DNA of 64,000 nucleotides from a virus: positions 1-64,000 of IMG/VR virus record IMGVR_UViG_3300011116_000574, one strand, 5' to 3'. How positions within the stretch are numbered: position 1 is the first letter of the stretch; each line of letters starts with the position of its first letter. This document shows, piece after piece, positions 1 through 64,000 of this stretch. The notes under the pieces were generated by a model. It did no database searches. It was not told where the DNA came from and saw only the letters and a program-made list of their open reading frames with translations. Both the position numbers and the translations under genes were made by a program.

Positions 1-90
1 GATATGGCTAAAGAGGCTGGATGCAGCCACATGACTATACAGCGAGCTTTAGAAAAGTTTGGCTTAATAAAAAAAAGAGGTTCTAAATGA
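1..90 (+). CDS. partial helix-turn-helix protein (C-terminal end)
   Basis: Frame 1 reads DMAKEAGCSHMTIQRALEKFGL..., an HTH pattern; stop overlaps next ATG. Confidence 0.6.
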   Translation, partial: DMAKEAGCSHMTIQRALEKFGLIKKRGSK

Positions 91-827
91 TATACAATAG
101 CATTAAGGAAATGGTAGAAAGCATTGATTCTCCCAAACTTCCTGTAATAATTCCAACACACAACAATCCATCATATTTAAGAATGATGTTAGATCAGTTA
201 GATAAAAATAATTTAAATGATGTGATAATTATTGATAATTTTTCCTTGTACCCAGAAATGCGGGACTTATTAAAACAAGTGTCAGATAAGTACATTGTTG
301 TTGCTAAGTTTACAAATGAAGGACCAAGAGAGTTTTATACTAACCCAATACTATTTAATTGGTTGCCACAAAAGTTTATTGTAACAGACCCAGACATCGG
401 TTTGAATCAGAACTTGCCAGACAATTTTGTGGAAATACTAGACTCTGTTTCAGAAGAACTTAAACTGTTTAAGGTAGGCGTAGCATTAGATATAGAGTTT
501 GATGGAAATGAATGCATAAAGAGGGTGATGCCTTGGGGTTCTACAATTTATGATTGGGAATTAACTATGTATTTAAATCAAATTGGAGAAACATCTAGTG
601 GAGATCCAATTTATAAATCTCCATTAGACACAACATTCTGCTTCGTAAACAAAGCATACGACAACGGAGATTTTTTATACACATCTACCGCCAGAGTGGG
701 TGGCAATTTTATTAGTCAGCATTACGGATGGTACGATAATCCACCAATACCAGAAAAAGAAAATAGCTACTTAATAAATAATGCTGGTCGTTGGTCATCT
801 ACTTCTAATGGGGGTAATTCGGGATGA
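87..827 (+). CDS. glycosyltransferase family 2-like
   Basis: PVIIPTHN, IIIDNFS and TDPD (DxD) GT-A motifs. Confidence 0.7.
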   Translation: MIYNSIKEMVESIDSPKLPVIIPTHNNPSYLRMMLDQLDKNNLNDVIIIDNFSLYPEMRDLLKQVSDKYIVVAKFTNEGPREFYTNPILFNWLPQKFIVTDPDIGLNQNLPDNFVEILDSVSEELKLFKVGVALDIEFDGNECIKRVMPWGSTIYDWELTMYLNQIGETSSGDPIYKSPLDTTFCFVNKAYDNGDFLYTSTARVGGNFISQHYGWYDNPPIPEKENSYLINNAGRWSSTSNGGNSG

Positions 828-1414
828 GTATAAGTGTTATTATAGCAACAATTCCTGGAAGAGAAGGTTTCTTAGAGAGAGCAGTAAATTCAGTAATTAA
901 TCAAACTTTGAAAGCAGATGAAATTATTATTTGCTGTGACAATAAAAGGTTGGGTGCTCCAATAAATAGAGACAAGGCTTTGAATAAAGTAACAAATGAG
1001 TTTGTTGCAATACTAGATGACGATGATTATTTATTACCCTTGCATTTAGAGACATTATTTAGTACAATTAAGGAACAAAATGCAGATTTAGTTTATCCAG
1101 CATGGCAACAAGAGCAAGGTTTTATTACACACCTAAATTATATTTTTGGTAAAGAATGGGACAACAACAATATTCATCAGGTTCCAATAACTTGGATGGC
1201 TAAGACACAATCTTTAATTGATGTAGGTGGCTTTTCTTCGGGCTTTGATGTTAATGTGCATGAGTTAGATGAACAAGGTCATAGGATAGGCGAAGATTTT
1301 AATATAATTAAAAAATTAGTCAATAATAACAAAAAGATTTTCCATGTTAATGAAGTAACATGGGTCTGGAATTCAAATAATCCAGGGTCTACACAAGGTA
1401 GACCAAGCATATGA
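824..1414 (+). CDS. glycosyltransferase family 2
   Basis: ISVIIAT...SVINQT...ILDDDD...GED motifs. Confidence 0.85.
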   Translation: MSISVIIATIPGREGFLERAVNSVINQTLKADEIIICCDNKRLGAPINRDKALNKVTNEFVAILDDDDYLLPLHLETLFSTIKEQNADLVYPAWQQEQGFITHLNYIFGKEWDNNNIHQVPITWMAKTQSLIDVGGFSSGFDVNVHELDEQGHRIGEDFNIIKKLVNNNKKIFHVNEVTWVWNSNNPGSTQGRPSI

Positions 1415-1427
1415 GAAAAGGAATAAT

Positions 1428-2441
1428 ATGAGTAAGAGAGTCCTGCTAACAGGAGCAAGTGGTTTTGTGGGCAGCCATGTCCTTCGCCACATTTTAGTAA
1501 ATACAGATTGGTTTGTTGTTTGTCCAACAACATTTACACATAAAGGTCTACAAGATAGAATTAGAGTAGCTTGTGACGATATTGACGGTGCTTATAAGCG
1601 AGTAAAAGTAATTAAGTGTGATTTTACATCACCAATTTCTCCAATAACAGCACATGAATTTGGCAAGATTGATTATGTTATTAATGTGGCTAGTGAAAGC
1701 CATGTTGATCGAAGCATTGAATATCCAGCACCATTCATTATCAACAATGTCTCTTTGATTTGTCACCTACTTGACTGGGCTAGAATTGCTCAGCCAGAAA
1801 AGATTGTTCAGGTTTCAACAGACGAAGTATATGGTCCTGCTCCAGCTGGGTACGCACATCGTGAATGGGTAGATCAGCATTTCCCAAGTAATCCTTATTC
1901 TGCATCTAAGGCTGCACAAGAAGATATTGCTTTTGCTTACTGGCGTACATATGGATTGCCAATTGCAATTACCAACACAATGAATATTATTGGTGAGACA
2001 CAAGATCCAGAAAAGTTTATGCCAATGGTAATTAAGAAAGTGCTTAACGGAGATGTGATGAAAATTCATGCTTCACCAACAGGTGAAATCGGAAGCCGTT
2101 TTTATCTTCATGCTCGTAATCAAGCAGATGGATTATTGCATGTACTAAATCAGCCTTTCCCAGCTTTTGGCGAGGCAGATACCCCACAGCGTTTCCATAT
2201 TGTTGGTGAGCGCGAAGTAGATAATTTAGAGATGGCTCAAATGATTGCTAGTGCAGTTGGCAAGCCATTAAATTATGAGTTAGAAGACTTCCATTCATCT
2301 CGCCCAGGTCACGATTTGCGGTACGCACTTGACGGCACTAAAATTACGGATACTGGTTGGACTTTGCCAATTCCACTACAGGAATCAATTCAGCGTACTG
2401 TAGAGTGGACAATGGCTCATCCAGAATGGTTGGAGCTTTAG
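1428..2441 (+). CDS. rmlB: dTDP-glucose 4,6-dehydratase
   Basis: TGASGFVG, ASESHVDRSI, STDEVYG, YSASK, RPGHDLRY motifs. Confidence 0.9.
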   Translation: MSKRVLLTGASGFVGSHVLRHILVNTDWFVVCPTTFTHKGLQDRIRVACDDIDGAYKRVKVIKCDFTSPISPITAHEFGKIDYVINVASESHVDRSIEYPAPFIINNVSLICHLLDWARIAQPEKIVQVSTDEVYGPAPAGYAHREWVDQHFPSNPYSASKAAQEDIAFAYWRTYGLPIAITNTMNIIGETQDPEKFMPMVIKKVLNGDVMKIHASPTGEIGSRFYLHARNQADGLLHVLNQPFPAFGEADTPQRFHIVGEREVDNLEMAQMIASAVGKPLNYELEDFHSSRPGHDLRYALDGTKITDTGWTLPIPLQESIQRTVEWTMAHPEWLEL

Positions 2442-2442
2442 G

Positions 2443-3102
2443 ATGACCTTATCCCTTATCGTTCCAGTACTAAATAACTTTAAGGTTTTTGCAGAATTAA
2501 TGGCAACGGTTGACTATCCAGTTCAACCTATTATCATGGACAATTGGGTAGAAAATCGTGGAGTGTCTGGTGCTTGGAACGAGGGGATGAGGAGATCCTT
2601 GAAATATGGCAATAAATATGCTATAATTTCTAATGATGATGCTTCATTTACTCCTGGGGCAATTAAAGAGTTGTATGACACTATTCGTTATACAAAAGCC
2701 GTTATAGTCTCTCCTAATCAAAATGGCAAAGATTTGGCGGATAGCTTTACCCTAGAGAGTAATGCAGATTTCTTTTGCTTCATTGTAGATATTAATCAGT
2801 TAATAGAAAATGTTGGATGGTTCGATGAAAACTTTTTTCCAGCATACTTTGAGGACAACGATATGCATAGAAGAATTAAATTGGCTGGACTGAAAAACTA
2901 TATACGAAAAGATGTTCGTGTAAATCATGTAGGTTCAGCCACACAATTCTTTGACCCAAGCAATCCAGTCGTAGATGATTGGAAATGGGATAGGGTTCAG
3001 GGGTATTATATATCTAAATGGGGCGGGATGCCAGACAAAGAAACTTATTCTCACCCATTTAATAATGATAAAAATGATTTAAAATATTGGGAGAAAAAAT
3101 GA
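2443..3102 (+). CDS. glycosyltransferase family 2
   Basis: SNDD and VGWFDENFFPAYFEDND motifs. Confidence 0.85.
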   Translation: MTLSLIVPVLNNFKVFAELMATVDYPVQPIIMDNWVENRGVSGAWNEGMRRSLKYGNKYAIISNDDASFTPGAIKELYDTIRYTKAVIVSPNQNGKDLADSFTLESNADFFCFIVDINQLIENVGWFDENFFPAYFEDNDMHRRIKLAGLKNYIRKDVRVNHVGSATQFFDPSNPVVDDWKWDRVQGYYISKWGGMPDKETYSHPFNNDKNDLKYWEKK

Positions 3103-3698
3103 CAGAAAGACCTAGATTTTCAATAATTGCTGTAGATTATGAACATCATGTACCAAGAGATGGCTTTCGCAGTGGAATTGAATCATTGGCAAATCAAACA
3201 TTCAAAGATTTTGAATTAATTATTTGCCATGATGGTCCAAAAGAAGTGCCATACGAAGAAGAAATTGATTTTGAAGCTTTAGGATTAAAGCCAATAATTA
3301 TAAATACTCCAGAGCATCGGGGAGAGTGGGGACACCCTTCAAGAGATTTGGCTATGAAACAGGCAACTGGAGAATTTTTTATCCAGTTTAATATTGATAA
3401 TATTTTTTATCCAGAAGCATTTGAAAAAATTGATCAAAGATTGACCGATGCACAAACTCAAATTTTAATATTTCATATTTTACACTTTAAGGTAAATAAT
3501 GGAACGGCTCCGTTTAGTGGTATACCACCAGTTGTAGCAAGCATTGATGCTATGCAATTAGTTGCACATAGAGATATCTGGGAAGAAGTTGGATATTGGT
3601 ACCGCAATGATTTTTGTGCAGACGGATATATCTATCAAGACATGTGCACAAGGCATCCTTGGGCGGAACTACCAGAAGTATTAGGAAACAATTATTAA
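3099..3698 (+). CDS. glycosyltransferase family 2
   Basis: QTFKDFELIICHDG, ATGEF..FNID motifs; ATG overlaps previous stop. Confidence 0.8.
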   Translation: MTERPRFSIIAVDYEHHVPRDGFRSGIESLANQTFKDFELIICHDGPKEVPYEEEIDFEALGLKPIIINTPEHRGEWGHPSRDLAMKQATGEFFIQFNIDNIFYPEAFEKIDQRLTDAQTQILIFHILHFKVNNGTAPFSGIPPVVASIDAMQLVAHRDIWEEVGYWYRNDFCADGYIYQDMCTRHPWAELPEVLGNNY

Positions 3699-4018
3699 TG
3701 ACAAATAAAAAAGAACTTGAAGACCTGTATAATGCAGCCAAGAAAGCTCCTGCGGGCGATTTAATATTGGGGGCTGCAGTTGAAGTAATTGACTTGCTGA
3801 TTAGAAAAAACATTTCTTATGGCAACTCAGCACTTTATCCAAATGGCATTTTTGCCAAAGGTGATGCGGTAGAACAATTATCTGCCAGATTAGATGACAA
3901 ACTAAATAGAGTGAAAAATAACGAATCCTTTGAAAATGAAGGTATGCTTGATGCTGTTGATGATATTATCGGATATCTTGTCTTATTAAAAATTGCAGTA
4001 CAAAATAAGCAAAAATAG
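3698..4018 (+). CDS. DUF1599 / nucleotide-modification-associated domain 1-like protein
   Basis: RKNISYGNS...RLDDKLNR...DDIIGYLVL pattern; ATG overlaps previous stop. Confidence 0.65.
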   Translation: MTNKKELEDLYNAAKKAPAGDLILGAAVEVIDLLIRKNISYGNSALYPNGIFAKGDAVEQLSARLDDKLNRVKNNESFENEGMLDAVDDIIGYLVLLKIAVQNKQK

Positions 4019-4047
4019 TGTATAATATATATAACAAAGGATAAAAT

Positions 4048-4215
4048 ATGCCAAATTATGATTACAAATGCTTGACTTGCGAGAAAAAGTTTGATAGAGT
4101 AGTATCTATTGACGAGAGAGATAATCAAACCTGCGAAGAATGTGAAGGAAAAGCTGAGAGGCAAATCACATTTGGTGGCATGGTTTGGGCACCAACTGCT
4201 GGAGGATGGCGATAA
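4048..4215 (+). CDS. FmdB-family zinc ribbon protein (not in ORF track)
   Basis: MPNYDYKCLTCEKKFD...TCEECEGKAERQI, with AAGGA SD upstream. Confidence 0.8.
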   Translation: MPNYDYKCLTCEKKFDRVVSIDERDNQTCEECEGKAERQITFGGMVWAPTAGGWR

Positions 4216-4490
4216 TGGCAAAGAAAAAAGATACACCAATGAACTTAAACCCTGCTTGGGAAGTTACATATTTTTATAAACACGGAAGAGATGAAATTGA
4301 GCCAGGGGATTTTGTTAAAATTAAATTCCAAAGAGGTCAATTTAAATTTTTACGCCATGTTTATCACACAGAAAAGGGTGTGGCTTGGTTAGATTGTTTT
4401 GGACCAGAGGGATACAGATCATTCTACATTGAAGAATTAAAGGGCAAAGTAAAGCCTAAAAAGTTCAGGAGAAAGAAAAATGTCGTCTGA
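4215..4490 (+). CDS. hypothetical protein
   Basis: Translationally coupled ORF between FmdB gene and terminase genes. Confidence 0.7.
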   Translation: MAKKKDTPMNLNPAWEVTYFYKHGRDEIEPGDFVKIKFQRGQFKFLRHVYHTEKGVAWLDCFGPEGYRSFYIEELKGKVKPKKFRRKKNVV

Positions 4491-5004
4491 GTTAGAAGTT
4501 GCTGATAAATTTGATCAGATGAATCGTGTAGTTGAAGAAATGCTTAAGGGCAACAATCCTACACAAATTGCAAGAGAACTTAAAATCAAAAGGGTTGAGG
4601 TCTTAGACCATATTGACACTTGGAAAAGTTTGGTAAAGGGCGATAGCACAATTCGTGAGCGGGCAAAAGAAGCACTTGCTGCAACAGACCAGCATTACGC
4701 AATGATTATCAATCGGGCTTGGGAAACTGTAGAGCAAGCAGACGCAAACGATCAACTCAACATTAAATCACAAGCACTAAAATTAATTGCCGATGTTGAG
4801 GGTAAAAGAATTGATATGCTACAAAAAGCTGGACTGCTAGAAAATAATGAACTGGCAGATCAGTTGCTGGATACAGAGCGTAAACAAGAAATACTTGTTG
4901 GAATACTTAGAACAGTTACTGCAGAATGTGATCATTGCAAATTTGAGGTAGCAAGACAACTATCTGAAGTTACTGGCAAGGTAGAAGCAGTCCAGGTTGA
5001 CTAA
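4480..5004 (+). CDS. probable terminase small subunit
   Basis: N-terminal HTH (NPTQIARELKI), helical body, coupled directly to TerL. Confidence 0.6.
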   Translation: MSSELEVADKFDQMNRVVEEMLKGNNPTQIARELKIKRVEVLDHIDTWKSLVKGDSTIRERAKEALAATDQHYAMIINRAWETVEQADANDQLNIKSQALKLIADVEGKRIDMLQKAGLLENNELADQLLDTERKQEILVGILRTVTAECDHCKFEVARQLSEVTGKVEAVQVD

Positions 5005-6833
5005 TGGAATTTACTGATTTTTTAGAAGCCCTAGAAGATGATGTATTTGAAGAAACTCCTATAGATATTGAAGAGTTTGTTACAAGTAAAGATTTTTTGG
5101 GGCTTCCCCCTTTGTCACAACATCAGTACACCATGATTAAAGCATCAACACAAATTTATAAATTAGAAACTCTTATTCAATTGTACGGTGAAGAAGAAGG
5201 ATTAAAAAGGCATAAGCAAACTTGTACAGAAGTTATATTTCAGCTTGGAAAAGGTTCTGGAAAAGACTATGTATCTACTATTGCTTGTGCCTTTATTGTT
5301 TACCGTTTACTATGCCTAAAAGATCCAGCCAGATATTTTGGAAAACCCACAGACGATGCCATTGACATTATTAATATTGCTATTAATGCTGAACAGGCTA
5401 AAAAGGTTTTCTTTGGTGGCTTCCTAAAAAGAATTAAAAATTGCCCTTGGTTTGCTGGAAAGTATGACGATAAGGTTGCATCTATCACATTCCCCAAATC
5501 TATTACTGTTCATTCAGGTCACTCTCAAAGAGAATCTTGGGAAGGATACAATGTTATTATGGTTATCCTAGATGAGATTTCTGGTTTTGAATTGGAATCA
5601 ACCACAGGTCACGCATCAGCAAAGACCGCAGAAGCAATTTACAAGATGTATCGTCAGTCTGTCACATCTCGCTTTCCAAGTGTTGGCAAAATTATTCTTC
5701 TTTCATTTCCCCGATTTAAGAATGATTATATTCAGCAGCGATATAATCAAGTGGTGGCAGATAAAGAAATTATTATTAGATCTCATACATTCAAAAAGGA
5801 TGAAGATTTGCCAGATGGCATTAAGGAAAATGAATTTACAATTGAATGGGAAGAAGACCACATCATCAATTATAATACCGCAAAAACCTTTGCTCTTAAA
5901 AGACCAACTTGGGAAATTAACCCTACCATTAAAATTAATGATTTAGCTCAGGCTTTTTATGACGATCCAGTAGATTCACTTTCTCGTTTTGCCTGTATGC
6001 CACCAGACGCTGTGGATGCGTTTTTCAAATCTCGTGAAAAAATTGAGACTGCCTTTGTTCAAATGAATGGCGTAGATAATCAGGGAGCTTTTGAAAACCA
6101 TTTTGTTCCAGATGAGGAAAAAGTTTATTTTGTCCATGTTGACTTGGCTCAAAAACATGACCATTGTGCTGTTGCACTCGCCCATGTTGATCATTGGGTA
6201 AGTATGAAAATTGCGGGACAGATGAAAGATGCTGCCCCTAAAGTTGTAGTAGATGCTGTCAGATGGTGGACACCAACAAAAGATAAGTCTGTAGACTTTG
6301 CCGAAGTTAGAGATTATATTTTGCAACTACGCTCTCGGGGATTTAATATCAAACTTGTCACATTTGACCGCTGGAACTCCCATGATATGATGCAACAAAT
6401 GATTGCCTATGGAATGAAGTCTGAAATTTTATCTGTAGCGAAAAAGCATTATGACGACATGCAACTGGTAATCACAGAAGAAAGATTGGCTGGACCAAAA
6501 ATACCGCTTTTGGTAGAAGAGCTTTTACAATTAAGAATTATTAAAGACAAGGTAGATCACCCACGAAAAGGCTCTAAAGACCTCTCGGATGCCGTTTGTG
6601 GGGCTATATACAATGCTGTGGCGGGAACACCAAGAAACCTTGATCAAGAAGTTAAGATTTATGATTATACATCTTATCACAGAGAAGATGAAGAAGAGTA
6701 TTTAAAGAAAAATGCAAGTACAATTCAAATGCCTCAAATGAATATCATGCCTAATGATATTAGAGAATTTTTAGGAATGAATCCTCCAGAAAACGATGGA
6801 TTAGAATTCATTGACAATTTTACAATCCTTTAG
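5004..6833 (+). CDS. terL: terminase large subunit
   Basis: Walker A GKGSGKD, Walker B VILDE, nuclease HVDLA...KDLSDA. Confidence 0.93.
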   Translation: MEFTDFLEALEDDVFEETPIDIEEFVTSKDFLGLPPLSQHQYTMIKASTQIYKLETLIQLYGEEEGLKRHKQTCTEVIFQLGKGSGKDYVSTIACAFIVYRLLCLKDPARYFGKPTDDAIDIINIAINAEQAKKVFFGGFLKRIKNCPWFAGKYDDKVASITFPKSITVHSGHSQRESWEGYNVIMVILDEISGFELESTTGHASAKTAEAIYKMYRQSVTSRFPSVGKIILLSFPRFKNDYIQQRYNQVVADKEIIIRSHTFKKDEDLPDGIKENEFTIEWEEDHIINYNTAKTFALKRPTWEINPTIKINDLAQAFYDDPVDSLSRFACMPPDAVDAFFKSREKIETAFVQMNGVDNQGAFENHFVPDEEKVYFVHVDLAQKHDHCAVALAHVDHWVSMKIAGQMKDAAPKVVVDAVRWWTPTKDKSVDFAEVRDYILQLRSRGFNIKLVTFDRWNSHDMMQQMIAYGMKSEILSVAKKHYDDMQLVITEERLAGPKIPLLVEELLQLRIIKDKVDHPRKGSKDLSDAVCGAIYNAVAGTPRNLDQEVKIYDYTSYHREDEEEYLKKNASTIQMPQMNIMPNDIREFLGMNPPENDGLEFIDNFTIL

Positions 6834-6848
6834 TATTATAGAATGCCT

Positions 6849-6921
6849 GGGGAGTTAGCTTAATGGTTAAAGCATCTGTCTTATTAACAGCCGACTGAAG
6901 GTTCAAATCCTTCACTCCCTA
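6849..6921 (+). tRNA. tRNA-Ile(UAU), atypical
   Basis: Cloverleaf GGGGAGT/ACTCCCT, anticodon loop CTTATTA, T-loop TTCAAAT; TTGACA-N17-TATTAT promoter upstream. Confidence 0.8.
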
Positions 6922-6957
6922 CTTGACAGTAAGGATATATCATGATATACTATCCCT

Positions 6958-7296
6958 ATGCCTTATAAAAATAAAGAAGATTTATATAAAAATCAACAAC
7001 AAACAAGAGATAGAAATTCCGAAATGGTTTGGAAATTGTTGTCGGAATCCGAATGCGTTGACTGTGGAATTTCAGATCCAAGAGTATTACAATACGACCA
7101 CCTTCCAGAAAGCGATAAAAAGTTTAGTATTTCTAGAGCTTGTTCTGGAATGACTATTTCTTGGAAAAGAATCCAGGAAGAAATTGACAAATGTGAAGTT
7201 GTGTGTGCTAATTGTCATCAAATAAGAACTTCCGAAAGAGGAAATTTTATTAGGCATAGGCTTTACAAAAAGGATAGTGTGGGTTCGACTCCCTAA
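6958..7296 (+). CDS. HNH endonuclease
   Basis: CVDCG...LQYDH...CEVVCANCHQIRT; own TTGACA-N17-TATACT promoter, leaderless. Confidence 0.88.
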   Translation: MPYKNKEDLYKNQQQTRDRNSEMVWKLLSESECVDCGISDPRVLQYDHLPESDKKFSISRACSGMTISWKRIQEEIDKCEVVCANCHQIRTSERGNFIRHRLYKKDSVGSTP

Positions 7297-7306
7297 CTAT
7301 TCACTT

Positions 7307-7417
7307 GGCTACAGGCACTTTCTTGGGATGGTGTAGTTACTTATGGTAAGAGTCCATAGTTGGGCTACGAAGTTCAGCCTTTTGTTTGTGCGGGATTTTC
7401 GTCAGGTGTCTGTAGCC
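7307..7417 (+). ncRNA. candidate structured ncRNA, unknown class
   Basis: 12-bp terminal stem GGCTACAGGCAC/GTGTCTGTAGCC enclosing hairpins TATGG/CCATA and GGCT/AGCC; intergenic. Confidence 0.6.
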
Positions 7418-7480
7418 TCAAAAAGTGGTATAATATAATCAGGTGAAAACCTATTTTAAAAATAAAGGAAATGATTTTAA

Positions 7481-7912
7481 ATGGCTTATCCAATTAAAAA
7501 TGGAGAAAAAAGAGTAACTTGTGCCTATGGTGTTAAAGGACCACAATGGCAATCAGGATGGCATCAAGGAATTGATCTTGGTGGACCAATTGGCGAAGAT
7601 GTTTTTGCTGTGGCAAATGGCGTTGTAGTGGGTGTTGGAATTTGGGGATCAGCTTTTGGTAAAGATGCTGTCGTCATTAAGCATAAATTCCGTGTTCGCT
7701 CATACTATTGTGTTTATGCACACATGGGAGTTCATTCTGTTAAGGCTGGAGACAAGGTTAAAATTGGTCAAAAGGTTGGCGAAATCGGAGTTGAAGGAAA
7801 TTCTGGTGGACCACACCTACATTTTGAAGCACAAAAAACACCATACTGGCAAGTTGGCGGAGGAGTAAATCCAAAGTGGATACTTTCTTATAGGTCTAGA
7901 AAGACAAAATAA
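7481..7912 (+). CDS. M23 peptidase (probable endolysin)
   Basis: HQGID, YAHM, GPHLHFE zinc motifs. Confidence 0.9.
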   Translation: MAYPIKNGEKRVTCAYGVKGPQWQSGWHQGIDLGGPIGEDVFAVANGVVVGVGIWGSAFGKDAVVIKHKFRVRSYYCVYAHMGVHSVKAGDKVKIGQKVGEIGVEGNSGGPHLHFEAQKTPYWQVGGGVNPKWILSYRSRKTK

Positions 7913-8274
7913 TGCAATTCGGACATGGGGCAAAAGATCCATTCTACATTGAATACAATGTGTCAGACGCACAGGGTATGTGGGCGGTTTGTAAAGAAAA
8001 CAATGCTCAGGTAGTTGGAGTATATTCTACAGAAGAAGAGGCTAAGGTAGCCTTAGAAGCTCTTGTAGTCCAAGTTGACAATTATGAAGAAAAAGGGGTT
8101 GAAGAAGAAGGCACCCCAGCACTTTCATTTTGGAATGGGTCTTTTGCGCCAGTATTTGGATCTTTAGATCAAGATGCCAGATACAACTCAACCTACAACG
8201 CCCCACCAAATCACGATGGTAAAAAATCTACGGGATATGGCAATAGTTCAGGCTACGGCTATAGCAACCAGTAA
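7912..8274 (+). CDS. hypothetical protein, candidate internal head protein
   Basis: Carries FWNGSF, matching the scaffold C-terminal motif. Confidence 0.6.
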   Translation: MQFGHGAKDPFYIEYNVSDAQGMWAVCKENNAQVVGVYSTEEEAKVALEALVVQVDNYEEKGVEEEGTPALSFWNGSFAPVFGSLDQDARYNSTYNAPPNHDGKKSTGYGNSSGYGYSNQ

Positions 8275-8283
8275 GGGGGAGCT

Positions 8284-8514
8284 ATGTCAAAGTTTTTGAA
8301 AAAAATTAAAAAAGCAATACATAATAACCCGACAATTATTTATGGATGGGCATCAGTTGGTGCAACATACATTGTTAAGAAATATCCAGAAATTCCAAAT
8401 GAATTAATTATATTTACATTGTTGAGTTTCTTAGGTCTTAGTCACCGAGTACAAAGAATTGAAGATAAAAAAACAGAGGAAGCCCTCTATACAGAAACCC
8501 CTAAAGGAGAATAA
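8284..8514 (+). CDS. small membrane protein, possible holin
   Basis: Two hydrophobic segments, charged termini, near the M23 gene. Confidence 0.45.
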   Translation: MSKFLKKIKKAIHNNPTIIYGWASVGATYIVKKYPEIPNELIIFTLLSFLGLSHRVQRIEDKKTEEALYTETPKGE

Positions 8515-8648
8515 TGGGAAAACATCACGACAAAATAGCGGAAGCACTAGAAATCCGCAGAAAACATACCCCAAATAAAAGCGGGTACAATACACCAGGA
8601 TCCATGAACAAGAAAAAAACTGGCTACAAAAAGCGTTCAGGCAGATAG
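8514..8648 (+). CDS. small basic protein (44 aa, not in ORF track)
   Basis: MGKHHDKIAEALEIRRK...PGSMNKKK; AAGGAG SD. Confidence 0.65.
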   Translation: MGKHHDKIAEALEIRRKHTPNKSGYNTPGSMNKKKTGYKKRSGR

Positions 8649-8665
8649 TAAGGTATAATATACAT

Positions 8666-9115
8666 ATGGATGAATTAGCTTTATTACTTAGAAAAGCCCA
8701 GGCAAATGCATTTCAGATGTATTCTCAGTCGCATGGGTACCATTGGAATGTGGTTGGTCCACATTTTAAACAATTTCACGCATTCTTTCTTGAGATTTAC
8801 GAAGATGTGTTTGACTCAGTTGACCTTTATGCAGAAATGCAGCGCAAGATTGGTAAGTATGCACCATTTGGTGCAGCAAACATGGCACTAATTTCAGATG
8901 TTCAAATTAATGACACCCTTGACCTAAAGCCATACGATATGCTACAGGAACTTTACAAAACAAATAACACTGTTTTGGAAAGCCTTACTAAACTGTTTGA
9001 CAAATCTAATGAATTGAATGAGCAGGGTATTTGCAATGATGTTGCAGCCCGCATTTCACAGCATCAATTCTGGGCATGGCAGATCAAAGCTTCATTTGAG
9101 TGGGGCTGGGGGTAA
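8666..9115 (+). CDS. dps: Dps / DNA-binding ferritin-like protein
   Basis: HWNVVG.HF.QFH..F.EIY...D..AE ferroxidase signature; leaderless after GGTATAAT. Confidence 0.88.
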   Translation: MDELALLLRKAQANAFQMYSQSHGYHWNVVGPHFKQFHAFFLEIYEDVFDSVDLYAEMQRKIGKYAPFGAANMALISDVQINDTLDLKPYDMLQELYKTNNTVLESLTKLFDKSNELNEQGICNDVAARISQHQFWAWQIKASFEWGWG

Positions 9116-9525
9116 TGAAGCCCAAAGCGATTGTTTGTGATATTCACAATACAGTCCTGATTCCCGACAAGAATGATAAGCCTATAAACAATGTCATTGA
9201 ATTCTTGAAAGAGCATGCGTCAACTCACAGAATAATTATGATGACATCTAGTCCAGAAAAAGATCGGGCAGAAGTCACAAAAGATCTCAGAGACCTTAAA
9301 ATACCTTTTGATGAAATAATTATGAATAAGTTGGAAGAAGACTCCGATGACTATAAGTATGATGCCATGAAAGACCTATTGGTTAAATATGATGTCACCC
9401 TATTTATTGATAATAAAAAAGAGAATCGTAAGGCTATTAAAAAGCTGGGAATCCGTACAAAAAAACCTGAAAACATTTCAAATAAAATATTGACAAAGAC
9501 CGTTTGGTCTGGTATATTTATATAA
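9115..9525 (+). CDS. HAD-superfamily phosphatase-like protein
   Basis: IVCDIHNT (degenerate DxD), K, FIDN motifs; ends in TVWSGIFI. Confidence 0.7.
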   Translation: MKPKAIVCDIHNTVLIPDKNDKPINNVIEFLKEHASTHRIIMMTSSPEKDRAEVTKDLRDLKIPFDEIIMNKLEEDSDDYKYDAMKDLLVKYDVTLFIDNKKENRKAIKKLGIRTKKPENISNKILTKTVWSGIFI

Positions 9526-9534
9526 TAGCAATTA

Positions 9535-9607
9535 GCCCCATTAGCTCAGCAGATAGAGCAAACGGTTTCTACCCGTTAGGTCGTGGGTGCAAATCCTACA
9601 TGGGGTA
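9535..9607 (+). tRNA. tRNA-Arg(UCU)
   Basis: GCCCCAT/ATGGGGT acceptor, AACGG-TTTCTAC-CCGTT anticodon arm. Confidence 0.9.
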
Positions 9608-9624
9608 CTAAAAGAAAGAAAAGA

Positions 9625-10047
9625 ATGTCAGAATTATCAGAAAGCATCCTGAAGCTTCGTGCCGAAGGAAAAAGTTATAATGAAATAAAAAATGAATTGG
9701 GTTGTTCTAAGGGAACAATCTCTTATTATCTTGGGGAAGATCAAAAAGAAAAAACTGGTGCTAGACGGCGGGATAATAGAAGTAAAAACCTTAGAACTTT
9801 TCATGCGTATAAAGAAGAAACTGGATGCACTGACTGTGGAGAAAAGTATCCTTATTTTGTTTTAGAGTTTGACCACAAGCCAGAATTTGAAAAAATTGAT
9901 ACTGTTTATAAAGTTTTAACCAAGTACGGAGTAGAAAAAGCTTGGGAAGAGATTGCCAAATGTGATGTGGTTTGTGCTAATTGTCACAAAATAAGGACAT
10001 ATATGCGTAAACCTTTTGGTGAAGGACCCTTGACTTTATTCAAATAA
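9625..10047 (+). CDS. HTH-HNH endonuclease
   Basis: N-terminal HTH (GKSYNEIKNELGCSKGTISYY), CTDCG...FDH...CANCHKIRT. Confidence 0.88.
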   Translation: MSELSESILKLRAEGKSYNEIKNELGCSKGTISYYLGEDQKEKTGARRRDNRSKNLRTFHAYKEETGCTDCGEKYPYFVLEFDHKPEFEKIDTVYKVLTKYGVEKAWEEIAKCDVVCANCHKIRTYMRKPFGEGPLTLFK

Positions 10048-10065
10048 AATAGTAAACTAGAAGTA

Positions 10066-10527
10066 ATGCGATTCAAAACCAAAGTCTTGATTCCCGTTAT
10101 TGCGCTTCTTGCGAGTTTACTCGTATCGCTACCAATAGCCCAGAATCAAGCTAACGCTAATGAAAGACAGAGCAGGTGTAAAGTTTCGGCTTCACGAAGT
10201 TATACTAGGGTTCCATATGCGACCCCAACATATAACAAAAGATTTGCACTCGCATACATGTCCAATAAGTATGGATGGTGCGGGCAGCAATTTACCTGTT
10301 TAACAACATTGTGGAACAGAGAAAGTGGTTGGAGAGTAAATGCTCACAATCCATCTGGTGCACACGGAATACCACAAGCATTGCCAGGATCTAAAATGGC
10401 AAAATTTGGAAAGAAATGGAGAACCGACCCACAGGTTCAAATTAAGTGGGGACTACATTATATCAAGAATAGATATGGGAGTCCCTGCAACGCCTTGGGT
10501 CACTCTTATAATTTCGGCTGGTATTAA
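10066..10527 (+). CDS. secreted lytic transglycosylase (SLT/Rpf-like)
   Basis: Signal peptide; LWNRESGW, GAHGIPQALP, YIKNRYGSPC actinobacterial SLT motifs. Confidence 0.88.
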   Translation: MRFKTKVLIPVIALLASLLVSLPIAQNQANANERQSRCKVSASRSYTRVPYATPTYNKRFALAYMSNKYGWCGQQFTCLTTLWNRESGWRVNAHNPSGAHGIPQALPGSKMAKFGKKWRTDPQVQIKWGLHYIKNRYGSPCNALGHSYNFGWY

Positions 10528-10533
10528 AAATAA

Positions 10534-10597
10534 GACGGTATGGTGTTGTAATTAGCATCCTTCGGAGAGTCTGGGTTAAAATCCCAGCCATACCGTC
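10534..10597 (+). ncRNA. tRNA-like RNA lacking a normal anticodon arm
   Basis: 10-bp stem GACGGTATGG/CCATACCGTC, D-like hairpin, mini hairpin TCCTTCGGA, T-like arm CTGGG-TTAAAAT-CCCAG. Confidence 0.55.
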
Positions 10598-10601
10598 ATA
10601 A

Positions 10602-10673
10602 TCTTCCTTAGCTCAACGGCAGAGCATGCGACTGTTAATCGCAGGGTTCTTGGTTCGAATCCAAGAGGGAGAG
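10602..10673 (+). tRNA. tRNA-Asn(GUU)
   Basis: Canonical cloverleaf, TGCGA-CTGTTAA-TCGCA. Confidence 0.95.
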
Positions 10674-10753
10674 CAAGCAATATGTATTTAATCGGTTGTA
10701 CATATTCCCACACGATGTAATGGCGTGGCAAGCCGACCTATATTAAGGAAAAA

Positions 10754-10909
10754 ATGAAAGAGATCATACTGTCAACATTAACGGGTGCTGCCTGTGGCGT
10801 TGTATTTGCACTACTAAAACTTCCAGTTCCAGCCCCACCAGTTTTATCTGGAGTAATGGGAATTGTTGGGTTGTGGATTGGTTATACATTAATTCACGGA
10901 GGAGGATAG
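10754..10909 (+). CDS. XapX-domain (DUF1427) small membrane protein (not in ORF track)
   Basis: MKEIILSTLTGAACGVVFALLKLPVPAPPVLSGVMGIVGLWIGY; PAPP signature. Confidence 0.8.
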   Translation: MKEIILSTLTGAACGVVFALLKLPVPAPPVLSGVMGIVGLWIGYTLIHGGG

Positions 10910-10912
10910 GTT

Positions 10913-11011
10913 ATGATAAAACGATTTGTAATGGGAATTGTTGGGACAGTTGGTCTAGCATTCATACTCTCTGCATTTAAGCATGAGGATAAAAATAAAA
11001 AATCTGAATAA
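10913..11011 (+). CDS. 32-aa single-pass membrane peptide (not in ORF track)
   Basis: MIKRFVMGIVGTVGLAFILSAFK...; GGAGGA SD; shares GTAATGGGAATTGTTGGG with the XapX gene. Confidence 0.5.
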   Translation: MIKRFVMGIVGTVGLAFILSAFKHEDKNKKSE

Positions 11012-11017
11012 AAAAAT

Positions 11018-11089
11018 GCCTCTTTAGCTCAGTGGTAGAGCATCGCTCTTGTAAAGCGAGGGTCATCCGTTCAAATCGGATAAGAGGCT
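11018..11089 (+). tRNA. tRNA-Thr(UGU)
   Basis: Cloverleaf, TCGCT-CTTGTAA-AGCGA. Confidence 0.95.
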
Positions 11090-11093
11090 CTAA

Positions 11094-11170
11094 ACAGATA
11101 TAGCTCAGCTGGTTAGAGCACCAAACTGATAATTTGGGGGTCGGTAGTTCAAGTCTACCTATCTGTACCA
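11094..11170 (+). tRNA. tRNA-Ile(GAU)
   Basis: Cloverleaf, CCAAA-CTGATAA-TTTGG, encoded CCA. Confidence 0.95.
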
Positions 11171-11247
11171 GAATCTTTTTATTACAAGGTTCTTTGTTGC
11201 GTAATAATTATATAAATTGTATAATGTTATAGATAAAAAGGATAAAA

Positions 11248-11835
11248 ATGAATTCAAAAATTCTAGGTGATTTATTTATAAAGCATGGTAGTGATAAGTC
11301 AGACCCACATAATTATGAAGAAACATATGCAAAAATTCTTCCAGATAATTTAAACAATTTATTAGAAATTGGTATTTCAAATACCGATGCAGATCATTCA
11401 TCTTTGCATGCTTGGTCAGAAATTTATCCAGATGCAAAAATTTGGGGTGCGGATATTGTATTTGAAAAGTTAATTAATAAAGATAATATTTCTAGTTACT
11501 TATTAGATCAATCATCAGCAGAATCATTAGACAACTTTAAACTATTTTTAAACAATAAGTTTGATGTTATTATTGATGATGGATCCCATGTGTTTGCACA
11601 TGCCAAGCTAACCGTTGAGAAACTTTTTGATTGTTTAAAGGAAGACGGCATTTATTGTATTGAAGATATTGCCAAAGGACCTCTTTGGTATTGTGAGCAA
11701 ACGGTAAAGCAATGGACAGATTATTTAGACACCCGCACAGATATAAGATATGATGTTTATGACAGTAGAGAAGACTTGGGTGCGGAAGATGACAGCGTTA
11801 TTATTACCATTAGAAAGATTAAAAATGAATTATGA
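11248..11835 (+). CDS. class I SAM-dependent (sugar O-)methyltransferase
   Basis: LLEIGI, GADI, DVIIDDGSH, YCIED motifs. Confidence 0.85.
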   Translation: MNSKILGDLFIKHGSDKSDPHNYEETYAKILPDNLNNLLEIGISNTDADHSSLHAWSEIYPDAKIWGADIVFEKLINKDNISSYLLDQSSAESLDNFKLFLNNKFDVIIDDGSHVFAHAKLTVEKLFDCLKEDGIYCIEDIAKGPLWYCEQTVKQWTDYLDTRTDIRYDVYDSREDLGAEDDSVIITIRKIKNEL

Positions 11836-12604
11836 TGTAACAATAAAGTCTCACCCAAAAGATTATCACAAACTTAGTCTTGTTGTAGAGTCTTTGTCGT
11901 TTTTATCTCCCCAGCCTAAAAATATTTATATTATAAGTCCAGATGGATTTATTCCAGAAAGTAAAAAGTATAAAGATATATTGGTGGCAGTAAAAGACTC
12001 TGAGATTGTTCCAAATATAGACAGGGATAAGTTTGCTGAAAGAAAAAATTGGGCATGGCAAAATTCTTTATCTATACTGCAAGATATAACAGAGAATGAT
12101 TTATACCTAGATGTTCAATCAGATAATTTCTTTATAAAAGAAGTAGAGCTTTTTGACCCTGAGAAAAAACCAAAACTCTTTAGGTCTATTCAAAACCTAA
12201 ACAATAATGCTGGGTGGTCTCCATATTTTGTTTTTAATAAAAATGTATTTGATTTAGATAGAACTTGGGATGGATACTCTTACATAATTGAATTTATGCT
12301 GTATGACAAAAAAATACTTAAAGATTTTTTTATTAATAAATTTGGATCCATAGATAATTTGTTGTTGAATATGTACAAAAACAATAACAACTTTAGCTAT
12401 CTGGGAGATCAAGAATTTTATGGCAGTTTAGTTGAATCTTTATATCCAAATAAATATAGTTTTGTGGACAATACCCCAGTAATACTTGGTGGTTCCGACA
12501 ATGATGTCACTGTTGAATTTTTAAAAGAATACGAAGATAAAATAAAAAAAATGTATCCAGAAACTATTGCATTTAGTTATCACACATGGAGAAGAACAGA
12601 ATGA
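11825..12604 (+). CDS. putative GT-A fold glycosyltransferase-like protein
   Basis: HPKD start, YLDVQSD motif, position within sugar cluster. Confidence 0.55.
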
Positions 12605-13614
12605 AAAAAGCTTTAATTACTGGGGTCACAGGTCAGGATGGTTCATATCTTGCAGAGCTGCTACTCGAAAAAGGATATGAGGTTCACGGAATTAAGCGCA
12701 GATCCTCATCTTTTAATACAGAGCGTGTCGATCATATATTTGAAAGCAACCCAAATTTTTACTTACATTATGGAGACTTGACAGACTCAACAAACATAAT
12801 TAGATTGTTAAATGAAATCAGACCAGATGAGGTTTATAACCTTGGCGCACAAAGTCATGTTCATGTATCCTTTGAAACTCCAGAATACACTGCAAATTCA
12901 GATGCGCTTGGAGTATTAAGAATGTTAGAAGCAATTAGAATTTTAAATATGGAAAAATCTGTAAAATTTTATCAGGCTTCTACATCCGAAATGTATGGTT
13001 TGGTTCAGGAGATTCCACAAAAGGAAACCACACCATTTTATCCTCGCTCACCCTATGGTGTTGCAAAATTATATGGTTATTGGATTACAAAAAATTACCG
13101 CGAAGCTTACGGAATGTTTGCTTGTAGTGGTATTTTGTTTAATCACGAATCTCCAAGGCGTGGAGAGACATTTGTTACTCAAAAAATTGTAATGGCTTTG
13201 CGAAATATTTCTGAAGGAGAACAGGATTGTTTATATCTTGGAAACCTTAACGCTTTAAGAGATTGGGGTCATGCAAAAGATTTTGTTCGTGCAATGTGGT
13301 TAATGTTACAGCAAGAAGATCCAGAAGATTATGTTATTGCAACAGGAGAACAATATTCAGTTCGGCAATTTGTTGAAGCTTGTGCCCCGTATTTTGGAAT
13401 GAATATTGAATGGGTCGGAGAGGGCTTAGATGAAGTTGGAATAGATACCAATAGCAATAAGGTCGTAATTAAAATTAACCCTAAATATTTTAGACCTACT
13501 GAGGTTGAAAGTTTATTGGGAGATTCTACATTAGCTCAAAATGTTTTGGGCTGGAAGCCAGAAATTAGCTTTGAAGAATTGATTAAGGATATGTGTTTAA
13601 ATGGAACTAGATAG
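12601..13614 (+). CDS. gmd: GDP-mannose 4,6-dehydratase
   Basis: [42 protein letters not shown]. Confidence 0.97.
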
Positions 13615-14542
13615 CAGAATTTTTGTTGCTGGTCATAATGGATTAGTTGGCTCAGCAATTGTTAGAAAACTTAAAGAATTGGGCTATAGCAATATTATTA
13701 CTGTAGATAAATCAGAAATTGACTTGAGGGATAAAGAAAAAGTTGATTGGTTGATGTCTGCATACATTCCAGAATATGTTTTCCTTGCTGCTGCAAAAGT
13801 GGGCGGTATCGGGCACAACAAAAAGTTTCCCGCAGACTTTATTTATGATAATCTTCAAATACAAAATAACATTATTCATTCTGCAAATAAGCATAAAGTT
13901 ACTAAGCTTTTGTTTTTAGGTTCGGCATGCATTTATCCAAAAATAACTCCACAGCCAATTAAAGAAGAATATTTATTAAGTAGTTACCTAGAGCCAACAA
14001 ACGAAGGTTATTCCATTGCCAAAATTGCGGGACTTAAAATGTGTCAAATGTACAATAGTCAGTATGGACTTAATGCTATTTCCGTTATGCCAGCAAATAT
14101 TTATGGAGTCAACGATAATTTTAATGTTGAAGAGTGTCATGTTATTCCAGCAATGATTAATAAATTTATTTCAGCTAAAAATAATAATATGGAAGATGTT
14201 GTTTTGTTTGGAGACGGGACTCCAACAAGAGAATTTCTTTATGTTGATGATCTTGCAGATGCTTGCATATTTTTAATGAATAATTACGATAGTCCAGAAC
14301 ACATTAACATTGGTTCTTCAGAAGAATATACTATTGCCAACCTTGCAGAAATTGTTGCAAGTGCAGTTGGGTTTACTGGAAATATTGTTTGGGATACATC
14401 AAAGCCTAACGGTACACCAAGAAGAAAACTGGATAGTTCACGAGCAAAGCATTTGGGCTGGGAGTCAACAACAACATTAAATGATGGAATTGCTAAAACA
14501 ATAGACTGGTTTGTTAAGGATGGAGACAGGCGTAATGGCTAA
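13601..14542 (+). CDS. fcl: GDP-L-fucose/colitose synthase (Fcl/ColC)
   Basis: [38 protein letters not shown]. Confidence 0.93.
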
Positions 14543-15701
14543 ATGGAAATTGATGCAAAATACAATCACCATAAAGGATAGATTAAGAATTGCTAAATTT
14601 GTGCTGACCACAAAACAATTTACTAATGGTAAAATGGTAAAGAATTTTGAAGAATTGTGGAGCAAATGGTTAGGCGTAAAACATTCTCTTTTTGTTTCTT
14701 CTGGAAGCACAGCAAACTTTTTGTTAATCGCTGCCATAAAAGAAAAATATAACTTAAAAGACGGAGATAAAGTTCTTCTTCCCGCTTGCACCTGGGTAAC
14801 AAATGTTGGACCTATCATTCAACTAGGACTGCAACCAATCTTCTGCGATGTAAACACTGATAACTTTAGCTTTGATCTTGCTGAAATAGAAAAAATCAAA
14901 AAGGATCATCCAGACATTAAATTAATTTTTGTAACACATTTACTTGGCTTTGCTGCACAAAACGAAGAATACCAAAAGGCTTTTCCAAAAGCCATCATTG
15001 TTGATGATGTTTGCGAATCACATGGAGTACAATTTAAAGATGGCACCAAAGTGGGTTCAGATAGTCTTGGTTCTACATTTAGTTTTTACTTTGGTCATCA
15101 CATGACCACTATTGAAGGTGGTATGGTGTGTACAAATGACACGGAGCTATATGACCTAATGAAGATGAAAAGAAGTCATGGTCTTTCCAGAGAATCAATT
15201 AAATCTAATGAGTATGCAAAACAATATCCAGAAATAAACAAATCTTTTTTATTTATTACTGATGGTTATAATTTTAGAAACCATGAGATTTGTGCTGTGT
15301 TGGGTATATCTCAACTTAAAAGACTAGACAAAATGATTCAAATTCGTAGAAAAAACTATTCCGTATTTTATAAAATAATGCAAGAGCATAAAAACAAGTT
15401 TCTTTCAGTAAGAGAGAATTTAACCAATAGCAGTTTTTGCTTTCCAATTATTTGTAAAAGTAAAGATATTTATGAAAAATTAATTTATGAGTTAGAAAAA
15501 AATAAAATTGAATACAGACCAATTGTTGGGGGAAATTTACTCAAGCATCCATTTTTAAAAGAATATGAATTATGTTCAGTAAAAGAAATTAAAAATGCAG
15601 ACATAATAAATGATTATGGTGTATACTTAGGAAACAATCATTTTGTTGGAAAAAAACAGCTTAAATTATTAAAAAAAATATTGGAGAATATAAATGAGTG
15701 A
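14535..15701 (+). CDS. colD: GDP-4-keto-6-deoxymannose 3-dehydratase (ColD-like, DegT family)
   Basis: SSGSTAN, DVCESHG; FSFYFGHHMTTIEGG has His where DegT aminotransferases have the PLP lysine. Confidence 0.75.
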   Translation: MAKWKLMQNTITIKDRLRIAKFVLTTKQFTNGKMVKNFEELWSKWLGVKHSLFVSSGSTANFLLIAAIKEKYNLKDGDKVLLPACTWVTNVGPIIQLGLQPIFCDVNTDNFSFDLAEIEKIKKDHPDIKLIFVTHLLGFAAQNEEYQKAFPKAIIVDDVCESHGVQFKDGTKVGSDSLGSTFSFYFGHHMTTIEGGMVCTNDTELYDLMKMKRSHGLSRESIKSNEYAKQYPEINKSFLFITDGYNFRNHEICAVLGISQLKRLDKMIQIRRKNYSVFYKIMQEHKNKFLSVRENLTNSSFCFPIICKSKDIYEKLIYELEKNKIEYRPIVGGNLLKHPFLKEYELCSVKEIKNADIINDYGVYLGNNHFVGKKQLKLLKKILENINE

Positions 15702-16329
15702 CTTAGCTTACTTAGTGGATTTATACAAAGCAAACATTGGTGATACCGCCGACACCATATTTGACATCGGATCTAGAGATGGTGATGATGCAAAGTATCT
15801 TGCAGACTCTTTGAGCGCAAAAAATGTATTTACATTTGAAGCTAATCCAGATTGTTATACTTTAATTGAAAATTCTTATCCAGATTTTAAAAATATTTAT
15901 GGTGCTATATCAAATTATAAAGGCAACGCAAATTTTAACATGGTTGTTTCATCCGATTGGGAGGCAGTAGGAACATCATCACTTAAAGATAGAAGTGACG
16001 ATTGGTACTCAGACAAGGCAAGAAAAATTACTGTACCTGTAAATACAATAAAAAATATTATAAAAGACTACAGCATTCCAGGACCACTTGACCTTGTAAA
16101 AATTGATACCGAGGGCTGTTCTTTTGAAGTGCTTGAGGGTTTTTCAGATGAGATTGAAAATGTAAAAATGTTTCATGTAGAAAATGAAACATACCAGTAT
16201 TGGCAAGATCAAAAACTTGCTAATGAAGTTGGGGATTTTTTGCAAAGCAAAGGTTTTGTTTTAATTAATTCATATAATTTTGCTGCAAATAGTGTTGATG
16301 AGGTATGGATAAATGGCAATATCGTTTAG
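15694..16329 (+). CDS. FkbM-family methyltransferase
   Basis: FDIGSRDG, FEANP, KIDTEG. Confidence 0.88.
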   Translation: MSDLAYLVDLYKANIGDTADTIFDIGSRDGDDAKYLADSLSAKNVFTFEANPDCYTLIENSYPDFKNIYGAISNYKGNANFNMVVSSDWEAVGTSSLKDRSDDWYSDKARKITVPVNTIKNIIKDYSIPGPLDLVKIDTEGCSFEVLEGFSDEIENVKMFHVENETYQYWQDQKLANEVGDFLQSKGFVLINSYNFAANSVDEVWINGNIV

Positions 16330-17080
16330 TCAACTTGGCAACATGGGTCATGTAGGAAATCAAATGTTTCAATATGCTGCGTTAAAGGGTATAGCAAAAA
16401 ATAATAATTTAAAATGGACAGTTCCGCCAGAATATTTATTTGGAAAAAATTATAATATAAAGAGTAGCCTTTATGACATCTTTACATTGCCAAGTGTAGG
16501 CATCGGAGAAACTATTATTCCAGAAGGAAATATAGCTTTTCCCGAAAGGCAATTTAATTTTGATGAAGATCTTTTTAACAATTGCCCAGATAATGTAGAC
16601 CTTAATGGTTACTATCAATCCTATAAATATTTTGATCACATAAAAGATGAATTATTAAAAGATTTTTCTTTCAGGATGCCAGTGTCTTTGCCTAAAAATA
16701 TTGTAGCAATTCATGTAAGGCGGGGTGACTATGTAAATCAACCGCAGTTTCACCCTGTATGCGATGCAGAATATTATAGAAAGGCTATGGAATATTTCCC
16801 CAATGAAAGCTTTTGTGTGTTCTCTGACGATCCAGAATGGTGCAAACAGCAAGAAGTTTTTAAAAATTGCTTTATAGTTGAAAATTCTACAGAAGCGTAT
16901 GACTTGCAATGGATGTCTCAGGCTAAAGGAAACATTATTGCCAATAGTTCTTTTAGCTGGTGGGGTGCGTATTTAAATAAAAATGGTGGCACTGTAATTT
17001 GCCCCGAAAGATGGTTTGGTGTAAACTATAGTCATTATAGTATGTCAGACCTTAGACCAACAGAATGGATTCAACTATGA
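16313..17080 (+). CDS. alpha-1,2-fucosyl/colitosyltransferase (GT11)
   Basis: GNQMFQYA, GYYQS, IHVRRGDY, ANSSFSWW. Confidence 0.93.
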   Translation: MAISFSQLGNMGHVGNQMFQYAALKGIAKNNNLKWTVPPEYLFGKNYNIKSSLYDIFTLPSVGIGETIIPEGNIAFPERQFNFDEDLFNNCPDNVDLNGYYQSYKYFDHIKDELLKDFSFRMPVSLPKNIVAIHVRRGDYVNQPQFHPVCDAEYYRKAMEYFPNESFCVFSDDPEWCKQQEVFKNCFIVENSTEAYDLQWMSQAKGNIIANSSFSWWGAYLNKNGGTVICPERWFGVNYSHYSMSDLRPTEWIQL

Positions 17081-17667
17081 TAAATGATTACTTTGATCAT
17101 ATCTACTGCATTAACTTAGATAGCAGAACTGATAGATGGGCAGATTGTGAAAAAGAATTTGCTAAACATAACTTGTCGGTGGAAAGAGTTAGTGCTTTTA
17201 CTCCAGCAGATATTAATTTTAGTATAGGCGTAAATGGTGGAGAAGCAGCTTTAATTATGACTCATAAAAAAATACTTGAAGATGCTAAAGAAAAAGGGTA
17301 TAATAATATTCTTGTACTAGAGGATGATGTAGAATTTGCCGAAGATATTAATGGATGTTTGTCAGAGATTCCTAAAAATTGGGATATTGTTTATTTTGGT
17401 GGAAACCATTATCATGGAGCACCCGCTAAAATAACAGACAAAATGGCTATTGCTAATAAAACATTGGCTATGCATTGTGTAGCAATAAATAGTACAATAT
17501 ATGATAGGATGTTAGAAAAAATACATTATGGTTTTCCAATAGATGTAATTTATGCAGAAAGCTTATACTTATTTAATAGTTATGTATTTGTGCCATCGAA
17601 AGCGTGGCAAAGACCAAGTTGGTCGGACTTATTACAACAACATGTAGATTATGGATTTTTAAGATGA
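17077..17667 (+). CDS. glycosyltransferase family 25
   Basis: YCINLDSRTDR, ILVLEDD. Confidence 0.85.
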   Translation: MINDYFDHIYCINLDSRTDRWADCEKEFAKHNLSVERVSAFTPADINFSIGVNGGEAALIMTHKKILEDAKEKGYNNILVLEDDVEFAEDINGCLSEIPKNWDIVYFGGNHYHGAPAKITDKMAIANKTLAMHCVAINSTIYDRMLEKIHYGFPIDVIYAESLYLFNSYVFVPSKAWQRPSWSDLLQQHVDYGFLR

Positions 17668-18791
17668 GAATAGGATTTATCAGTTCAGACTGGGCTGATC
17701 ATTATGCGGGATCTCCAGGTGGATGCACTTGGATTAGATGTGAGTCAGTAGCCCACTATTTAAATACAATTGGTCACGAGGCTGCTTGCGGAGAAATTGG
17801 CTGGAAAGACGGAGAAGGATTTGTTGTTGTACCAACAAAATTTAGATTATCTTGGGGACACAAATCTCCAATTACAAATCCTCCAGTATCTTTTGACAAA
17901 CTTGATGTTGTTATTATTAAATTATTAATGTGGCATAAGTCAAAAGAAATGATTGAAGAAGCTCGTGCGTTGGGGCAAGTAGTAATTATTGATGTTGATG
18001 ACTGGTTCATGGGACTTCCACAAACTAATATTGCTTTTAAAACTACACATCCAAATGCTGACCCAGAATGGAATAGAGATCATATGCATGCTTCTTACGG
18101 TGCTGCAGACGCTTTAATCCATAGTACCGAGTTCCTTGCCGATAACTATGGTAAGCTTAACAAAAATAACTATATTGTTCGTAATTCTGTAGCACCAGAA
18201 TTATTTACAAAGCGTTATGATAATGCTGGTTGGAAGCCAACTATTGGCTGGGTTGGAATTATGTTGTGGAGACAGCATGATGTTGAAAAATTAAAAGGAA
18301 TACTTGGTCCATTTTTAGATGAGCATGACTTAATGTTTTATCACGCAGGTATGTTGATAGATAGACCTAAACAATTTGCAGAACTAACCAACATGGATCC
18401 TGAAAGATTAATTGAAGTAACAGGAACAAATGTTCATAATTATGGAAATATTCTTTTGTCAATGGATATTGGTTTAGTACCATTGGATATGATTCCTTTT
18501 AATGAAGCAAAGTCAAGTCTTAAAGGCATGGAGTATGCAATGTCTGGCATTCCCTTTATTGCAAATGCAACACATGAGTATAAAATTCTTGCAGAGGATG
18601 GGGCGGGTAGAGTAGTGTCAAAACCTAGAGATTGGATTAGGCACATGGAACATTACCTAGACCCTGCCAATAGAAAGGCAGATGCTCAAAGAGGCTTTGA
18701 TGTTGCAATGGAAAAGTACAACCTATCAAATAAGGTACATGAATGGTCAGATACAATTGTTGATATTTATAAGAAAGCAAAAGGGTTATGA
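17664..18791 (+). CDS. GT-B fold glycosyltransferase
   Basis: IDVDD, IGWVG, DIGLVPL...FNEAKS.LK.MEY. Confidence 0.85.
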   Translation: MRIGFISSDWADHYAGSPGGCTWIRCESVAHYLNTIGHEAACGEIGWKDGEGFVVVPTKFRLSWGHKSPITNPPVSFDKLDVVIIKLLMWHKSKEMIEEARALGQVVIIDVDDWFMGLPQTNIAFKTTHPNADPEWNRDHMHASYGAADALIHSTEFLADNYGKLNKNNYIVRNSVAPELFTKRYDNAGWKPTIGWVGIMLWRQHDVEKLKGILGPFLDEHDLMFYHAGMLIDRPKQFAELTNMDPERLIEVTGTNVHNYGNILLSMDIGLVPLDMIPFNEAKSSLKGMEYAMSGIPFIANATHEYKILAEDGAGRVVSKPRDWIRHMEHYLDPANRKADAQRGFDVAMEKYNLSNKVHEWSDTIVDIYKKAKGL

Positions 18792-18928
18792 AAAACTGGA
18801 TAGATCCAGATGATGAAATAATTCGGGGCAGAAGAAAAAAGGTTGAGGCAAAGCCTAGACCTAAAAAAGCTAATCATAAGCATGAATACATAGATAATTC
18901 ATGCACTAAATGTGGTAAAATTAAATAA
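18788..18928 (+). CDS. small basic Cys/His protein (not in ORF track)
   Basis: MKNWID...KKANHKHEY...CTKCGK; ends directly at tmRNA 5' end. Confidence 0.55.
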   Translation: MKNWIDPDDEIIRGRRKKVEAKPRPKKANHKHEYIDNSCTKCGKIK

Positions 18929-19170
18929 GGGGATGCTTAGTTTCGACTATGTGCAGACTTTTATACAGAAGTAAAACAAACTAAAAATAAACGGCGTATC
19001 TCAAAATACCCTCGCTTTAGCTGCATAAACTAAAGCCGTGTGACGACTACATGGGAACAGAAAGTCGTACAAAACAATAAAAATTAAATAAAAATGCTAG
19101 ACAATATTACTTAAATACTGTATACTAGAAAACATATAGGACAGGGGTGCAATTCCCCTCATCTCCACAA
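18929..19170 (+). ncRNA. ssrA: tmRNA
   Basis: GGGGATG/CATCTCC-A acceptor with G3:U70, TTCGAC near 5' end, T-arm AGGGG-TGCAATT-CCCCT, tag reading GVSQNTLALAA*. Confidence 0.9.
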
Positions 19171-19180
19171 AGGATAAAAA

Positions 19181-19447
19181 ATGGATTATAATGAAAGCAA
19201 ATGGGCTAAGCTCGGAGAAAAGAATAAAACTACAACTGCATACGGAGAGTATGAAAAGGTTGCACATAAATATACAACGGCGGAAAAATATATTAGGATT
19301 TATTCCGAAGCATTTTTAAACTACATTGATGCTATTGGAAGCCGTACCCACGCAATTCACATTGAAGATATTGTTCTTGCAAATGCTGGATTTGCCGAAG
19401 CTTTTGTTCAGGTGATGCAAGCATTAAAAACTTTGGAAGACAAATAA
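19181..19447 (+). CDS. hypothetical protein
   Basis: AAGGA SD, coupled to the next ORF. Confidence 0.7.
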   Translation: MDYNESKWAKLGEKNKTTTAYGEYEKVAHKYTTAEKYIRIYSEAFLNYIDAIGSRTHAIHIEDIVLANAGFAEAFVQVMQALKTLEDK

Positions 19448-19752
19448 TGCACTTTGAAAATGACGATGAGTTTTTTCAGTTCTTATTAGAAAAAGGTGCT
19501 ATGGAGCCGTATGGCTTAAATGAATTGGGAGAGCCACTATACAGGTTTAATATGAAGGTTTTAGAAGAAGTTCTTCCAGAAGCTGCCGAAACCATCAAGG
19601 AAGAAATTGATCAAGACCTAAAGAACCTTTACGAAATGGGCTTGGTGGATATTTCTTACAACGAAAATTTAGAAGCAACTTTTTCAATTAGTGAAAAAGG
19701 TAAGCGTTATGTTCAAACTGGTGAAATAGAAAGTTTTACAAGAGAAGATTAA
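19447..19752 (+). CDS. hypothetical protein (winged-helix-like C-terminus)
   Basis: LYEMGLVDI...ISEKGK pattern. Confidence 0.6.
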   Translation: MHFENDDEFFQFLLEKGAMEPYGLNELGEPLYRFNMKVLEEVLPEAAETIKEEIDQDLKNLYEMGLVDISYNENLEATFSISEKGKRYVQTGEIESFTRED

Positions 19753-19824
19753 AATCGTTGACACGCTAAACAATAGTGGTGTACAATAGAATAGTAAAGT
19801 ATTAAACAAAATTAAGGAATTAAA

Positions 19825-20016
19825 ATGACAGAACAAGAGTGGAACGATAGAGCAGACTGGATTCAATTTGGAATTGCTAAGGGGTGGGTAAGCGACACAT
19901 ATTGCAATACCCATGATGGCGGTCAGGAATACTGGACAGAGGAAGAAATGCTTGAATGGGAAGAGGGCAACGATCCATGTCAGACCGTAATTAGAGTTTT
20001 GGGCGTGGATTCTTGA
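19825..20016 (+). CDS. hypothetical protein
   Basis: Promoter TTGACA-N18-TACAAT and SD upstream; C.THDG...DPC. Confidence 0.7.
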   Translation: MTEQEWNDRADWIQFGIAKGWVSDTYCNTHDGGQEYWTEEEMLEWEEGNDPCQTVIRVLGVDS

Positions 20017-20231
20017 TAGAAGTTTTGGATAAAAAAAGACAATTAGTTCTAGCAGATAGGTGTGACCGATGTGGTTCACAGGCTTTTGTTTTGGTAAAAA
20101 TGGTTGCGGGAGAATTATATTTCTGTGGACACCATTACAACAAGCATGAAAAAGCACTAACCAAGATGTCTTTTGAAATTATTGACGAGCGTTGGGCTAT
20201 TAATGATAAGAGTGAATCTAGTGTCCAGTGA
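20013..20231 (+). CDS. actinobacterial small zinc-binding protein
   Basis: ADRCDRCGSQA...LYFCGHH. Confidence 0.7.
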   Translation: MIEVLDKKRQLVLADRCDRCGSQAFVLVKMVAGELYFCGHHYNKHEKALTKMSFEIIDERWAINDKSESSVQ

Positions 20232-20433
20232 TCAATATTTAGCTCTAGTTTATCGCATTTTAGATAAAATAAAGAGTCTCCATCAACCAATGGAATTTAC
20301 AATAAGCAATGGTAACACATACTTAATATGCAAAGAATGTAGTGGATACCGTCAAGAGTTAGCTAGGTACATGGCTCCACATAAATACCCTTGTGAAACA
20401 ATGAAACTAGCAGATAGCGTATAAAGGAACAGT

Positions 20434-20844
20434 ATGAAAAGCGTAGTAATCGTAGATATTGATGGCACAGTTGCCACAAGAACAAACAGAGATCCATTTG
20501 ATTATTCTAAAGTACTTGATGATGCCCCAAAGCCAGATGTAATTGAAGTTGTTGCTTCTTTATGGCGAGCGGGTCACAGGATTATTTTTGTTACCGCTAG
20601 GGATGACTCTTGCTTTAATGATACATTTAAATGGTTAACATTAAATTGTCCACCATTTATTAAATTGTATATGCGTAAGACAGGCGACACCAGATCGGAT
20701 GGAGTAATAAAGCGTGAAATTTACGAGAATTTAATTAAGCCAGAATACAGTGTTTTGTGCGTACTTGACGATAGACAGCGTGTTGTGGATATGTGGAGAT
20801 CAATTGGGCTTACCTGTTTACAGGTAGATTATGGAAATTTTTAA
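20434..20844 (+). CDS. polynucleotide 3'-phosphatase (PseT C-terminal-like HAD)
   Basis: DIDGT, VTAR, LYMRKTGDTRSD..IK, DDR..VVDMWR. Confidence 0.88.
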   Translation: MKSVVIVDIDGTVATRTNRDPFDYSKVLDDAPKPDVIEVVASLWRAGHRIIFVTARDDSCFNDTFKWLTLNCPPFIKLYMRKTGDTRSDGVIKREIYENLIKPEYSVLCVLDDRQRVVDMWRSIGLTCLQVDYGNF

Positions 20845-21049
20845 TGTTAATTAATAAACTTATGAAATATGCAGCAAAGCTGGGGTTAGACCCAGAAGAA
20901 CTCATGGAAATGACGGTTTTAGATGCTGCTCTGCTTATTGACTATACTCAGAATATGTGGGTAACGCTAGAAAAAAGCGTAGAATAAGCGTTTTAGTGTA
21001 TAATATATATAGGACTTTATGTCCAAACGAAACGAGGTGAATTAATATA

Positions 21050-21283
21050 ATGGATAACAACTTACAGAATAATACAGTTGTTCAGCCTTCAGCCAACCCA
21101 TCAACAGGTGTTAGTGCAAGCTCACCAGAAGGTGGGTCAGTACCATCAGTAAATGATCTTGGCGTAAACGAGGCTGTAAACATTGCTTCTTTTCCAACCA
21201 TCGGTAATGGAACAGACGCTTCTTTAACAATCGAACAGCCAGCAGGTGGACCGATTGTTGATGGTCAGGCAGGACCTAACTAA
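21050..21283 (+). CDS. low-complexity hypothetical protein
   Basis: GAGGTG SD after TGTATAAT promoter. Confidence 0.6.
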   Translation: MDNNLQNNTVVQPSANPSTGVSASSPEGGSVPSVNDLGVNEAVNIASFPTIGNGTDASLTIEQPAGGPIVDGQAGPN

Positions 21284-21303
21284 TTAATTAAGGGGATATT
21301 TTT

Positions 21304-22422
21304 ATGGCAGACAAAGGACATAAACCAACAAGCGGAATGAAATCCGCAGCAAGAAGAGCACTCGCATGGCACAAGGATGGCAAGCGTGGTGGTACTTCTG
21401 TTGGTTACGCCAGAGCAAATCAAATTGTAAACGGAGAATCTTTGTCCGATGATACCGTCAAGAGGATGTACTCTTTTTTCTCACGCCATGAGGTAGACAA
21501 AAAAGCCACAGGATTTAATTCTGGAGAAGAGGGCTACCCAAGTCCAGGCAGAGTTGCTTGGGACTTATGGGGCGGAGATGCAGGGTTTGCTTTTGCCCGA
21601 TCCAAAGTAAAGCACACAATCAAGAAAGAAATTATGGAGATGTTTGAAAAAACAATCGGAAATAATTCCAGCAAAGCGCATGACCCGATTGAAGAACCTG
21701 GTCATGTAGAATATTATGCAAAAGGAGGTGACAAGATAGATATGTCAGGAGAAGATAAAACAACAACAGAACCCGATCCAAAGGGTGATATTGCGGTAAC
21801 AAAGGCTGTGGACTCAGATCTGGCTCGCAGAAAGATTACAAAGGCAATTAAGTCTTTGGAGAAGGCTCTTAAGGGTCTACCAAATGTTGGTAGAGCATCG
21901 GATGTTTCCGTAGATAACGAAACATCACCTGTTGCAAAAGCAGCAGATCCAGATGTAAGCCGAGCAGATTCAGTTGATGTTTCAAACGAAACATCACCTG
22001 TAGCAAAGAATGTCGGAAATCCAGATGATGTTAAGGGCGATGGAGAATACTCTAAGCCAGCAAACGAACCAGTTAGCACAGACGCAGAACCTATGACTAA
22101 GGGAGCATGCTGTGAAGATTGTGGAGATGATTGCACATCAGAAAAGACTTGCTGCACAAAGTGCATGAAGATGGAGAAGGAATACGCATCGGCACCAGCA
22201 CCATCAGCAGCTTCTAGTACAGCACCAGTTACAGCATCAGTAGATGATTTGGAAAAGGCTGCAGATACAGATAAAGATGGCGATACAGAATCAGACACAG
22301 ATGAAGATGATGATGATAAGCCTGTTTACAAGTCTGCACAGGAATTAGTAGATGAAGCAAAGATCAACAAGAGCGTATGGGGTGGCGCATTTGCTGCACC
22401 AGCAGCTCCAAGAATCCAGTAG
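21304..22422 (+). CDS. candidate internal head protein with repeated hydrophobic-x-K-A/S sites
   Basis: Globular N-domain (RMYSFFSRH...AWDLWGG), internal NETSPVAK repeat, Cys cluster, C-terminal SVWGGAF. Confidence 0.65.
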   Translation: MADKGHKPTSGMKSAARRALAWHKDGKRGGTSVGYARANQIVNGESLSDDTVKRMYSFFSRHEVDKKATGFNSGEEGYPSPGRVAWDLWGGDAGFAFARSKVKHTIKKEIMEMFEKTIGNNSSKAHDPIEEPGHVEYYAKGGDKIDMSGEDKTTTEPDPKGDIAVTKAVDSDLARRKITKAIKSLEKALKGLPNVGRASDVSVDNETSPVAKAADPDVSRADSVDVSNETSPVAKNVGNPDDVKGDGEYSKPANEPVSTDAEPMTKGACCEDCGDDCTSEKTCCTKCMKMEKEYASAPAPSAASSTAPVTASVDDLEKAADTDKDGDTESDTDEDDDDKPVYKSAQELVDEAKINKSVWGGAFAAPAAPRIQ

Positions 22423-22437
22423 GATTTAAAATATTGG

Positions 22438-22467
22438 CTAATAGCGGTCTATGACCGCTATTAGCAT
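22438..22467 (+). terminator. intrinsic terminator
   Basis: GCTAATAGCGGTC-TAT-GACCGCTATTAGC followed by ATTTTT. Confidence 0.75.
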
Positions 22468-22486
22468 TTTTAGAAAGGTAAAAAAA

Positions 22487-22867
22487 ATGAGGGTATTAGT
22501 AATTGGAAGTAGAGAATGGGATAACTATTCTGAGGTTATGAGACAAATTACCTTACTTCTGGAAGACGCAAAGTACTATGATGATCCGCAATTAACTCTT
22601 GTGCATACCGCTAGTAAGGGTGCAGAAGACATGGTTACAGAGTACATAGGCAAAGTAGACAAATTTTTAAAACAAAAGGGGTATTCTATCAAGGAGGAAT
22701 TATTTAGAAATTCTAAGGACACTCCTAAATCTACCAATGATTATAATATGATATCCTTTGGGGCAGATTATGCTCTAATTTTTAGAACCCATGATGATAA
22801 GCGGGCAAGCTATTGTGAAAAGATTTTGCAAGAATTTGAAATTCCCACTAAAGTAATTAAAGATTAA
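22487..22867 (+). CDS. SLOG/YspA-like (DUF2493) protein
   Basis: MRVLVIGSREW...LVH...KGAE pattern. Confidence 0.65.
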   Translation: MRVLVIGSREWDNYSEVMRQITLLLEDAKYYDDPQLTLVHTASKGAEDMVTEYIGKVDKFLKQKGYSIKEELFRNSKDTPKSTNDYNMISFGADYALIFRTHDDKRASYCEKILQEFEIPTKVIKD

Positions 22868-23150
22868 TTGACGAATAAACAGTATAATGGTAAAATATAC
22901 TATTGACACAAACAACTCTAGAAAGGGTTATTGATGAAAGACCTAGTTGAACTAGACTACGAAAAAGCACATTCATTTGTAGCAAAGAATGCCAAGATTG
23001 GTTTCTTTTGGGATGGATGGGATATTGTTAAGTGGACCGAAAATGAAAATGGATTCACACAAAAAAACGGAATGTTTCGTAATGGTAAGTGGGGACACGC
23101 CATGAAGATTCCAATGACAAATGCTGGAACCTGGAAAGTATTAAACAGAT

Positions 23151-23471
23151 ATGTCTGAAATTATTGATGCATTGGGAATGATGCCAGAAGATGTTCGTTG
23201 GTATCATCTTGCTGCGTGTAGAAATATGCATGTAAACAATTTTTATGATTTCTATGAAAATGATCAGAGACTTGCCATGCAGATTGATGAAATGTGCATG
23301 GTTTGCCCTGTAGCACAACAGTGCTACGCAGAGGGAGTAAGAAATAAAGAGAAAGGTGTATGGGGCGGGATCTTTATGGATCTTGGTAGAGTTGATAAAC
23401 AAAACAATACCCATAAAACACTTGAAGTATGGAAGAGATTAAAGAAAATTCATGGAAGAAATAGTTTTTAA
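23151..23471 (+). CDS. whiB: WhiB-family transcription factor
   Basis: W..AAC...C..CPV..QC...GVWGG. Confidence 0.88.
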   Translation: MSEIIDALGMMPEDVRWYHLAACRNMHVNNFYDFYENDQRLAMQIDEMCMVCPVAQQCYAEGVRNKEKGVWGGIFMDLGRVDKQNNTHKTLEVWKRLKKIHGRNSF

Positions 23472-23928
23472 CGATGATGTAACCGCATACGAAAAGCCAA
23501 AAAGAATTGTTTATAACATTCAAATGGCTAAGGCTCTGCGTGACTTGAAGCCACCGTATAAAGGTATAGTATTAGAGGTTAGAGCTAGACCACACTGGCT
23601 TGCTTTAGTTGTCTACGAAGAAAATATCATGTCTTACAATGTGCATCAGCAGGAAAATATTATGCAATGGCTATGGATGGCTAGAGATTTGATTCAATCA
23701 TACGGAACTCGCTGTGAAATTGAGGGAATCAAATACCGTGAAGAGACAAAACTTTAACTATATAATTGTATATTTACCAGATGAAAAGGTATATGGAGAA
23801 GTTATTTCTTTGGGAACCTATGCATCAAAAGTACATTATATCAAAGACGGATTTGAGTATGAGTCTATTATACTTAATGAAGATTTTGAAATTTTAGAAC
23901 AAATAAATATTGAAGAGATAGAGGAATA

Positions 23929-24162
23929 ATGAATTGTTATTCATGCAATAAGCAAAAAAATCAATTGCATCCAGTTAATTCAGCTTTACTTAAAGGTACA
24001 TCCTTGCTGTTGTGTCAGACCTGTGCTGACCTTAAGTATGAACCAAGATGGGTAATTGTTATGGCTGGAAGACAGTTTGGGTCGGAGTATGTAAAAGACT
24101 ATATACTTAAGCGTAGATATGTTGGAAAGCTTATTTTAGCAGAAGATTTAATAGTGGAGTAA
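23929..24162 (+). CDS. small zinc-binding protein
   Basis: CYSC...CQTC. Confidence 0.65.
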   Translation: MNCYSCNKQKNQLHPVNSALLKGTSLLLCQTCADLKYEPRWVIVMAGRQFGSEYVKDYILKRRYVGKLILAEDLIVE

Positions 24163-24164
24163 TT

Positions 24165-24461
24165 TTGTTAGAAGTCGTAGAAAACATTGAACAAACATTT
24201 AATGGCAAATCAATTGTTTATTTTACTGCTACATGGTGTCAGCCTTGTAAGTTAATTAAACCACAATTTGCTAGAGCGGGAACAATCGACAAAAACAACA
24301 ACTATTTTGTTGTTGATGTGGACAATGTTGATCCCGAATATTTGGGCAAATATAATATTATGTCTGTCCCACAAATCCTGATACTTAATGATGGAGATGT
24401 AACAAAAAAAATTGAAGGTAGAACTTCAGAAGAAATACTAGAAGAGGTAAACAATGTATAA
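24165..24461 (+). CDS. thioredoxin
   Basis: FTATWCQPCK, IMSVP. Confidence 0.92.
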   Translation: MLEVVENIEQTFNGKSIVYFTATWCQPCKLIKPQFARAGTIDKNNNYFVVDVDNVDPEYLGKYNIMSVPQILILNDGDVTKKIEGRTSEEILEEVNNV

Positions 24462-24735
24462 ATTAGGAAAATTTTTTGGATGGCTAGTTAATTTAGCTTT
24501 GCATGTAGGAATTATTTATGATGGTGTACGAAACTTTCAGAATGGAAATTCCTTTGTTTTAAATATTATTGCTTATGTTTTTGTTGTAAGTGTAAAGCAA
24601 ATTATCAAGGCACTATCTTTTAATGCTGGTGCAACTGAGTACATTGCTTGGCATTTAACACAGCAGAGCGAAAAAGCAAACAATAAAAAAGATTCAATTA
24701 ATAATATTTTTAACAACATTACAAAGGATCTGTAA

Positions 24736-25281
24736 ATGACTTGTATTGCAGCGGTAGCCAAAGACGGTAAAGTTTACATGGGCGGGGATTCAGCAATGAC
24801 TGACGAAGGCTCTGGTATAGTAAGCCGTATGCATTTACCCAAAGTATTCATCAAAGGTGAATATATTGTAGGTTATGCTGGCAGTGCTAGATTTGGCAAA
24901 CTTATGCAACATGTATTTGAATATCCAAAGCCAATACAATCAATAAAAACATCTGAACAATTAGATGCATTTTTAAATGGTGTCGTAGTAACAGCACTTC
25001 GTAAACAGGCACAAGAAATGAGTCTCGAAAAGGAAGAGAAAGAAGACTTCCAGGTTTTGATCGGACTTCGTGGACACCTGTTTGAATTTGACGAAGATTG
25101 GGCTATGTTTGAGGTAGGTAGAAACTATAATGCAGTTGGTAGCGGTGCTGCTGTTGCGTTAGGGTCTCTATTTACCACAGAAGCTTGGAAAGATCCAAAT
25201 AAAAGAATTAGGGTGGCACTTGAAGCGTCATCTTTATACACCCCATATGTGGGTGAACCATTTGATATATTATCAATTTAA
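24736..25281 (+). CDS. HslV/proteasome-beta-like Ntn protease
   Basis: N-terminal MTCI, GGDS, GYAGS, AVGSG. Confidence 0.8.
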   Translation: MTCIAAVAKDGKVYMGGDSAMTDEGSGIVSRMHLPKVFIKGEYIVGYAGSARFGKLMQHVFEYPKPIQSIKTSEQLDAFLNGVVVTALRKQAQEMSLEKEEKEDFQVLIGLRGHLFEFDEDWAMFEVGRNYNAVGSGAAVALGSLFTTEAWKDPNKRIRVALEASSLYTPYVGEPFDILSI

Positions 25282-25342
25282 CTTGCATAATAATCATTAA
25301 TATTGTACTATAGACAAACACTTATATATAAGGAGAAAACAC

Positions 25343-25633
25343 ATGAGTGAAACACCAAAGGCAAAAACAACTGCAAAAAAGCCAGCAACAAAGAAAGCTG
25401 TAATTGCAGACAGCACAAATGCCGATAAGCCAGCAAAGGCTGTCAAGAAAGCACCTGCTAAAAAGACAGTAACAGATGCACCAGTTGCAAAAAAGGCACC
25501 AGCAAAAAGAAAGGCTACCCCAAAGGTTACTGGAACACCAGAAGTTCCAACAATTGCATGGGTAGAAGTTCCTGGAGCTGTAGGTCGCAAGGGCTTCTGG
25601 GCAAAGCTAAAAGCATTCTTTACAGGAAAGTAA
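25343..25633 (+). CDS. histone-like Lys/Ala-rich protein
   Basis: KKAPAKK repeats, amphipathic C-terminus. Confidence 0.65.
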   Translation: MSETPKAKTTAKKPATKKAVIADSTNADKPAKAVKKAPAKKTVTDAPVAKKAPAKRKATPKVTGTPEVPTIAWVEVPGAVGRKGFWAKLKAFFTGK

Positions 25634-25642
25634 GGTTAATTA

Positions 25643-25960
25643 GTGTCTGATTTAAATCCATTGGGTGATTGGGTATTAGCCAAACTCCCCAAGAAAGAAG
25701 CAGAAACAAAGACTTCTTTTGGTCTAATTATTACAGAAGATGCAGATGTTGAAGATGCATTACCAACGGCAGAAGTAGTGAGCGTTGGACCAGGAGGCAC
25801 CGACATAAATGGGAACAGGTTCCCAATGGATGTCGAAGTTGGAGATATCGTTACATACGCCCATCATAACGGCGTTAAGCATAAGATTGATGGCGAAGAC
25901 TATCTATTTCTTAATGTTAGGGCAGGTTATGTTCTAGCCGTAACAAAGGGCGGTAACTAA
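25643..25960 (+). CDS. groES: co-chaperonin GroES
   Basis: PLGDWVL, KTSFGLII, VVSVGPG, VEVGDIV, KIDGEDYLFL. Confidence 0.9.
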   Translation: MSDLNPLGDWVLAKLPKKEAETKTSFGLIITEDADVEDALPTAEVVSVGPGGTDINGNRFPMDVEVGDIVTYAHHNGVKHKIDGEDYLFLNVRAGYVLAVTKGGN

Positions 25961-26264
25961 TAATATGTCGGACAATTCTACACCTTTAAGCATACAAGAG
26001 CTAGAAGTAGCACTTGAAACAGTTGCTCGCAACTTGCTAGAAAAGTGGGCGATTGAAGATAGATTTACCGAAGAGCAAATGCTGGATTATATCCAATACT
26101 CGGTAGATGATGCTGCCTTTGTAATAAACAATTACATGACGGTAGTAAATGATCTTATGATTGCGAGAGCAACAGAGAACAGAATTATCACAGATTAGTT
26201 AAATAAAAAGTGGTATAATATAGGTAGGCGTGGGCAACCCCCACGCTTAATCTATATAAGGGGG

Positions 26265-26651
26265 ATGTTATTCATCCGAAATTTACTACGAAATATAAAC
26301 AAGAAAGCCGAATGGTTTTCAGACAGAGTATCCGACTTGTTCGGAAAGCCTATGTTTCTTTTAGTTCACACTATGTGGTGGGCTATATGGATATTGGGCG
26401 GGATTGAAAGATACCCTTACGGACTACTTACACTTACAGTATCACTAGAAGCTATATTATTGTCGGGCTTAATTCTCAATAGTTCAAACAGAGCTGCTAG
26501 AGAAGATAAACGCCTAATGAATAAAGACTATAATCTTAGCCAAGATACTAACGAGATAGTAGATCGTATGTGGGAAGAAATTCAAGACCTTAAAGCATTA
26601 ATTAGATCAGAGCAGATGGAACACCATGCTGACCTTGATGATGAAATGTAA
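26265..26651 (+). CDS. DUF1003 membrane protein
   Basis: YPYGLLTLTVSLEAI.LS..IL.S.NR. Confidence 0.75.
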   Translation: MLFIRNLLRNINKKAEWFSDRVSDLFGKPMFLLVHTMWWAIWILGGIERYPYGLLTLTVSLEAILLSGLILNSSNRAAREDKRLMNKDYNLSQDTNEIVDRMWEEIQDLKALIRSEQMEHHADLDDEM

Positions 26652-26668
26652 CACTCAGTAGTAAAAAG

Positions 26669-26698
26669 ATAGGGCACACAAAACATGTGTGCCCTATT
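26669..26698. terminator. hairpin between convergent gene blocks
   Basis: ATAGGGCACACA-N6-TGTGTGCCCTAT. Confidence 0.7.
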
Positions 26699-26889
26699 CC
26701 TTATCCCGCCCTAGCTGGAATACCCCTAGAATATTTTAAATTCTCTATTTGATTTATCAAACTTATTATACATTATATACCCCTGTATTTAACTCTCTAG
26801 ATAACACTTAGCACATAGTTCATTATCGTTCTTATCCCAGAACCATATGTCTAATTTTTTCTTACTACTGCATTTAATACATACTGCCA

Positions 26890-27885
26890 TTATTGCTCAC
26901 CGTCTAATGCTTTACTAAGCTCTCTTGCAACTCCGCTAAACACTGCTGCAGGTGCAAACCTTGGGTCAAGTTCTGTTGCAAAAGTTTCGTATCTTTCTAT
27001 CAGTTTACGCACTTGCAGAACTGATTGCTCTGTTTTATATAATTTGCCTTGAGTTGCCAAAAGTTCTCCAACTATGACATCTTCATGACCAAAAGGCATA
27101 TCGCAATCAGTTCTGTAGTCTGACAGCAAATTACATAACCATTTAATAAACTTTGTTAATAGTTTCATTCTTGCTCACCATCTAGGGCTTCGTTGTATTG
27201 AATGTTCAGTGCTTGAACAATGCGAATTAGATACAAATCATCTTCTACAAATGAATCAGGGTGCTTTATTAGGTAGTGGCGCATCAAGCCAAATGGGGTG
27301 AGTTTCTTCACCCTAATGTGTGACCAACCTTTCTTGGCTTCCTCTTTGCGTTTCTTGGTTCGACATGCCCCACACTTCACGCGAGAAGGCATAGGTGGCA
27401 CTTCTACTTCATTCATCCTTGCTCACCGCCTAACGCTTTGATTGTTCCACACGGGTAATCTTGGTCGCAGTATTCACAATGCTCTCCCCAGTCTTTGTCT
27501 AGTTGTATTGGCTTATGCAATTCACGCACACGCTGAATGGCTGCTCTTGCTTCTAGTAGTGGTGTCATTTCAAAGTCATAGCAAATACTGCATGAGCCAC
27601 AACCGCATTCATTGGTTTTATTCATTATTCACCTTCAAAGTAATTAATAGCCCTAATGGTGGGGCAGGGATAAGGAATAACCTCAGATTCAAATGGTGTA
27701 AAGCTACTACAATGATCACATATATAATCATCATATGGACCAGGTACCTCTTTATGTAGTTCATTTACACGCTCCACAGCCCATAATAATTCTTTTTCCA
27801 TACTATTCCTTATTGATTCATTCACTTTTATTTCCGTTCCACATCTCCAACCAAATTCGGCGGGATTTTCAAAAGATTCACTCAT
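26890..27885 (-). CDS. four coupled small hypothetical genes (27625-27885, 27413-27625, 27165-27416, 26890-27168)
   Basis: Overlapping stop/start; similar ends ALDGEQ/ALDGEQE/ALGGEQG; leaderless TTGACA-N17-TATAGT promoter at ~27892-27920. Confidence 0.7.
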
Positions 27886-27939
27886 AGATATACTATACTA
27901 TATACATACATATATGTCAATAGATAACACATACTCTGA

Positions 27940-28190
27940 TATTCACAGGTTATCCACACATGTTGATAAACATAAAGTTAGTTACACTAAAGCATAGCTT
28001 TATCCACAGGTAATAACAAGTTATACACAACTTATCCACAATAAATGCACCCGTATTGGAATTAAATATAATATTAGACAAGCTAATTAGATATATGTGT
28101 TATGGAGCATAACATATTAACCCTCGTAATGTCAAGTATTTTGACCAAAATTGTACCAAAATTGTACAAAATTTGTATAAAATGACTGCT
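27940..28190. promoter_or_regulatory. DnaA-box cluster with AT-rich iterated repeats (candidate replication origin)
   Basis: TTATCCACA at 27950, 28000, 28032; TTATACACA at 28021; TGTTGATAA at 27961; TTGTACCAAAA-like tandem repeats at ~28140-28184. Confidence 0.65.
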
Positions 28191-28507
28191 TTTTGCTTGA
28201 AAACAAGCTATTTTGCAGAGATTTTATACGATGTTCGTAATGTTGTATTTATATAGCCCACCCGCCCCCACATATATGTATATTTATTTTGATAGACATT
28301 CCAGAGATTTTTTTGGGGGGTTCGTAATAGGGGTTATATAGCGGGCGGGACAAAAAATATATTAGGGCATAGAGAAACCCCCTAGATCTACCGCTTATCT
28401 AGGGGGCTATATTATAGACTTGGCAGAAATAGCCTGAACGCCTATGTATGTTCTATTATACTATTAGATATATTAGATGTCAAGGGAGTTTTTAATTCCC
28501 CCGACTT

Positions 28508-28750
28508 TTATAGTTTCATCTGGTCGCATAAGTCGCCGATAGTTCCCATTGTACCTGGTCTAGCCAGACCACGCCGTTGGCGTTCTGCCATTAGATTGAC
28601 ATACTCTGTGATAATCTCAAAGAATTGCCAATTCACTTCATCTGTTTCTACCGAAATGGCGGAAGCAAACAAAAATGGAGAGAACCTACTATCGTGTACC
28701 GCTTCAACCAATGCTGAAACTGCTTTACCTGTTTTATCTCTAGTGGACAT
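28508..28750 (-). CDS. hypothetical protein
   Basis: AAGGAG SD and TGTC-N12-TACACT promoter. Confidence 0.7.
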   Translation of the reverse strand: MSTRDKTGKAVSALVEAVHDSRFSPFLFASAISVETDEVNWQFFEIITEYVNLMAERQRRGLARPGTMGTIGDLCDQMKL

Positions 28751-28804
28751 ACTTCTCCTTATTTAGTTGTGACCTACAAGTGTACCATACATTACCGACA
28801 TAAA

Positions 28805-29164
28805 TCAAGCAATTCTTACAATTTTGTCATCGCTGCGTACAACAATTTTTGGAGCTGTAACCTTTTCACACTCACACCAAATCATATGTTGAGAGCATGC
28901 TGCACAGTTTACAAAGCCTACTTTATAACCTTCCTTGGTATACCCATAAAGGCTTCTAGCTTCACGCTGTAGGGTTTGTGGCTTTAGCCTGGTACTTTTA
29001 GTACCCCCAAAGTCTTTTACTTTATTTAGCTTTAATTTAGGTTGATCGTCATCGAACACCCCATCATATTTAGCTAATTCAATTTTCATTAGGTCGTTAA
29101 ATCGACCACGCTCGCCCACGGTGAATCCTAGGCTTCTTAGATATTCTCGTTTAGTCATTGTCAT
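28805..29164 (-). CDS. Lsr2-like DNA-binding protein with C-terminal Cys cluster
   Basis: REYLRSLGFTVGERGRF resembles the Lsr2 RGR AT-hook domain; CAAC...CEC. Confidence 0.6.
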   Translation of the reverse strand: MTMTKREYLRSLGFTVGERGRFNDLMKIELAKYDGVFDDDQPKLKLNKVKDFGGTKSTRLKPQTLQREARSLYGYTKEGYKVGFVNCAACSQHMIWCECEKVTAPKIVVRSDDKIVRIA

Positions 29165-29235
29165 TTCCATTTCTAATAGTCTTACCAAATATGATAGCTG
29201 TGGGTAATCCCACAGCCAACCATATAACTAAATAC

Positions 29236-29703
29236 TTAAGCATTTGTTGCTTCCCAATTCTCGTCATCTTTAATAAATTCTACTGCCCAATCTACAGCCT
29301 CATAGAACGCACCATGTACTTCACCTTCTGGCAGCACATCATCGTTCCATACTTCCCACCAAGGGTTATTTTGGTAGATATCAATTCCTCGTTCGTTCCA
29401 CCACAAATCATATAACTGACCCAAATCAAAGTCGGTCTTAGCAAATCGTTCTAGGTCATCGGTGTAGCGGCACACATTAATATCATGCTCTACCCATTGA
29501 CCTGGGTTATCCAAATCTTCGGCGGGAATTGAAATACGCATCTCTCCATTACGAGCTACATGAAGTACACGATCCTTATACTCTACTAGGGCAAATGTTT
29601 CACAATCATTTGAATAGGTATAAAACTCTGCAAACTGCTTATCTTCATATACAATCTCTGTATAGGTAATAGTTACATCATCTCGGTATTCTTTAAGTTC
29701 CAT
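29236..29703 (-). CDS. acidic hypothetical protein
   Basis: SD AAGGA; NNPWWEV motif. Confidence 0.7.
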   Translation of the reverse strand: MELKEYRDDVTITYTEIVYEDKQFAEFYTYSNDCETFALVEYKDRVLHVARNGEMRISIPAEDLDNPGQWVEHDINVCRYTDDLERFAKTDFDLGQLYDLWWNERGIDIYQNNPWWEVWNDDVLPEGEVHGAFYEAVDWAVEFIKDDENWEATNA

Positions 29704-30052
29704 TATAGGTTATTCCTTACTGTTGATATAGCACTAGCATACCCGTTATGCCAAGCTTTGTCAAGGTCTATTTCTTGATAATCCCCTGCCTCTAAAAGTC
29801 TATCCCAATTCTTTGCATCTTGCTCTTCTATTTCTTTAAGTACGGCAAACATATGTTCAATTAATTCATCTTTAGTCATTTGTAAACTCCACAGTAATAT
29901 AGTCCATTAGTTCGTTTTCATTAGATAGATTAGTTATATCTGTACAGAAAGCTTCTTTAGCATACTGTACTAATTCTTCTTCTGTCATATCTTCTACATC
30001 AATTGGCTCAAAGGCGGGATTGATGTAAAAAGTAATAGATGTTTTAAGTACT

Positions 30053-30385
30053 CTATTCATTGATTAACTCCAAATCTTCGTGTGTAAGGAATAGGCAATT
30101 TGCATCAATTTCAAAGTAGTAGCCTGTATCTCTGATGATTAAATTAAACCAATCATACGCCCACTCTGCTACTAACATTAAGTCTTCAAGGATAGACTCA
30201 TCACCAGGATAGTCATCTAATTGGTTTTTAAGTTCTTTCCAATCTTCTACATTTAGGGTCAAGCCAAAGTGTAGGGCTGTTTCAACAAGTTGAATATCGA
30301 ACTCTTTACCGCTCATATTAGTGCCGTCAATCCAGCAACCTAATTGTTCTTCTGTTACATCATTTAAGTCATATATTTTCTGCAT
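30053..30385 (-). CDS. acidic hypothetical protein
   Basis: First gene after repeat 30406; leaderless after TACCAT. Confidence 0.65.
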   Translation of the reverse strand: MQKIYDLNDVTEEQLGCWIDGTNMSGKEFDIQLVETALHFGLTLNVEDWKELKNQLDDYPGDESILEDLMLVAEWAYDWFNLIIRDTGYYFEIDANCLFLTHEDLELINE

Positions 30386-31130
30386 ACCCAATGGTAGCAT
30401 AAGTTCCAGAGAAAATCAAGGGGTTTCGTAATAAAGATCTAAAAATTTATCGGGTCCACCCGCAACCCCAATTAAGGGGCTGGAGCAAAGAAAGTATTAT
30501 CAAAAGCTTCGTCAACAGCATCACAGATACCACTTACAATAAAGTCAATGGCGTGTTCCTCATCTCCGATATCTAGGCTATCTAAATACTTTGCTATGTT
30601 GTCATATATATTACTCTTTAGTTCATCATACATTATTTGATCTCCTTATTGGATTTGTGCGGTAAGGGTACTTGGGGGGTGTGCAAAGAAAGCTTCATCA
30701 AAGGTATCTACAATAACCTGACATAGGTCATCATATACCCACTGCCTATCAACATCTAGATATTGTGACTGAACGGTATCCATATAAGATAGGATATTCT
30801 CTTGCAACTGTTCTCTTAAGTCATTTAGTGTCATTTGATTTTCTTCTTTCCAATAGTTACTGACGGATATACATTATAGAAATGTTTGACAAACTCAAGA
30901 GCCGTATCCCACTGCTCTAATTCAATACCTGTATCATTATGCATTTCAACTAGGTCATCTGCTAGTCGTTCTAATAATCTTAAGTCAATTAGTTTACTCA
31001 TATAGATACTATCTCCGTCTCAAACTCGTATAAATCTTCACCGTGATAACTACACCACGCATAATAACCGTCACTTACATCAAACAAAGAAACTTCATCT
31101 TTGCACCTACGACATACGATAAGTTCTTCT

Positions 31131-31304
31131 TTACTCATCTTCATCATCTTCCGTTACATACTGTTCATCTACATCAATGGCATACACTTCTGAGAAATTT
31201 GTATAATCTTCCCACTTCCAGCCCTCTGCTTCTGCTTCTGCAATATTATCTGCTTCCACTTCATAGTTAAACTTAACTGTTACTTCTACATCATACTTAG
31301 GCAT
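31131..31304 (-). CDS. small acidic protein, VEA..EA family (not in ORF track)
   Basis: MPKYDVEVTVKFNYEVEADNIAEAEAEGW...; coupled to upstream ORF. Confidence 0.65.
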   Translation of the reverse strand: MPKYDVEVTVKFNYEVEADNIAEAEAEGWKWEDYTNFSEVYAIDVDEQYVTEDDEDE

Positions 31305-31718
31305 AAGACACTTCCTCTATTTCGGTTGAATAAGAAAATTCTAGTGGAGCAAAGCCACACCAGTCTTTTAGAAAATCATTGGCTTTTTGTACTATTACTT
31401 GCTCTTCATAAATCATATCGTCTAGCGAACCCCTAGAGTTAATATTTACTAACTCTAGGTTGTCTACATCTACGGTTGTAGATAAAACAAAATAGTCTGC
31501 GATAAATGTTACTTTATATGAATTCAATTTCTACTCCATTGTTTTGGTAATCTACTGCTTCATCTTCGTGATATACATTATGACCCTTTGCCTCAAAGTA
31601 GTCAAACATATCTTCATAGTCTACACCATCAGGGTCGGCGGTGTCAAGAATAAATTGGTTATATTCTTCTTCATCTAACTCTATAGTATAAGTATGTAGC
31701 ATAGCCACATCATATGTT

Positions 31719-31901
31719 TTAACTAACCTGATAGTCATTGTATTCCCCCCATAGAATTTCATCTGGAATTGTTTCCATAGTGTCAAGATTGACGATAGTA
31801 TGTCCGTCTACAAAGTATTGGTTGTCACGATACATTGTTTCTGCTTCCTCAAATGACTCTGCTTCAACAAATGCTGTGATAGTAATTTCATATTCTGCCA
31901 T
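31719..31901 (-). CDS. small acidic protein, VEA..EA family
   Basis: MAEYEITITAFVEAESFEEAE; GAGG SD. Confidence 0.7.
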   Translation of the reverse strand: MAEYEITITAFVEAESFEEAETMYRDNQYFVDGHTIVNLDTMETIPDEILWGEYNDYQVS

Positions 31902-32321
31902 TTTGTTCCTCTCGGTAGTTGATACATCAATGGTATCAGATAGGTCAGACATAATCAAGTATAATCTCGGAGATTTTTTAGATCCTTCGTAATTAGAGCT
32001 TTAAAGGCGGGCGAACCCGAATACCCCATCTAATGATAGATGGGATACTCAAGGCGATCTAAGATAGTTGCAATTTTTCCTTGACAATATTCTGCAATCT
32101 TCTTTGCTTTATCTAAATCTTGAACAGTCAAGTCAAACGAGTTGTCTGCGTACTGCTCTGTTTCTAATCCATATTTCATAGCCTCAAACATACCAGCCAA
32201 CTGGTGCTTGGAACTTGGGGTTGTAATTGTTACAATCATTTTCTGTTTTCTCCTAGTTATGTGAAAGTGGGGTTTTTATTGTGGTTATCCCCAGCCACAG
32301 TTTACCTACCTACCCGTAGAG

Positions 32322-32789
32322 TTAGCCCTCGTTACAATAGACGACAAAGGTATCGTAGTCTTGGATTTCGTAGTCAGAGTTTTCGCTGATGATGTCAAAC
32401 GAGAAGTCGTGACCCTCTACGCTATCTGCATCAGTACCGACTGGTAGTGTCATTGTAACCGAGAAAGTTACATTTACATCAACGGTTGCTTCATTGGTTA
32501 GTTCAATGTCAAGCAAGCGAGCAATTTCATCTGCGTGGTCGCCTAGTTCATCATAGTTTTCAATTAGGTAGTCACGAACATTGTCAATTCTACCCTCTAA
32601 CTTGGTGTTGCGACTTGCTAGAATTGCTTTGTTGCTGTAAAGAGAAGTGACCTCGTGTGCTTCAAGGACTTTTGGTGTTACGCCTGAATAAACAGGCTGA
32701 TGTGTATTCACCACAATCTTGGCGTATGGGTCATAAGTTAGTTCGTCTGTTACGGTTTCGGTGCTTGCGTGTTTTGGTGCGTATGTCAT
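32322..32789 (-). CDS. acidic hypothetical protein
   Basis: AAGGA SD and cassette promoter. Confidence 0.75.
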   Translation of the reverse strand: MTYAPKHASTETVTDELTYDPYAKIVVNTHQPVYSGVTPKVLEAHEVTSLYSNKAILASRNTKLEGRIDNVRDYLIENYDELGDHADEIARLLDIELTNEATVDVNVTFSVTMTLPVGTDADSVEGHDFSFDIISENSDYEIQDYDTFVVYCNEG

Positions 32790-32948
32790 TTGTTTTCCTT
32801 ATCGGGTAGTTGTTATTACAATAATACACTATGGGGGCGACATAAATCAAGTAAAAGTCCAGAGATTTTTGAAGCTTTCGTAATTGACTTATCCAGGATC
32901 GGGATAACCCGCACCCCCCACAAAAGTGGGGGGTGGAGATTTACCTAC

Positions 32949-33716
32949 CTACTCAACCTCAAGTTCATCAAGTTCAGCAATACGCTTTTCGGCTAACAAT
33001 CTAAATGGGCAATCATCAAATAACCACTCTGACTGTGCTTCTAATTCATCTTTAGGTAGGGTTAGGATTTGTTGAGTTGTGTATTCATCAACTTCCCCCC
33101 ACACACAAGCGGTACAAGGTATGTCAAGTGCCATAAAGTCTGCGTGACTAGGGCTATCTACAAACTGGTCAGATACAAGTACGCCACCTGCGTAATGTAA
33201 CTTACCTGCAAAGAAGTTGGCTTCCTCTGTAATCTCATACTCAAACTCAAGATTAGGGAAACGCTCTGCCATAGCGTCATACGCTTCTACGGCTGGCGAC
33301 CAAGCGGTATCAAAAGACCAGTTAAAATACCAGTTACCGTCATTACGCTGGTCAAGGGTTATGTATTCTCGGTCTAAGGTTTTATCCCACTTAGTACCCC
33401 AGTTACGAACATTCCAATCGTACCAATGATTAGATACGGCTAGTTTATGCTCTATCTCTGGCAAAGATGAATTGAAATCTGTGCTTGCGGAAATCTTGAT
33501 TTTGCTTTGTGAGGCAAAGTATTCGTCAAGGATTTCGGCTGGCGGTGTAATAAAGTTCCAAAAAACACCTTTATCATTTTCATCTAAAACATTTGTATCT
33601 GTCTGATAGTCATAGTGATTAGATGTATGTGGCTTATCGGCAAAGTCTAGAAACTCGTTGAGTTCTGCTTCTGTCTTGGCTGATACGATTACTGAATTGA
33701 AACACCAGTTTGGCAT
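32949..33716 (-). CDS. DUF1281/YubB ferredoxin-like protein
   Basis: MPNWC.N, WYDWNVRNWGTKW, FDTAWSP. Confidence 0.8.
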   Translation of the reverse strand: MPNWCFNSVIVSAKTEAELNEFLDFADKPHTSNHYDYQTDTNVLDENDKGVFWNFITPPAEILDEYFASQSKIKISASTDFNSSLPEIEHKLAVSNHWYDWNVRNWGTKWDKTLDREYITLDQRNDGNWYFNWSFDTAWSPAVEAYDAMAERFPNLEFEYEITEEANFFAGKLHYAGGVLVSDQFVDSPSHADFMALDIPCTACVWGEVDEYTTQQILTLPKDELEAQSEWLFDDCPFRLLAEKRIAELDELEVE

Positions 33717-33752
33717 TTGCTTGTCCTTTCGGTAGGTTGTTAGACTATCTTA

Positions 33753-33953
33753 TCAGTTTTCGGGGGTAGTGTCAAGAGAAACTTCAACACCATCCCAATC
33801 ATAAATTGAATTTGTTGAAACCTGCAATGGCTGAAATGTTGGATCTGTGTTAGCCCAGTTTTCTGCGATAGTTAGTGCTTCATCATAACTGTCTGCTTCA
33901 ATGTGAATTTCATCTGAAACTGTGTAAGTTAGGTATGCGGTGTATGTTGACAT
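33753..33953 (-). CDS. small acidic protein, VEA..EA family
   Basis: MSTYTAYLTYTVSDEIHIEADSYDEALTIAE; AGGAG SD. Confidence 0.65.
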   Translation of the reverse strand: MSTYTAYLTYTVSDEIHIEADSYDEALTIAENWANTDPTFQPLQVSTNSIYDWDGVEVSLDTTPEN

Positions 33954-34204
33954 TTTTTCTCCTGTTGGTAGTTGGTTTGTAGTATGTGGGGGACTGGTCT
34001 TTAGTTCTAGAATTTCAACCATTTTCTCGTACCGTCTAGTGGTATTAGCCCCACATACATTATCTAGTGTACACTATGGGTCAGACATAATCAAGGATAA
34101 TTCCAGAGAATTTTTGGTAGCTTCGTAACTAGGGTAATTATGGCGGGTCAACCCGATCAAAAAAATTTTGTCAAATTTACTTGACAAACCCCGAAGGGCT
34201 GGGG

Positions 34205-35197
34205 TTATACCCCAGCCACTTCAGTTACGATTGACAACAGTTTATTTTTTTCTGCGTTCACAACAGGGTCAAAACCTGCTGTTCCCATAAGTAGACTTTC
34301 GTCATTACCGCGAGAAGTTCTGAACCAATCAAGGCGTTCGGTTAAAGCGTTGTACGCACCCCAAGCGTTGCCAGCAATCATACCGTTGGTATCGCCAACA
34401 TAGATTTCCTCTAGCAATTCAATCTTGTTTTCCCATTTCTTTACAGCACCCTTTTTGTCTGCTTCTGGCATTGGGTATGCAAGCGAAACAATCTGGTCAA
34501 ACTGTGCCTTGCTGATTTCAGTTTCAATCATAGCGTGTGCAAGTTTATCAAACTCATCAAGGTATGCGTTAGCAAGACCTAATGCTTCGCGAGCCTGTGC
34601 AACTCTACCGTCAATGGACTGCGTGTGTCGCAACTTGAAAGATTGGTTAGCACCCTTGCGGAATACTGCGGTGTGAGTATTCATACAGGTTAGGCGGATT
34701 GGTGTAACAGTAGCCTGAACAGCACTAGAACCATCGTGGCTCGTAGAGATAGCAAGGTAGTTCTTGACAACATCACGAACACCATTAGGGTCAAGTACGG
34801 TTTCACGCTCTAGGGCTAACGCACCGAAAACGATACGACCATTTTTCAATGAACCAGCAACTTCCCAACGACCACCGTCAAGTAGGTTATCGCCAAACGC
34901 AAAAAGTTCCTCGTTCTGTAAAGTTTTGTAACGCTTGCCCACAACTGACAAAACATTTGAGTGCTTGTCCTCTGGGTGGTCACGCACAACAAGAAAGTTC
35001 TCGGCGGTCATAGAATAGTTATCAGGTAATGGGATTTCCTCTAAGCGAACATTCCAATTATCTAGGTTTGCTAAAGATAGCATTTCAGAAGTAGTAACTT
35101 CATTTTGGAACACAGTTCCAAGTTGGTGGTAGGCAGGTGTACGCAGGGAAGCGTAAGAAGCCTGACCGTTGATGATTTCAATTTGGTCAATTGCCAT
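34205..35197 (-). CDS. DUF932 phage/plasmid-like protein (TIGR03299-type)
   Basis: PAYHQLG, YKTLQN, AGSLKNG, SHDGS, TPIRLTCMNT, RHT, NAWGAYNALTE. Confidence 0.88.
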   Translation of the reverse strand: MAIDQIEIINGQASYASLRTPAYHQLGTVFQNEVTTSEMLSLANLDNWNVRLEEIPLPDNYSMTAENFLVVRDHPEDKHSNVLSVVGKRYKTLQNEELFAFGDNLLDGGRWEVAGSLKNGRIVFGALALERETVLDPNGVRDVVKNYLAISTSHDGSSAVQATVTPIRLTCMNTHTAVFRKGANQSFKLRHTQSIDGRVAQAREALGLANAYLDEFDKLAHAMIETEISKAQFDQIVSLAYPMPEADKKGAVKKWENKIELLEEIYVGDTNGMIAGNAWGAYNALTERLDWFRTSRGNDESLLMGTAGFDPVVNAEKNKLLSIVTEVAGV

Positions 35198-35347
35198 TTA
35201 TTTCTCCTAAGTTAGATTTACCTACTAAGTGTAACACAGGGCTATGACATAAATCAAGGATTATTTTATTTAATCTCGGAGATTTTTTTGCCCCTTCGTA
35301 ATTGGATACGAAAGGGCGGGTCAACCCGCAGCTGCGGGTTTGTCAAG

Positions 35348-35421
35348 CGATCTGAACGGGACTTGAACCCGCAACCTCCGCCGTGACAGGGCGGTGCGCT
35401 AACCAATTGCGCCATCAGACC
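35348..35421 (-). tRNA. tRNA-Asp(GUC)
   Basis: Reverse complement GGTCTGA...CCGCC-CTGTCAC-GGCGG...TTCAAGT...TCAGATC-G. Confidence 0.93.
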
Positions 35422-35536
35422 AAGAAATGCGGGGAGATTTGCAACTCTCCCCGCACCCTGTTATGTTTATTAAATCTATCTATACACTCACCAAGCAATA
35501 ACATACAAAATGCTAGGCTACTGTTTTCTTGGCACT

Positions 35537-36007
35537 TTACCAAGAAGCCTGATACTCAAAATAATCAAACTTAGAAGCAAGGCAACGGTCAATTATTGCA
35601 ACCGTTTCTTTCAGGTCTACAAAATAGTATTCGTCATACTCGGTTGAACCAAAAAAGAAACCTGCACCTGTTGGCAAAAGTTCTGATGCCAAACTATTGT
35701 CGGCAAGAACCTGCTCACATAGAGATTTCAATTCCTCTAAATTCTCACGAGTAACAAACATTTTCTGACACTCGTCAATGCCATTACCAATAGTTTCAAC
35801 AAACCAATTATGGATTTGATTTGACTTACGCCAATAACCCATAGGGAAGTCAATAGAGATACCGCCAAAACTATCTTTAGAAACTTGGTCGGAAACACCA
35901 AACTGCTCTACAATCTGGTAAAACAATTCGTTGCGGTTGTCGTTATCGTTATCCCAATCGTATCGGGAAATGTATTCGCTTGCTGATAGGTATTGGTCTA
36001 ATCCCAT
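35537..36007 (-). CDS. conserved phage protein (MGLD...YWRK.NQIH.WF family)
   Basis: Recognisable motifs including GFFFGSTEYDEYY. Confidence 0.75.
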   Translation of the reverse strand: MGLDQYLSASEYISRYDWDNDNDNRNELFYQIVEQFGVSDQVSKDSFGGISIDFPMGYWRKSNQIHNWFVETIGNGIDECQKMFVTRENLEELKSLCEQVLADNSLASELLPTGAGFFFGSTEYDEYYFVDLKETVAIIDRCLASKFDYFEYQASW

Positions 36008-36186
36008 TTAGAACTCCTTATTTGTTGGTAGGTAAAAAGTGTATCAGATTATTTAGTTATTGTCAAGGGTTTGTGAGCCTTGCCTGTCACTTGCCGTAGT
36101 TTCGTATCTAGCCCCCACACATCTAGTGTTGTTACTAGGGGAACGCAAGCCGTTAGCCGTTTTATTACACTCACACCCTTGCTAGA

Positions 36187-36339
36187 CTACTTTACAGTTG
36201 TCCAGCGGTCTTGACCATTTACATCAAGACGAACACGCAAAGAGCCATTTGCGTTTGCGACAATCTCTTTTACGACACCCGTAACCTTAGACTTTTCGGT
36301 GGTTAGAGTATTGCCAACTTCAATAGATGATTTATCCAT
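36187..36339 (-). CDS. small SH3/KOW-like protein, divergent paralog
   Basis: VGNTLTTEKSKVTGVV...RVRLDV...RWTTVK, similar to 43042/44144/44828. Confidence 0.7.
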   Translation of the reverse strand: MDKSSIEVGNTLTTEKSKVTGVVKEIVANANGSLRVRLDVNGQDRWTTVK

Positions 36340-36978
36340 TTTGCTTCCTTTCGTAGTTTGTCTTACAAGTTTAGCATAGGGGTAGGACAAAAATCAAGGA
36401 TTATTGCTCAAGTTTTTCAATTAGTTTGTGGTACAACTGAACAAGTAATTCGGCATCATAATCTTCATAGGTGTCTACCCACTCAAGCAGTTCGTCTTTG
36501 CAGTGACGAATACCGTCTGCAAAACCATCTTCATAGTTACTCATAGCAACTCCTTTCGTTTCACATAGACTACCATACAATAGATAAAAAGTCCAGAGAA
36601 AAATAGGCAGCTTCGTAATTGACAAACCCCGAAGATCGGGGTATCCCGATCCCCCCAGAATTGGGGGGCGGGAATTAAAGTTCCTTATCGTGCTTTTCCC
36701 AAGCAATTATAGAACTAAAGATAAGACCTATCATTGAAAACACAAAGCCGACAACACACACACCAATTAGAACATCTAACATTAAGACCCCAACTTTTCT
36801 ACAAGCATTTCCTCATAGTCTACATAGTCTGCTTCCATTAGTTCATCATTGAAATGCCATACCTGATGATTGGGGTCAAATGCAACACCTTCATTTTCAA
36901 ATTTTACCATTGTGGTGTCAATGTCAATCTCAAACTTATCTGTGTCCTCATCATAAAAAACTACAAAATGATACTGCA

Positions 36979-37146
36979 TTATTCTACTTCCAATCCATAA
37001 ACATCATACTCAAAATGCTGACTGACTATTTTTAGGTCGTCTGCCATAAGTTCGTCAAAAATCTTTATGGCTTCCTCTTGTGTGTCGGCTTCTATGATGT
37101 CCTCAAACTCGGTTACTCGTTTAGATGAAAAATAATAATTTGGCAT
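36979..37146 (-). CDS. small acidic protein, VEA..EA family (not in ORF track)
   Basis: MPNYYF...IIEADTQEEAIKIF. Confidence 0.6.
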   Translation of the reverse strand: MPNYYFSSKRVTEFEDIIEADTQEEAIKIFDELMADDLKIVSQHFEYDVYGLEVE

Positions 37147-38774
37147 TACACCACCTTTTCCAAAATCTTAGTTAGTTGTTCTAGTGCTTCTGGCGATAGT
37201 TCATCTACCGCTTTCCAATCTATAACTGCTTCCCAATCTATCATTACTGCCCCACTCCAAAATCTGTTGCTACAATTTCAACTGCTTCATCAAGACAGTC
37301 AATTAGATTTGCTAATTGTTCTGGGGTCAAATCCTCTACCATAAAACTAGGTAATTCGGACTTCCACGCTATCTGTGAGCGGTAAGTATTGCCACACTCG
37401 GCACATTGTTCTGACATTTGTTTTCCTTTCGGTAGGTTTATGTTTCAATGGTACACCATAGGTCAGACATAAATCAAGGATAATCCAGAGAAATTTTAAG
37501 TGTTTCGTAATTGACAACCCCGCAGCAGCGGGGTACCCCGAAGGGTGGTAGATCTAACTACCCCACTCTATGCTTACTTGGGCGGAACTACCAAATAGTG
37601 CCTGGACAAAACCATTAGCATAGTAACGGTGGTTCTCGTTATCTTTATCAAACTCAAATGGAACCTTGCTCAAAAACTCTTGCCAATGGTGGTCTATGTC
37701 CTCTGAATAGACAGACCAGTTACCCTCGCGGTATTGGCGACTAATAGTTGCTCTCATCTTATCCCCCAAATAATTCGTTTAGTTTGTCAATGTCGTTGCC
37801 GTTCACAATTTCACGCACTTTTTCAGAAACACCGTCAAACTTGCGAACAAAGTAATCGCCTGTGTCACCGCTTATGCTGTATGTGACAGACTTGGCTTCT
37901 GTTGTGTGTTGTGTGTTGTTGTACATAACATCTGAACCAAACTCTAGACGACCAATAAAGTCAATCATACCTTCGGTAGTAATGTCAGAAAGACCAAAGC
38001 CGTATTCACCTGTTTCCAACATCATACGGATAATGTCTGTTTCATCATAGGTTGTTTCAATTCGGGCGGTAATTTGATAGGTCATTAGTTTATTTCCTTT
38101 TCATAGTTGATGATTGTAAATGATTTTGTTTCCTCGTTGTAAATACACTTTACCATAAAAGTCATACAATGTAAAGAGATTTTGTAAGTTCTTACTTCTA
38201 GGTCATAAAAAAAGTTGTCGCCCTCCCATTCAATAGGGCAAGCGTTCCAAAGAAGTTCGTGCATAAAACTATCTTTGGATACAGGTTCTAATGTTTCTAG
38301 TAATCGTTTCATTTGGCTCATACATAAAGAATAGCAGGTACATCTGACAAAATCAAGAATAATTCCAGAGATTTTTTGGCAGCTTCGTAATTTACATTAC
38401 GAAAGATCGGGTTATCCCGCACCCACCCCAAAGGGTGGGCGGTGGATTAGAGCCACTCTGTCAAATCACCATCACCATAGTAATCTTGCTTATGACCATC
38501 TGCTTCAGCAATTACTTCCCAAAGTTCATCTTCGGTAAAATCGCCATCTGGATACCACTCTGCTAGTAATTCATAAACTGCTTTATCCATTAAAATAAAT
38601 CCTCTACTTCCTCTACTGAATAGCCGTGAGCAAACCTATGAGCAATTACAATACGCATACTGTCGGTTGCTTCGTCAATCGCTTCCCACATTTCCTCTGT
38701 CCAATCATTGGTGTCTAGCAAGAGAATGCCCTCGCCATCACCATAGTTTCCGTCTGTTGCGAAATAATGTCCCA

Positions 38775-39104
38775 TTACACTTCCTGCCAAATCATCATAC
38801 TCTCAAACGAGTAACCATTTACTGTATTTTTAGTTAGGTCAATCTCTACCCACTCTGACCAATTATCAAATGTGACTTTAGGATTTACGGCAAAGATACC
38901 ATAACCTGTTTCATCAAGGATTTCATTTTGGATTAGGTGTGAAATAACCATACGAGTCCAATAAGAGTGGTCGCCTATTCGTGGTTGTGCGTGGCGAATT
39001 GCTTGGGCTAAATCGTGTTCCCAACTGTCTGCCCCCCAATGTGAATAAAGTGCGACTGCGTGGTCAGTTCCGTCATTGAATACAAAGGTTACTCTAGCAC
39101 CCAT
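38775..39104 (-). CDS. conserved hypothetical phage protein
   Basis: MGARVTF...LYSHWG; conserved leader AACCTACCGAAAG. Confidence 0.7.
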   Translation of the reverse strand: MGARVTFVFNDGTDHAVALYSHWGADSWEHDLAQAIRHAQPRIGDHSYWTRMVISHLIQNEILDETGYGIFAVNPKVTFDNWSEWVEIDLTKNTVNGYSFESMMIWQEV

Positions 39105-39939
39105 AATTTTCTCTCTTTCGGTAGGTTGATAAATCAAGTGTAGCAGTCTTGTCTGACATTTTCAAGGATAATTCCAGAGATTTTTGAACATCTTCGTACT
39201 TGACAACCCCGCAGCAGCGGGGTATCCCGCCTTTCGGCGGGGCTTTAATGGTTATTCCCAGAAGTCCTGTATTTCAGACAAGTCGTTGATACTTTCAATG
39301 TTGGCTCGCTCATAGCATAGGTAAAGCGTATTTAGTAAAGCGTGACCAATCATAGAAGCGGTGTCATAAGAAGCCAAATCTGCTTCTGTTAGATAATCAA
39401 AGTCAAATTCTTTTTCTGTTTCTGATAAAGCAAATAGGTATTGCTCTACAAGAGTTTCAAAGTCAATGAACATCTTGCCCTCGTGAACCATTGAATTTAG
39501 TTCGCCGTCTGCTATAAACATTTCTTTCCTTTCGGTAGGTTATGTAATAATCTTAGCACACATTACCGACATTTTCCAGAGAAATTTTAACTAATCGTAA
39601 ATAAGCTGAAAAAGATCGGGGTAGCCCGAAGACCCAGTTTGTCAAACTGGGTCGCAGGTGGTGTAGAAAAATTGGATACTATCCGCAGGAACATAAATTA
39701 TTTCATCACCTGTTTTTGTTTCAAAAGATAGTAATCCGTTTTCAATACGGAAAGCATTGTCTGGGTGAACATCTGGGAACTCATAGGGGTTAGCAATTCC
39801 GTTTGGTTGTTCTTTGTAGACAATGTGTAAGTTAGTTTGAAATTCCATTTAGTAGTCCTCTTTCGCTTCTGGTACACTAGCACCGCATAGCATACAGGTT
39901 GGGTTGGTTCTGTCTGTTACATTGACAATCGGGTGAACT

Positions 39940-40155
39940 TTACACTCTTTCATTTTTCAATAACGCCTTTCGCTCGTCACCGAGTAGACCGCCATAAATA
40001 CCGTCTACACTTTCATTTGAGAGTGCGAACTCTAAGCACTCTGATTTTACAGGGCAAGCGTTACACAATGACAACGCCAACGCCCTATCTTTTAGTTTGG
40101 CACTAAAAAAGATTTCTGGGTCTGCCTCTAAGCAATTTGCCTTATCCTGAAACAT
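39940..40155 (-). CDS. whiB: WhiB-family transcription factor (early)
   Basis: ANCLEADPEIFF...CNACPVKSECLEFAL...GIYGGL. Confidence 0.92.
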   Translation of the reverse strand: MFQDKANCLEADPEIFFSAKLKDRALALSLCNACPVKSECLEFALSNESVDGIYGGLLGDERKALLKNERV

Positions 40156-40313
40156 AATCTGCCTTTCGTTTGTTGGTAATACTATTATGACACACGCCAC
40201 CGACATTTTTGGTAGCGACACGCACAATTTCAGAGATTTTTTTGGGGCTTCGTAATTTGACAAACCCCGAAGATCGGGGTACCCCGATCCCCCACGAAGT
40301 GGGGGCGGGAAGG

Positions 40314-40781
40314 CTAAAGTCCCAACCCTTCGGCAAGAGAGTTAGCAATTGCTCTAACCTCTATTGCCCAATGCTCTGATAAGTCATCTTCAAGCATCTT
40401 TTCTGATAAGTCAAAGAGTTGTTTTACATAGTCTGGAACGCTGTCAGGTTGTGTTACTAGGTCTTCATCTTCATCAAGCCAAGCATCATCTACATAGTCT
40501 TCATCATAGCACCAAGCGGATAGGTGGTGTTGTTCAATGATTGCCCAAGCAGGTGCGGTTGATTTACCATTTTTGTAGAATACACCTTCAGGCAGTTCAA
40601 TTTCTAGACTGCCATTGTCTTCATTGTAAGCGTTGATTGCTTCAATACAAGGCTGAACCATAGTCAATGGGATTGGTGGATAGTGATTGCTTGTTAGTTG
40701 AATAGCAATTTGCTGTTCAAGGCTAATGTCAATACCGTATTCTGATAGACTTGCTAAGTCGTTTGCTGTGTTGTTACCCAT
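40314..40781 (-). CDS. hypothetical protein
   Basis: NHYPP...CIEAI...IIEQHHL, acidic tail. Confidence 0.7.
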   Translation of the reverse strand: MGNNTANDLASLSEYGIDISLEQQIAIQLTSNHYPPIPLTMVQPCIEAINAYNEDNGSLEIELPEGVFYKNGKSTAPAWAIIEQHHLSAWCYDEDYVDDAWLDEDEDLVTQPDSVPDYVKQLFDLSEKMLEDDLSEHWAIEVRAIANSLAEGLGL

Positions 40782-41119
40782 AAGAGTTACCAACCTTTCT
40801 TGTGTTTTAGTTTGCGAGTGTAGGCTTTCTTATTTTTATGACCACCGCTTGCGTTGGAACGGCGTAATTCCAAGCGAGCCTGTAACTGTTCAGGTGTTGC
40901 CTGTGTTGCTGTAATCATTTTCTTTTTCATACCTAAAGAATAGCACACCTCACCGACAATTTCCAGCATAACCCAGAGATTTTTTTGGAGTGTCGTAATT
41001 TGACAACCCCGCTCTGGCGGGGTATCCCGATCAGCCAGCTTTGTCAAGTCGGCTGTCGGTGTGTCTAATCTTTTTCGCTAAGAATTATGGCGATAAATTG
41101 CAATAGCATATAAATTAGT

Positions 41120-41653
41120 CTATTCATGTGAACCCCTGTAAATTATCCAGATTAGTGCTTGTGTTGTGCGAGGTGTTAGCCCCATTGCCTTAGCAACATC
41201 TTTAACCGCTTGTGCCATTTCGCGGTATTGTGTTTTATTTGGTGCATTGGTATCTAGTCCACCTGCGTAGCACATCCATACATCTATCGTTACCGCATTT
41301 TCATCGCCAGCAATTGCACGAGCGAACGCATTAGTTTTTAAGCCTTTAAGTGCATTGAACCCTAGCACTAAACTATTTTGTGCCATAACTAAATTGTTTT
41401 TTAGTCCTGTCGCTTTTCCTGTGTGTGCGAATTCTAACGCTTGCACAACATTTCTTGCCCAACGCTGACGAGGTGAGAATGATGAAACAACACTAGCACC
41501 ATTTTCAATAGTTGCTTTTATGCCACGACTAGCAAGAATACGCACAACATCGTGTGCCACTAATTCTGCATCTGCATACCATTGCGTAGCCAATTCAATT
41601 TGGGTAGCGGTTGCCTTTTTTGCAATTGCGAGGTAGTGGTTGAAGTAATCCAT
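41120..41653 (-). CDS. conserved phage protein, possible HhH-GPD/glycosylase-like fold
   Basis: WY, SPRQRW..N, KT..F, VTIDVW, QALIW motifs. Confidence 0.55.
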   Translation of the reverse strand: MDYFNHYLAIAKKATATQIELATQWYADAELVAHDVVRILASRGIKATIENGASVVSSFSPRQRWARNVVQALEFAHTGKATGLKNNLVMAQNSLVLGFNALKGLKTNAFARAIAGDENAVTIDVWMCYAGGLDTNAPNKTQYREMAQAVKDVAKAMGLTPRTTQALIWIIYRGSHE

Positions 41654-41779
41654 TTTTGCTCTTTTCGGTAGGTTGTAGTAATACTGTACCAGATACCGCC
41701 GACATTTTCCAGAGAAATTTTAGGCGTGTCGTAACTTGACAACCCCGCCTTGGCGGGGTACCCCGAAGGGTGGTGGGAA

Positions 41780-42076
41780 TTAGTTTTCCCAACCAAACAA
41801 AGAGCCTTCCGCATAGTCATCAATCATGTAGTCCATGTCACCAGAACCAAAAATAGCGTTCCAACAGTCACCGCAAGTACCTGTAATAAAGCGTTCACGA
41901 ACATCAACATCAAAATCAGATAGGACATCTTGAACATAAGCACCTTGATTGTATGCGTACAGTTTTTCAGGGGAAATCTGAATAGTGATAGTTTCATCAC
42001 AGGTTGGGCAAACCTTAGAAGTAACTGAATAAGCGGATAGGTCGGCGGTCTTGACAATGTTATTTAGAGTGAACAT
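41780..42076 (-). CDS. small zinc-ribbon protein
   Basis: CPTC...RERFITGTCGDCW. Confidence 0.75.
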   Translation of the reverse strand: MFTLNNIVKTADLSAYSVTSKVCPTCDETITIQISPEKLYAYNQGAYVQDVLSDFDVDVRERFITGTCGDCWNAIFGSGDMDYMIDDYAEGSLFGWEN

Positions 42077-42195
42077 TTTTTCTCCTTTAGGTTAATAGTT
42101 TTATTGTAGCATAACGCCCAGACATTTTCTAGAGATTATTTTGTGGTGTCGTAACAAGGCGAAGCTTGGCGGGGTACCCCGCAGGGTGATTGGGA

Positions 42196-42417
42196 TTATG
42201 CATCCCAACCAAAAAGGTATCCCTCAAAGCCCCTGTCCTCGTCACCCTCGTCAACTTCACAGACACACTCGTCTGTGCCACCGCAACTTGGGCATTCGTT
42301 GTCGTAGTCGTAGTCAGAGTATGGGTCATAAGTGTCAAGCAAAGCCTGTGTCCTTTCATCCTCAAATTGGTTATTCCAGATTTCCATCATTGTTTCGGCG
42401 GTGTAGAACTCATCCAT
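42196..42417 (-). CDS. very acidic Cys-containing small protein
   Basis: CPSCGG..ECVC; D/E-rich; ends LFGWDA like neighbour LFGWEN. Confidence 0.7.
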   Translation of the reverse strand: MDEFYTAETMMEIWNNQFEDERTQALLDTYDPYSDYDYDNECPSCGGTDECVCEVDEGDEDRGFEGYLFGWDA

Positions 42418-42749
42418 AGGTACTCCTCAAGGTTAGGTTGATAAAATAATTGTAGCAGGGTGCGGTGACATTTTTCAGAGATTTTTAAGGGGTGTCGTAA
42501 CAAGGGTTGGAGATCGGGGTACCCCGAAGGGCTGTGCTTGTCAAGCCGACACGCCTACAAGACATTGTATGTTGCTAAAAAAACAAAAAGAGGGGAAAAA
42601 CAAATAAGCAACATCAGAGGCAGGTCAAAACGGTATGCCTTGCCATTTGTTTTTTCATAATTATCTAGTTCAATAGCACCTAACCAACTAAAACCAAAGG
42701 TAATAAGTGATAGTGCCGAAGCGATTAAGATTGTTTCCATTTTTTCTCC

Positions 42750-42890
42750 TTATGAGTAGTAATCGGCTAGAGTGTCAAAGTCTGAATAATAGGCAGGGTC
42801 ATCATAAGCACCATAGCATTCTGGGCAAAGTAGGTTGCCATTGTTTCCAACATAGTCCATTTCAATTTCGCAAAATACGCAAAGTTCCAT
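42750..42890 (-). CDS. acidic zinc-finger micro-protein (not in ORF track)
   Basis: MELCVFC...LCPECY; GGAG SD; cassette promoter. Confidence 0.65.
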   Translation of the reverse strand: MELCVFCEIEMDYVGNNGNLLCPECYGAYDDPAYYSDFDTLADYYS

Positions 42891-43041
42891 TTTTATCTCC
42901 GTTCGTTATGCTTCAATTTTAACACAGGCTACTGACATTTTTCCAGAGATTTTTTGAGTGTGTCGTAACTTGACAAAGATCAAAAACGGGGTACCCCGCA
43001 GGGGTCGGCGTGTCAAGTCGACACGCCGAGTGTCTTGTGAA

Positions 43042-43194
43042 TTACCGCAAGGTAATCCATTTTGTTTCGGTATCAGTTTCCACCAATACACGAACAATTT
43101 TATCGCCACTCTTGGTGGTCTGTTCTGCTACATCTAGGGCAACACCTGATGTGTTACCGCTTGCTGATGTTACTAGGTCTCCGATTTTTACCAT
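43042..43194 (-). CDS. small SH3/KOW-like protein, paralog (not in ORF track)
   Basis: MVKIGDLVTSASGNTSGVALDV...KIVRVLVET...KWITLR; AAGGAG SD. Confidence 0.8.
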   Translation of the reverse strand: MVKIGDLVTSASGNTSGVALDVAEQTTKSGDKIVRVLVETDTETKWITLR

Positions 43195-43770
43195 TTGGTT
43201 CTCCTTTAGTTTGATGTTGCTATTGTAGCGGATAGGTCTGACAATTCTTGATTTACTCCGTCAATTTCTCGCTGTAAAGTTTCGGTGAGTTGTCGCTTTC
43301 CAAAGCCATTATCTAAGCCAATGGATAAAAGATAACCAACCTTTATCCAACCGTGTAGGCGGTCAGCGGTTCTTGGGTATTTTATTTTATCCAATTCATA
43401 CACAGCATTTACTAATTCCTCAGAAAGGTCTGCGAGTAATTTTTTGTCTGTCATTTGTTTCTCCATTTCGTTTGATGTTTTAATTTTAGCACGAGCCACC
43501 GACAAAAATTATTTTTGAGTTGCTTTTGCGATTTGTGCTATTTTTTTGGCATCTGCTTTACGCTGTTCGTCACGCTCTGCTTTTACCATTTTTTTCCAGT
43601 CATCAAAATTCATTTTTTCTCCTATTGGGTTGGTAGTTCTATTATGACAGACACCACCGACATTTTTCAAGGATAACTCAGAGATTTTTTGGGCGTGTCG
43701 TAACTTGACAAAGATCAAAAACGGGGTACCCCGCCCACCCCACTTTGTCAAGTAGGGTGGGGTCTTTGGG

Positions 43771-43944
43771 TTAGAACGGAACTTCATCCCAAAGGCTTTC
43801 CTGCTCACGCATTTCATCATAGAAAAAATCAGGGTCGCACTCTGGACACATAATCATCTCGCACTCGCAAGGGATGCCGTCAAACATCCAATCTGGAGAT
43901 GAGGTCTTGAAACTGACAGGGGCGGTGAAATCAAAATCTGACAT
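43771..43944 (-). CDS. acidic Cys micro-protein (not in ORF track)
   Basis: MSDFDF...CECEMIMCPECD...EVPF. Confidence 0.6.
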   Translation of the reverse strand: MSDFDFTAPVSFKTSSPDWMFDGIPCECEMIMCPECDPDFFYDEMREQESLWDEVPF

Positions 43945-44143
43945 TTTGAGCCTTTCGGTTGGTGAATACTAAAATTGTAACACAGGGGGCAGACATAAAT
44001 CCAGAGAAAAATAAGGTGTGTCGTAACTTGACAAAGATCAGAAAACGGGGTACCCCGATCTAATCCAGAGATTTTATTTTATCATCGTAACTAGAAGAAT
44101 AAGCTGCCCCGCCAGGGGCGAATTTTTTCGCTGTTGAAGTGGA

Positions 44144-44329
44144 TTACCGTAGGGTAATCCATTTCATTTCGTTACTGTCAGTTTCCACTAACACGCGAAC
44201 AATTTTTTCACCAGACTTAGTGGTGAAAGGTTGAACATCAACCGCCACGCCTGAAGTGTTGCCACTCGCAGAAGTGACGAAATCGCCAACAGTTACATTT
44301 TCCAATAATGCTTCAAGAATGTTACCCAT
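44144..44329 (-). CDS. small SH3/KOW-like protein, paralog
   Basis: VGDFVTSASGNTSGVAVDV...KWITLR. Confidence 0.8.
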   Translation of the reverse strand: MGNILEALLENVTVGDFVTSASGNTSGVAVDVQPFTTKSGEKIVRVLVETDSNEMKWITLR

Positions 44330-44383
44330 TTTTATCTCCTTTGTTTATGTTTCAATTGTAGCAGGGGGGACTGACAAAAATTA

Positions 44384-44524
44384 CTAATGTAATTCTGAAC
44401 AGTCTTTCATAGTACCGTCAAGCAGATACTCTACGCAATAACCGCAAACTGTGTTTAGGTCACATACAGGGCAAGATACCCACTCTGACCACTCATCACA
44501 AAACATTGAACAATAATCTAACAT
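44384..44524 (-). CDS. Cys-rich micro-protein (not in ORF track)
   Basis: MLDYCSMFC...CPVC...CGYC. Confidence 0.6.
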   Translation of the reverse strand: MLDYCSMFCDEWSEWVSCPVCDLNTVCGYCVEYLLDGTMKDCSELH

Positions 44525-44827
44525 TTGAACCTCTTTTCTTTATACCAAAATTGTACCACGCACCACCGACAAAAATTGAAACGACACGCCCAAACCCAGA
44601 GAATTTGACAAGGCTTCGTAACTGTGATAAAATTTTTGCCCCTGGCGGGGCGAAATTTTCGCCCCACTTTTTTATCGGTCTTTTAGAATTCCAAAAGCGA
44701 TTACGAATAGGGCTAGGGGTACGAACATTACGAACTCTGAGTGAATAAAGTTGTGTAGCATTTTATCTCTTTTCTTTTTGGTTATGGAATTAGTTTAGCG
44801 GATAGGTGTGACATTTTTTGAGGTGGA

Positions 44828-44983
44828 CTACCGTAGGGTAATCCACTTCAATTCGTTATCTTTAGTTTCAACCAAAACTCTAACGATTTTTTCGCCAGCC
44901 TTAGTTGTCATAGGGTTCACCTCTACGGCTACGCCTGAAGTGTTGCCACTTGCCGATGTTACCAAATCGCCGATGTTTGTCAT
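44828..44983 (-). CDS. small SH3/KOW-like protein, paralog
   Basis: MTNIGDLVTSASGNTSGVAVEV...KWITLR; AAGGAG SD. Confidence 0.8.
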   Translation of the reverse strand: MTNIGDLVTSASGNTSGVAVEVNPMTTKAGEKIVRVLVETKDNELKWITLR

Positions 44984-45652
44984 TTGCGACTCCTTTTCTT
45001 TTTGTTGATAAATCAATAGTACCATACGCCACCGACATTTTTTGACAGACACGCCGACAAAATAGATCCAAATTGTATACAATGTTTTTTGCGACACGCC
45101 GTCAGAGAATTTGACAACCGCTCGTAAATAAGCTAAAATTTTTGCCCCTGGCGGGGCGAAATTTTTTCGCTATTTTTTTCGGCGGGCGATTATGATTTTT
45201 CCTCGCTCTCTTTACTATCTGCACACGCAGAATAAATAAATACGAATGGCATTGATGCGAATACGATTACGGATACGGTTAGGGTTATGTTTAGTAGTGT
45301 TAGCATTTTTTCTCTTTTCGTTAGGTTGATGTTTCAATTGTAGGGGATAGGTACGACATTTTTACCAATTAGGTTTCATACCCTTGTGAGTGTCGCAAGT
45401 GTTTCCTGTACCTTGTTGGATAGGGCAGAAACAAATTACACAAGCAATTTGAACGGCGTTAGGGGTAACTAGGGCTAGTTCCAATTCAACGCTATCGGCG
45501 AATGATAGTTCGCTACTGTCAATCTGATTTTCACCATTTACGATTTTGATGTATCCCATTTTTTTCTCTTTTCTTTTTCTTGATGTTTCAATTGTAGCGC
45601 ATAGCACCGACATTTTTTGACAGACACGCCAGAGATTTTTGCGGGGCAAAAA

Positions 45653-45668
45653 TTGAACAAATGTTCAA
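45653..45668. promoter_or_regulatory. palindrome matching the GAAC-N4-GTTC LexA core
   Basis: TTGAAC-AAAT-GTTCAA at the divergence point of the early region. Confidence 0.45.
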
Positions 45669-45841
45669 ATTGGCGGGGCAAAAATTTTACCATAGGGGTA
45701 TGACAAAAACGGTTAGCGACACGCCGAAAATAAAAAAACATTGGATACAATCTTTTTTCAAAACACTAGCCAAAATGCCCAAAAATGTCGGCGGTATGTG
45801 TTACCATTGATGTATCAACAAAAAATGAAAGTAGGTTCAAA

Positions 45842-46000
45842 ATGGACATTTTGGAAAAAGTAGTCAAGCAACGCCTAGCAAATGCTAAGGCAACCGCAAC
45901 CAATTTTGATGAATTGGGTTATGACAGTAGTGCCGAATTTTGGCATAGTGTCGCTGGAATTCTTGAAGCAATTCTTGATGAGGCAGAGATTTGGGCATAG
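45842..46000 (+). CDS. small hypothetical protein (divergent early cassette)
   Basis: TGTC-N12-TACCAT promoter at 45786; SD before MDILEK. Confidence 0.7.
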   Translation: MDILEKVVKQRLANAKATATNFDELGYDSSAEFWHSVAGILEAILDEAEIWA

Positions 46001-46064
46001 CCCAAAAATGTCTGCCCTATCCGCTACAATTGACACATAAACAAAAAATGAAAGTTGGTAAAAA

Positions 46065-46364
46065 ATGTCATACTCTTACAATCCTAACGGCGAAAAGGTT
46101 CACGCCTACATTTTGGAACTAGACGCAATTTCGTTCGGCGTACTAATGGCGAATTTCGCGCATAGTATTTTTTCAAATGATAGTTGCGCCTACACAATTG
46201 AGAAATGGTGGAAATTCTGTGATGATGTAGCAGAATGGCTAATTTATGATGATGAGGAATTTGCGAATTCCCTAAACATTTATACGCCGACAGAATGCGC
46301 CGATTGTGGCGGAAAAGGTTGGTCATTGAACCCGATTGAACACGAATACTATTGCGGTTCATAA
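46065..46364 (+). CDS. small hypothetical protein
   Basis: TGTC-N12-TACAAT promoter at ~46009; followed by terminator. Confidence 0.7.
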   Translation: MSYSYNPNGEKVHAYILELDAISFGVLMANFAHSIFSNDSCAYTIEKWWKFCDDVAEWLIYDDEEFANSLNIYTPTECADCGGKGWSLNPIEHEYYCGS

Positions 46365-46380
46365 AACGCTAATGCGTAAT

Positions 46381-46410
46381 GGTGTGCCTATGGGCGCACT
46401 ATTTTTTTTT
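46381..46410 (+). terminator. intrinsic terminator
   Basis: GGTGTGCC-TATG-GGCGCACT then A and T9. Confidence 0.75.
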
Positions 46411-46716
46411 GCCTACACGCAAAATTTTTGTATCATACAAAAAAAATAAATATTAACATTTTGATCAAACTGATTTATATGTGACCAATATCACATTTAT
46501 AAGTTGGCGGGGTCTATAAAAGAGCTATAAACTAAAAGCAGGGCAGCTATAGTCAATACAATGGGAGCAAATATTCCCTTTTTGGGTAATTTGCCCTTAA
46601 TAATGTCTCTTGACAGCAAACAGATCATAAAAATGAGTGAAGTCAGGTAGAATAAATTCAAAATAATCACAATTTTCTCCTAAAAGGGGTTATATTATTA
46701 AATACTACTGTATTTA

Positions 46717-47722
46717 TTAGTTATATCCAAGGTTAACATTGTCCAAATTTGGAACAACTTTATTCAAATTGGCGGGACTTGAAGAACAGTCCACAACATG
46801 TGCATCAAACTTATCCATTATACTCTTATCAAATGGAATAACCACTGACATCTTGTAATTCTTACAAATTTTGCACTCTAAAAAGCCTACTTTTGTTCTT
46901 GAAACTCTATTCATCTTTTAATTTCTCCAATAATTCTCTATTTTCGTCAATAACGACATTAATTGTATCATATAATCTATTTTTTCGTCTAACAGGACAT
47001 TTATTTATGTGATCTTCAAATGATTTTTCTGCGTCAGGTGAAATTGGGAGCTGATACATCATTTTATAATCAAAACAGAAGGGACACACCATAATTCGGA
47101 GATTCGAACCATTAATTTGATCCATTATCTGCACCACATGTAGCTACATGCTCTTCAACTTGTGCTATTGCAGCTCCACTAAAGAATCCTTCTCCAGAAA
47201 TGTTCCAATTATTACATTCTTCACAAGAAAATACTACAGTTTTTGTGCCATCATCCAAAGATGTTAAAATTTTAATCATCCTCATCATCTATTATTAGGG
47301 CGGGATCTGGAGACAGGACCTTTCCTGACTCATGTAAAGAAATCAATTGCTCTACCTTAGTACTATTACTCTCACCTGATGCAATGAGTCCTAGTAGGTC
47401 ATATATGCGAAGCAATTGGATATACATGCCCCCTAGAAGCTCATAGAGAGCCTCTGAATTTATTTTGGCGGTATCTGGGGTATTTTCCCCTGACTTTAAT
47501 TCAGACATTTTCTACCTCGTTTATCAAATTAGTTACTTGTTCATACATCTTTAATCCAGGTCTTAATTTATAATCACATGCATAACAACGAAGCGTCAAT
47601 TCTTCTTTTTCATCAAAGAAGGGAACAAGTGTCATATGTTCCTCATCTACCTTACATTTCAATTGTGGAACTTTTCCATCAAGAGATAAAAGATAGTATT
47701 TAACAAAAATCTTTTTGTTCAT
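46717..47722 (-). CDS. coupled small hypothetical genes (47501-47722, 47272-47508, 46907-47137, 46717-46914), several with CxxC
   Basis: ORF track; overlapping stops and starts. Confidence 0.6.
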
Positions 47723-47871
47723 AATAATATATATACCTTAATATAGATTATATAATTCTATAACTTATATAATTTATATTATTTATATAGGTTATATTAT
47801 CTTATATATAAGAAAGTATAATGATAAAATTCAAAATTGTCAAATTAGAAATTATATTTTATAATTAAGCC

Positions 47872-48843
47872 ATGAAGGTTTCTTTTACGGGTGCTCCCGA
47901 ACATATGTATGTAGCTCTAGGCTATGGTAACGCATCTTGGCATATTTTTCAAAGTATGAAGAAATTAGGTTTAGATCCCGTGGTTCGGGATAAAGAAGCA
48001 AAGGTTGGTATTTCTTTCTGTCAACCCGCTCATTATTCCTTCGGCGAAAATCAATATAAAATTGGTTATACACCTTGGGAGTCTACAGAATTTCTTCCTA
48101 ATTGGCAAGAGGGCTTAGAATTAGCAGATGAAATTTGGACTACATCGCATTGGAATAAGAAAATCTTTGAAGCTAAGTTAGATAAAGAAGTATTTGTCTA
48201 CTTGCATGGTATAGACAAAGAGTTTATGCCTATGAAGCGTAAATGGGATAGATCAGAGCCATTTACCTTCTTACATATTGGCGAGCCATTTAATCGTAAA
48301 GATGGTCAACTTGTTGTAGATGTATTTGCAAGGCTCTATGGCAACGACCCCCGCTACCGCCTGATTATGAAATGTACAAAGTCAAACATGCTAAGTCTGA
48401 TGAATATGCCACCAAATCTAGTTTGCAACAACATTATCATCAGAAATGATGTTATTTCTCGTGAAGAACTCATCGACCTATACGCATCTGTTCAATGCTT
48501 TGTATATCCATCTTGGGGAGAAGGTTTTGGATTTAATCCACTTCAGGCACTAGCTATGGGTATTCCAACTATTTGTACCGCAGAGTGGGCGGAGTACAAA
48601 GATAGAATTACACTACCTCTTGACTCTGAATCCGCATGGTCTCCTTGGCAAGAAGTTCACCCTGGATATATGGTAAAACCTAGTGCAGAACAACTTGCTC
48701 AACATATGGTAGAGGTTGTAGAAAACTATGATAAATATTGTGCAGTAGCATTTAAGAACTCTGTAAAAGTTCATAGAGAATATGACTGGGATCTTGTTAC
48801 AAGACCCGCTGCAGGTAGATTAAAAAAAATTATAAAAAACTAG
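47872..48843 (+). CDS. glycosyltransferase family 4
   Basis: YTPWES, FLHIG...RK, FVYPSWGEGFG..PLQALAMGIP. Confidence 0.9.
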   Translation: MKVSFTGAPEHMYVALGYGNASWHIFQSMKKLGLDPVVRDKEAKVGISFCQPAHYSFGENQYKIGYTPWESTEFLPNWQEGLELADEIWTTSHWNKKIFEAKLDKEVFVYLHGIDKEFMPMKRKWDRSEPFTFLHIGEPFNRKDGQLVVDVFARLYGNDPRYRLIMKCTKSNMLSLMNMPPNLVCNNIIIRNDVISREELIDLYASVQCFVYPSWGEGFGFNPLQALAMGIPTICTAEWAEYKDRITLPLDSESAWSPWQEVHPGYMVKPSAEQLAQHMVEVVENYDKYCAVAFKNSVKVHREYDWDLVTRPAAGRLKKIIKN

Positions 48844-48907
48844 ATTTTAGAAAAAAATAATGTTACACTAGAAACCTAATCAAAAAAATGAAAAGGTGTG
48901 TGTATAC

Positions 48908-50836
48908 ATGAGCGGGATAGAAAATCCTTATGAAAACTTTATTGCGCTTAGCCGTTATGCTCGTTGGCTAAGCGAAGAAAATAGACGAGAAACTTGGTCA
49001 GAGACCGTAGATAGATATTTTGATTATATTCAAAAACATCTAAAGGACAAGCATGGCTATGTGCCAGATGAAAAGCTTGTTGCCGAATTAAAACAATTTG
49101 TATTCGATAGAAATGTAATGCCTAGCATGCGTTCAGTTATGACCGCAGGTACTGCGTTGGAAAGAGATAATGTTGCAGGATATAATTGCTCTTTTCTTCC
49201 TGTCGACTCACTTCGTTCATTCGATGAAGCAATGTATATTCTTATGTGTGGAACAGGGGTAGGTTTCTCAGTAGAGAGTATGTATGTGAATAAGCTTCCA
49301 GTAATTGCAGAGTCATTCGAAAAGACCGACACAATTATTGTTGTAGAAGATTCAAAGGCGGGCTGGTCAAAAGCACTGCGTGAACTTATTGCATTACTAT
49401 ATCAGGGTCAGATTCCTGCAATTGATGTTTCTAAGGTCCGACCTGCTGGTGCAAGACTAAAAACTTTTGGTGGTCGTGCATCTGGTCCTCAGCCATTAAT
49501 TAATCTTTTTGATTTTACTATCAAAACATTTAAGCATGCTGCTGGTCGTAAACTAAAGCCTATTGAAGCGCATGATGTCATGTGTAAGATCGGCGAGGTA
49601 GTTGTAGTCGGTGGTGTACGCCGTAGTGCTATGATTTCTCTTTCCGACCTCAGCGATCACGATATGGCAACGGCAAAAACAGGTGCTTGGTGGGAGAATC
49701 ATCCACAAAGAGCATTGTCTAACAACTCAGTTGCATTTGCTGGAAAGCCAGAAATGAATGACTTTATTGCAGAATGGAAATCTGTTTATGACTCTAAGTC
49801 TGGTGAGCGTGGTATTTACAATGTAAAAGCTGCACAAACACAAGCAGCAAATTTTGGTCGCAGAGATTCAGAAATTCATTATGGAACTAATCCCTGCTCC
49901 GAAATCATTCTTAGACCATATCAGTTCTGTAATCTTTCAGAAGTTGTACTTCGTGAAGAAGACACAGTTGAGCATATTGCTCGTAAAGTAGAGTTGGCAA
50001 CTATTCTTGGAACTTGGCAGTCAACCCTAACAGACTTTAAGTACTTGCGTAAAATTTGGAAAGATAATACAGAGGAAGAGCGTTTACTTGGAGTTTCACT
50101 TACTGGTCAGTTTGGTCATAAGTATATGTCTGGTCAACAGGGGCTTGAAAAGCTCGCTAACACCCTTGACTTTCTTAGAGAACTTGCAGTAACAACAAAT
50201 GTTGAAGAGGCTGGCAAAATTGGAATTAATCCATCTGCAGCAATTACCTGCGTAAAGCCATCTGGAACTGTATCTCAGCTAGTTGGAGTTTCATCTGGCA
50301 TGCATCCTTGGCACAGCGATTACTATATTCGCACTGTTCGTGGAGATAAAAAAGATCCACTAACTCAATTCCTAAAAGATTCTGGAATTCCCGCCGAAGA
50401 TGATTTTATGAAGCCAAATGACACTACTGTTTTTTCATTCCCAATGAAAGCACCTAAAAATGCTATTAAGCGTAATGATCTTACAGCAATTGAACATTTA
50501 AATGTTTGGCTTACATACCAAAGACACTGGTGTGAGCATAAGCCATCAATTACAGTTTCTATTCGTGAAGACGAATGGATGGAAGTTGGTGCTTGGGTAT
50601 ACAAGCACTTTGATGAATTATCTGGAGTTTCGTTCCTGCCATATTCTGAACACACCTATGTACAAGCACCTTATCAGGATGCTACAAAAGAAGAGTATGA
50701 TGCTTTTGTAAAGAAAATGCCAAAGCATATTGCTTGGGAAAATCTTTCCCTTTACGAAACAGAAGATAATACTACTGGTTCTCAATCACTTGCCTGTACA
50801 AGTGGAGAATGTGAATTGGTAGATATTGGGGCATAA
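48908..50836 (+). CDS. nrdJ: class II (B12-dependent) ribonucleotide reductase
   Basis: YNCSF, GGVRRSA, GTNPCSEI, TCVKPSGT, C-terminal ACTSGECE. Confidence 0.93.
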   Translation: MSGIENPYENFIALSRYARWLSEENRRETWSETVDRYFDYIQKHLKDKHGYVPDEKLVAELKQFVFDRNVMPSMRSVMTAGTALERDNVAGYNCSFLPVDSLRSFDEAMYILMCGTGVGFSVESMYVNKLPVIAESFEKTDTIIVVEDSKAGWSKALRELIALLYQGQIPAIDVSKVRPAGARLKTFGGRASGPQPLINLFDFTIKTFKHAAGRKLKPIEAHDVMCKIGEVVVVGGVRRSAMISLSDLSDHDMATAKTGAWWENHPQRALSNNSVAFAGKPEMNDFIAEWKSVYDSKSGERGIYNVKAAQTQAANFGRRDSEIHYGTNPCSEIILRPYQFCNLSEVVLREEDTVEHIARKVELATILGTWQSTLTDFKYLRKIWKDNTEEERLLGVSLTGQFGHKYMSGQQGLEKLANTLDFLRELAVTTNVEEAGKIGINPSAAITCVKPSGTVSQLVGVSSGMHPWHSDYYIRTVRGDKKDPLTQFLKDSGIPAEDDFMKPNDTTVFSFPMKAPKNAIKRNDLTAIEHLNVWLTYQRHWCEHKPSITVSIREDEWMEVGAWVYKHFDELSGVSFLPYSEHTYVQAPYQDATKEEYDAFVKKMPKHIAWENLSLYETEDNTTGSQSLACTSGECELVDIGA

Positions 50837-50850
50837 CTAATGCTTCATTA

Positions 50851-50876
50851 AGACCCCGCCTTTTGGCGGGGTCTTT
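50851..50876 (+). terminator. intrinsic terminator
   Basis: AGACCCCGCC-TTTT-GGCGGGGTCT-TT. Confidence 0.85.
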
Positions 50877-50933
50877 GTATTTCTACCTTAAAGTGGTATA
50901 ATTTTGTTATAAATCTTATGGAATGGTCGTGGC

Positions 50934-51314
50934 ATGGCAACTAAAGCAAATTTTGAACATATTCAGGGAGATAATTTTCGCCTGAATATTACATATTATG
51001 ATTCAAGCGGTAGCGTTGTAAATCTATCGGGTTACTCTGCCGTACTTGAGGTTAGAGATCAGCCTGGTGGTCAACTTTTATGCACCACTGCCTCTATTGG
51101 TTCAATTCCATCAAGTGGATCTTATTCTGGACTATATATATCTACCCCAAGTGCTTCTAGTGGGGCTTTAATTATTAATCTTCCAGGAACTGAAACAGCT
51201 AATTTCAATTACCCACGATCATCATATCAGATTAGAGTTCAGAGTTCGGGTGGGATAAAAGATACCCTTGCTCATGGATGGATTTCTGTAGATGCGGGTA
51301 CCATTGACATATGA
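50934..51314 (+). CDS. virion structural protein (BppU-N-like adaptor)
   Basis: QGDNF.LNITY...VNLSGYSA...YQI pattern upstream of fibre genes. Confidence 0.6.
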   Translation: MATKANFEHIQGDNFRLNITYYDSSGSVVNLSGYSAVLEVRDQPGGQLLCTTASIGSIPSSGSYSGLYISTPSASSGALIINLPGTETANFNYPRSSYQIRVQSSGGIKDTLAHGWISVDAGTIDI

Positions 51315-52582
51315 GCGATAACTATTCCATAATTGAACCAATAATACATACAGTTAGTGCTACACAAATAACCAACACTGTTGTTGTTTCATCTCCAGGT
51401 CCACAAGGTCCAATTGGAGAATTTCAGCCTTCAAGTATTCCAACTGCATATCCAATAACAAATGCTTCTGGAACAATTGGATACAATACATCTTATATTC
51501 CAGCTAGTGCTACATATTCTTCAAGTGCTGGTATTTCATCATCTACTACTCAAACAAATTTTAACTCCCTGACTATAAGTGGTTCGAATGTGGCAACACA
51601 ACAATATGTTTTGGCAAACATTCCAGCTTCTGCCCAATATGCTGGAAGTTCACAGTATGCTACAAATTCTGGAAGTTCAAGTTATGCGACATTATCATCT
51701 AGTGCAAATATATCATCAAGCACTAACTATATTTTAGGATCTAATGTATCTGGTGCAGTTGCTAGTGCTACAATTTCAGCAAGCGGAATTATATCATCTA
51801 GTGCTAATATTTCTTCAAGTGCCATAACATCTTCAAGTGCTACAATCTCTTCTAGTGCAAACATATCAGCATCAGCAAACTATGCTATTAACTCTGAAAG
51901 TTTAAATGGTCAACCAGGTTCTTATTATGCTCCCGCCACATCTAGTGTTGGAATTGGTTCTACCAGAATTACTTTAAATACAACAACATCATCTTTAGGC
52001 GGGGTTTTAATAAACAATAGCTCATCAGTATTATCTCCACTTTTAATTCTTAATAATACTAATACGCAACCTTCAACTACTCAAGGTACGCTGTATTATG
52101 AAACAAACACCTTTAGTCCGACAATTGTTACTGACACTACCAGCCCAATTCACATGCTTCAGCAAGTTATGATTAGAGCGGTAAATGATAGTAATGCAAC
52201 AATATCTAAGGGTCATGCTGTATACTTAAGTGGAGCACAAGGAAATAGACCTGCAGTAAAGTTAGCAATTGCTTCAAGTTCCACAACACATGATGTTATT
52301 GGTCTTGTATATGACGATATTGCAGCTCATCAAGATGGTTGGATTATTATACAGGGTCTTATAGAAGGCGTTGACACAAGAGCTTATACAGAAGGTGAAT
52401 ACATTTACCTTTCTGCAGCAAGTGCTGGAGGAATAACTTCTACAGCACCTTCTTATCCAAACTACGCCTATGTTGTTGCACAAGCACTTAATTCAACTGT
52501 TCAAGGCAAACTCCTTGTTAAGGTATATGATGCTTATAATCAAGTTAATATACCAGGAGCAATTCAGTTCTCTGATGGATAG
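51311..52582 (+). CDS. Ser/Thr/Ala-rich fibre protein, part 1
   Basis: PGPQGP collagen-like stub, SSSANIS/SSSATIS repeats, ISKGHAVY...G.IEGVDT..Y.EG..IYLS domain. Confidence 0.7.
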   Translation: MSDNYSIIEPIIHTVSATQITNTVVVSSPGPQGPIGEFQPSSIPTAYPITNASGTIGYNTSYIPASATYSSSAGISSSTTQTNFNSLTISGSNVATQQYVLANIPASAQYAGSSQYATNSGSSSYATLSSSANISSSTNYILGSNVSGAVASATISASGIISSSANISSSAITSSSATISSSANISASANYAINSESLNGQPGSYYAPATSSVGIGSTRITLNTTTSSLGGVLINNSSSVLSPLLILNNTNTQPSTTQGTLYYETNTFSPTIVTDTTSPIHMLQQVMIRAVNDSNATISKGHAVYLSGAQGNRPAVKLAIASSSTTHDVIGLVYDDIAAHQDGWIIIQGLIEGVDTRAYTEGEYIYLSAASAGGITSTAPSYPNYAYVVAQALNSTVQGKLLVKVYDAYNQVNIPGAIQFSDG

Positions 52583-53939
52583 AGCTGTTGGTTCTGAAAA
52601 TGCCAAACTTGACATAAACGGAAATGCTTCCGTAACAACTTTAAATATTACTGCATCTACATTATCTACAAGTTCAACAACAGGAGCCTTAGTCGTTAAA
52701 GGTGGTATTGCTACAGGAGATGGAGTTACTGTAGGTGGAAATTTAACAGTCATTGGAAATATTAATGGATCAGCAACATTTGCAAATAATTCTGCAAGTT
52801 TAGACGGGATTATAAGTAGTTCTTATGCTCTTAAATCATATGTCGACTCTGCATCTTTAAATGCATATAATGCAGCAAGTGCTTATACGCAAAGCGGGTC
52901 CTGGAGTAATGCTAATGCTTCTGTTTCATACTCATCAAGTGTTGGCGGTAATTTAGTGGGTGGACTATTTAATACTTCTAGTGGGCAAGCAACATTATTC
53001 TCAACACCATCTTCAATTAATATTGGAATTGCGAATGCCAATGGTTTTCAAACTATTAATATTGGAAATTCAAGGGTCACAAGCAATAGATTAATAAATA
53101 TTGGAGGAACTGATGTATTTACAGCAGTAGAAACAATTAATATTGGTACAGGTTCTGTAACTGTTGGTGGAAGAACAATAAATATTGGTACGGGAACCGC
53201 ATCCAATAGCATTGTTATTGGAAGTCTGCTGACCGCATCAATTAATGCTAATACCTATATAAATGGAGCTTTAACTGTTACAAACCTTATTTCTGGAACA
53301 TCTGCCTCTGCCACCACATCTTCAAGTGCTAGATACTCATCAAGTGCCACAACTTCATTAAATTCAGCAAGTTTGGGTGGTATTGTAGCAAGCGAGTACG
53401 CAACAGAAACAGATGTTTATACTGCACAATTAACTCCAACAACATCTATAGATCTTTTTCCAAGAACATCTATTGCGGGAGTAAGAACACTTGCTGCTGG
53501 CACAATTTATGCTACTGGATTTGTACCAATTAAAAACTTTACACTGAATACAGTTACAGTAGTTTTAACATCTGCGGGAACATCATCAATACAGTTTGGT
53601 CTTATTTCTACATCTGGCTCTACACTAACGGTTGTTGCAAGTACCGTTGCAGTGGTTCCTGGAGGAGCTGGTATTTTTACTGGGTCTTTTTCTACTCCTC
53701 AAACATTAACCGCTGGTCAAAGCTATGCAATTGGATTTTTGGCGGTGGGCGGAACAAACCCAACACTTGTTGGTCAAGCTTTTGCGACAACTAATGCGGG
53801 AATAAGTTATGGGCTATCTCCGTTTATGGCAGCAAATTCATCTACCACAACATACACATCAATTCCTGCTGCTGGAAACACTATTGCACTTAATACTGCA
53901 ACACCAACAGTTGCAATGGCTTGGGCTAGGTTATCTTAA
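52575..53939 (+). CDS. Ser/Thr/Gly-rich fibre protein, part 2
   Basis: STSSTTGALVVKGG fibre motif, repeated INIG strands. Confidence 0.7.
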   Translation: MDRAVGSENAKLDINGNASVTTLNITASTLSTSSTTGALVVKGGIATGDGVTVGGNLTVIGNINGSATFANNSASLDGIISSSYALKSYVDSASLNAYNAASAYTQSGSWSNANASVSYSSSVGGNLVGGLFNTSSGQATLFSTPSSINIGIANANGFQTINIGNSRVTSNRLINIGGTDVFTAVETINIGTGSVTVGGRTINIGTGTASNSIVIGSLLTASINANTYINGALTVTNLISGTSASATTSSSARYSSSATTSLNSASLGGIVASEYATETDVYTAQLTPTTSIDLFPRTSIAGVRTLAAGTIYATGFVPIKNFTLNTVTVVLTSAGTSSIQFGLISTSGSTLTVVASTVAVVPGGAGIFTGSFSTPQTLTAGQSYAIGFLAVGGTNPTLVGQAFATTNAGISYGLSPFMAANSSTTTYTSIPAAGNTIALNTATPTVAMAWARLS

Positions 53940-53982
53940 TGACTGGCTTTAATAAAAATCAAGAAAAGGTATAATAGATAGT

Positions 53983-56900
53983 ATGTCATATGATTTACAA
54001 GTACTAAGAGATAATCCAATTGGTTATTGGTCATTCAATAATACCAATAAGGATATTACTAGATATGCTAATACGGCTACTGTTAGTGGGTCTTATACAA
54101 CCCCGCCGATTATTGCAAATGGCGGATATTCGCTAAAAGTAAATAGTTCTACTACTGCTACTATAACTAACACTGCTGGTAAATATGAATGCTTTTCCAA
54201 TAACTATCAAAATAGAACCTTTACGATTGCTTTTTGGCTTAGCCTTAATAACCAATTAAATGGTTCTGGTGCTGGAACTTATACAAACGATCAACTTACC
54301 CTACTATCAATTAAAAACGGTGCCACAGTAATTGGTAAAATTGTATACGATTATAAGTCGAATACGGTTAGGTATACTTTTCCAGGAACAAATAACAAAG
54401 ATTCTTATGCGGTCATTGATGATTTTGACAAGCAATATTACATAGTTGCAACATATTCTAATGGAAGTCATTCTATAAAAATTAATGGTAGAAATGGGTT
54501 TATTGGTTTGGTTAGCGATTTTTCAAATATGACATCAGCAACAAAAAGCAATATCTCCTTTGTCATTGCTGATACAAGTACCACATCAAACTTTCTTACA
54601 AATAGTTTAGCTTTTTACGACTATCAAATTTCAGATGAGCAAATAAAAAGACATATTCTTTGGGCAGGAAATGATGAAAAACCAAACTTTCAAGGCTCAA
54701 TTTCTGCAAGCACATCCATCTTTACATTCTTAGAAGAAAATCAAGATTTAGGTTATGCAAAAACTATTTCTGGTCAAGATTTCCTAATATTGGGAGAGTT
54801 GGATAAATTAAATGTGACGGATTCTGGATTAACTCCATTAAAGTTAGACACCCCAACATTTAATACCAACTACGATAGTACCGCATCCTATACAATAAAT
54901 AGTTCTTCTGGAATAAATTGGTCGGGATCTGCGGGAGTAGACATTAATTTCTTTCCAAATTATTTTAATATGACAACTGGATTTACTTTATATATGACAG
55001 TAAATAGAACTTCTACTGGAAGTTATAACGAATATTTATTTGGACTATCAAATGTAAACGGACAAAGCATGTTCCTTGAGTATAATGTTCCAGATGGAAA
55101 TACAAACTATTATTTAAAAATGTATGATTCTTATACTGGCTCTACCACAACCATTGTTAGTCTAGCTAGTGGTCAATCAGCATCTACCGCAAAAATTTCA
55201 AATGTTGCCGTACAATTTTCTGGAAGCCTAATTAATCTTTACACATCTGACAATTCTGGAGTAACAGCATCGTCTACATCTGGTTTACCCCTTAATATGA
55301 ATCAGAATTCAATATTAACCTTGGGAAATAGTTATAATTCTCCAAAAAATTTATATTCTTATATAGAAGATTTTGGGGTAACAGATCAGTATTTTGCTAG
55401 TGTTACATCAATCCCCTTTGGCAGTGTTTCTAACTTTATCATGCCATTAACAGCATCAGCTAGTCCATTTCTTATTAAACAAAGAGGAACCTGGATACAT
55501 CAAGTACCATCCGTAGTTATACCTTTTTATAATTTTTACGGAACCGTTTTTGACTGGAAAACAATGGATAACTGTCAGGTTCTTTACTCTGTTGATAATG
55601 GAAGCACCTACAACATTGTAAATAGGCATCAAACTGCAAGTTTATATAATACGCTTGGTGTTGCGGGTAATATTGCAGTAAAAGTTCAAATTGATACAGA
55701 CTATGTGTTAGATCAAAAAAATCAATCCTTTAATAATTTTTATTACAATGTTTATGGTCCGATGAGTTTAATTTCTGATAATGAAATGTATACTCTGTCA
55801 TCATCAACATCTAGCGTTAGCCCAAACCTAAGAATATCTAATGGAACTAATAATATTTTAGCAAGACAAAAAAACTTTGGCGTTAAATTTGGAGGAGAGT
55901 TGCCAACAAATGCTCTTATTACTGTTCCAACATCATCTTCTTATTCCGCCATTGAAATGTGGTATAGACCAGATTTTATTCCAACTCAAACATTAAGAAC
56001 AAATATCATTAAAAATCCATCTTTTGAAGTTACCCCAACTGCGAGTATGTTTATAACTTATAATACAAATTATCCAGTAAGCACATCAACAGCATCCCCA
56101 CTATTTAGAACTAGAAGCGTAACTCAAAATACAGGAACATTCCTAAATGCACAGATTAGAATTGGTTTTCATAGAACTAACTCAGTAGCCCTTCCAATAT
56201 ATTATTCTTGTGATCCTGGTCAAGCATATACTTTTTCTTTCTATATGTCAGACATATTAATGCCATCTCCATCTATTACTGCAAGAATAAGATTTTATAA
56301 TTCTGCTGCATCAGCAACAGTTCTTTCAACAACAACTTCAACTAGCACTATATCAACAGCATCTTACACAAGGGTTTCTGTGACCGCAACTGCACCCACA
56401 TCTATAACAGCGTCTTTAAACGGAAATTTAATATTTCCAGACTTTTTTTGTCCTACAAACACTACATCAAGTTATAGTGGTGGTAGATTCCAGGCAGATG
56501 GAATTTTATTAGAGGCAAGTCCAGCACTAAATGAATATTTTGACGGTTCGTTTACAGGTGCTTCTTGGTCGGGAACTGCAGACATTTCATCATCAAGCTT
56601 GCTATACGCCAGTCCAGTTCATATAATAAATAATACAATAGATCAAAAAATTAGCTCTAGTTCTATTGCAACCGCCCCAGCTATATACATAGATAATTTG
56701 GGTAAATTTAGATCTTTGGGTGGAACCTTATATATAAACGGTGCATCCGTAGTTGACGGGTCATATTCTGCTAGTCAAAATGAGCTGTATCATTTAACTT
56801 TGGTTTTATCATCACCAACATCATCGGCTTTGTATTTAAATGGTGGTAATTTAGTAATGAACTCTACAAGAAGTAAAGGTACATATGGATATCTACAATT

Positions 56901-57048
56901 TTGGAATAGTACCCCAACTGCAGCAGATATTTTAGATAGATATTCCCAGTTTGTTGGTAAAACAATAGTGTCAATTACCGACACAAATACAACTAAATTA
57001 TACTCTGCCTTGTCGCCAGAATTATATATTATCACCAGTCTTGGCTAA
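53983..57048 (+). CDS. large virion protein with LamG/concanavalin-like and carbohydrate-binding modules
   Basis: VLRDNPIGYW start, N.IKNPSFE, EYFDGS motifs. Confidence 0.7.
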   Translation: MSYDLQVLRDNPIGYWSFNNTNKDITRYANTATVSGSYTTPPIIANGGYSLKVNSSTTATITNTAGKYECFSNNYQNRTFTIAFWLSLNNQLNGSGAGTYTNDQLTLLSIKNGATVIGKIVYDYKSNTVRYTFPGTNNKDSYAVIDDFDKQYYIVATYSNGSHSIKINGRNGFIGLVSDFSNMTSATKSNISFVIADTSTTSNFLTNSLAFYDYQISDEQIKRHILWAGNDEKPNFQGSISASTSIFTFLEENQDLGYAKTISGQDFLILGELDKLNVTDSGLTPLKLDTPTFNTNYDSTASYTINSSSGINWSGSAGVDINFFPNYFNMTTGFTLYMTVNRTSTGSYNEYLFGLSNVNGQSMFLEYNVPDGNTNYYLKMYDSYTGSTTTIVSLASGQSASTAKISNVAVQFSGSLINLYTSDNSGVTASSTSGLPLNMNQNSILTLGNSYNSPKNLYSYIEDFGVTDQYFASVTSIPFGSVSNFIMPLTASASPFLIKQRGTWIHQVPSVVIPFYNFYGTVFDWKTMDNCQVLYSVDNGSTYNIVNRHQTASLYNTLGVAGNIAVKVQIDTDYVLDQKNQSFNNFYYNVYGPMSLISDNEMYTLSSSTSSVSPNLRISNGTNNILARQKNFGVKFGGELPTNALITVPTSSSYSAIEMWYRPDFIPTQTLRTNIIKNPSFEVTPTASMFITYNTNYPVSTSTASPLFRTRSVTQNTGTFLNAQIRIGFHRTNSVALPIYYSCDPGQAYTFSFYMSDILMPSPSITARIRFYNSAASATVLSTTTSTSTISTASYTRVSVTATAPTSITASLNGNLIFPDFFCPTNTTSSYSGGRFQADGILLEASPALNEYFDGSFTGASWSGTADISSSSLLYASPVHIINNTIDQKISSSSIATAPAIYIDNLGKFRSLGGTLYINGASVVDGSYSASQNELYHLTLVLSSPTSSALYLNGGNLVMNSTRSKGTYGYLQFWNSTPTAADILDRYSQFVGKTIVSITDTNTTKLYSALSPELYIITSLG

Positions 57049-57098
57049 TATATGTCACTAAATTTCGTTTTCATAAGTAAAAATGGTAAAATCTATTT

Positions 57099-57437
57099 AT
57101 GGGAAGAATGAATATAACAGAAGTAGAAGAAGTTTCTTATGGACTTTATCTCTGGGAAACTCCAGATGGCAAGTTGTTAATGGATGAAGACGGAAACTAT
57201 CTTAATGTTGCTGCTATAAAGGGCGACATATCTAGAATCAATAGTATTAAGCAGGTAGCAAAATCTTTAGGTATAGAAGGTCAACCAGTATGGTTTTCTG
57301 GTCATAGAAGAGTGACCGAGGAAGAATATGAATACCAGAAGCAGAGAATGGATTTGGGTCTTATTCCAGATGAATTAGATGTTCCTGCAATCAAAGAGGA
57401 TATTGAACAAAAGAGAAAGATGGGTCTTTACAAATAA
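57099..57437 (+). CDS. conserved hypothetical protein upstream of portal
   Basis: Leaderless after GGTAAAAT; coupled to portal. Confidence 0.7.
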   Translation: MGRMNITEVEEVSYGLYLWETPDGKLLMDEDGNYLNVAAIKGDISRINSIKQVAKSLGIEGQPVWFSGHRRVTEEEYEYQKQRMDLGLIPDELDVPAIKEDIEQKRKMGLYK

Positions 57438-59023
57438 TGGCTAATTTAACACCAATGGATGATGATGACTTTGACTTCAGTCAAACAATCAATATTGTTT
57501 CCGATAGAGATCGTGTTGCAAAATCTCAAGAATCAGAATATGATGACCCATTTGCAAAAAGCTGGGATGACTTAAAAAAGATTGATGGTCTTAGTGAAAA
57601 CTTTAAGCGTAGAGCAAATAGACTAGAAAAGTCATTTACTGGTATTGATGATGCAAAGTCAAAGAAACTAGACCCACTTGACCTAACAGGATACTCTCTG
57701 TTTATGATTGTTCAGCCACCATACAATGTAATGTATTTGGCTCAACTTTTTGACCTTTCCCCATTTCATCATGCTGCAGTTGAAGCAAAGGTAGCAAATG
57801 TTATTGGTCTTGGTTATGAATTTCAAGAGACACAAAAAACTTTAGATAAGGTTGCCGATGTAATGGACAACCCCGCAAGACTTGATAAAATTCGTAGAAA
57901 TATTGCTCGTGGGCGGGTAGAGTTAAAAAATTATCTAGAAGATATGAACTCTGATGACGGCTTCCTTGAGACACTAAAAAAGGCATATACAGACTTAGAA
58001 GTTACTGGAAATGCCTATATTGAAATTGGTAGAACATCATCTGGAAAGATTGGATATATTGGTCATATCCCTGCCATTACAATGCGTATTCGCCGTCATC
58101 GTGATGGCTTTGTTCAGGTTGTTTATAACCGCTATACATTCTTTAGAAATTATGGAGACACGACAACAGAAGACCAAATTGGCACAGACCCAAGACCAAA
58201 TGAAGTAATTCATTTAAAGAAGTACTCACCAACAAATACTTATTATGGAATTCCAGATATTATGTCTGCAAAAAATGCTGTGGCGGGTGACGAATTTGCT
58301 CAAAGATTTAACCTTGACTATTTTGAAAACAAAGCTGTTCCAAGATACATTATTACCGTAAAGGGTGCTCGCCTTAATGCAGAGTCAGAAAGAAAACTTT
58401 TAGAATTTTTCCAGACAGGTCTAAAAGGTCGTAATCATAGAACCCTTTATATCCCACTTCCTTCAGATGGAGAGAACGCTCGTGTAGAATTTAACATGGA
58501 GCCAATTGAAGCAGGTATTCAAGATTCTTCATTTACAAACTACGCCGTTGAAAGTCGTGACCGTATTCTTTTGGCGCACCGAGTTCCAATTAGCAAATTG
58601 GGAACACCGCAGGGAACATCTTTAGCAGGTGCAAGAGATGCAGATAAAACCTTTAAAGAGCAGGTATGTCGCCCGATGCAAGACTATATTGAAAAGAAAC
58701 TAAGTGGAGTAATTGCCGAAATCACAGACGCATTTACTATACAACTAAACGAACTTACCCTTACTGATGAAGAGACACAGGCAAGAATTGATGATGTTTA
58801 TCTTAAAGATCAAGTTATTGTCCCTAATGATGTTAGACTTCGCAAGGGAATGCCACCTAGAGCGGGTGGTGACGATCCTCTAGTAATTGGTGCGAAAGAT
58901 GCAGCAGAAGCCACAGCACAAGCTAATGGAACAAGACAAAGGGATCAGAAAAGAAAAATAAATGCTCCCGATACTCAGGGCGAGGCTCGCAGTCCAAAAG
59001 GTCAGGGAAGAACACAGGAGTAA
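57437..59023 (+). CDS. portal protein
   Basis: TGNAYIE, EVIHLK, YYGIPD, YFENKAVP, HRVP, NDVR motifs. Confidence 0.92.
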   Translation: MANLTPMDDDDFDFSQTINIVSDRDRVAKSQESEYDDPFAKSWDDLKKIDGLSENFKRRANRLEKSFTGIDDAKSKKLDPLDLTGYSLFMIVQPPYNVMYLAQLFDLSPFHHAAVEAKVANVIGLGYEFQETQKTLDKVADVMDNPARLDKIRRNIARGRVELKNYLEDMNSDDGFLETLKKAYTDLEVTGNAYIEIGRTSSGKIGYIGHIPAITMRIRRHRDGFVQVVYNRYTFFRNYGDTTTEDQIGTDPRPNEVIHLKKYSPTNTYYGIPDIMSAKNAVAGDEFAQRFNLDYFENKAVPRYIITVKGARLNAESERKLLEFFQTGLKGRNHRTLYIPLPSDGENARVEFNMEPIEAGIQDSSFTNYAVESRDRILLAHRVPISKLGTPQGTSLAGARDADKTFKEQVCRPMQDYIEKKLSGVIAEITDAFTIQLNELTLTDEETQARIDDVYLKDQVIVPNDVRLRKGMPPRAGGDDPLVIGAKDAAEATAQANGTRQRDQKRKINAPDTQGEARSPKGQGRTQE

Positions 59024-59076
59024 TATGATACCGTAAATTTTGTATTGCATACAAAACTTGGTATCATTTAAGTAAT

Positions 59077-60696
59077 ATGAATATTCAAAAAGCCACATGG
59101 CAAAATGGAGATCGCAAGATGAGTCTTGCATTCCCATTTGCTAAAGTAGATAAAGAAAATCGCACAGTATCTGGCTTTGCTACATTGGATAATGTAGACA
59201 AGCATGGTGATATTGTTACTTCAGATGCAAGTAAAGCTGCATTTGAAAGATTTCGCGGAAACATTCGTGAAATGCATCAACCAATTGCGGTAGGTAAAAT
59301 CCTTTCTTTTAACGAAGAAGATTACTACGATGCTAATGAAGGTAAAAATTACAAAGGTGTATTTGTACAAGCATATATTTCAAAGGGTGCTCAGGATACT
59401 TGGGAAAAGGTTCTAGATGGCACCCTTACAGGTTTTTCAATAGGCGGAAATATTGTCACAGCCTCTATGGAAAAGGGTGACGATGAGGCAGACGAAGAGC
59501 GTAGAGTTATTAAAGAGTATGACCTACACGAATTAAGTCTAGTTGACAATCCCGCAAACCCACTTGCAAATGTTTTTTCAATTCAAAAGAGTGGTGATAG
59601 TTTAATTTTTAAAGGAATGGCAACAGAAATTGAAACAGAAAATGTCTTCTGGTGCGGAACAGACCAGGTTGCTACAGCTTATTCGGGTGAGACAAAGGAC
59701 TGCAGCATTTGCGGTGACACGATGGACACCATTGGCTGGGTTGAAAAAAGCGATACAGAAAAGAATCTATCTATTCAAAAAGTAATCAATGGTTACTTTA
59801 AGAAAGACGATGCTCCAGGTTCAGTACATGGTCCAAATGGAACACTAGATTCAAGTTCAACACCACTTAATCCCGTTATTGATTCAGAGGAAACAATTAA
59901 CTTGTATCCAGATCAGAACAACATTAGTACAACAAAGGCTGCTGTTGGAGTTGGAAGTTTTGTTACATGGAAATCTAGCGGTGGAAAAGCATATGGTAAA
60001 ATTATAAGTATTAAATCAAAAGGAACAATTAAGGTTCCAGATAGCTCGTTTGAGATCACAGCAGAAAAGGATGATCCAGCAGCACTAATTAGAATTTATG
60101 AGAAAACAGCCGATGGTTTCAAAGAAACCGACAAAAAGGTTGGTCATAAAGTAAGTACCCTTAAGCCAGCAAAAGGCTCAAAGGCTAAAAATAAAATCAG
60201 CAAAGGAGGTAGTATCGTGACAGAAGAAAATCTAGAAACTCAGGAAGCTGAAGAAATTAATGAAGTAGTTGAAGAAAGTGATGATGCAGCAATTGAGAAG
60301 GCTGCAGATGTTTCGGAAATAGAAGTCGATGAATTAGACTTTACTAAGATGGTTACAGACCTCAAAGACTTTGTTGGTGAAAAGCTTGAGAAGAGCGCAG
60401 AAAGCGCAAAAGATAGCACAACAGAATTTAAGAAAGCTCTAGAAGCAGAAACATCAGGTTTGATAAAGAAATTTGATGAACTTTCTGCTGAAAAAAATGA
60501 GCTGGCTAAATCTATTGATGCTCTAAATAACCTTGTTACAGAACTACAAAAGTCTCTTACAGAGACAAACGAAAGGGTCGCATCTTATGAGAGCGACACC
60601 GCAATTAAAAAGTCTGGTGAAGTTGACAAAACAACATCAGTAACAAGAGAAGATAAATTTTGGCAAGGATCCTTCCTCGGAGTAAATGCCCTATAA
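59077..60696 (+). CDS. prohead protease-scaffold fusion
   Basis: IREMH, LTGFSIGG, ELSLVDNPAN protease motifs; acidic coiled-coil C-terminus. Confidence 0.9.
   Translation: MNIQKATWQNGDRKMSLAFPFAKVDKENRTVSGFATLDNVDKHGDIVTSDASKAAFERFRGNIREMHQPIAVGKILSFNEEDYYDANEGKNYKGVFVQAYISKGAQDTWEKVLDGTLTGFSIGGNIVTASMEKGDDEADEERRVIKEYDLHELSLVDNPANPLANVFSIQKSGDSLIFKGMATEIETENVFWCGTDQVATAYSGETKDCSICGDTMDTIGWVEKSDTEKNLSIQKVINGYFKKDDAPGSVHGPNGTLDSSSTPLNPVIDSEETINLYPDQNNISTTKAAVGVGSFVTWKSSGGKAYGKIISIKSKGTIKVPDSSFEITAEKDDPAALIRIYEKTADGFKETDKKVGHKVSTLKPAKGSKAKNKISKGGSIVTEENLETQEAEEINEVVEESDDAAIEKAADVSEIEVDELDFTKMVTDLKDFVGEKLEKSAESAKDSTTEFKKALEAETSGLIKKFDELSAEKNELAKSIDALNNLVTELQKSLTETNERVASYESDTAIKKSGEVDKTTSVTREDKFWQGSFLGVNAL
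60217..60696 (+). CDS. nested in-frame scaffold protein (159 aa)
   Basis: Strong SD AAAGGAGGT 6 nt before an in-frame GTG at the start of the acidic coiled-coil. Confidence 0.7.
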   Translation: MTEENLETQEAEEINEVVEESDDAAIEKAADVSEIEVDELDFTKMVTDLKDFVGEKLEKSAESAKDSTTEFKKALEAETSGLIKKFDELSAEKNELAKSIDALNNLVTELQKSLTETNERVASYESDTAIKKSGEVDKTTSVTREDKFWQGSFLGVNAL

Positions 60697-60726
60697 AAAA
60701 CCACTATGAAAGGTAGGTGAAAAAAT

Positions 60727-61911
60727 ATGAGTAACGAACTTTTACAGAAAGTAATTGATACAAGCAATCTTGGCGCAAACAGCCCATTGACCTCAACAGG
60801 TGACAATGGACCTACAGCACAGGGTGGTGCTGGTCTCCTTTACCCAGATCAGGCTAATCGTTTCTTGGACTACATGTGGGATGCAACAATCTTGGCTAAG
60901 TCAGCTCGTACAATCCGTATGCGCTCAAACACAACCGAAATTGACCGTCTTGCAGTTGGTCAGAGAATTATGACAGTTGCAACAGAAGATAATCCTCGTG
61001 ATTACACAAATAGCACAGGCGCAGGTTTTACTGCTGCAGGTGCTGTATTCTCAAAGATCTCTTTGACAACCCGCAAGCTTCGTCTAGACTGGGAACTTTC
61101 AGCTGAAGCTCTTGAGGATAACCTTGAGGGTCCAGATTTGGAAGATCACATCGCTCGTCTGATGGCAACACAGGCTGGTAACGATGTCGAAGATGTTCTG
61201 ATTAATGGTGATGGTTCTTCAGCAGGTCTGATGGGTGCTTTCAAAGGCTTCCGCACACTTGCTAATACGAATGCACATGTCGTTGATGCACAGGGTTACG
61301 GTCTAGATAAGGCTGTATTCAACCTTGCAATCAAGACCTTGCCTCGTAAGTACAAGCAACGCCGTAATCAGCTAAGATTCTTCGCTGGTTCTAACTTGGT
61401 ACAGGACTATTTGTATAACTTGACTAACACAGTTGGCAACTTCCTCCCATTTGATATCTCTTCAGGTATCATCCGTGGCGATGTAGCAGCTAACGATGGT
61501 GGTCCAGGTACCACAACGCCATTTGCGTTTGGTATCCCAGTTATCAATGTTCCGCTAATCGATGAGACTCGTGCTGGCACATACGCTGGTGCGAATGGTC
61601 TGCATGGTGATGTCCACTTGACATTCCCACAGAACTTTATCGTTGGTATCAAGCGTGATGTTGTTGTTTACCGTCAGTTCGTGGCAAAGAAAGATACAAT
61701 TGAATACACTCTATTCATTCGTGTCGGCTGTGCCCTAGAGAACTACGATGCACATGTTCTTGTTAAGAACATTAAGGTTGCAGGTACAACCGTACCACAA
61801 GGTTCAACATTCGGCTCTTTTGCAAATGGGTCTGGTCTAACAGACGACACTGCAGTAAGAGGTTCAAATGTAAACTTGAATCCAGGTACTGGAGGAGTTT
61901 CAACCTTCTAA
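60727..61911 (+). CDS. major capsid protein (HK97 fold)
   Basis: Follows protease; GLLYPDQANRF, EALEDNLEG, LPRKYK; biased codon usage; terminator after. Confidence 0.92.
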   Translation: MSNELLQKVIDTSNLGANSPLTSTGDNGPTAQGGAGLLYPDQANRFLDYMWDATILAKSARTIRMRSNTTEIDRLAVGQRIMTVATEDNPRDYTNSTGAGFTAAGAVFSKISLTTRKLRLDWELSAEALEDNLEGPDLEDHIARLMATQAGNDVEDVLINGDGSSAGLMGAFKGFRTLANTNAHVVDAQGYGLDKAVFNLAIKTLPRKYKQRRNQLRFFAGSNLVQDYLYNLTNTVGNFLPFDISSGIIRGDVAANDGGPGTTTPFAFGIPVINVPLIDETRAGTYAGANGLHGDVHLTFPQNFIVGIKRDVVVYRQFVAKKDTIEYTLFIRVGCALENYDAHVLVKNIKVAGTTVPQGSTFGSFANGSGLTDDTAVRGSNVNLNPGTGGVSTF

Positions 61912-61929
61912 CATTAAGCGTGTTGTGGG

Positions 61930-61958
61930 TAAAGGGAGCATATATTGGCTCCCTTTAT
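61930..61958 (+). terminator. intrinsic terminator
   Basis: TAAAGGGAGC-N-GCTCCCTTTA. Confidence 0.8.
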
Positions 61959-62010
61959 TCATTTTTAATATTATTTGGTATAATAATTCTATAAGAGAAA
62001 GAGGAATCAA

Positions 62011-62403
62011 ATGTCTTTTGATACTTTAAAAGTACAAGAATTGCGAGATATCGCAGAATCATTTGCCGTAGATTTGCCAGCAAAGATTTCAAAGCAGCAA
62101 CTAATAATGCTACTTGAAGAAGAGGGCGTAACCTACGACACATACCAAAGATTTTTTGAGAGTGAAAAACTTGAACCACAGCCAGATCCAAGCCCAAGAG
62201 CACAAAATCTGGATGTATCTTCACCAAATGTTGTTTTGGTAAAGATGGAAAGAGGCAATATGTCTTATCAAGTTGGAAACTATGTTTTCAGTTATGAACA
62301 TCCATTTGTTCCAATGACGGAATCAGATGCTCAAAGAATCTTTGACACCTATGAAGGTTTTAGATTAGCTACACCTAGAGAAGTCCAGGAATTCTACGGC
62401 TAG
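62011..62403 (+). CDS. hypothetical protein with Rho-N/HeH-like N-terminus
   Basis: LKVQELRDIAE...KQQLI. Confidence 0.6.
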   Translation: MSFDTLKVQELRDIAESFAVDLPAKISKQQLIMLLEEEGVTYDTYQRFFESEKLEPQPDPSPRAQNLDVSSPNVVLVKMERGNMSYQVGNYVFSYEHPFVPMTESDAQRIFDTYEGFRLATPREVQEFYG

Positions 62404-62422
62404 TCTTATTGGAGGAATTTAA

Positions 62423-63364
62423 TTGCAACAGATCCACAATGGAACTCAGGAAACAGTTTCATTAGAAATTTATAAGCAAGGACAATTAACAAATGCTGAC
62501 GGAGCAGTATTAGTAAAAATTAAAGATGCAGATGACGGTACTATCCTATTGTCATCTGCATCTGCTACTAATGAACAGCCAGAAGGTCAGTATTCGTTTG
62601 AAATCACCCCAGATTTAACATCTGAAAATCGGGTACTTCAAATTATTTGGTCCTATACACTAAGTGGAAAAGCCACATCACAAACACAATATGCTCAAAT
62701 AGTTACACCATACGCTTTAGTTAGTGATATTGTAGACTACTATAATATTGGAACTAAGCCATCAGAAATTAACTATTATTCACAGTCACAAATATTATCT
62801 GCAGAACAAATTGCAAGAACTATGATTAACAACTACACAAGCCTTGATTTTGGTAAAAGGTATGGTTTTCAAGAAATCTTTGGTTCTGGTAGCGATGCTT
62901 TAGAATTAACTGAAAAAATGCTATATGTAGACAAAGTTTATGAAAATGAAACTTTGCAGGTAGATTACACTGCAAGTCCCGCCTATAATGTTTTTGGGTA
63001 TGATGTAGAACTAAGTCCTACAGGAAAAGTTGTTAGAATTTTAAATACATTTAACAATGTTAGATACGACAATCAGGTAGATCCAACAATTCTGTACTAC
63101 GGCAAATTCCGCGATAACGCCCGCTATAAAATTTATGGAGAAATTGGGTATAATTATGTACCCCAAGATATTAAACTTTGCTCTCTGTTGCTTGTAGGGG
63201 ATTTATTAAGCAATGACGCAGCATGGCGAACCAAATATTTGAAGAAAGTAAATCTTGCTGAAGTAACCTTTGAGTTAGCAGCGGGGGCTTTCAATGGTAC
63301 AGGCAATGTCATTGTAGATGGAATCTTAGATCAATACCGTAATTACAACATTGTGGTGATTTAA
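62423..63364 (+). CDS. head-tail adaptor
   Basis: Position; GYNYVPQDIK, TGNVIVDGILDQYR. Confidence 0.7.
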   Translation: MQQIHNGTQETVSLEIYKQGQLTNADGAVLVKIKDADDGTILLSSASATNEQPEGQYSFEITPDLTSENRVLQIIWSYTLSGKATSQTQYAQIVTPYALVSDIVDYYNIGTKPSEINYYSQSQILSAEQIARTMINNYTSLDFGKRYGFQEIFGSGSDALELTEKMLYVDKVYENETLQVDYTASPAYNVFGYDVELSPTGKVVRILNTFNNVRYDNQVDPTILYYGKFRDNARYKIYGEIGYNYVPQDIKLCSLLLVGDLLSNDAAWRTKYLKKVNLAEVTFELAAGAFNGTGNVIVDGILDQYRNYNIVVI

Positions 63365-63820
63365 ATGTCTGTGTTTCAACTTAACTCATATGTAAATACA
63401 TTTATGAATATGTCTGCCGATATATTTGTTCAGAAAAATATACAATCTGAAAGTGGTGCCATGACTCGTCAATGGGTATATGATCAGACAATTCATTGCA
63501 AAGTTATGTCAGTCCAAGACAAAGGTGGTCGTGGAGCATCAGATGACAAACAGTATAGTACTGGTGCTACAGGATATATCGAGGATGTTCATGTTAAAAT
63601 GCAATCTCCAATTAGGCTAAGCAAGCGTTGGCGGGTTGGAAATGTTATTTCTGCAAATGGAGAAAGAATATTTATTGAACCAGATAGACTAGACCTTGAA
63701 GATACAGTCTTTGATATTGTTTCTAATCACCCAGTTTTAGACCCATTTGGGCAAATTGCATACTACGCTATTAACTTACGAAGGGCACAGGTTCAAAATA
63801 ATGATATCGTTACAGTTTAA
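63365..63820 (+). CDS. head closure / stopper protein
   Basis: Position after adaptor; beta-rich. Confidence 0.6.
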   Translation: MSVFQLNSYVNTFMNMSADIFVQKNIQSESGAMTRQWVYDQTIHCKVMSVQDKGGRGASDDKQYSTGATGYIEDVHVKMQSPIRLSKRWRVGNVISANGERIFIEPDRLDLEDTVFDIVSNHPVLDPFGQIAYYAINLRRAQVQNNDIVTV

Positions 63821-64000
63821 AAATATAGATTCTTTATATAAAGAATTAGAAAAAAAGGTTGCTGGGATAAACGAACTTATGAAACCAGCCACAAAAAACG
63901 AAGTTTCCAAAGCTCTTTTTACAATTACTGGAAAAAAGTTTTTAAAAGATATTGGCATAGCAGCAAGACTAGATCCACAGAAATTTTTTCATGTTTTTGA
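63801..64000 (+). CDS. partial neck/tail-completion protein
   Basis: Open frame from ATG 63801 to window end. Confidence 0.5.
   Translation, partial: MISLQFKNIDSLYKELEKKVAGINELMKPATKNEVSKALFTITGKKFLKDIGIAARLDPQKFFHVF

Follow-up and report, generated by a model that had tools for sequence, protein, structure and literature searches.

A short peptide of the consensus K-[S/T]-hydrophobic-W-x-G-x-F occurs at the end of the protease-scaffold protein and in several other proteins of an uncultured lake phage and its relatives. We consider it, with a probability of roughly 0.55, to be a mimic of the scaffold tail which targets proteins to the prohead interior; such a head-interior address is probable because one conserved peptide is found both on the scaffold end and on several other proteins. 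A six-frame scan of the 100,657-bp genome, whose first part forms the window (the whole stretch of 64,000 nucleotides analysed), revealed just five occurrences of W-x-G-x-F, each in a gene on the + strand. Four of them had been noticed in a preliminary description and were all found where it had placed them: in P0001 (FWQGSF, 60658..60675, 6 aa before the stop and followed by L-G-V-N-A-L), P0002 (VWGGAF, 22375..22392, 9 aa before the stop), P0003 (VWSGIF, 9502..9519, 1 aa before the stop) and P0004 (FWNGSF followed by A-P, 8128..8145, 42 aa before the stop). The near-C-terminal placement claimed for the motif thus applies to the first three (at most 9 aa from the stop) but not to P0004, where it is internal. 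The fifth copy, G-V-W-G-G-I-F (23358..23375), belongs to a WhiB protein (Pfam Whib, E 3e-10) and was rejected as a tag, because its GVWGG string, which we take to be the family's own turn, recurs in the WhiB genes of relatives; it lies outside the system.

P0001 (59077..60696, +) is encoded between the portal and capsid genes and matches the head maturation protease family phrog_9427 (E 4e-117). It had been described as the scaffold, and an acidic, coiled-coil scaffold part is indeed present, but it is fused to a prohead protease of the S78 type (Pfam Peptidase_S78). All complete P0001 orthologues among the related loci L001-L036 (16 distinct DNA rows) contain W-x-G-x-F-L, and the tail motif is kept in more than 30 metagenomic relatives as well as in the cultured Streptomyces phages Blueeyedbeauty and LukeCage (70% GC). 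In Rhodococcus phage Peregrin the scaffold tail reads F-x-G-x-F, with F replacing W. Two further scaffold tails come close to the type found on the other tagged proteins, ending in K-G-L-W-G-G-A-F (L143) and K-K-S-L-W-G-G-R-F (L033), and form a continuity between scaffold-type and cargo-type tails. In the scaffolds, K-K-S stands directly before the motif W and a second time about 20 aa upstream, within a conserved [S/T]-A-x-K-K-S. An in-frame GTG after AAAGGAGGT opens a candidate nested scaffold ORF (60217..60696, +), which, judging from the sequence, would share its tagged C-terminus with P0001. The major capsid protein (60727..61911, +; Pfam Phage_capsid) has the HK97 fold and no delta domain; the product of this gene ending at 61911 is 54% identical, from residue 1, to the capsid proteins of Streptomyces BE-cluster phages and would be the binding partner of the motif.

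P0002 (21304..22422, +) consists of a helical N-domain (phrog_2859), a conserved TEPDPKG segment, a Cys-rich segment, an acidic linker and the tag. Its tail, K-S-Φ-W-G-G-A-F (Φ, hydrophobic), is kept in the orthologues L037 and L129 and in the P0002-like proteins of genomes G002-G004 and G008-G010, and the motif is retained in an orthologue whose best segment is just 39% identical. P0004 (7912..8274, +) combines a small N-domain (weak DUF7336 match) with a conserved C-terminal module containing the motif, and has 42 orthologous loci, down to 31% identity. Across 34 distinct DNA rows, the residues G, S, F, A and P of its motif are invariant and are each encoded by two to four synonymous codons, which therefore argues for selection at the protein level. 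The proteins sharing the motif with the scaffold had been taken to be three unrelated ones. This did not hold for P0002 and P0004, whose domains form a single ORF in two relatives (L082, L086) and neighbouring genes in two others (L063, L067); by this evidence they are pieces of one modular family. Since the fused relatives carry two motif copies per protein and the P0004 copy lies 42-43 aa from the end, a free C-terminus is not required.

The sole enzyme among the tagged proteins is P0003 (9115..9525, +; start ATG 9115 as in homologues), a small HAD phosphatase of the PNKP phosphatase type with a conserved 22-aa tail. It aligns with canonical PNKP phosphatases with an hhalign probability of 98.9%, in an alignment that stops at aa 114 and leaves out the tail, which extends 13 aa beyond the canonical end. 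The tail is near-invariant, with the same ending in 54 of 56 homologues, and is the best conserved segment (0.89 vs 0.65 for the body); among 34 aligned homologues W131 and F135 are invariant and G133 is at least 90% conserved. In the AF2 model the core is confident, while the tail has a pLDDT of 45-53 and is without secondary structure. Conservation combined with predicted disorder is what one would expect if the tail were a peptide that binds a partner.

The P0003 match could in part have been inherited, since the canonical PNKP family itself ends in G-x-F. The paralogue P0211 (20434..20844, +; phrog_505, E 1e-52), a canonical PNKP-type phosphatase without the long tail, ends in this way, and its G134 and F136 are invariant in 28 homologues. 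The P0003 tail codons also contain a promoter-like TTGACA-N17-TGgTATATT (9490..9518, +) upstream of tRNA-Arg (9535-9608), an overlap about which the preliminary description had rightly cautioned: TTGACA (9490-9495) and TGgTATATT (9510-9518) are separated by 17 nt and resemble a good sigma-70-type promoter. The codons of W-S-G-I-F-I show zero synonymous change among near relatives, so an additional constraint at the DNA level is possible. From these two sources arises an unlikely alternative in which the P0003 match is coincidental and the motif is truly common only to the scaffold and to P0002/P0004, acting as accessory scaffold or core proteins removed at maturation. The membership of P0002 and P0004 in one family with long, scaffold-like acidic linkers speaks for it; linkers of the P0002 type suit scaffold-like proteins leaving the head better than retained cargo, and the acidic P0002 and P0004 may be accessory scaffold or core proteins, not injected cargo. 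A coincidence in P0003, however, is difficult to reconcile with the match at six of the eight positions of the extended consensus (K, T, V, W, G, F), with the synonymous variation of the K, T and V codons and with the unaligned, apparently disordered extension. Moreover, change in distant homologues is confined to the x positions (WSGTF, WSGKF, WNGIF), so that W, G and F are kept while residues encoding the -10 box are altered.

One and the same tail follows different N-terminal modules, which are of the RMYSFFSRH-type helical, PDGSFPI-type, Tudor-like or DUF5872 kind, or lacking altogether. A motif-ended scaffold and a tagged protein occur together in six genomes (the window genome, G002, G003, G008, G009 and G010); Streptomyces phage Blueeyedbeauty has the scaffold motif without clear tagged proteins. 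By tblastn, the P0002 N-domain matches other phages inside or beside genes whose annotations read major capsid protein, portal, prohead protease or head morphogenesis; in the one case checked, Actinomycetia phage DSL-LC01, it lies within a 604-aa protein adjoining the head-protease gene. P0001 contains a Tudor-like (DUF2945; Pfam Hva1_TUDOR) insert at aa 283-362, which is missing from most orthologues (~460 aa) and resembles part of the L129 orthologue of P0002 (E 6e-22; ~60% identity in the Tudor-like core, 35% when all 206 alignment columns are counted). This cassette has moved between the scaffold protein and the P0002 orthologue. Taken at the sequence level, the motif has the properties of a short linear motif that is portable and linked to the head. 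Of the tag for packaging enzymes or anti-defence factors originally proposed, the portable, head-linked peptide remains; the plural "enzymes" does not, as there is one tagged enzyme only, and nothing in the tagged proteins points to anti-defence activity, which is not supported. GTATAAT sequences are indeed found ahead of the three operons (at 7428, 8653 and 20998), but they are no marker of late genes, because GTATAAT also precedes many other + strand operons, both structural and non-structural; it is a general promoter in this genome.

Several known systems resemble this arrangement. The scaffold of phage 80alpha and the CpmB protein of its satellite SaPI1 have a common C-terminal RIIK motif ("helix-and-hook") and bind the coat in the same way, and CpmB enters the same procapsid through this scaffold-type motif (PMC5644958). 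As here, a second protein that otherwise differs from the scaffold carries a copy of the short motif found at the scaffold's very C-terminus. However, the motifs differ (RIIK vs K-[S/T]-Φ-W-x-G-x-F). The 80alpha mimic is encoded by a satellite and alters the size of the capsid, whereas in the present case several tagged families are the phage's own; unlike the 80alpha hook, the present motif has one internal copy. A short portable peptide also loads varied proteins (IPI-III and Alt of T4, DarB of P1) into the prohead, from which they are later injected (PMC9024508). Those signals are N-terminal; the T4 one directs proteins to the scaffold core and is removed by gp21. The tag described here, by contrast, has a C-terminal or internal position and reproduces the tail of the scaffold itself. 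Duda, Oh and Hendrix (cited in PMC9024508) are said to have described in 2013 a C-terminal capsid-targeting signal in the HK97 prohead protease gp4. Like P0001, gp4 is of the S78 type; its C-terminal end carries it into the prohead, and in P0001 the C-terminal end is formed by the motif. HK97 differs in having neither a separate scaffold nor known additional tagged proteins. In herpesviruses, assemblin and scaffold are made as a fusion or as nested products; their final ~25 aa attach to the major capsid protein and are set free when the chain is cut a short way upstream. P0001 is likewise a protease-scaffold fusion, with the conserved [S/T]-A-x-K-K-S about 20 aa ahead of the tag, but the herpesvirus tail is not known to load other proteins. 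Encapsulins enclose enzymes in an HK97-fold shell, to whose inner face these dock through a C-terminal peptide that follows a flexible linker; their consensus is another one, and we are dealing here with a genuine phage capsid that has a portal, a protease and a scaffold, and with a single tagged enzyme.

We infer that the coat protein is the partner of the motif and that the tagged proteins are encapsidated. All evidence linking the motif to the head would fit equally well if it sent proteins into the prohead via a non-coat partner, namely the portal, the protease domain (which would read the motif as a signal for substrate docking or for cleavage) or the core of the scaffold, as thought for the T4 targeting sequence. 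The two K-K-S elements of the scaffolds could be protease sites, and the internal P0004 copy leaves a free C-terminus unneeded. We nevertheless regard such a partner as improbable. In the solved systems it is the coat that the scaffold's extreme C-terminus contacts, both in 80alpha (PMC5644958) and, through a helix-turn-helix, in P22; and there is no pointer to the portal specifically.

It is very improbable that the motif instead binds a host or phage factor unrelated to the head, for example as a chaperone-binding site, a degron for a protease adaptor or a secretion signal, with the scaffold using the same factor. Conserved, disordered, near-terminal peptides are the general form of degrons and adaptor-binding tails, and a W-x-G motif is known from type VII secretion substrates of actinobacteria. 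Yet in WXG100 proteins, which are ~100 aa long, the motif is part of a helical hairpin, not of a tail, and scaffold proteins are not secreted. Furthermore, domains of the tagged families recur in head proteases and scaffolds, and the motif is kept in phages of very different hosts, namely Streptomyces, Rhodococcus and the host of this 37%-GC phage.

W-x-G-x-F is found in the last 15 aa of three proteins in the genome, as opposed to 0.06 expected by shuffling (0 of 5000 shuffles); for the bare three-residue pattern within this one genome, p is ~0.04 once the 70 three-residue patterns that the scaffold tail contains are all corrected for. The C-terminal enrichment that had been proposed as a check is seen in IMG/VR: of 58 ORFs of at least 100 aa with K-x-Φ-WGGAF, 48 have it at most 17 aa from the stop, where 4.8 would be expected (a tenfold excess). 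The motif is conserved in the orthologues of P0001, P0002, P0003 and P0004, which settles the question of chance: by these comparisons the motif is real and under protein-level selection. Chance resemblance or a by-product of DNA signals, which the corrected p and the unrelated WhiB protein among five copies might suggest, has a negligible probability and is refuted by the absence of any stray W-x-G-x-F when the first 84 related loci were scanned in six frames, the codon turnover in P0004 and the IMG/VR enrichment, along with conservation across very different GC contents.

Given its spread, the motif would ancestrally have been the extreme C-terminus of the protease-scaffold protein in this actinophage lineage, where, by analogy with other tailed phages, the scaffold tail would hold the HK97-fold coat protein on its inner side. 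Later, in the freshwater branch, the peptide would have been copied to the modular family, in which the core is constant and the N-terminal modules are exchangeable (P0002, P0004), to a DUF5872-containing family in relatives and, probably, to the small HAD phosphatase P0003. The tagged proteins would enter the procapsid together with the scaffold, and may thereafter either be expelled or cut like the scaffold, or be retained and ejected.

The W-x-G-x-F motif occurs five times in the whole genome, always in genes of the + strand (six-frame scan). Four copies lie where the preliminary description had located them: in the prohead protease-scaffold fusion P0001 (59077–60696; FWQGSF, 60658–60675), in P0002 (21304–22422; VWGGAF, 22375–22392), in the HAD phosphatase P0003 (9115–9525; VWSGIF, 9502–9519) and in the small protein P0004 (7912–8274; FWNGSF, 8128–8145). 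The fifth (23358–23375) was ruled out as a tag; it belongs to a WhiB protein (23151–23471; PF02467, E 3e-10), and its string G-V-W-G-G was found again in the WhiB genes of relatives, G-[V/I]-W-G-G being a turn of the WhiB family itself. The string Q-P-W-C-G-S-F of the relatives' CHAP domains was excluded as well, as was the end F-E-W-G-W-G of the Dps-like neighbour of P0003 (8666–9115), which is unconserved in orthologues. Within the last 15 residues, the motif was observed in three proteins against 0.06 expected from per-protein shuffling (0/5000 shuffles). After allowing for all 70 three-residue patterns of the scaffold tail, the within-genome p value is about 0.04, which taken alone is suggestive only. 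Furthermore, no stray W-x-G-x-F turned up outside these families when the first 84 related loci were scanned in all six frames, and in five related records the corresponding DNA pattern gave 25 matches on the gene-bearing strand, compared with 0–4 per record on either strand for the reversed control. It is nearly certain that the motif is real and under selection. Near-C-terminal W-x-G-x-F also occurs in gp206 and gp236 of Streptomyces phage Blueeyedbeauty, which show no similarity to the tagged families.

In P0001 the motif stands 6 aa before the stop, and it is found at the extreme C-terminus of every complete orthologue. The protease-scaffold ends in Φ-W-x-G-x-F-L (Φ, hydrophobic) plus 5–8 residues in all complete orthologues of the related loci L001–L036, and the scaffolds of Streptomyces phages Blueeyedbeauty and LukeCage show the same ending; in the scaffold of Rhodococcus phage Peregrin, F replaces W. 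The N-terminal half of P0001 matches S78 proteases (PF04586, 31.3 bits, cut-off 21; PF14550, 26.7 bits, cut-off 24; phrog_9427, E 4e-117). The cargo form of the motif also terminates two scaffolds, those of L143 and L033, which makes its scaffold and cargo versions a single class. The scaffold tag is preceded, at a distance of about 20 aa, by a conserved site of the form [S/T]-A-[I/F/M]-K-K-S-[G/I]-[E/D], at about 60595–60620 in the window and also in orthologues. Lake phages share this site with Streptomyces and Rhodococcus phages (L038, which is Blueeyedbeauty gp28, L258 and L259), and K-K-S directly precedes many tags; both may serve the protease as release sites, and the conserved site could be cleaved at maturation. 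In the scaffold tail (60670–60678), F and L are always written TTC CTC in 16 orthologous DNA rows despite the AT-rich genome, which suggests a constraint at the nucleotide level besides that on the protein. No convincing pairing of these codons with the ribosome-binding site of the capsid gene was found within 60630–60740. A candidate nested scaffold start, read from the sequence, is GTG 60217, after AAAGGAGGT; it would yield a free scaffold with an identical tail. A nested scaffold of this kind is known from lambda C/Nu3, which the candidate arrangement resembles.

The copy in P0003 belongs to a PNKP-type phosphatase, as indicated by the hhalign comparison with the canonical family of the paralogue P0211 (probability 98.9%, E 1.7e-17) and by a PDB profile match to Pnkp1 (4xrp, E 1.8e-4); the Pfam matches alone fall under the cut-off. 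The ending L-T-K-x-Φ-W-[S/N]-G-x-F-I is present in 54 of 56 P0003 homologues at identities down to 46%, the exceptions being one with N for G and one truncated protein. Conservation within the protein peaks in its last 22 residues (0.89 vs 0.65). In the AlphaFold2 model (34-row alignment) the core is confident, and residues 121–136 have a pLDDT of 45–53 and lack secondary structure. Such a tail, conserved yet predicted to be unstructured, is the signature of a partner-binding peptide. Two other sources of conservation bear on this copy. The first, an overlap with the tRNA-Arg promoter to which the preliminary description had drawn attention, is borne out: TTGACA-N17-TGgTATATT lies within the tail codons, just before tRNA-Arg. 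Among near relatives the W-S-G-I-F-I codons show no synonymous change and the K, T and V codons of the tail vary synonymously; distant homologues alter residues that would form the -10 box, yet keep W, G and F. The second is descent: the canonical PNKP family, including the paralogue (20434–20844, + strand), ends in an invariant G-x-F, so the match could be inherited in part. Compared with the canonical end, the P0003 tail is longer by 13 aa, and hhalign left it unaligned. The chemistry of the clade in the window is uncertain, because its HAD motif I (9136–9150, aa 8–12) reads D-[I/V]-H-N-T (D-I-H-N-T in the window copy, D-[I/V]-H-N-T including close relatives) instead of the D-x-D-x-T kept in more distant homologues, the general acid/base Asp being replaced by His. 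To judge by these residues, phosphatase activity may be altered or absent in this clade, with the tail still kept.

In P0004 the string F-W-[N/S]-G-S-F-A-P is near-invariant across 42 loci, at identities down to 31%, and its G, S, F, A and P are each written with 2–4 synonymous codons, so that selection acts at the protein level. This copy is internal, since it constantly lies 42–43 residues before the stop with a conserved Gly/Asn/Ser-rich module behind it. This 42-aa module (8146–8271, aa 79–120) contains S-T-Y-N-x-P-P, D-G-K and G-Y-G-N, ends in S-N-Q and is conserved at identities as low as 31%. P0002 and P0004 had been called unrelated in the preliminary description, which does not hold, as relatives combine them in a single ORF or carry them as neighbouring genes. 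In L063 and L067 the P0002 N-domain is followed directly by a K-E-I-W-x-G-A-F copy and the P0004 orthologue is the adjacent gene. The single ORF of L082 and L086 comprises the P0004 N-domain, the P0002 N-domain, a motif copy, a Cys-rich segment and a second copy with the P0004 tail. The P0002 orthologue of L037 retains the tail, with a best segment 39% identical.

In IMG/VR, K-x-Φ-W-G-G-A-F matched at least 111 contigs: among the matches listed, 58 copies are in frame in ORFs of 100 aa or more, and 48 of them are no further than 17 residues from the stop, compared with 4.8 expected. Most of the tagged proteins among these listed matches share a core consisting of a T-E-P-D-P-K-G segment, a Cys-rich segment and an acidic linker, and their N-terminal modules vary (P0002-type helical, P-D-G-S-F-P-I type, Tudor-like or none). 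A separate family containing DUF5872 has the same ending. Second tagged C-termini are found in families non-homologous to the scaffold, namely the P0002-type, the DUF5872-type and P0003. In the tagged relatives Pfam recognized no domain of known function, naming just DUF5872, Hva1_TUDOR and, weakly, DUF7440. No protease was found in the DUF5872-type contigs, where co-occurrence cannot be judged because they are only 18–59% complete. The P0002 N-domain (21304–21660) is modeled as five helices (pLDDT 85.7). A Foldseek search of the PDB gave no match at E ≤ 0.001, the best VIA-align Z of 5.2 is within the noise range for helical bundles, and matches in the ESM Atlas are to viral hypothetical clusters only; as modeled, the domain could represent a new fold family.

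Several observations tie the tagged proteins to the phage head. The tblastn matches of the P0002 N-domain, in Roseobacter, Synechococcus, haloarchaeal and other phages, fall under major capsid protein, portal, prohead protease or head morphogenesis annotations, and in Actinomycetia phage DSL-LC01 the domain lies within a 604-aa protein adjoining the head-protease gene. It is widespread in phage head modules. Furthermore, P0001 contains a Tudor-like cassette (Hva1_TUDOR/DUF2945; aa 283–362, 59923–60162) that most of its orthologues lack. This cassette matches a segment of the L129 orthologue of P0002 (1647–3035, - strand) with about 60% identity over the Tudor-like core and 35% over the 206-column alignment as a whole (E 6e-22), which indicates an exchange of modules between the two tagged proteins. 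Scaffolds ending in the motif are accompanied by a tagged protein in the window genome, in the related genomes G002 and G003, and in the complete genomes G008, G009 and G010.

The window makes up the first 64 kb of a viral contig of 100,657 bp. It has a GC content of 33–43%, six tRNA genes, a tmRNA gene, a WhiB gene and a head module ordered portal, prohead protease-scaffold, capsid. Its capsid protein is 54% identical to that of Streptomyces BE-cluster phages (Stanwilliamsviridae), and its nearest relatives are IMG/VR metagenome contigs. WhiB and the named relatives point to actinobacteria as the probable hosts, and we infer an uncultured actinophage, probably from fresh water. The phage-borne tmRNA gene (18929–19168) encodes a tag peptide ending in ALAA, and Blueeyedbeauty likewise has an annotated tmRNA. 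The head module is closely preceded by genes for glycosyltransferase and ribonucleotide reductase (47872–50836) that follow the order of Blueeyedbeauty genes 20–22, and directly upstream of the portal module lies a 1021-aa ORF (53983–57048) whose first 290 aa weakly match phrog_11584 (unknown function). The conserved gene cluster at 7481–9525 comprises an M23 peptidase (7481–7912), P0004, a 76-aa ORF, the Dps-like gene (phrog_3636) and P0003, followed by tRNA-Arg; P0004, the Dps-like gene and P0003 are found together repeatedly in related contigs. GTATAAT has 24 occurrences in the window, compared with 14.9 expected. It does stand upstream of all three operons, as the preliminary description had noted, but its designation as a late-type promoter was dropped, because it also precedes many other operons, structural and non-structural.

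In the phages studied so far, the scaffold binds the coat protein with its C-terminal end. A copy of this end on the 80alpha satellite protein CpmB binds the same coat site (PMC5644958). Due to these precedents, K-[S/T]-Φ-W-x-G-x-F can be read as the end by which the scaffold of this lineage binds the coat protein, or at least the prohead; copied onto other proteins, it would bring them into the prohead. A probability of roughly 55% is assigned to the tag being a prohead-incorporation signal that is common to the scaffold and acts via the coat protein. Incorporation via another head component appears improbable. A predicted complex of the coat protein (alignment of 62 rows) and the tail of P0003 (aa 97–136) had a score of 0.00 (mark 0.32), which weighs on neither side of the binding question. 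The preliminary description had proposed the packaging of enzymes or anti-defence factors into the head for co-injection. Delivery of the tagged proteins into the host is a tentative proposal, and the acidic linkers would favour removal of at least part of these proteins in the manner of a scaffold. Equally speculative is a tailed phage lineage with encapsulin-like C-terminal loading, in which the scaffold's coat-binding tail was copied and exchangeable proteins, including an enzyme, are packed and delivered with the DNA.

The tag differs from the 80alpha, HK97, T4/P1 and encapsulin systems in sequence, position or kind of shell. As in 80alpha SP/CpmB, the scaffold carries the motif at its extreme C-terminus and second, non-homologous proteins carry it near theirs, the P0004 copy being internal; unlike there, the tails read W-x-G-x-F and lack RIIK, so that the tag, as far as its sequence tells, would work like the 80alpha type without belonging to that sequence family. 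The HK97 protease is likewise targeted by its C-terminal end, as proposed for the candidate signal here. The T4 and P1 targeting sequences are similar in purpose to the function proposed for the tag (PMC9024508). Encapsulin cargo peptides are similar to it in purpose too. The T4-type sequence, however, is an N-terminal leader of about 10 aa, whereas every family here has the motif at the C-terminus or internally. Only P0003 has the form of an encapsulin cargo, with a C-terminal peptide on an enzyme and a tail (aa 121–136) predicted to be disordered (pLDDT 45–53). Unlike encapsulin shells, which lack portal, terminase and tail genes, the capsid system here is flanked by portal, prohead protease, capsid and head-tail adaptor genes, with the tape measure downstream.

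A full-text literature search with five pentapeptides of the motif returned no relevant paper, and the literature on capsid targeting and cargo-loading peptides returned known systems only. To our knowledge, it is understood in just a handful of model phages how HK97-type proheads take up proteins besides scaffold and protease, and in these phages the uptake relies on N-terminal signals or satellite mimics. The candidate signal described here is eight residues long and defined in sequence, with clear anchors in W, G and F and many natural fusion partners, and cultured Streptomyces phages carry the scaffold copy; the question of loading is therefore experimentally testable. If the encapsulin-like reading is true, the lineage would link phage scaffolding and encapsulin cargo loading naturally at the level of sequence, and HK97-fold capsids could be loaded with proteins by means of a tag that already exists. 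If the proposed signal holds, it would in any case aid the annotation of head-internal proteins in uncultured actinophage genomes and connect phage scaffolding with encapsulin-style cargo loading.

Follow-up and report, generated by a model that had tools for sequence, protein, structure and literature searches.

A PeSL-like module with a helically phased upstream box, repeated 23 times in the early block of a freshwater actinobacterial phage

PeSLs (promoter-early stem-loops) are modules associating a stem-loop and an early promoter; they border genes whose function is unknown and give rise to indels (PMC2839356, PMC4122927). In T4-like myophages, each is a short intergenic unit in which a G-run/C-run stem-loop is joined to a host-type early promoter, A/T-rich in its upstream part. 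The modules number in the dozens and crowd a plastic region full of genes without known function, where they delimit the indels or replacements that distinguish close relatives, and the phage has its own recombinase. Another repeated element, the stoperator of cluster A mycobacteriophages, is a 13-bp site bound by the L5-type immunity repressor; the actinophage carries more than 20 of these asymmetric sites, placed in short gaps between genes, with an orientation tied to transcription (PMC9283540). Integron attC arrays consist of co-oriented small-gene cassettes with a repeated structured site between them, and their content varies among relatives. Finally, UP elements and class I activator sites have, ahead of the -35 region, an A tract whose allowed positions are spaced by one helical turn. 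The array described here shares the above traits of PeSLs and, apart from the 13-bp site and its repressor, those listed for the three other systems. Its PeSL-like module is of an already known type, and the new part is an extra box, helically phased, upstream of the promoter.

The window analysed here, a stretch of 64,000 nucleotides, belongs to the genome of a freshwater actinobacterial phage (100,657 bp, estimated to be 81% complete). This phage is a siphovirus unrelated to T4, and its host, judging from two WhiB genes, is an actinobacterium. A genome search revealed that it encodes RecA and a Cas4-like nuclease. A 1021-aa protein without known family resembles a lectin-fold structural protein, and a 3281-aa protein is the tape measure.

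The initial annotation had reported an array of about 23 copies of a composite element, and this array is real. Over the whole genome, the pattern TTACGA-N12-14-TCTCTG (minus-strand reading, i.e. CAGAGA-N12-14-TCGTAA), hereafter named the box, has 19 exact and 4 one-mismatch copies. All 23 are co-oriented on the minus strand, which is the transcribed one, within a 17-kb early block (28216-45127), and the rest of the 100.7-kb genome contains neither exact nor one-mismatch copies. For the 19 exact matches, which all fall in the window and on one strand, the shuffle mean was 0.01. The box is 25 bp long, bipartite and asymmetric, with TTACGA followed by 7 nt, an A5-6 tract and TCNCNG. Features of the array are collected in Table 1. 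Nearly all of the some 40 array proteins searched are without known family; the only one with a transcription-related family is the product of the WhiB-family gene, and WhiB excepted, no recognisable DNA-binding family was found among them.

Table 1. Coordinates of the modules and associated features in the window
Feature	Position	Strand	Remarks
Array of 23 co-oriented modules (hairpin, box, promoter)	28216..45127	-	Separates some 20 cassettes, each with 1-8 small early genes
Box, exact	45103..45127	-	TTGTCAA in spacer; GCCCC-N4-GGGGC-type hairpin; next TGTC promoter 65 nt downstream
Box, exact	44597..44621	-	Promoter 25 nt downstream
Box, exact	44066..44090	-	Followed by second hairpin and box, no direct promoter
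Box, exact	44002..44026	-	Promoter 6 nt downstream
Box, exact	43679..43703	-	Terminator-like hairpin 43718-43746; TGTC 16 nt downstream; -10 CATAAT
Box, exact	42944..42968	-	Hairpin 42987-42998, one side of strain-level 472-bp cassette deletion
Box, exact	42476..42500	-	Hairpin 42515-42526, opposite side of 472-bp deletion
Box, one mismatch (TCTCTA)	42130..42154	-	Promoter 5 nt downstream
Box, exact	41710..41734	-	Interlocking hairpins upstream; promoter 5 nt downstream; ahead of DUF7178 gene
Box, exact	40974..40998	-	Promoter 15 nt downstream
Box, exact	40231..40255	-	Ahead of WhiB gene cassette
WhiB-family gene inside array	39940..40155	-	
Box, exact (N12)	39577..39600	-	Promoter 5 nt downstream
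Box, one mismatch (GTACGA)	39175..39199	-	Promoter 15 nt downstream
Box, exact	38366..38390	-	Boundary of two 3-gene cassettes, order swapped in relative L113
Box, exact	37486..37510	-	Promoter 16 nt downstream
Box, exact	36594..36618	-	Extended -10 at 21 nt downstream, without TGTC
Box, one mismatch (TCTCCG)	35277..35301	-	Upstream of DUF932 gene; promoter 27 nt downstream; orthologues in nine relatives aligned
Box, exact	34104..34128	-	Promoter 16 nt downstream
Box, exact (N12)	32860..32883	-	Entire module missing at orthologous gene junction in L113
Box, one mismatch (TCTCCG)	31968..31992	-	Promoter 16 nt downstream
Box, exact	30407..30431	-	-35-like TTGATT in spacer
Box, exact (N14)	28302..28327	-	First of terminal pair; without GC tetraloop hairpin, without TGTC promoter
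Box, exact	28216..28240	-	Second of terminal pair; adjoins DnaA-box cluster
25 TGTC-N12-TANNNT promoters, extended -10 type	28800..45705	-	15/25 within 80 nt downstream of box, 10 box-less

Boxes are preceded by a GC hairpin (CGGG-N4-CCCG type), at 14-19 nt from TTACGA, and their distance to this hairpin is held more tightly than that to the promoter, found 5-72 nt away. CGGG-N4-CCCG has 18 of its 19 genome matches within the array, and CGGGGTACCCCG all 8 of its copies. Over the 77 nt upstream of each box, the mean fold energy is -25.5 kcal/mol, versus -13.4 for random array windows, so that hairpins fold about 12 kcal/mol more stably than controls; some copies match in a terminator scan. A stem-loop with a T run, as in a terminator, is present at 43718-43746, 42986-42999 and 39616-39629, and many other hairpins have a short or interrupted T run. 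One or two such hairpins may terminate or weaken transcription of the preceding unit. The stem-loop is always placed upstream of the promoter and never inside it, in contrast with PeSLs.

Downstream of about 19 of the 23 boxes there is a predicted extended -10 promoter. Its parts are TGTC at -28 to -25 and TGnTANNNT at -10, the -35 being often absent, which also distinguishes it from PeSL promoters. The pattern TGTC-N12-TANNNT has 25 matches within the array on the transcribed strand, compared to 7 on the rest of this strand and 8 on the other strand, for a shuffle expectation of 12.7 per strand per 100 kb. With this strict pattern, 15 of the 25 predicted promoters are situated at most 80 nt downstream of a box. 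The ten others are of the same class but box-less, which indicates that promoter recognition does not require the box. Three boxes (44066, 28302 and 28216) have no promoter directly downstream. Each cassette opens with its own promoter-like site, and the module would be completed by this host-type promoter, a Shine-Dalgarno site and 1-8 small genes, mostly of no known family. The box, 14-19 nt after the hairpin, would be an asymmetric upstream promoter element.

Distances from the box end to TGTC cluster at 4-6, 14-18, 25-28 and 38 nt, with single cases near 47, 61, 65 and 70-72 nt, and fit 5+11n. Likewise, in 16 genomes or fragments, TTACGA start and TGTC start are separated by 18/19, 29-31, 40-42, 50-53, 63, 85 or 94-97 nt. 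The phasing statistic reached R=0.81 at a 10.5-bp period within this genome (n=15), a peak of R=0.79 at 10.75-11 bp when pooled over six genomes, and R=0.74 at 11 bp for the TTACGA-to-TGTC distances (n=98), values inflated by common descent, since copies of one spacing class share their spacer and there are about 7-8 independent spacing classes. A lattice of about 11 bp places box and promoter on the same helix face. This register with the core promoter, present both within the genome and across lineages, is a sequence-level surrogate of the helix-face dependence of UP elements. The box departs from UP elements in that its A tract is flanked by two conserved GC-containing hexamers, outside any UP consensus, and in that its positions reach more than 70 bp upstream. 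We propose that it acts at the DNA level, as a putative binding site on the same helix face as RNA polymerase. The A tract would lie near -42, -53 or -64, positions at which the alpha C-terminal domain of the polymerase docks. A putative factor, of host, virion or early-gene origin, would recognise TTACGA and TCNCNG and tune initiation, by activation or by repression, at promoters set directly behind a terminator.

The bipartite asymmetric shape of the box, its fixed spacing and its location upstream of genes might also suggest a promoter in its own right, used by a different form of RNA polymerase, in which TTACGA would serve as -35-like and TCNCNG as -10-like element, in a tandem of early and middle promoters; the lineage-specific second hexamer could then co-vary with a phage factor. 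However, helical register is unnecessary for tandem promoters, and a GC-containing -10 with a 13-nt spacer matches no known sigma class. Moreover, the whole-genome family search gave no match above the family cut-off for sigma-70 region 2, and for region 4 one weak, sub-threshold match, in a helix-turn-helix protein encoded outside the array. No phage RNA polymerase was seen in the genome, where the 1021-aa protein looks structural and the 3281-aa protein is the tape measure. This second promoter is in our opinion highly improbable.

A clade of uncultured phages related to this one shares TTACGA, and the second hexamer is a lineage dialect (TCTCTG or TCAC[TCG]G). Box 35277 was aligned with its orthologues from nine relatives. 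The ten copies, upstream of the DUF932 gene, have a mean column identity of 68%, with invariant columns that include TTACG, several A's, TCNC, the -35 TTG, TGTC and TG.TA...T. Relatives of about 60% protein identity retain TTACGA without TCTCTG, and in some cases it forms direct repeats with a spacing of 11-12 bp. Hairpins are homogenised in sequence inside each genome and differ by lineage. Such homogenised copies, the spacer sub-families, and the presence or absence of whole modules between conserved genes (such as the 32860 module, absent in L113) would suit a dispersed repeat of the REP or MITE kind, selfish or neutral, which spreads by duplication and is itself functionless. We give this explanation very little weight: functional-looking positions are among the invariant columns of orthologous copies, TTACGA is kept in lineages where all surroundings have changed, and strict orientation and helical register argue for function.

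From half-sites flanking a variable spacer of fixed length, it had been deduced initially that the element is a protein-binding site, and not the product of simple duplication. The spacer length (N12-14) was borne out, but its variability must be qualified, as spacers divide into few sub-types (e.g. CACGCC.., AGCTGCC..), which implies that box copies share descent. Protein binding is indirectly supported by the invariance of TTACG and TCNC and by the 11-bp register.

The binding site could be of the stoperator type. A monomeric repressor or shut-off factor encoded by the phage would then use the box as its operator, stop read-through polymerase in a single orientation and silence early promoters at a later stage of infection, in the manner of the L5-type immunity repressor at its 13-bp sites. 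Boxes share with published stoperators (PMC9283540) their asymmetry, their many copies, their location between genes and an orientation that strictly follows transcription, and the host would be actinobacterial, as for L5. Boxes come directly behind terminator hairpins that are weak, a useful place for a roadblock, and three have no promoter after them. The word before TTACGA in several copies (GGGGTTGTCAAG) presumably resembles the L5 stoperator consensus. Yet the box is 25 bp long and bipartite instead of 13 bp, and an elongation block gives no reason to expect its 11-bp register with the promoter that follows. Sites are restricted to the early block, between 28 and 45 kb, instead of being spread genome-wide. 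No repressor-like or helix-turn-helix protein was found among the searched array proteins, although a divergent repressor could be missed, and no integrase suggesting a temperate life style was found in the phage. We therefore consider a stoperator-like role unlikely.

Comparison of related phages for cassette gain and loss revealed that gene order is broken solely at module-bearing gaps. Against nine relatives, conserved-gene adjacency was kept in 52 and broken in 48 of the 100 module gaps, and kept in all 70 other gaps, a contrast that selection for intact operons alone could explain, because module gaps are operon boundaries too. Against L113 alone, 8 module gaps were kept and 9 broken, compared to 19 and 0 for the other gaps. 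Ends of blastn alignments were weakly enriched in modules in the comparison with L113 (11/34, p=0.012), and showed no enrichment for more distant relatives. At a shorter scale, a strain about 95% identical, seen in three independent metagenome studies, lacks exactly one cassette, as judged from assembled contigs: those of all three studies omit 42515-42986 (472 bp), which corresponds to one two-gene cassette. The 12 letters shared at the joint are the hairpin itself, so that the joint lies in the hairpin and outside the box.

The array had been suspected to be a recombination platform for shuffling early genes. This holds for the outcome, given the breaks confined to module gaps and the 472-bp loss, but less so for a dedicated site, given a joint in the hairpin and no site-specific recombinase found. 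Under such an integron-like scheme, a site-specific recombinase would recognise hairpin and box. Cassettes are indeed permuted, lost and gained as units between relatives, the one-cassette deletion is precise with its joint in a palindromic hairpin, hairpins are homogenised inside each genome, and a hairpin at fixed distance from a conserved word resembles attC sites or IS200/IS605 ends. However, in this genome, estimated to be 81% complete, integrase, resolvase and Y1 transposase families had no match above the family cut-off: tyrosine recombinase PF00589 gave just an 11-bit match with internal stops, and serine recombinase PF00239 none. In addition, RecA is present, every cassette has its own promoter, the 12 identical letters around the single mapped joint are what homology or slippage would give, and the helical register kept with promoters suggests a role in transcription. 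Dedicated recombination sites are thus very unlikely. A true integron also fits poorly: no integrase was found, cassettes appear not to be promoterless, attC architecture is lacking, and the joint falls in a plain identity stretch.

With a joint in the hairpin, no site-specific recombinase found and a RecA, recombination between repeats as in PeSLs fits better than a dedicated site. Repeated about 23 times and sharing exact words of 16-40 nt, the module would also be a substrate for recombination. Exchange via the phage RecA or slippage would delete, insert or reorder whole cassettes, as PeSLs do in T4-like phages. At the sequence level, the composite of stem-loop and early-type promoter, the many copies in a plastic region and the module-bounded rearrangements of PeSLs are all found here, on a siphovirus of an actinobacterium, with the addition of an asymmetric box (TTACGA, A tract, TCNCNG) at fixed hairpin distance and in 11-bp register with the promoter. 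Most likely, the module controls early transcription and serves as a breakpoint for cassette loss, gain and reordering. Taken as a whole, this explanation, a PeSL-like mobile regulatory cassette with an extra phased box, both controlling transcription and serving as recombination substrate, has in our estimate slightly better than even chances of being correct.

The alternative initial proposal, loading sites used during DNA entry, gained no support from the tests made. Entry or packaging sites, acting as loading or stop signals, would be compatible with co-orientation and with the terminal pair adjoining the DnaA-box cluster, and with nothing else; there is no link to genome ends, and sites track intergenic gaps, hairpins and promoters, which makes this role extremely improbable.

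Several descriptive points of the initial annotation were visible in the sequence: interlocking repeats and ACTTGACA...TGTCAAGT brackets (e.g. 43704-43753), a drift of hairpin type along the array, and copy spacings that shrink rightwards, from about 1-2 kb to 0.3-0.7 kb. The array end it had placed at 45690 is past the last box (45127), yet takes in further box-less promoters. A terminal box pair or triplet is also present in relatives.

The initial annotation described a repeated composite element in the array, i.e. the block of small early genes, mostly of no known family, between 28216 and 45127. This element is real. Its box, TTACGA-N12-14-TCTCTG on the transcribed minus strand, is present in 19 exact copies (0.01 expected) and 4 copies with one mismatch, all on that strand between 28216 and 45127, and none elsewhere in the genome. 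Along the transcribed strand, gaps between cassettes usually start with a gene-specific GC hairpin, followed by a short conserved hairpin which in places interlocks with a third arm. The box lies 14-19 nt after the conserved hairpin, and is itself followed by a promoter-like site, a Shine-Dalgarno sequence and 1-8 small genes. From left to right along the array, the conserved hairpin changes from CGGG-N4-CCCG through a central CGGGGTACCCCG to GCCCC-N4-GGGGC; both this drift of hairpin type and the shrinking distance between copies, already noticed in the initial annotation, were confirmed. The conserved hairpins (e.g. 42515-42526 and 42987-42998) are perfect 12-nt palindromes embedding 6-bp palindromes of the restriction type, GGTACC in the array and GTCGAC in the relatives L107 and L108, and the linker is rich in GATC.

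Most boxes are followed downstream by the motif TGTC-N12-TANNNT, in which TGn usually precedes the -10. The transcribed strand of the array (28800-45705, minus) has 25 occurrences and the remainder of the genome, both strands counted, has 15, for a shuffle expectation of about 12.7 per strand per 100 kb. The -35 of these array promoters is often missing, and a generic sigma-70 promoter scan showed no enrichment (65 found, 54 expected). The 10 array promoters out of 25 that have no box are those that no hairpin precedes, which indicates that the box is an accessory of hairpin-flanked promoters, outside the core promoter. The position of TGTC at -28 may resemble the geometry of PhoB-type boxes; PhoB-type activators occupy this place in E. 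coli promoters.

Boxes are found at preferred distances from the promoter. From the box end to TGTC, distances are 4-6, 14-18, 25-28 and 38, plus isolated values near 47, 61, 65 and 70-72, and fit 5+11n. Since the linker sequence is common within a spacing class, these distances amount to some 7-8 independent classes, all but one or two of them on the lattice, and formal statistics overstate the case: in the genome studied here, its 15 measurable copies gave R=0.81 at a period of 10.5 bp, the periodogram of 56 distances from six genomes peaked at 10.75-11 bp (R=0.79), and from TTACGA a lattice of 19+11n extended across 98 cases in 16 genomes or fragments, L114 and L117 among them. With the -10 placed at -12 to -7, the A tract of the box falls near -42, -53 or -64, where the alpha C-terminal domain or class I activators dock. 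The box would thus be an upstream promoter element, putatively bound on the same helical face as the polymerase; as to activation or repression by the box, and the identity of its binding factor, we infer rather than observe.

The main rival to an upstream promoter element is a stoperator-like site, as in cluster A mycobacteriophages, whose stoperators resemble the boxes in being asymmetric, co-oriented and intergenic, but, unlike them, are spread genome-wide and have a known repressor (PMC9283540). An alternative-polymerase reading failed on the features tested. Other candidates were dropped by eye, as the sequences did not fit the consensus or geometry: IHF, Fis and CRP sites, a DnaA box in the 16-nt linker, a type I restriction target, sigma-54, ECF, sigma-B and T7-like promoters, and TCTCTG as a direct repeat of the TGTC element.

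Relatives were drawn from IMG/VR via the portal and via the DUF932 gene of the array. They share the module architecture (hairpin, box and promoter), with lineage-specific details. TTACGA is nearly invariant (TTACGG in part of the relative L113) and the A tract is retained; the second hexamer depends on the lineage: one set of genomes has TCTCTG, another TCAC[TCG]G. Hairpin cores resemble GGTACC in the genome studied here; L113 has GCAC, and other relatives have GTCGAC or GCGAC. This uniformity within genomes and difference between them is consistent with copies exchanging often. Alignment of the ten orthologous copies preceding DUF932 gave a mean column identity of 68%, with invariant columns that include TTACG, several A's, TC.C, the -35 TTG, TGTC and TG.TA...T. 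Judged from such alignments, the box appears to be under selection. In L114 and L117, at about 60% DUF932 identity, TCTCTG is missing and TTACGA is sometimes found as direct repeats 11-12 bp apart; the link between TTACGA and the promoter is rare among relatives at 69% portal or DUF932 identity or less. None of the long contigs with 70-83% portal identity has the exact box. Across IMG/VR, the exact pattern gave 12 single matches, four in true relatives and the others arising by chance. The phage GenBank collection yielded no close relative by megablast with the array, and no match by tblastn with the 1021-aa protein. In two of the relatives only, G006 (L099/L100) and G009 (L101), a CRP-like palindrome (TGTGAT..ATCAC) fills the spacer between TTACGA and the second hexamer, replacing the A tract.

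Upon comparison of the array with nine relatives by blastn and tblastn, cassettes were found to be moved, swapped or missing. The two three-gene cassettes flanking the box at 38366 are in reversed order in L113, where module 32860 is wholly missing between the same two genes, and the DUF7178 cassette has a different location. The initial annotation had suggested looking for breakpoints at the element, and breaks were indeed found there: conserved genes did not stay adjacent at 48 of 100 module gaps, against 0 of 70 other gaps (9/17 against 0/19 for L113 alone), counts in which the nine relatives are not independent and module gaps double as operon boundaries. Enrichment of blastn alignment ends in modules was weak.

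The most direct evidence for shuffling is a cassette loss at the strain level. In contigs from three different studies, belonging to a strain about 93-95% identical, 42514 is joined to 42987, skipping 472 bp, i.e. exactly one two-gene cassette between two modules, and the twelve letters common to both sides of the joint are the hairpin CGGGGTACCCCG. Two more single-gene replacements adjoin modules (44382/44582 and 45167/45350), and in one low-depth contig 43711 is joined to 37528, each right beside a box. Several other joints, such as 41772/44332, 44364/43679 and 43029/42940, had sides of only 32-59 letters and were set aside as probable repeat artefacts. Module copies have exact words of 16-40 nt in common, and RecA is encoded by the phage. 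Searches for integrase, resolvase, Y1 transposase and sigma region 2 families gave no match above the family cut-off. The recombination platform proposed at the outset is retained in so far as cassettes shuffle at module gaps, but an integron-like array failed on the features tested.

The closest described system is the promoter-early stem-loop (PeSL) of T4-like phages. In PeSLs, a stem-loop, often a G run then a C run, is coupled to a strong early promoter whose upstream part is A/T-rich; some 50 copies cluster in hyperplastic regions, beside genes whose function is unknown, and mediate indels, replacements and mini-circles (PMC2839356; PMC4122927). Three of these four defining features were tested, mini-circles being the fourth, and all three were found in the array. 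The array differs from PeSLs, and is new, by its phage group and host and by the extra box, which is asymmetric, conserved and phased.

A more ambitious reading, which we consider improbable as a whole, is that hairpin and box together would form the cognate site of an unrecognised trans-acting protein and also a self-propagating gene-capture ‘plug’. The protein would be a two-domain monomer or a response-regulator-like factor, supplied by the host, carried in the virion or encoded by an early gene of unknown family; it would co-evolve with the second hexamer and set the entire early programme of a widespread freshwater actinophage clade. The plug would let any captured gene be early-expressed and exchanged, an integron-like capture without integrase.

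Anti-defence and host-takeover genes gather in the early regions of lytic phages, and to our knowledge the wiring and exchange of such regions are known in detail for few model phages only. The array represents a PeSL-like system in an unrelated, uncultured and globally distributed phage group, and a natural example of cassettes turning over between strains. The module is a ready cis-element with sharp testable predictions and a handle on the factor reading TTACGA. This suggests that terminator-promoter modules acting as gene-shuffling engines are a general solution, beyond T4-like phages.

The phage genome is a single contig of 100,657 bp, of which the window is the first 64 kb. About 38 nt are repeated at its ends (1-38 and 100620-100657) with one mismatch, suggesting a circular assembly or terminal redundancy, though the record gives the genome as linear, with 81% completeness. 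It has a siphovirus gene set (portal, prohead protease, major capsid protein and a 3281-aa tape measure protein) and encodes the replication and repair proteins DnaE, DnaB, DnaG, RecA and a Cas4-like nuclease. The best matches of the major capsid protein are in Streptomyces phages (54% identity), which, together with the two WhiB genes, indicates an actinobacterial host. Metagenomes of freshwater, lakes and drinking water from 12 studies contained parts of the array, and the phage group probably infects abundant low-GC freshwater Actinobacteria. A search of genome_contigs for the host with the aminotransferase gave no match. With the portal, the same collection gave contigs in bins labelled Bacteroidia, cyanobacterium and Dongiaceae; as these labels conflict with one another, the contigs probably represent phage DNA binned in error, and they played no part in the host inference. 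Among them, L123-L125 are related phage contigs of 67-110 kb with 55-69% portal identity, in bins labelled Bacteroidia and cyanobacterium.

Coordinates of features in the phage and its relatives (window positions unless stated)
Feature	Position	Strand	Remarks
RecA and PD-(D/E)XK / Cas4-like nuclease	G000 (whole genome) 97062-98066 and 98944-99726; L002 13062-14066 and 14944-15726		adjoin DnaB, DnaG and DnaE genes and pyrimidine-dimer glycosylase
WhiB-family gene inside array	39940-40155 (match 39961-40149)	minus	above Pfam cut-off; without AT-hook
Second WhiB-family gene	23151-23471 (match 23199-23372)	plus	above Pfam cut-off; without AT-hook
Sugar-modifying gene block	1-18800	plus	two nucleotide-sugar epimerases, DegT-type aminotransferase, several glycosyltransferases
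154-aa protein	9583-10047	plus	sub-threshold LuxR/GerE or HTH_38-type helix-turn-helix
tRNA-Asp gene	35347-35421	minus	within one early cassette
CRP-like spacer examples	G006 13848-13873; G009 15997-16021		more distant relatives
Candidate origin cluster	27950-28182		three perfect and two one-mismatch DnaA boxes (TTATCCACA) in ~90 bp

Five tRNA genes and the gene of the large terminase subunit are interspersed in the sugar-modifying block, and the 154-aa protein is one of the few candidate DNA-binding proteins outside the array. A tmRNA was called at 18929-19168 by ARAGORN, without confirmation by Rfam. Metagenome depth spikes at the tRNA-Asp gene because bacterial tRNA genes match it too.

The cluster of DnaA boxes, a candidate replication origin, comes directly after the two terminal boxes (28302 and 28216), near the convergence of gene strands, and adjoins three tandem AT-rich 11-mers. 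Outside it, the whole genome has one perfect DnaA box. Comparable clusters follow the terminal boxes in L113, L112, L108 and L107.

Follow-up and report, generated by a model that had tools for sequence, protein, structure and literature searches.

The present analysis concerns a block of small genes in an uncultured freshwater phage of actinobacteria (record IMGVR_UViG_3300011116_000574, ~100 kb and ~81% complete), of which positions 1 to 64,000 form the stretch analysed here, the window. Between 28.78 and 46.03 kb there were 29 sites at which TGTC preceded a -10 hexamer by exactly 12 nt, all of them co-oriented with a small gene downstream and most with 25-34 nt between the -10 and the start codon. 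An earlier note on this DNA had reported about 28 copies at that exact spacing; every coordinate was recovered, and one further copy at 45684-45705 (-) completes the 29. The hexamer TANNNT described 27 of the 29, including most of those originally listed, and gave way to CATAAT at 40.18 and 43.64 kb.

The left-hand copies, from 28.8 to 38.3 kb and all on the minus strand, carry TTGATT 18 nt from the -10. They are TGTCGG-N10-TACACT at 28779-28800, which also has a TGn extended -10, TGTCTG-N10-TACCAT at 31930-31951 and again at 37448-37469, TGTCGC-N10-TATTAT at 32821-32842, TGTCTG-N10-TACACT at 34066-34087, TGTCAT-N10-TACACT at 35228-35249, predicted to drive a DUF932 gene (34205-35197), TGTCCT-N10-TAAACT at 36368-36389 and TGTCAG-N10-TATTCT at 38328-38349. 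From 39.1 to 46.0 kb an A/T run takes the place of this hexamer, a left/right split that had been claimed before and was borne out, with two copies there having TTGAAA instead of a plain A/T run. Altogether 19 copies had no more than an A/T run at the -35 position, the other 10 had a hexamer resembling a -35 at a distance of 18 nt from the -10 (8 TTGATT, 2 TTGAAA), and a TGn extended -10 was present in 21/29. Still on the minus strand, the series continues with TGTCAG-N10-TACACT at 39137-39158 (TTGAAA upstream), TGTCGG-N10-TAAGAT at 39550-39571 (A/T run replacing the -35), the variant TGTCGG-N10-CATAAT at 40184-40205, behind which lies a WhiB-like gene (39940-40155, minus strand, 71 aa, PF02467), TGTCGG-N10-TATTCT at 40937-40958, and TGTCGG-N10-TACAGT at 41683-41704, predicted to drive a DUF7178 gene (41120-41653). 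There follow TGTCTG-N10-TACAAT at 42103-42124 and 43974-43995, TGTCAC-N10-TACAAT at 42449-42470, TGTCAG-N10-TAAAAT at 42916-42937, TGTCAG-N10-TACAAT at 43222-43243, overlapping the end of the upstream gene, and at 44355-44376, TGTCGG-N10-TAAAAT at 43483-43504, the second CATAAT variant (TGTCGG-N10-CATAAT) at 43641-43662, TGTCGG-N10-TACAAT at 44550-44571 and 45591-45612, TGTCAC-N10-TAAACT at 44792-44813, TGTCGG-N10-TACTAT at 45016-45037 and TGTCGT-N10-TACAAT at 45337-45358. The additional copy, TGTCAT-N10-TAAAAT at 45684-45705, is in tandem with the 45591 promoter, 93 nt upstream of it. Two copies point rightward on the plus strand, TGTCGG-N10-TACCAT at 45786-45807, with a start codon 34 nt past the -10, and TGTCTG-N10-TACAAT at 46009-46030, predicted to drive an ORF at 46065-46364.

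The motif was far more frequent than shuffling would produce. TGTC-N12-TANNNT matched 37 times in the window vs 11.3 +/- 3.3 in shuffles (shuffle maximum 21), and 27 of the 37 exact matches lay within 28,779-46,030, 25 of these on the minus strand; the narrower TGTCNG-N10-TANNNT was seen 21 times vs 1.9 +/- 1.5 expected. One match, at 32582 (+), falls inside a gene on the opposite strand and is probably due to chance. TGTC and the gap from box to -10 were constant in 29/29, G at box position 6 was present in 22/29 and absent from 7/29, and the full TGTCGG was present in 11/29.

Three tests that made no prior selection for TGTC all agreed with the motif. First, TGNTANNNT sites had TGTC at the fixed offset in 19/71 cases in the region vs 0/257 elsewhere in the 100-kb genome. 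Secondly, when the spacing was varied between N7 and N17, there were 25 copies at N12 and 0-4 at each of its neighbours (N8-N17), and TGTC-N12 was the sole peak in the window as well as in five relatives; the further 7 counted at N7 reflect TA...T within the box-plus-spacer of TGTC(T/A)GACCTAT copies and not separate sites. Thirdly, when sites of the window and of its relatives were chosen by the downstream core and -10 alone, the tetramer was TGTC in 50/56 and 94/111, with no one-base variants. Taken together, the 29 sites are supported as a distinct promoter class in which the role of the -35 is taken by a box at about -28 to -25; this half of the original proposal of an activator box stood, and its other half, host WhiA with phage WhiB as the reader, did not. 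Early expression of the block is plausible from its gene layout. A search of RNA runs found none that contains the phage.

The surroundings of the promoters are also repetitive. GC-rich hairpins lie between cassettes on the minus strand at 36638-44056, built on the palindrome CGGGGTACCCCG in 8 copies and GGGGTATCCC in 3. After them, upstream of each promoter, come TTGTCAA-gTTACGA and AAAAATCTCTGGA modules; hairpins and modules are likely to represent terminators plus upstream promoter context. Ordinary promoters occur in the same region. Three have a perfect TTGACA -35, among them TTGACA-N17-TAAGAT at 33747-33775 (-), driving the gene at 32949-33716, and TTGACA-N17-TACACT at 36038-36066 (-), driving the gene at 35537-36007, and none of the three has the TGTC box, which fits the idea of the box as a replacement for a -35.

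Comparison with 17 IMG/VR loci, selected at 58-96% identity of the DUF932 protein, showed that most keep 11-27 motif copies on the gene strand vs 1-2 expected. One relative (L018) has 19 copies of TGTCAGTGGT-N6-TATAAT in which nothing else is conserved: the upstream sequence and the 6-nt gap are unrelated among copies, and neither TGn nor a -35 is found in any of the 19. Across these related lake phages the box has been kept and its flanks have diverged; orthologous promoters have retained TGTC and changed their spacers. These patterns suggest that the box is constrained beyond shared descent. A more distant comparison is offered by Coruscant, a Streptomyces phage of the Stanwilliamsviridae that is related to this phage by its portal protein and has repeated early promoters in its terminal repeat. 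There too small genes each have their own repeated promoter with a GC-rich palindrome upstream, and TGTC occurs at the same offset in five of ~15 promoters; the differences are a TTGnnn -35 at 17 nt, a TAAGCT -10, no conservation of TGTC and no G-G after it, and the Coruscant promoters are ordinary -35/-10 promoters.

The likeness of the phage sites is instead to the PafBC-dependent (RecA-NDp) promoters of Actinobacteria, which have the consensus tGTCgg(N10)tA(N3)T and combine a SigA -10 with a "-26 element" that spans -28 to -23, but lack a -35 (PMC8635444). The phage sites share the 22-nt architecture, the box position at -28 to -23, the invariant GTC and the SigA-type -10, and about two-thirds of the copies lack a -35, as do the published promoters. 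They differ in density, at ~1.6 copies/kb vs ~0.01/kb in host genomes, in preceding small genes of unknown function rather than repair genes, in the addition of TGn in most copies and of a -35-like hexamer in ten, and in the A/T run directly 5' of the box. From the sequence comparison we consider it rather likely that all 29 belong to the PafBC (RecA-NDp) promoter type and are read by host PafBC. A candidate host lineage is the freshwater Microbacteriaceae MWH-Ta3, whose genome contains one of the best matches to the phage WhiB; it has two adjacent WYL genes (pafBC-like) and carries gaaTGTCGG-N10-TACCGT 104 nt upstream of recA, and across 41 genomes of its family the motif occurs 1079 times vs 242 for a reversed control.

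Under the PafBC reading, host housekeeping SigA would read the -10 hexamer, often TGn-extended here, and TGTC(G/A/T)G at -28 to -23 would serve as the "-26 element", recognised by host PafB through its helix-turn-helix. PafBC would be wedged between sigma domain 4 and the DNA, so that no -35 would be needed; such "sigma adaptation", in which sigma domain 4 is not remodelled, has been described for the PafBC complex (PMC8635444). A low level of firing with SigA alone is probable for the copies with TGn and for those on the left in which TTGATT is present as well. PafBC is activated by single-stranded DNA while its level is unchanged under stress (PMC11804915, PMC6789036). In the infected cell it would always be present and become active once bound to single-stranded DNA, and the block of ~50 small genes would fire when infection yields that signal, possibly from entering or resected DNA ends, host DNA breakdown or replication. 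This scheme assumes that the signal already exists when infection begins; PafBC binding, the single-stranded-DNA trigger and early expression are all inferred.

An alternative explanation is that these are plain host SigA promoters whose activity comes entirely from the extended -10, with TTGATT in addition in the left copies, the TGTC box being a passive remnant of a duplicated unit or a spacer feature aiding polymerase without PafBC. Actinobacterial promoters often require little beyond a -10, the promoter units plainly repeat one another, and the frequency of TGn and of -35-like hexamers counts against PafBC in that many copies might work on SigA alone. This account is nevertheless unlikely, since TGTC and its spacing are invariant while neighbouring positions drift, in the window and in distant relatives, to the point that only the box and TATAAT are conserved in L018, and since the three perfect-TTGACA promoters do without the box.

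A somewhat less probable alternative is that a non-WYL phage factor reads the box and reprogrammes host polymerase as MotA and AsiA do in T4; the reader would be an unknown small protein or a virion protein, and the likeness to PafBC would be convergence or mimicry. The ~40 proteins of the region without a Pfam match leave room for such a factor. Nearly every gene of the block lies behind one of these promoters, though, which would leave a reader from within the block unable to initiate its own expression, and no AsiA, MotA, sigma, WYL or HTH_11 homologue was found. Specifically, PF09114 and PF09010 were absent from the 100-kb record, sigma region 2 (Sigma70_r2) and HTH_11 had no match in the phage, Sigma70_r4 gave only one weak match of 14 bits, below cut-off, and no WYL domain was present in the ~81% complete record or in five relatives, of which one is a complete genome. 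A phage-encoded reader could sit in the missing part of the record; the complete relative also lacks WYL. Sequence, position and spacing of the box are all those of the host consensus, for which use of a host protein is the simplest account. Promoters for a phage-encoded sigma factor were likewise rejected, no sigma-70 family gene having been found in the record (~81% complete). The analogy to the T4 MotA box that had been drawn for these sites is apt as logic, and the PafBC structural paper makes the same comparison (PMC8635444): in T4 middle promoters, too, a box that precedes a housekeeping -10 by ~12 nt takes the place of the -35, in many copies ahead of phage genes. The MotA box has a TGCTT core, however, which differs from the phage box, and T4 "sigma appropriation" as such was rejected on that sequence and on the absence of both T4 families; in the present phage a host protein would act as the adaptor.

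It is very unlikely that the box is a repressor operator, like the "stoperators" of L5-type mycobacteriophages, closing the block later in infection. Many single-orientation copies in short intergenic spaces, and the recurrence of TGTCA-like words (TTGTCAA, TTGACAA) in upstream modules, would fit such a role, but an operator has no need of an exact 12-nt register with the -10, which is kept over random gap sequence, and a search of the block for repressor-like helix-turn-helix genes found none.

Least probable of all, and hardly credible, is the originally proposed reading of the bottom-strand GACA core as an activator site by host WhiA with phage WhiB. WhiA recognises GACAC, and promoters co-regulated by WhiA and WhiB are known from Streptomyces (PMC4850268); the phage resembles these in host phylum, in encoding two WhiB-like genes and in the GACAC words of its upstream modules. 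The recurrence of GACAC that had been noted holds, with 28 occurrences on the gene strand in the 18 kb of the region vs 26 in the other 82 kb, mainly in the upstream module TTACGACAC and in GGCGTGTC repeats of right-hand copies. The box itself, however, is never GACAC: this would require G before TGTC, and the preceding base was A in 19 and T in 8 of the 27 exact copies, giving GACAT or GACAA on the bottom strand. The 5-mer is moreover low in information, whereas it is PafBC that is matched over the full 22 nt, and a fixed register with the -10 is not a feature of WhiA sites. The known Wbl proteins act at the -35 or further upstream, those such as WhiB7 by means of an AT-hook that binds an A/T tract 5' of the -35, and the phage box lies downstream of the -35 position. 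WhiB7-type activation was itself rejected, with no AT-hook in either phage WhiB sequence and the A/T run occupying the -35 position itself.

The sites are thus best viewed as PafBC-type promoters, through which the phage probably borrows the DNA-damage switch of its host. It is conceivable, though we regard it as doubtful, that the phage also titrates the host's limited PafBC or makes its own single-stranded-DNA trigger, or that an unknown non-WYL phage protein reads the box. If titration is real, 29 boxes per genome multiplied by replication would blunt the host DNA-damage response while feeding the phage programme; if the trigger is self-made, single-stranded DNA would be created at entry, for example by a virion-carried enzyme.

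The motif TGTC-N12-TANNNT is found 37 times in the window compared with 11.3 ± 3.3 in shuffled sequence, and 27 of these matches fall within 28,779–46,030. The list of copies in the earlier note stands as regards the sites at 40.18 and 43.64 kb, which are real even though their -10 is CATAAT and not TANNNT (40184–40205 and 43641–43662), but it had missed an additional copy at 45684–45705. All 29 copies are oriented as the gene downstream, and for most of them 25–34 nt separate the end of the -10 from a start codon with a Shine-Dalgarno sequence. Three tests were made without pre-selecting TGTC. TGTC was present at a fixed offset in 19 of 71 TGNTANNNT sites of the region versus 0 of 257 in the rest of the genome. 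A scan of spacings N7 to N17 had its sole peak at 12 (25 copies) with 0–4 at the others from 8 to 17, the secondary count of 7 at N7 being due to a TA...T inside the box and spacer of TGTC(T/A)GACCTAT copies. Distinct sites in the window and its relatives were also picked by the -10 together with the bases 3′ of the box; TGTC was the tetramer at 50 of 56 and at 94 of 111 of the sites so chosen, and none carried a one-base variant of it. The longer form TGTCNG-N10-TANNNT was even more clearly over-represented (21 in the window, 1.9 ± 1.5 expected), with TGTCGG in 11 copies and G at box position 6 in 22 of 29. An extended -10 (TGn) is present in 21 copies and a -35-like hexamer in ten, eight of them TTGATT and two TTGAAA. 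A standard sigma-70 scan of the region barely exceeded chance (61 versus 47) and missed most copies, so these are not canonical promoters; the three promoters in the block that do have a perfect TTGACA at 17–18 nt are all without the TGTC box.

PafBC-type promoters, also called RecA-NDp promoters, are the switch of the actinobacterial DNA-damage response, and as a promoter class they are already known. The in vivo binding consensus of PafBC is the 22-nt tGTCgg(N10)tA(N3)T, the 3′ portion of which is the SigA -10, and PafBC-dependent promoters lack a -35 (PMC8635444). The same work describes a “-26 element” at -23 to -28, read by the PafB helix-turn-helix through two guanines of the GTC triplet, and a process of “sigma adaptation” in which PafBC is inserted between the DNA and sigma domain 4, an arrangement that the authors liken to T4 MotA and AsiA (PMC8635444). 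The phage motif has the same geometry as this consensus and, with its -10 at -12 to -7, the box lies at -28 to -23. The earlier note was right to propose an activator box near -26 that follows the logic of MotA.

Its suggestion that the box is read by host WhiA with phage WhiB is unsupported. The WhiA motif is GACAC (PMC4850268); here TGTC is always preceded by A or T, and the box thus never forms that word. Both phage WhiB proteins lack an AT-hook, and the known sites of Wbl action lie at the -35 or upstream of it. The observation that GACAC recurs near the right-hand copies was accurate, with 28 gene-strand copies in the region versus 26 in the other 82 kb, and these words sit in the upstream modules TTACGACAC and GGCGTGTC. 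Near the rightmost promoters, GGCGTGTC(G/T) or its complement GACACGCC is found in 10 copies in the region versus 2 elsewhere, with minus-strand sites at 42990–43030, 44590–44660, 45040–45110, and 45620–45680; at one place it makes a perfect 10-bp inverted repeat, TCGGCGTGTC...GACACGCCGA, and this word may be a second regulatory site. Two further readings of the box were dismissed: a repressor site of the stoperator kind, and recognition by a short-spacer sigma factor.

No reader was detected in the phage itself. The record contained no WYL domain, and the same held for five relatives, including one whose 113-kb genome is complete and has terminal repeats. Sigma region 2, AsiA, MotA, and HTH_11 were likewise not found in the phage, and region 4 was represented by one sub-threshold match. 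About 40 proteins of the block had no Pfam match, the exceptions being WhiB, DUF932, DUF7178, and a DUF1281_C domain.

The window is the first 64 kb of a record of 100,657 bp with 37% G+C. Its portal protein is approximately 55% identical to those of Stanwilliamsviridae (Streptomyces phages Wakanda, Coruscant, and Comrade), it carries two WhiB-like genes, and its DNA is present in freshwater, drinking-water, and viral metagenomes; the host is therefore a low-GC freshwater actinobacterium. Among RNA datasets, none was listed as containing the stretch 37000–46100. The phage WhiB protein matched at only 36–55% identity, in Microbacteriaceae and Acidimicrobiia genomes, and genomes with the best matches were scanned for the motif. 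In the freshwater Microbacteriaceae genome MWH-Ta3, intergenic TGTC(A/G)G(A/G/T)GG-N6-TAnnnT sites lie upstream of genes, and two adjacent 333-codon WYL genes have the usual pafB-pafC arrangement. The genes after nine of the motif sites, including those for ribonucleotide reductase, a ParA-like ATPase, MetK, and several unknowns, are little informative alone; the clear site is that of recA, with gaaTGTCGG-N10-TACCGT 104 nt upstream. Summed across 41 Microbacteriaceae genomes, TGTCRG-N10-TANNNT occurred 1079 times versus 242 for the reversed control. The WYL pair, the recA site, and the family-wide enrichment together indicate that at least one lineage of candidate hosts uses the motif as a working signal.

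Relatives of the phage also retain the motif. Querying IMG/VR with the block's DUF932 protein gave 17 loci; most of those at 58–96% identity had 11–27 gene-strand copies compared with 1–2 expected, and AAATGTC, ATGTCAG, and TGTCAGA/T were among the commonest 7-mers of the DUF932-bearing relatives. The most telling locus, at approximately 60% identity, had 19 copies of TGTCAGTGGT-N6-TATAAT, without TGn or -35 and with a random 6-nt gap, in which the upstream sequence was unrelated between copies and often spanned the stop codon of the preceding gene. In orthologous promoters of the window and closer relatives, TGTC was kept while spacers had changed. The box, together with its fixed distance from the -10, is therefore under selection and is more than inherited repeat sequence. 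In the complete relative the copies adjoin the genome ends, as expected for genes first into the cell. In the Streptomyces phages Wakanda and Comrade the motif was not enriched. The terminal repeat of Coruscant (bases 1–11000) has the same cassette layout as the window, with approximately 15 repeated promoters, one per small gene, but these consist of a GGCGCCCGGCGCC palindrome, TTGnnn, N17, and TAAGCT, and are of ordinary -35/-10 type with only occasional TGTC, unlike the copies in the window. A literature search on promoters of Streptomyces phages or Stanwilliamsviridae yielded nothing relevant.

On the gene strand, 5′ to 3′, a cassette comprises the end of the preceding gene, one or two hairpins that are rich in GC and based on the palindrome CGGGGTACCCCG, TTGTCAA-gTTACGA(A/C), AAAAATCTCTGGA, then TTGATT (copies at 28.8–38.3 kb) or an A/T run (39.1–46.0 kb), TGTC with a G-rich or GACC-type stretch, usually TGn, then TAcaAT, and a conserved leader ACATCAACCTACCGAAAGGAG before the ATG. 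The palindrome occurs in 8 copies (36638–44056, minus strand), solely between cassettes and nowhere else in the genome; it includes a KpnI/Acc65I-type GGTACC site, and its flanks, TTGACAA upstream and TTGTCAA downstream, are mutual reverse complements. In the reverse orientation, the TTGTCAA module becomes TTGACA-N17-TAAAAT at 44605–44633 and 45111–45139 (plus strand), which makes two good candidate antisense promoters aimed back into the preceding cassette. When viral contigs were scanned for the upstream module TTACGA-N7-AAAA-NN-TCTCTGG, seven loci came up, several of them single chance matches, and the DUF932 protein search was much the more productive of the two. A tRNA-Asp gene (35347–35421, minus strand) stands alone in the block between two cassettes, and the other five tRNA genes are on the plus strand at 6.8–11.2 kb. 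A tmRNA predicted by ARAGORN at 18929–19168 (plus strand, tag GVSQNTLALAA) had no Rfam tmRNA at gathering score and is probably a false call.

Beside the block, a 706-bp gene-free stretch (27802–28507) contains three perfect DnaA boxes, TTATCCACA, within 90 bp on the plus strand (27950, 28000, and 28032; 27950–28040), and only one more exists elsewhere in the 100-kb genome, in opposite orientation; the cluster may be a phage replication origin using host DnaA. A perfect consensus promoter, TTGACA-N17-TATAAT (28455–28483, minus strand), faces this stretch and is followed approximately 80 nt downstream by a hairpin, CCCCCTAGAT...ATCTAGGGGG, and a T-rich tail, possibly producing a small RNA or origin transcript. 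The first 45 bases of the window nearly repeat genome positions 100,613–100,657, with one mismatch, which may reflect either two paralogous HTH genes or an assembly overlap in a genome that is circularly permuted or has terminal repeats.

We consider it fairly probable, judging throughout from sequence, that the block is driven by host components, such that the -10 would be read by the host SigA holoenzyme and the TGTC box by host PafBC, switched on by single-stranded DNA that infection generates. The extended -10 of 21 copies and the -35-like hexamers of ten could permit some firing without PafBC, and left-hand and right-hand copies may therefore depend on it with differing strictness. We found no description in the literature of a phage using PafBC-type promoters for a whole gene block. 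If this reading is correct, the host would supply the counterpart of T4 MotA/AsiA, and the phage could do without its own activator, since the infection would itself trip the host single-stranded-DNA alarm. The phage copies would then constitute a natural set of PafBC-type promoters that differ in whether they have TGn and in whether they have a -35. Recent reports, as cited in PMC12848934, connect pafBC with the sensitivity of mycobacteria to phages, and the PafBC reading would bear on that connection. It would also provide a concrete, testable rule for the timing of expression in abundant but uncultured lake phages.

Follow-up and report, generated by a model that had tools for sequence, protein, structure and literature searches.

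A sharply bounded, palindrome-purged block of small early genes, probably first-entering DNA, in an uncultured phage of Actinobacteria

Phages reportedly avoid restriction sites (palindromes) across their whole genomes, an observation attributed to Sharp in 1986 and to Rocha et al. in 2001. In the Streptomyces phage Samisti12 (Stanwilliamsviridae), gp2, a DUF932 protein, is encoded 1.2 kb from the left end of the genome, inside a terminal repeat of 10,666 bp, and is present twice in the record; within this repeat, a run of ~20 small leftward genes has the DUF932 gene close to its left end and is closed by a single plus-strand gene. In T5 and BF23 (Tequintavirus), the first-step-transfer (pre-early) DNA is a left terminal repeat of ~10 kb, and experiments with these phages have shown that only sites within this repeat confer sensitivity to restriction (PMC10644984; bioRxiv 10.1101/866236). 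Because sites count only in the first-step-transfer region, site avoidance limited to that region is to be predicted. A report on Autographiviridae indicates that the position of sites relative to the order of entry decides sensitivity to Type I restriction (PMC12455610). In T4-type phages, promoter/stem-loop (PeSL) cassettes mediate gene shuffling (PMC2839356, PMC4122927).

The locus described here lies in a 64,000-nucleotide window (positions 1 to 64,000 of IMG/VR record IMGVR_UViG_3300011116_000574) of a viral contig of 100.7 kb, which is classed as linear, has no end repeats and has an estimated completeness of 81%. In a block of ~14.2 kb at 32,240-46,440, the 14 most under-represented of all 4-mers are palindromes, out of the 16 palindromes of that length. 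This is the sole such stretch in the contig, and the avoidance is largely limited to this 14% of the genome. The edges are sharp, with transitions of ~100-250 bases. In the left edge zone (32172..32321), a gene at 32030-32239 still carries ATAT, TGCA, and GATC and the gene at 32322-32789 is purged, while the right edge zone (46395..46449) falls just 3' of the terminator of two plus-strand genes, with palindromes dense again from 46450. An earlier note on 30,400-46,440, made from the sequence by eye, had placed a depletion of five words between ~32 and 46.4 kb; the right end and the abrupt return of the words at ~46,450 hold, and the onset lies at ~32.2 kb, not at 30.4 kb.

The depletion was counted over the 40 genes called within 32,240-46,440 and compared with 300 codon-preserving shuffles of the coding DNA. 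GATC occurs once where 31.8 occurrences are expected, a count as low as this being reached in 0 of 300 shuffles, and AGCT is absent against an expectation of 39.0. Likewise, ATAT (0 vs 36 expected), TCGA (0 vs 34), and TTAA (9 vs 50) are depleted, and z values under the same shuffle range from -3.5 to -8.8. Six-base palindromes number 55 in the block against 240 expected, with 49 of the 64 words absent. Thus, the purge is not limited to the five words first listed (GATC, AGCT, GCWGC, CCWGG, and GCGGG), a view that had missed the larger effect on palindromes: ATAT, TATA, TTAA, CATG, TCGA, TGCA, GCGC, and CGCG are purged from both coding and non-coding DNA of the block, and ACGT, GGCC, and CCGG do not occur anywhere in the 100.7-kb contig. 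GANTC, CGWCG, CASTG, and GTCTC are also depleted in the block, as are both GGAG and CTCC on the sense strand, GGAG being found 5 times in genes (vs 35) and 21 times in spacers. The under-representation exceeds what composition and codon usage explain, is specific to palindromes, and affects both strands. Many of the purged words are recognition sites of known Type II enzymes, and for ATAT and TATA we know of no 4-base enzyme.

Coding and non-coding counts for the five original words in the block are 1 and 17 for GATC, 0 and 10 for AGCT, 0 and 9 for GCWGC, 1 and 4 for CCWGG, and 0 and 31 for GCGGG. The claim that early coding DNA is depleted is therefore upheld by the shuffle for GATC and AGCT, while GCWGC (0 vs 2.5 expected), CCWGG (1 vs 4.9), and GCGGG (0 vs 2.7) do not reach significance one by one in coding DNA, their expected counts being too low. 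The individual sites reported by eye all exist (32873-32908, 36607-36648, and 44102-44112), including GCGGG at 32908, GCWGC at 36607, AGCT at 36609, GATC at 36634 and 36648, and GCWGC at 44103. The coding exceptions GATC 33842 and CCTGG 37601 and the cluster in and beside a tRNA gene are likewise real; GATC 32056, given as a further exception, exists but falls just outside the block.

The block contains ~38 small minus-strand genes, two plus-strand genes, one tRNA gene, and ~26 early-type promoters. Almost all of the genes have a promoter of their own. A DUF932 protein of 330 aa (34205..35197, minus strand; Pfam PF06067, E 9.5e-46) is encoded 2-3 kb from the left edge and is 49% identical to Samisti12 gp2, in the same orientation. 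A WhiB-family protein is encoded at 39940..40155 on the minus strand (PF02467, 63.9 bits), and a control with PF02467 gave a signal in Corynebacterium only; the WhiB genes therefore identify the phage as an actinophage with an actinobacterial host. The tRNA-Asp gene (35347..35421, minus strand) holds GCGC twice and GATC, with TGCA, TTAA, and TATA beside it, so that purged words are kept here under functional constraint. The two plus-strand genes at the right end (45842-46000 and 46065-46364) use the promoter type of the rest of the block.

Between the small genes lie composite elements (n=22, all on one strand) that combine a stem-loop with an early promoter and share the motif TTGTCAA-TTACGA ... 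TCTCTGG ... TGTC-N12-TANNNT. Terminator-like sites exceed expectation (28 against 12.9), and so do promoter-like sites (53 against 37.5). In the example at 40183..40310 (minus strand), hairpins that include an 18-bp perfect palindrome, GATC-GGGGTACCCC-GATC at 40272-40289, are followed by TTGTCAA-TTACGA, an A-run, TCTCTG, and the promoter TGTC-N12-CATAAT. Three more minus-strand elements carry the words picked out by eye: at 36559..36674, GCAGC and AGCT adjoin TTACGA and two GATC sites flank GGGATACCCC; the element at 32790..32948 has AGCT 32873, CCAGG 32893, GATC 32897, and CCCGC 32908; and a double element at 43945..44143 has AGCT 44102, GCTGC 44103, CCAGG 44112, and GATC at 44036 and 44057. 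None of the 26 promoters in the block has TATAAT as its -10 box, TACAAT being read in its place, and the hairpins have stems of G-runs and C-runs and GTAC at their centres. Three copies of the composite element lie outside the block at 28250..32019 (minus strand; TTACGA at 28327, 30431, and 31992), with promoters of the same type at 28800 and 31951. ATAT, TATA, and TTAA are present in these copies, which makes them an internal control. As elements and promoters of the same family are unpurged just outside and the edge does not track gene class, the edge points to a physical boundary.

GATC and AGCT are distributed differently from the other purged words. If gaps are taken from the stop codon to about -60 of the next promoter (1.4 kb in total), GATC occurs in them 13 times against 2.8 expected (4.6x) and AGCT 6 times against 2.4 (2.5x), while promoter and leader DNA holds one GATC (4.0 expected) and no AGCT (2.5 expected). 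GTAC (2.6x), AATT (1.8x), and CTAG (1.5x) also exceed expectation in gaps. Other words are purged from the gaps too: GGCC (0 vs 10.2), CCGG (0 vs 13.3), TTAA (2 vs 10.2), and CGCG (0 vs 5.6), with CATG, ACGT, and TCGA near zero, so that GATC and AGCT are the only palindromes left there besides GTAC, AATT, and CTAG, which are tolerated in general. The proposal that the original words are packed into the repeats thus applies to GATC and AGCT in gaps and, across all non-coding DNA of the block, to GCWGC (9 vs 2.8 expected) and GCGGG (31 vs 5.3, this word being the hairpin stem itself); CCWGG is not enriched in non-coding DNA (4 vs 7.4). When sites are grouped by flanking context as a control for shared repeat ancestry, GATC falls into 11 clusters and AGCT into 9, which keeps both at or above expectation and removes any large excess.

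Relatives with 58-96% identity in DUF932 keep a block of 8-14 kb and differ in the words purged from it: L003 tolerates TCGA, L009 tolerates TATA, and L012 tolerates AGCT. Such lineage-specific word sets are the expected outcome of sequence-specific host enzymes. The signals follow suit: TATAAT serves as the -10 box in 0 of 23 promoters in L003 and in 14 of 17 in L009, the relative that tolerates TATA, and hairpin centres in L003 are TCGA. In L008, the orthologous left edge falls directly after the ortholog of the gene at 32322-32789. The split of GATC and AGCT between genes and gaps recurs in L008 (0/12 and 0/13) and L003 (2/8 and 2/5), in which the spacer sequences have diverged and yet the same two words are split alike. 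The block is missing from L010, L011, and the 110-kb contig G001:C31, and in relatives the contigs end elsewhere than at an edge of the block.

We consider it reasonably likely, with a probability of about 0.6, that the block is DNA needed before the phage disarms restriction, namely a long direct terminal repeat similar to the first-step-transfer DNA of T5, from which restriction has purged words in three tiers. The gene order matches that of Samisti12, in whose repeat the DUF932 gene lies, and the block is therefore read as a terminal repeat that was most likely collapsed to a single copy in metagenome assembly. This DNA would act like T5 first-step-transfer DNA in an actinobacterial host, probably entering the cell first and unprotected, and selection against cleavage would fall almost wholly on it. 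Several findings count against this reading: the contig lacks end repeats, contigs of relatives do not end at block edges, T5 dmp, A1, and A2 have no homologs here, a single Samisti12 repeat gene is shared, Samisti12 and T5 show little or no purge limited to their repeats, some relatives have no block, and ATAT and TATA are sites of no 4-base enzyme known to us. The earlier note's general idea that early-type DNA avoids restriction sites is supported by the sharp edges, the synteny with a terminal repeat, and the lineage-specific word sets. We infer that restriction enzymes were the selective agent. Under such selection, synonymous codon choice would clear the short palindromes as well as GANTC, CGWCG, CASTG, GTCTC, and GGAG, and non-coding signals would be reshaped, with TACAAT replacing TATAAT as the -10 box and hairpin stems built from G-runs and C-runs.

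The first tier would comprise words that the block does not tolerate at all (ACGT, GGCC, CCGG, ATAT, TATA, TTAA, CATG, TCGA, and CGCG, and largely GCGC and TGCA), and the third would comprise words tolerated everywhere (AATT, CTAG, and GTAC). GATC and AGCT would form the second tier, removed where removal is free, as in genes, promoters, and leaders, and kept in gaps, where abundant hairpins give rise to short palindromes and only the less costly words can serve in that role. A graded cost behind this tier may be proposed because all palindromes outside the first tier exceed expectation in gaps and because purged words survive in the constrained tRNA gene. Graded cost alone leaves unexplained both the same two-word split in L008 and L003 and the excess of GATC that persists after related copies are collapsed.

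It is possible, although unlikely, that selection guards each unit of promoter and gene instead of the whole molecule, and that cleavage within a gap does no harm or is even of use, as the earlier note had suggested in speaking of sacrificial cut points. Each cassette would keep its own promoter and a second copy of the repeat could restore the sequence. In line with this, nearly every gene has such a promoter, GATC and AGCT are kept out of genes and promoter/leader DNA and present only between units, and the split is the same in L008 and L003. However, gaps that are free to be cut, or shielded, should tolerate every palindrome, and GGCC, CCGG, TTAA, CGCG, CATG, ACGT, and TCGA are purged from them; since the gaps are not free zones, a further word-specific assumption is needed. 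Moreover, linear fragments are usually degraded by host exonucleases. Alternatively, GATC and AGCT may be signals of the spacers that were cleared from genes, either methylation-sensitive switches or parts of protein-binding palindromes, which would cover the methylation sensors and shielded sites of the earlier note. The sites do recur flanking a 10-18 bp palindrome of G-run and C-run and just before and after the invariant TTACGA, 29 of 45 elements in four genomes carry GATC, AGCT, or GTAC in the 20 nt that precede TTACGA, and GGAG, a true signal for ribosome binding, shows the same split between genes and spacers. We nevertheless regard this as decidedly unlikely, as a 4-base word is too short for a specific signal, close relatives differ in the exact positions and in the words used, and a search of the contig, which the earlier note had proposed, found no DNA methyltransferase. 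GATC and AGCT are absent genome-wide from L009 and L014, and L009 still has strong early promoters of the same type; the sites are therefore not indispensable.

The block might also be a mosaic island that does not enter first, assembled from cassettes that phages of many hosts have exchanged, and reflecting the composition of a shared gene pool. Its GC content (41%) is above that of the flanks (36-37%), cassette order is shuffled among relatives at 70-86% nucleotide identity, and the spacers resemble the promoter/stem-loop cassettes of T4-type phages (PMC2839356, PMC4122927). The higher GC, however, is a direct consequence of the removal of AT-rich palindromes, cassettes of the same family are unpurged just beyond an edge that lies at the orthologous place in L008, and the purge is maintained across ~20% divergence with each lineage having its own word set. 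Selection is therefore current and tied to position, and an exchanged island is improbable. Early phage nucleases directed at short palindromes in host DNA, which they would destroy, as in Davison's hypothesis for protein A1 of T5 (bioRxiv 10.1101/866236, section 4.6), would likewise yield a block-limited purge, since early DNA must then lack their sites, and the majority of the block proteins lack an assigned function. At least 13 words would require many nucleases, and the remainder of the genome, where the sites occur as often as usual, would have to be protected in some other way. Scans of ten block proteins against Pfam and of twelve against PHROGs detected no nuclease domain, and this account is very improbable.

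If the block is first-entering DNA, the purge offers a purely computational marker of first-exposed DNA, probably terminal repeats, in uncultured phages. Restriction pressure would be seen to reshape codon pairs, -10 promoter boxes, and hairpin design, and the list of purged words would predict restriction specificities in uncultured freshwater Actinobacteria, including ATAT and TATA. As the split of GATC and AGCT recurs in relatives, it raises the question of whether the unit of selection is the molecule or the expression cassette. A bolder view, which we hold to be doubtful but conceivable, is that freshwater actinophages carry a terminal restriction-proofed module whose sequence reads out the host restriction repertoire, ATAT and TATA included, and in which GATC and AGCT are deliberately kept only between self-contained gene units as tolerated break points, protected sites, or methylation-dependent signals. 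The target of selection would in that case be the expression unit, not the DNA molecule.

We found no paper that describes this breadth of avoidance or the split between genes and gaps. The earlier statement that no such system is described is accurate to that extent; avoidance in the first-step-transfer DNA of T5 is known. Genome-wide avoidance in phages shares with the block an under-representation of short palindromes relative to composition, and differs in that the loss here is sharp-edged, near-total for most 4-mers, and tiered between genes and gaps. The PeSL cassettes of T4-type phages are likewise repeated elements of terminator hairpin and early promoter that flank small genes of unknown function, the order of which is shuffled between relatives; their sequence is unrelated, the phage family and motif are different, and no link to a partition of restriction sites has been described for them, so that the likeness is an analogy only. 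The Autographiviridae case concerns one Type I motif in podoviruses and not a purge of nearly all palindromes (PMC12455610).

Like T5 and BF23, the phage is a large siphovirus with tRNAs, and its small genes are mostly leftward with a short rightward unit. A signature of region-limited avoidance is present in the block and is far stronger than in T5, whose repeat has a mild dip only for GGCC, CGCG, CCGG, and AGCT (O/E 0.46-0.68) and keeps the other 4-mers, compared with 13-14 of 16 palindromes purged here; restriction would be its cause. T5 dmp, A1, A2, T5.002, and T5.011 have no match in the contig (tblastn, E 1e-3), and two-step injection, a feature of T5, is putative here. Samisti12 lacks GATC genome-wide but has no repeat-limited purge, its GC content is 53% compared with 37% in this phage, and only one of its repeat genes is common to the contig. 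Its capsid protein is 54% identical, WhiB genes are present, and both phages share the order of leftward small genes, RNR, portal, protease, capsid, and tape measure. The pair of plus-strand genes with which the block ends on the right has its counterpart in the single such gene that closes the Samisti12 repeat.

The stretch between 32,240 and 46,440, about 14.2 kb occupied mostly by small minus-strand genes, is purged of nearly all short palindromes. Only 16 palindromic 4-mers are possible, and the 14 most under-represented 4-mers of this block are palindromes without exception. Compared with a codon control in which synonymous codons were shuffled within the block, preserving both proteins and codon usage, its coding sequence lacks ATAT, TCGA, and ACGT altogether (36, 34, and 30 expected) and is poor in TTAA (9 vs 50), TATA (5 vs 33), CATG (3 vs 27), TGCA (22 vs 48), and GANTC (1 vs 22). 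Further depleted words are CGWCG, CASTG, GTCTC, and GGAG/CTCC in either orientation, while 55 six-base palindromes occur where 240 would be expected, with 49 of 64 words absent. The earlier note had singled out GATC, AGCT, GCWGC, CCWGG, and GCGGG as sites purged from early genes and packed into the repeats; these five words are the margin of a larger palindrome purge.

Three words, GGCC, CCGG, and ACGT, have zero occurrences in all 100.7 kb, although 93, 81, and 109 are expected outside the block alone, and genome-wide observed/expected ratios of CGCG, GCGC, and TCGA are 0.22–0.48. The block is unique in 100 kb. The five strongest words fall from approximately 30 per kb outside the block to 2.5 per kb inside it, and its edges are confined to 32,172–32,321 on the left and 46,395–46,449 on the right. 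A general avoidance of AT-rich words or TA steps was rejected, as AATT and CTAG are normal and one related locus, L009, purges ATAT yet not TATA. GGAG is retained in ribosome-binding sites of the block, many others of which are AAGGA or AAAGAG instead. The possibility that GGAG is shunned as an internal ribosome-binding site was also rejected, because on the sense strand of the block coding sequence CTCC (1 vs 12) is as depleted as GGAG (4 vs 23), and no depletion affects GAGG or AGGA. The depletion of GGAG/CTCC suggests a non-palindromic DNA target.

Most palindromes are purged from the non-coding DNA of the block as well. This DNA was divided into two classes: 1.4 kb of gaps, each reaching from a stop codon to about position -60 of the promoter that follows, and 1.7 kb of promoter plus leader. 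Expectations were taken from dinucleotide-preserving shuffles. GGCC and CCGG are absent from gaps (10.2 and 13.3 expected) and from promoter plus leader (1.2 and 1.5), TTAA is reduced in both (2 vs 10.2 and 7 vs 16.6), and CGCG, CATG, ACGT, and TCGA are near zero in gaps as well. GATC occurs 13 times in gaps (2.8 expected) and once in promoter plus leader (4.0), and AGCT 6 times (2.4) and not at all (2.5), respectively. By these counts, only GATC and AGCT are kept out of transcription units yet found in the DNA that separates them; the block tolerates AATT, CTAG, and GTAC throughout.

The individual sites named in the earlier note are all present where it placed them. Its coding purge holds for GATC (1 vs 31.8 under the codon shuffle) and AGCT (0 vs 39.0), but the absence of GCWGC, CCWGG, and GCGGG from genes proves little because they would be expected there just 2.5–4.9 times. 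Coding and non-coding counts in the block are 1 and 17 for GATC, 0 and 10 for AGCT, 0 and 9 for GCWGC, 1 and 4 for CCWGG, and 0 and 31 for GCGGG. GCGGG is a hairpin stem, and the stems consist of G-runs and C-runs, which keeps them free of GGCC, CCGG, GCGC, and CGCG. Grouped by their flanking sequence, the GATC sites form 11 clusters and the AGCT sites 9, so that what had been described as packing is non-depletion with a mild excess. Purged words persist at tRNA-Asp, both within the gene and next to it, where the sequence is under functional constraint. An ancestral relic was rejected as the origin of the GATC/AGCT-free genes, since orthologs are approximately 15–30% diverged from those of the related locus L008 while both genomes have about 0 sites.

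We prefer to read the split between genes and gaps as a graded cost, under which GATC and AGCT would be costly enough for removal where a synonymous change is free, and too cheap for exclusion from hairpin DNA. Inverted repeats abound in the gaps, where all palindromes other than the never-tolerated set exceed expectation. Outside the block, the observed/expected ratios of GATC (0.79), AGCT (0.70), and ATAT (1.03) rank differently from those within it; we take this ranking to reflect the enzymes that escape the later protection of the phage, rather than enzyme abundance. The split might instead arise from protection acting at the level of whole units, or from functional signals located at GATC and AGCT. 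Both readings are weakened by the purge of the never-tolerated words from gaps too, and by lineages that are entirely without GATC and AGCT. A mosaic island and the avoidance of a self-nuclease are further rival readings. Loci with 58%–96% identity in DUF932 keep the depleted block, over approximately 8–14 kb in those that cover it wholly or for the most part (in L001 and L014 just about 2–3 kb of it is present, at a contig end), and it is absent in three more distant relatives (L010, L011, and the 110-kb contig G001:C31). Orthologous block genes are merely 70%–86% identical and their order is shuffled, and therefore the purge is actively maintained.

The purged words differ among lineages: L003 allows TCGA, L009 TATA, and L012 AGCT, while GATC and AGCT are absent genome-wide from L009 and L014. 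Promoter -10 boxes and hairpin centres follow these word sets. None of the 26 promoters here and none of 23 in L003 has TATAAT as its -10 box, against 14 of 17 in L009. The G-run/C-run hairpin is centred on GTAC in this phage, on TCGA in L003 and L002, and on either GATC or GCAC in L008. For a homologous element outside the block, the centre is TTAA/AATT both here (near 30,470) and in L008 (near 13,650). The split itself is found in L008 (0 in genes, with 12 GATC and 13 AGCT outside) and in L003 (2 in genes and 8 outside for GATC, 2 and 5 for AGCT).

Our reading is that the block is first-exposed DNA and, judging from sequence comparison, a probable terminal repeat. Three spacer elements and promoters of the same type at 28.3–32.0 kb, outside the block, carry ATAT, TATA, and TTAA, and thus the block edge is not tied to gene class. 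The gene order of the Streptomyces phage Samisti12 matches that of the contig. Its 10,666-bp terminal repeat holds about 20 small leftward genes and one closing rightward gene, beyond which lie further leftward genes and then RNR, portal, protease, capsid, and tape measure. The DUF932 gene (34205–35197) is 49% identical to Samisti12 gp2, which is situated 1.2 kb from the left end of Samisti12 and appears twice per record; in the present contig, the DUF932 gene sits 2 kb inside the left edge of the block, which two rightward genes close. Exactly this layout is to be expected of an assembly in which a repeat has been collapsed and links the right arm to the left. Except for DUF932, the block showed no homology to T5 pre-early genes or other Samisti12 repeat genes. 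The contig ends of relatives lend no support as a sign of a repeat, as alignment puts them inside or beyond the block and not at its edges.

The source is a metagenomic viral contig of 100,657 bp, classed as linear with a CheckV completeness of 81%, and the window is its first 64 kb. It has a siphovirus gene set (terminase, portal, protease, HK97-type capsid, tape measure, six tRNAs, and tmRNA) and thousands of uncultured relatives of about 95–110 kb. The tmRNA (18929–19168, plus strand; tag peptide GVSQNTLALAA) adjoins a five-tRNA cluster at 6.8–11.2 kb, and the 3,281-aa tape measure (contig positions 66575–76420, beyond the window) indicates a very long tail. In its capsid, the phage shares 54% identity with Streptomyces phages, of which those looked up belong to Stanwilliamsviridae. 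Two WhiB-family genes, one within the block (39940–40155, minus strand) and one outside it (23199–23372, plus strand), mark the host as actinobacterial; a WhiB control search gave matches in Corynebacterium only. Binned genomes holding relatives, one cyanobacterial and one Bacteroidia, leave the host ambiguous, and we read them as mis-binning because of the WhiB genes.

Small minus-strand genes occupy the stretch between 47.7 and 26 kb, and this early arm has about 27 promoters of the form TGTC-N12-TANNNT. A composite spacer element of hairpins, TTGTCAA-TTACGA, an A-run, and TCTCTGG occurs in 22 copies, every one on the minus strand. Two minus-strand promoters (38321–38349 and 40930–40958) have a TATTCT -10 box with ATG just 6–7 nt downstream, and their mRNAs are probably leaderless, a common trait in Actinobacteria. 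Forty genes were called within the block, and searches of its proteins, ten of them scanned against Pfam and twelve against PHROGs, recognised only DUF932, WhiB, DUF1281_C (an Api92-like ferredoxin-like domain; 32949–33716, minus strand), and DUF7178 (41120–41653, minus strand). The three DUF families, of unknown function and met on mobile elements, are candidate early anti-defence genes; the literature was uninformative on the role of DUF932. No phage DNA methyltransferase (PF00145, PF02086, PF01555) was detected in the whole contig. The extremely AT-rich intergenic region at 47723–47871, from which the leftward early arm and the rightward RNR-structural arm diverge, contains TATATAACT in about 8.7 tandem copies (47730–47808) and has, with 42 strong words per 500 nt, the top palindrome density of the genome. 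A similar spike stands 1–1.5 kb beyond the blocks of relatives, and the region may serve as an origin or as a hub of regulation.

The block had no megablast match among known phages, and our literature search found no paper on a purge that removes almost every palindrome from one region only, or on the split between genes and gaps. Its spacers resemble T4-type PeSL cassettes (PMC2839356, PMC4122927) in architecture only. The T5 repeat has mild palindrome dips only and the Samisti12 repeat no repeat-limited dips, unlike the block. In T5 and BF23, restriction sensitivity is set only by sites in the first-step-transfer repeat (PMC10644984; bioRxiv 10.1101/866236). As T5 pre-early homologs are lacking here, this likeness is one of analogy and not of family membership, and as an analogy the first-step transfer of T5 and BF23 supplies a mechanism for avoidance in the block.
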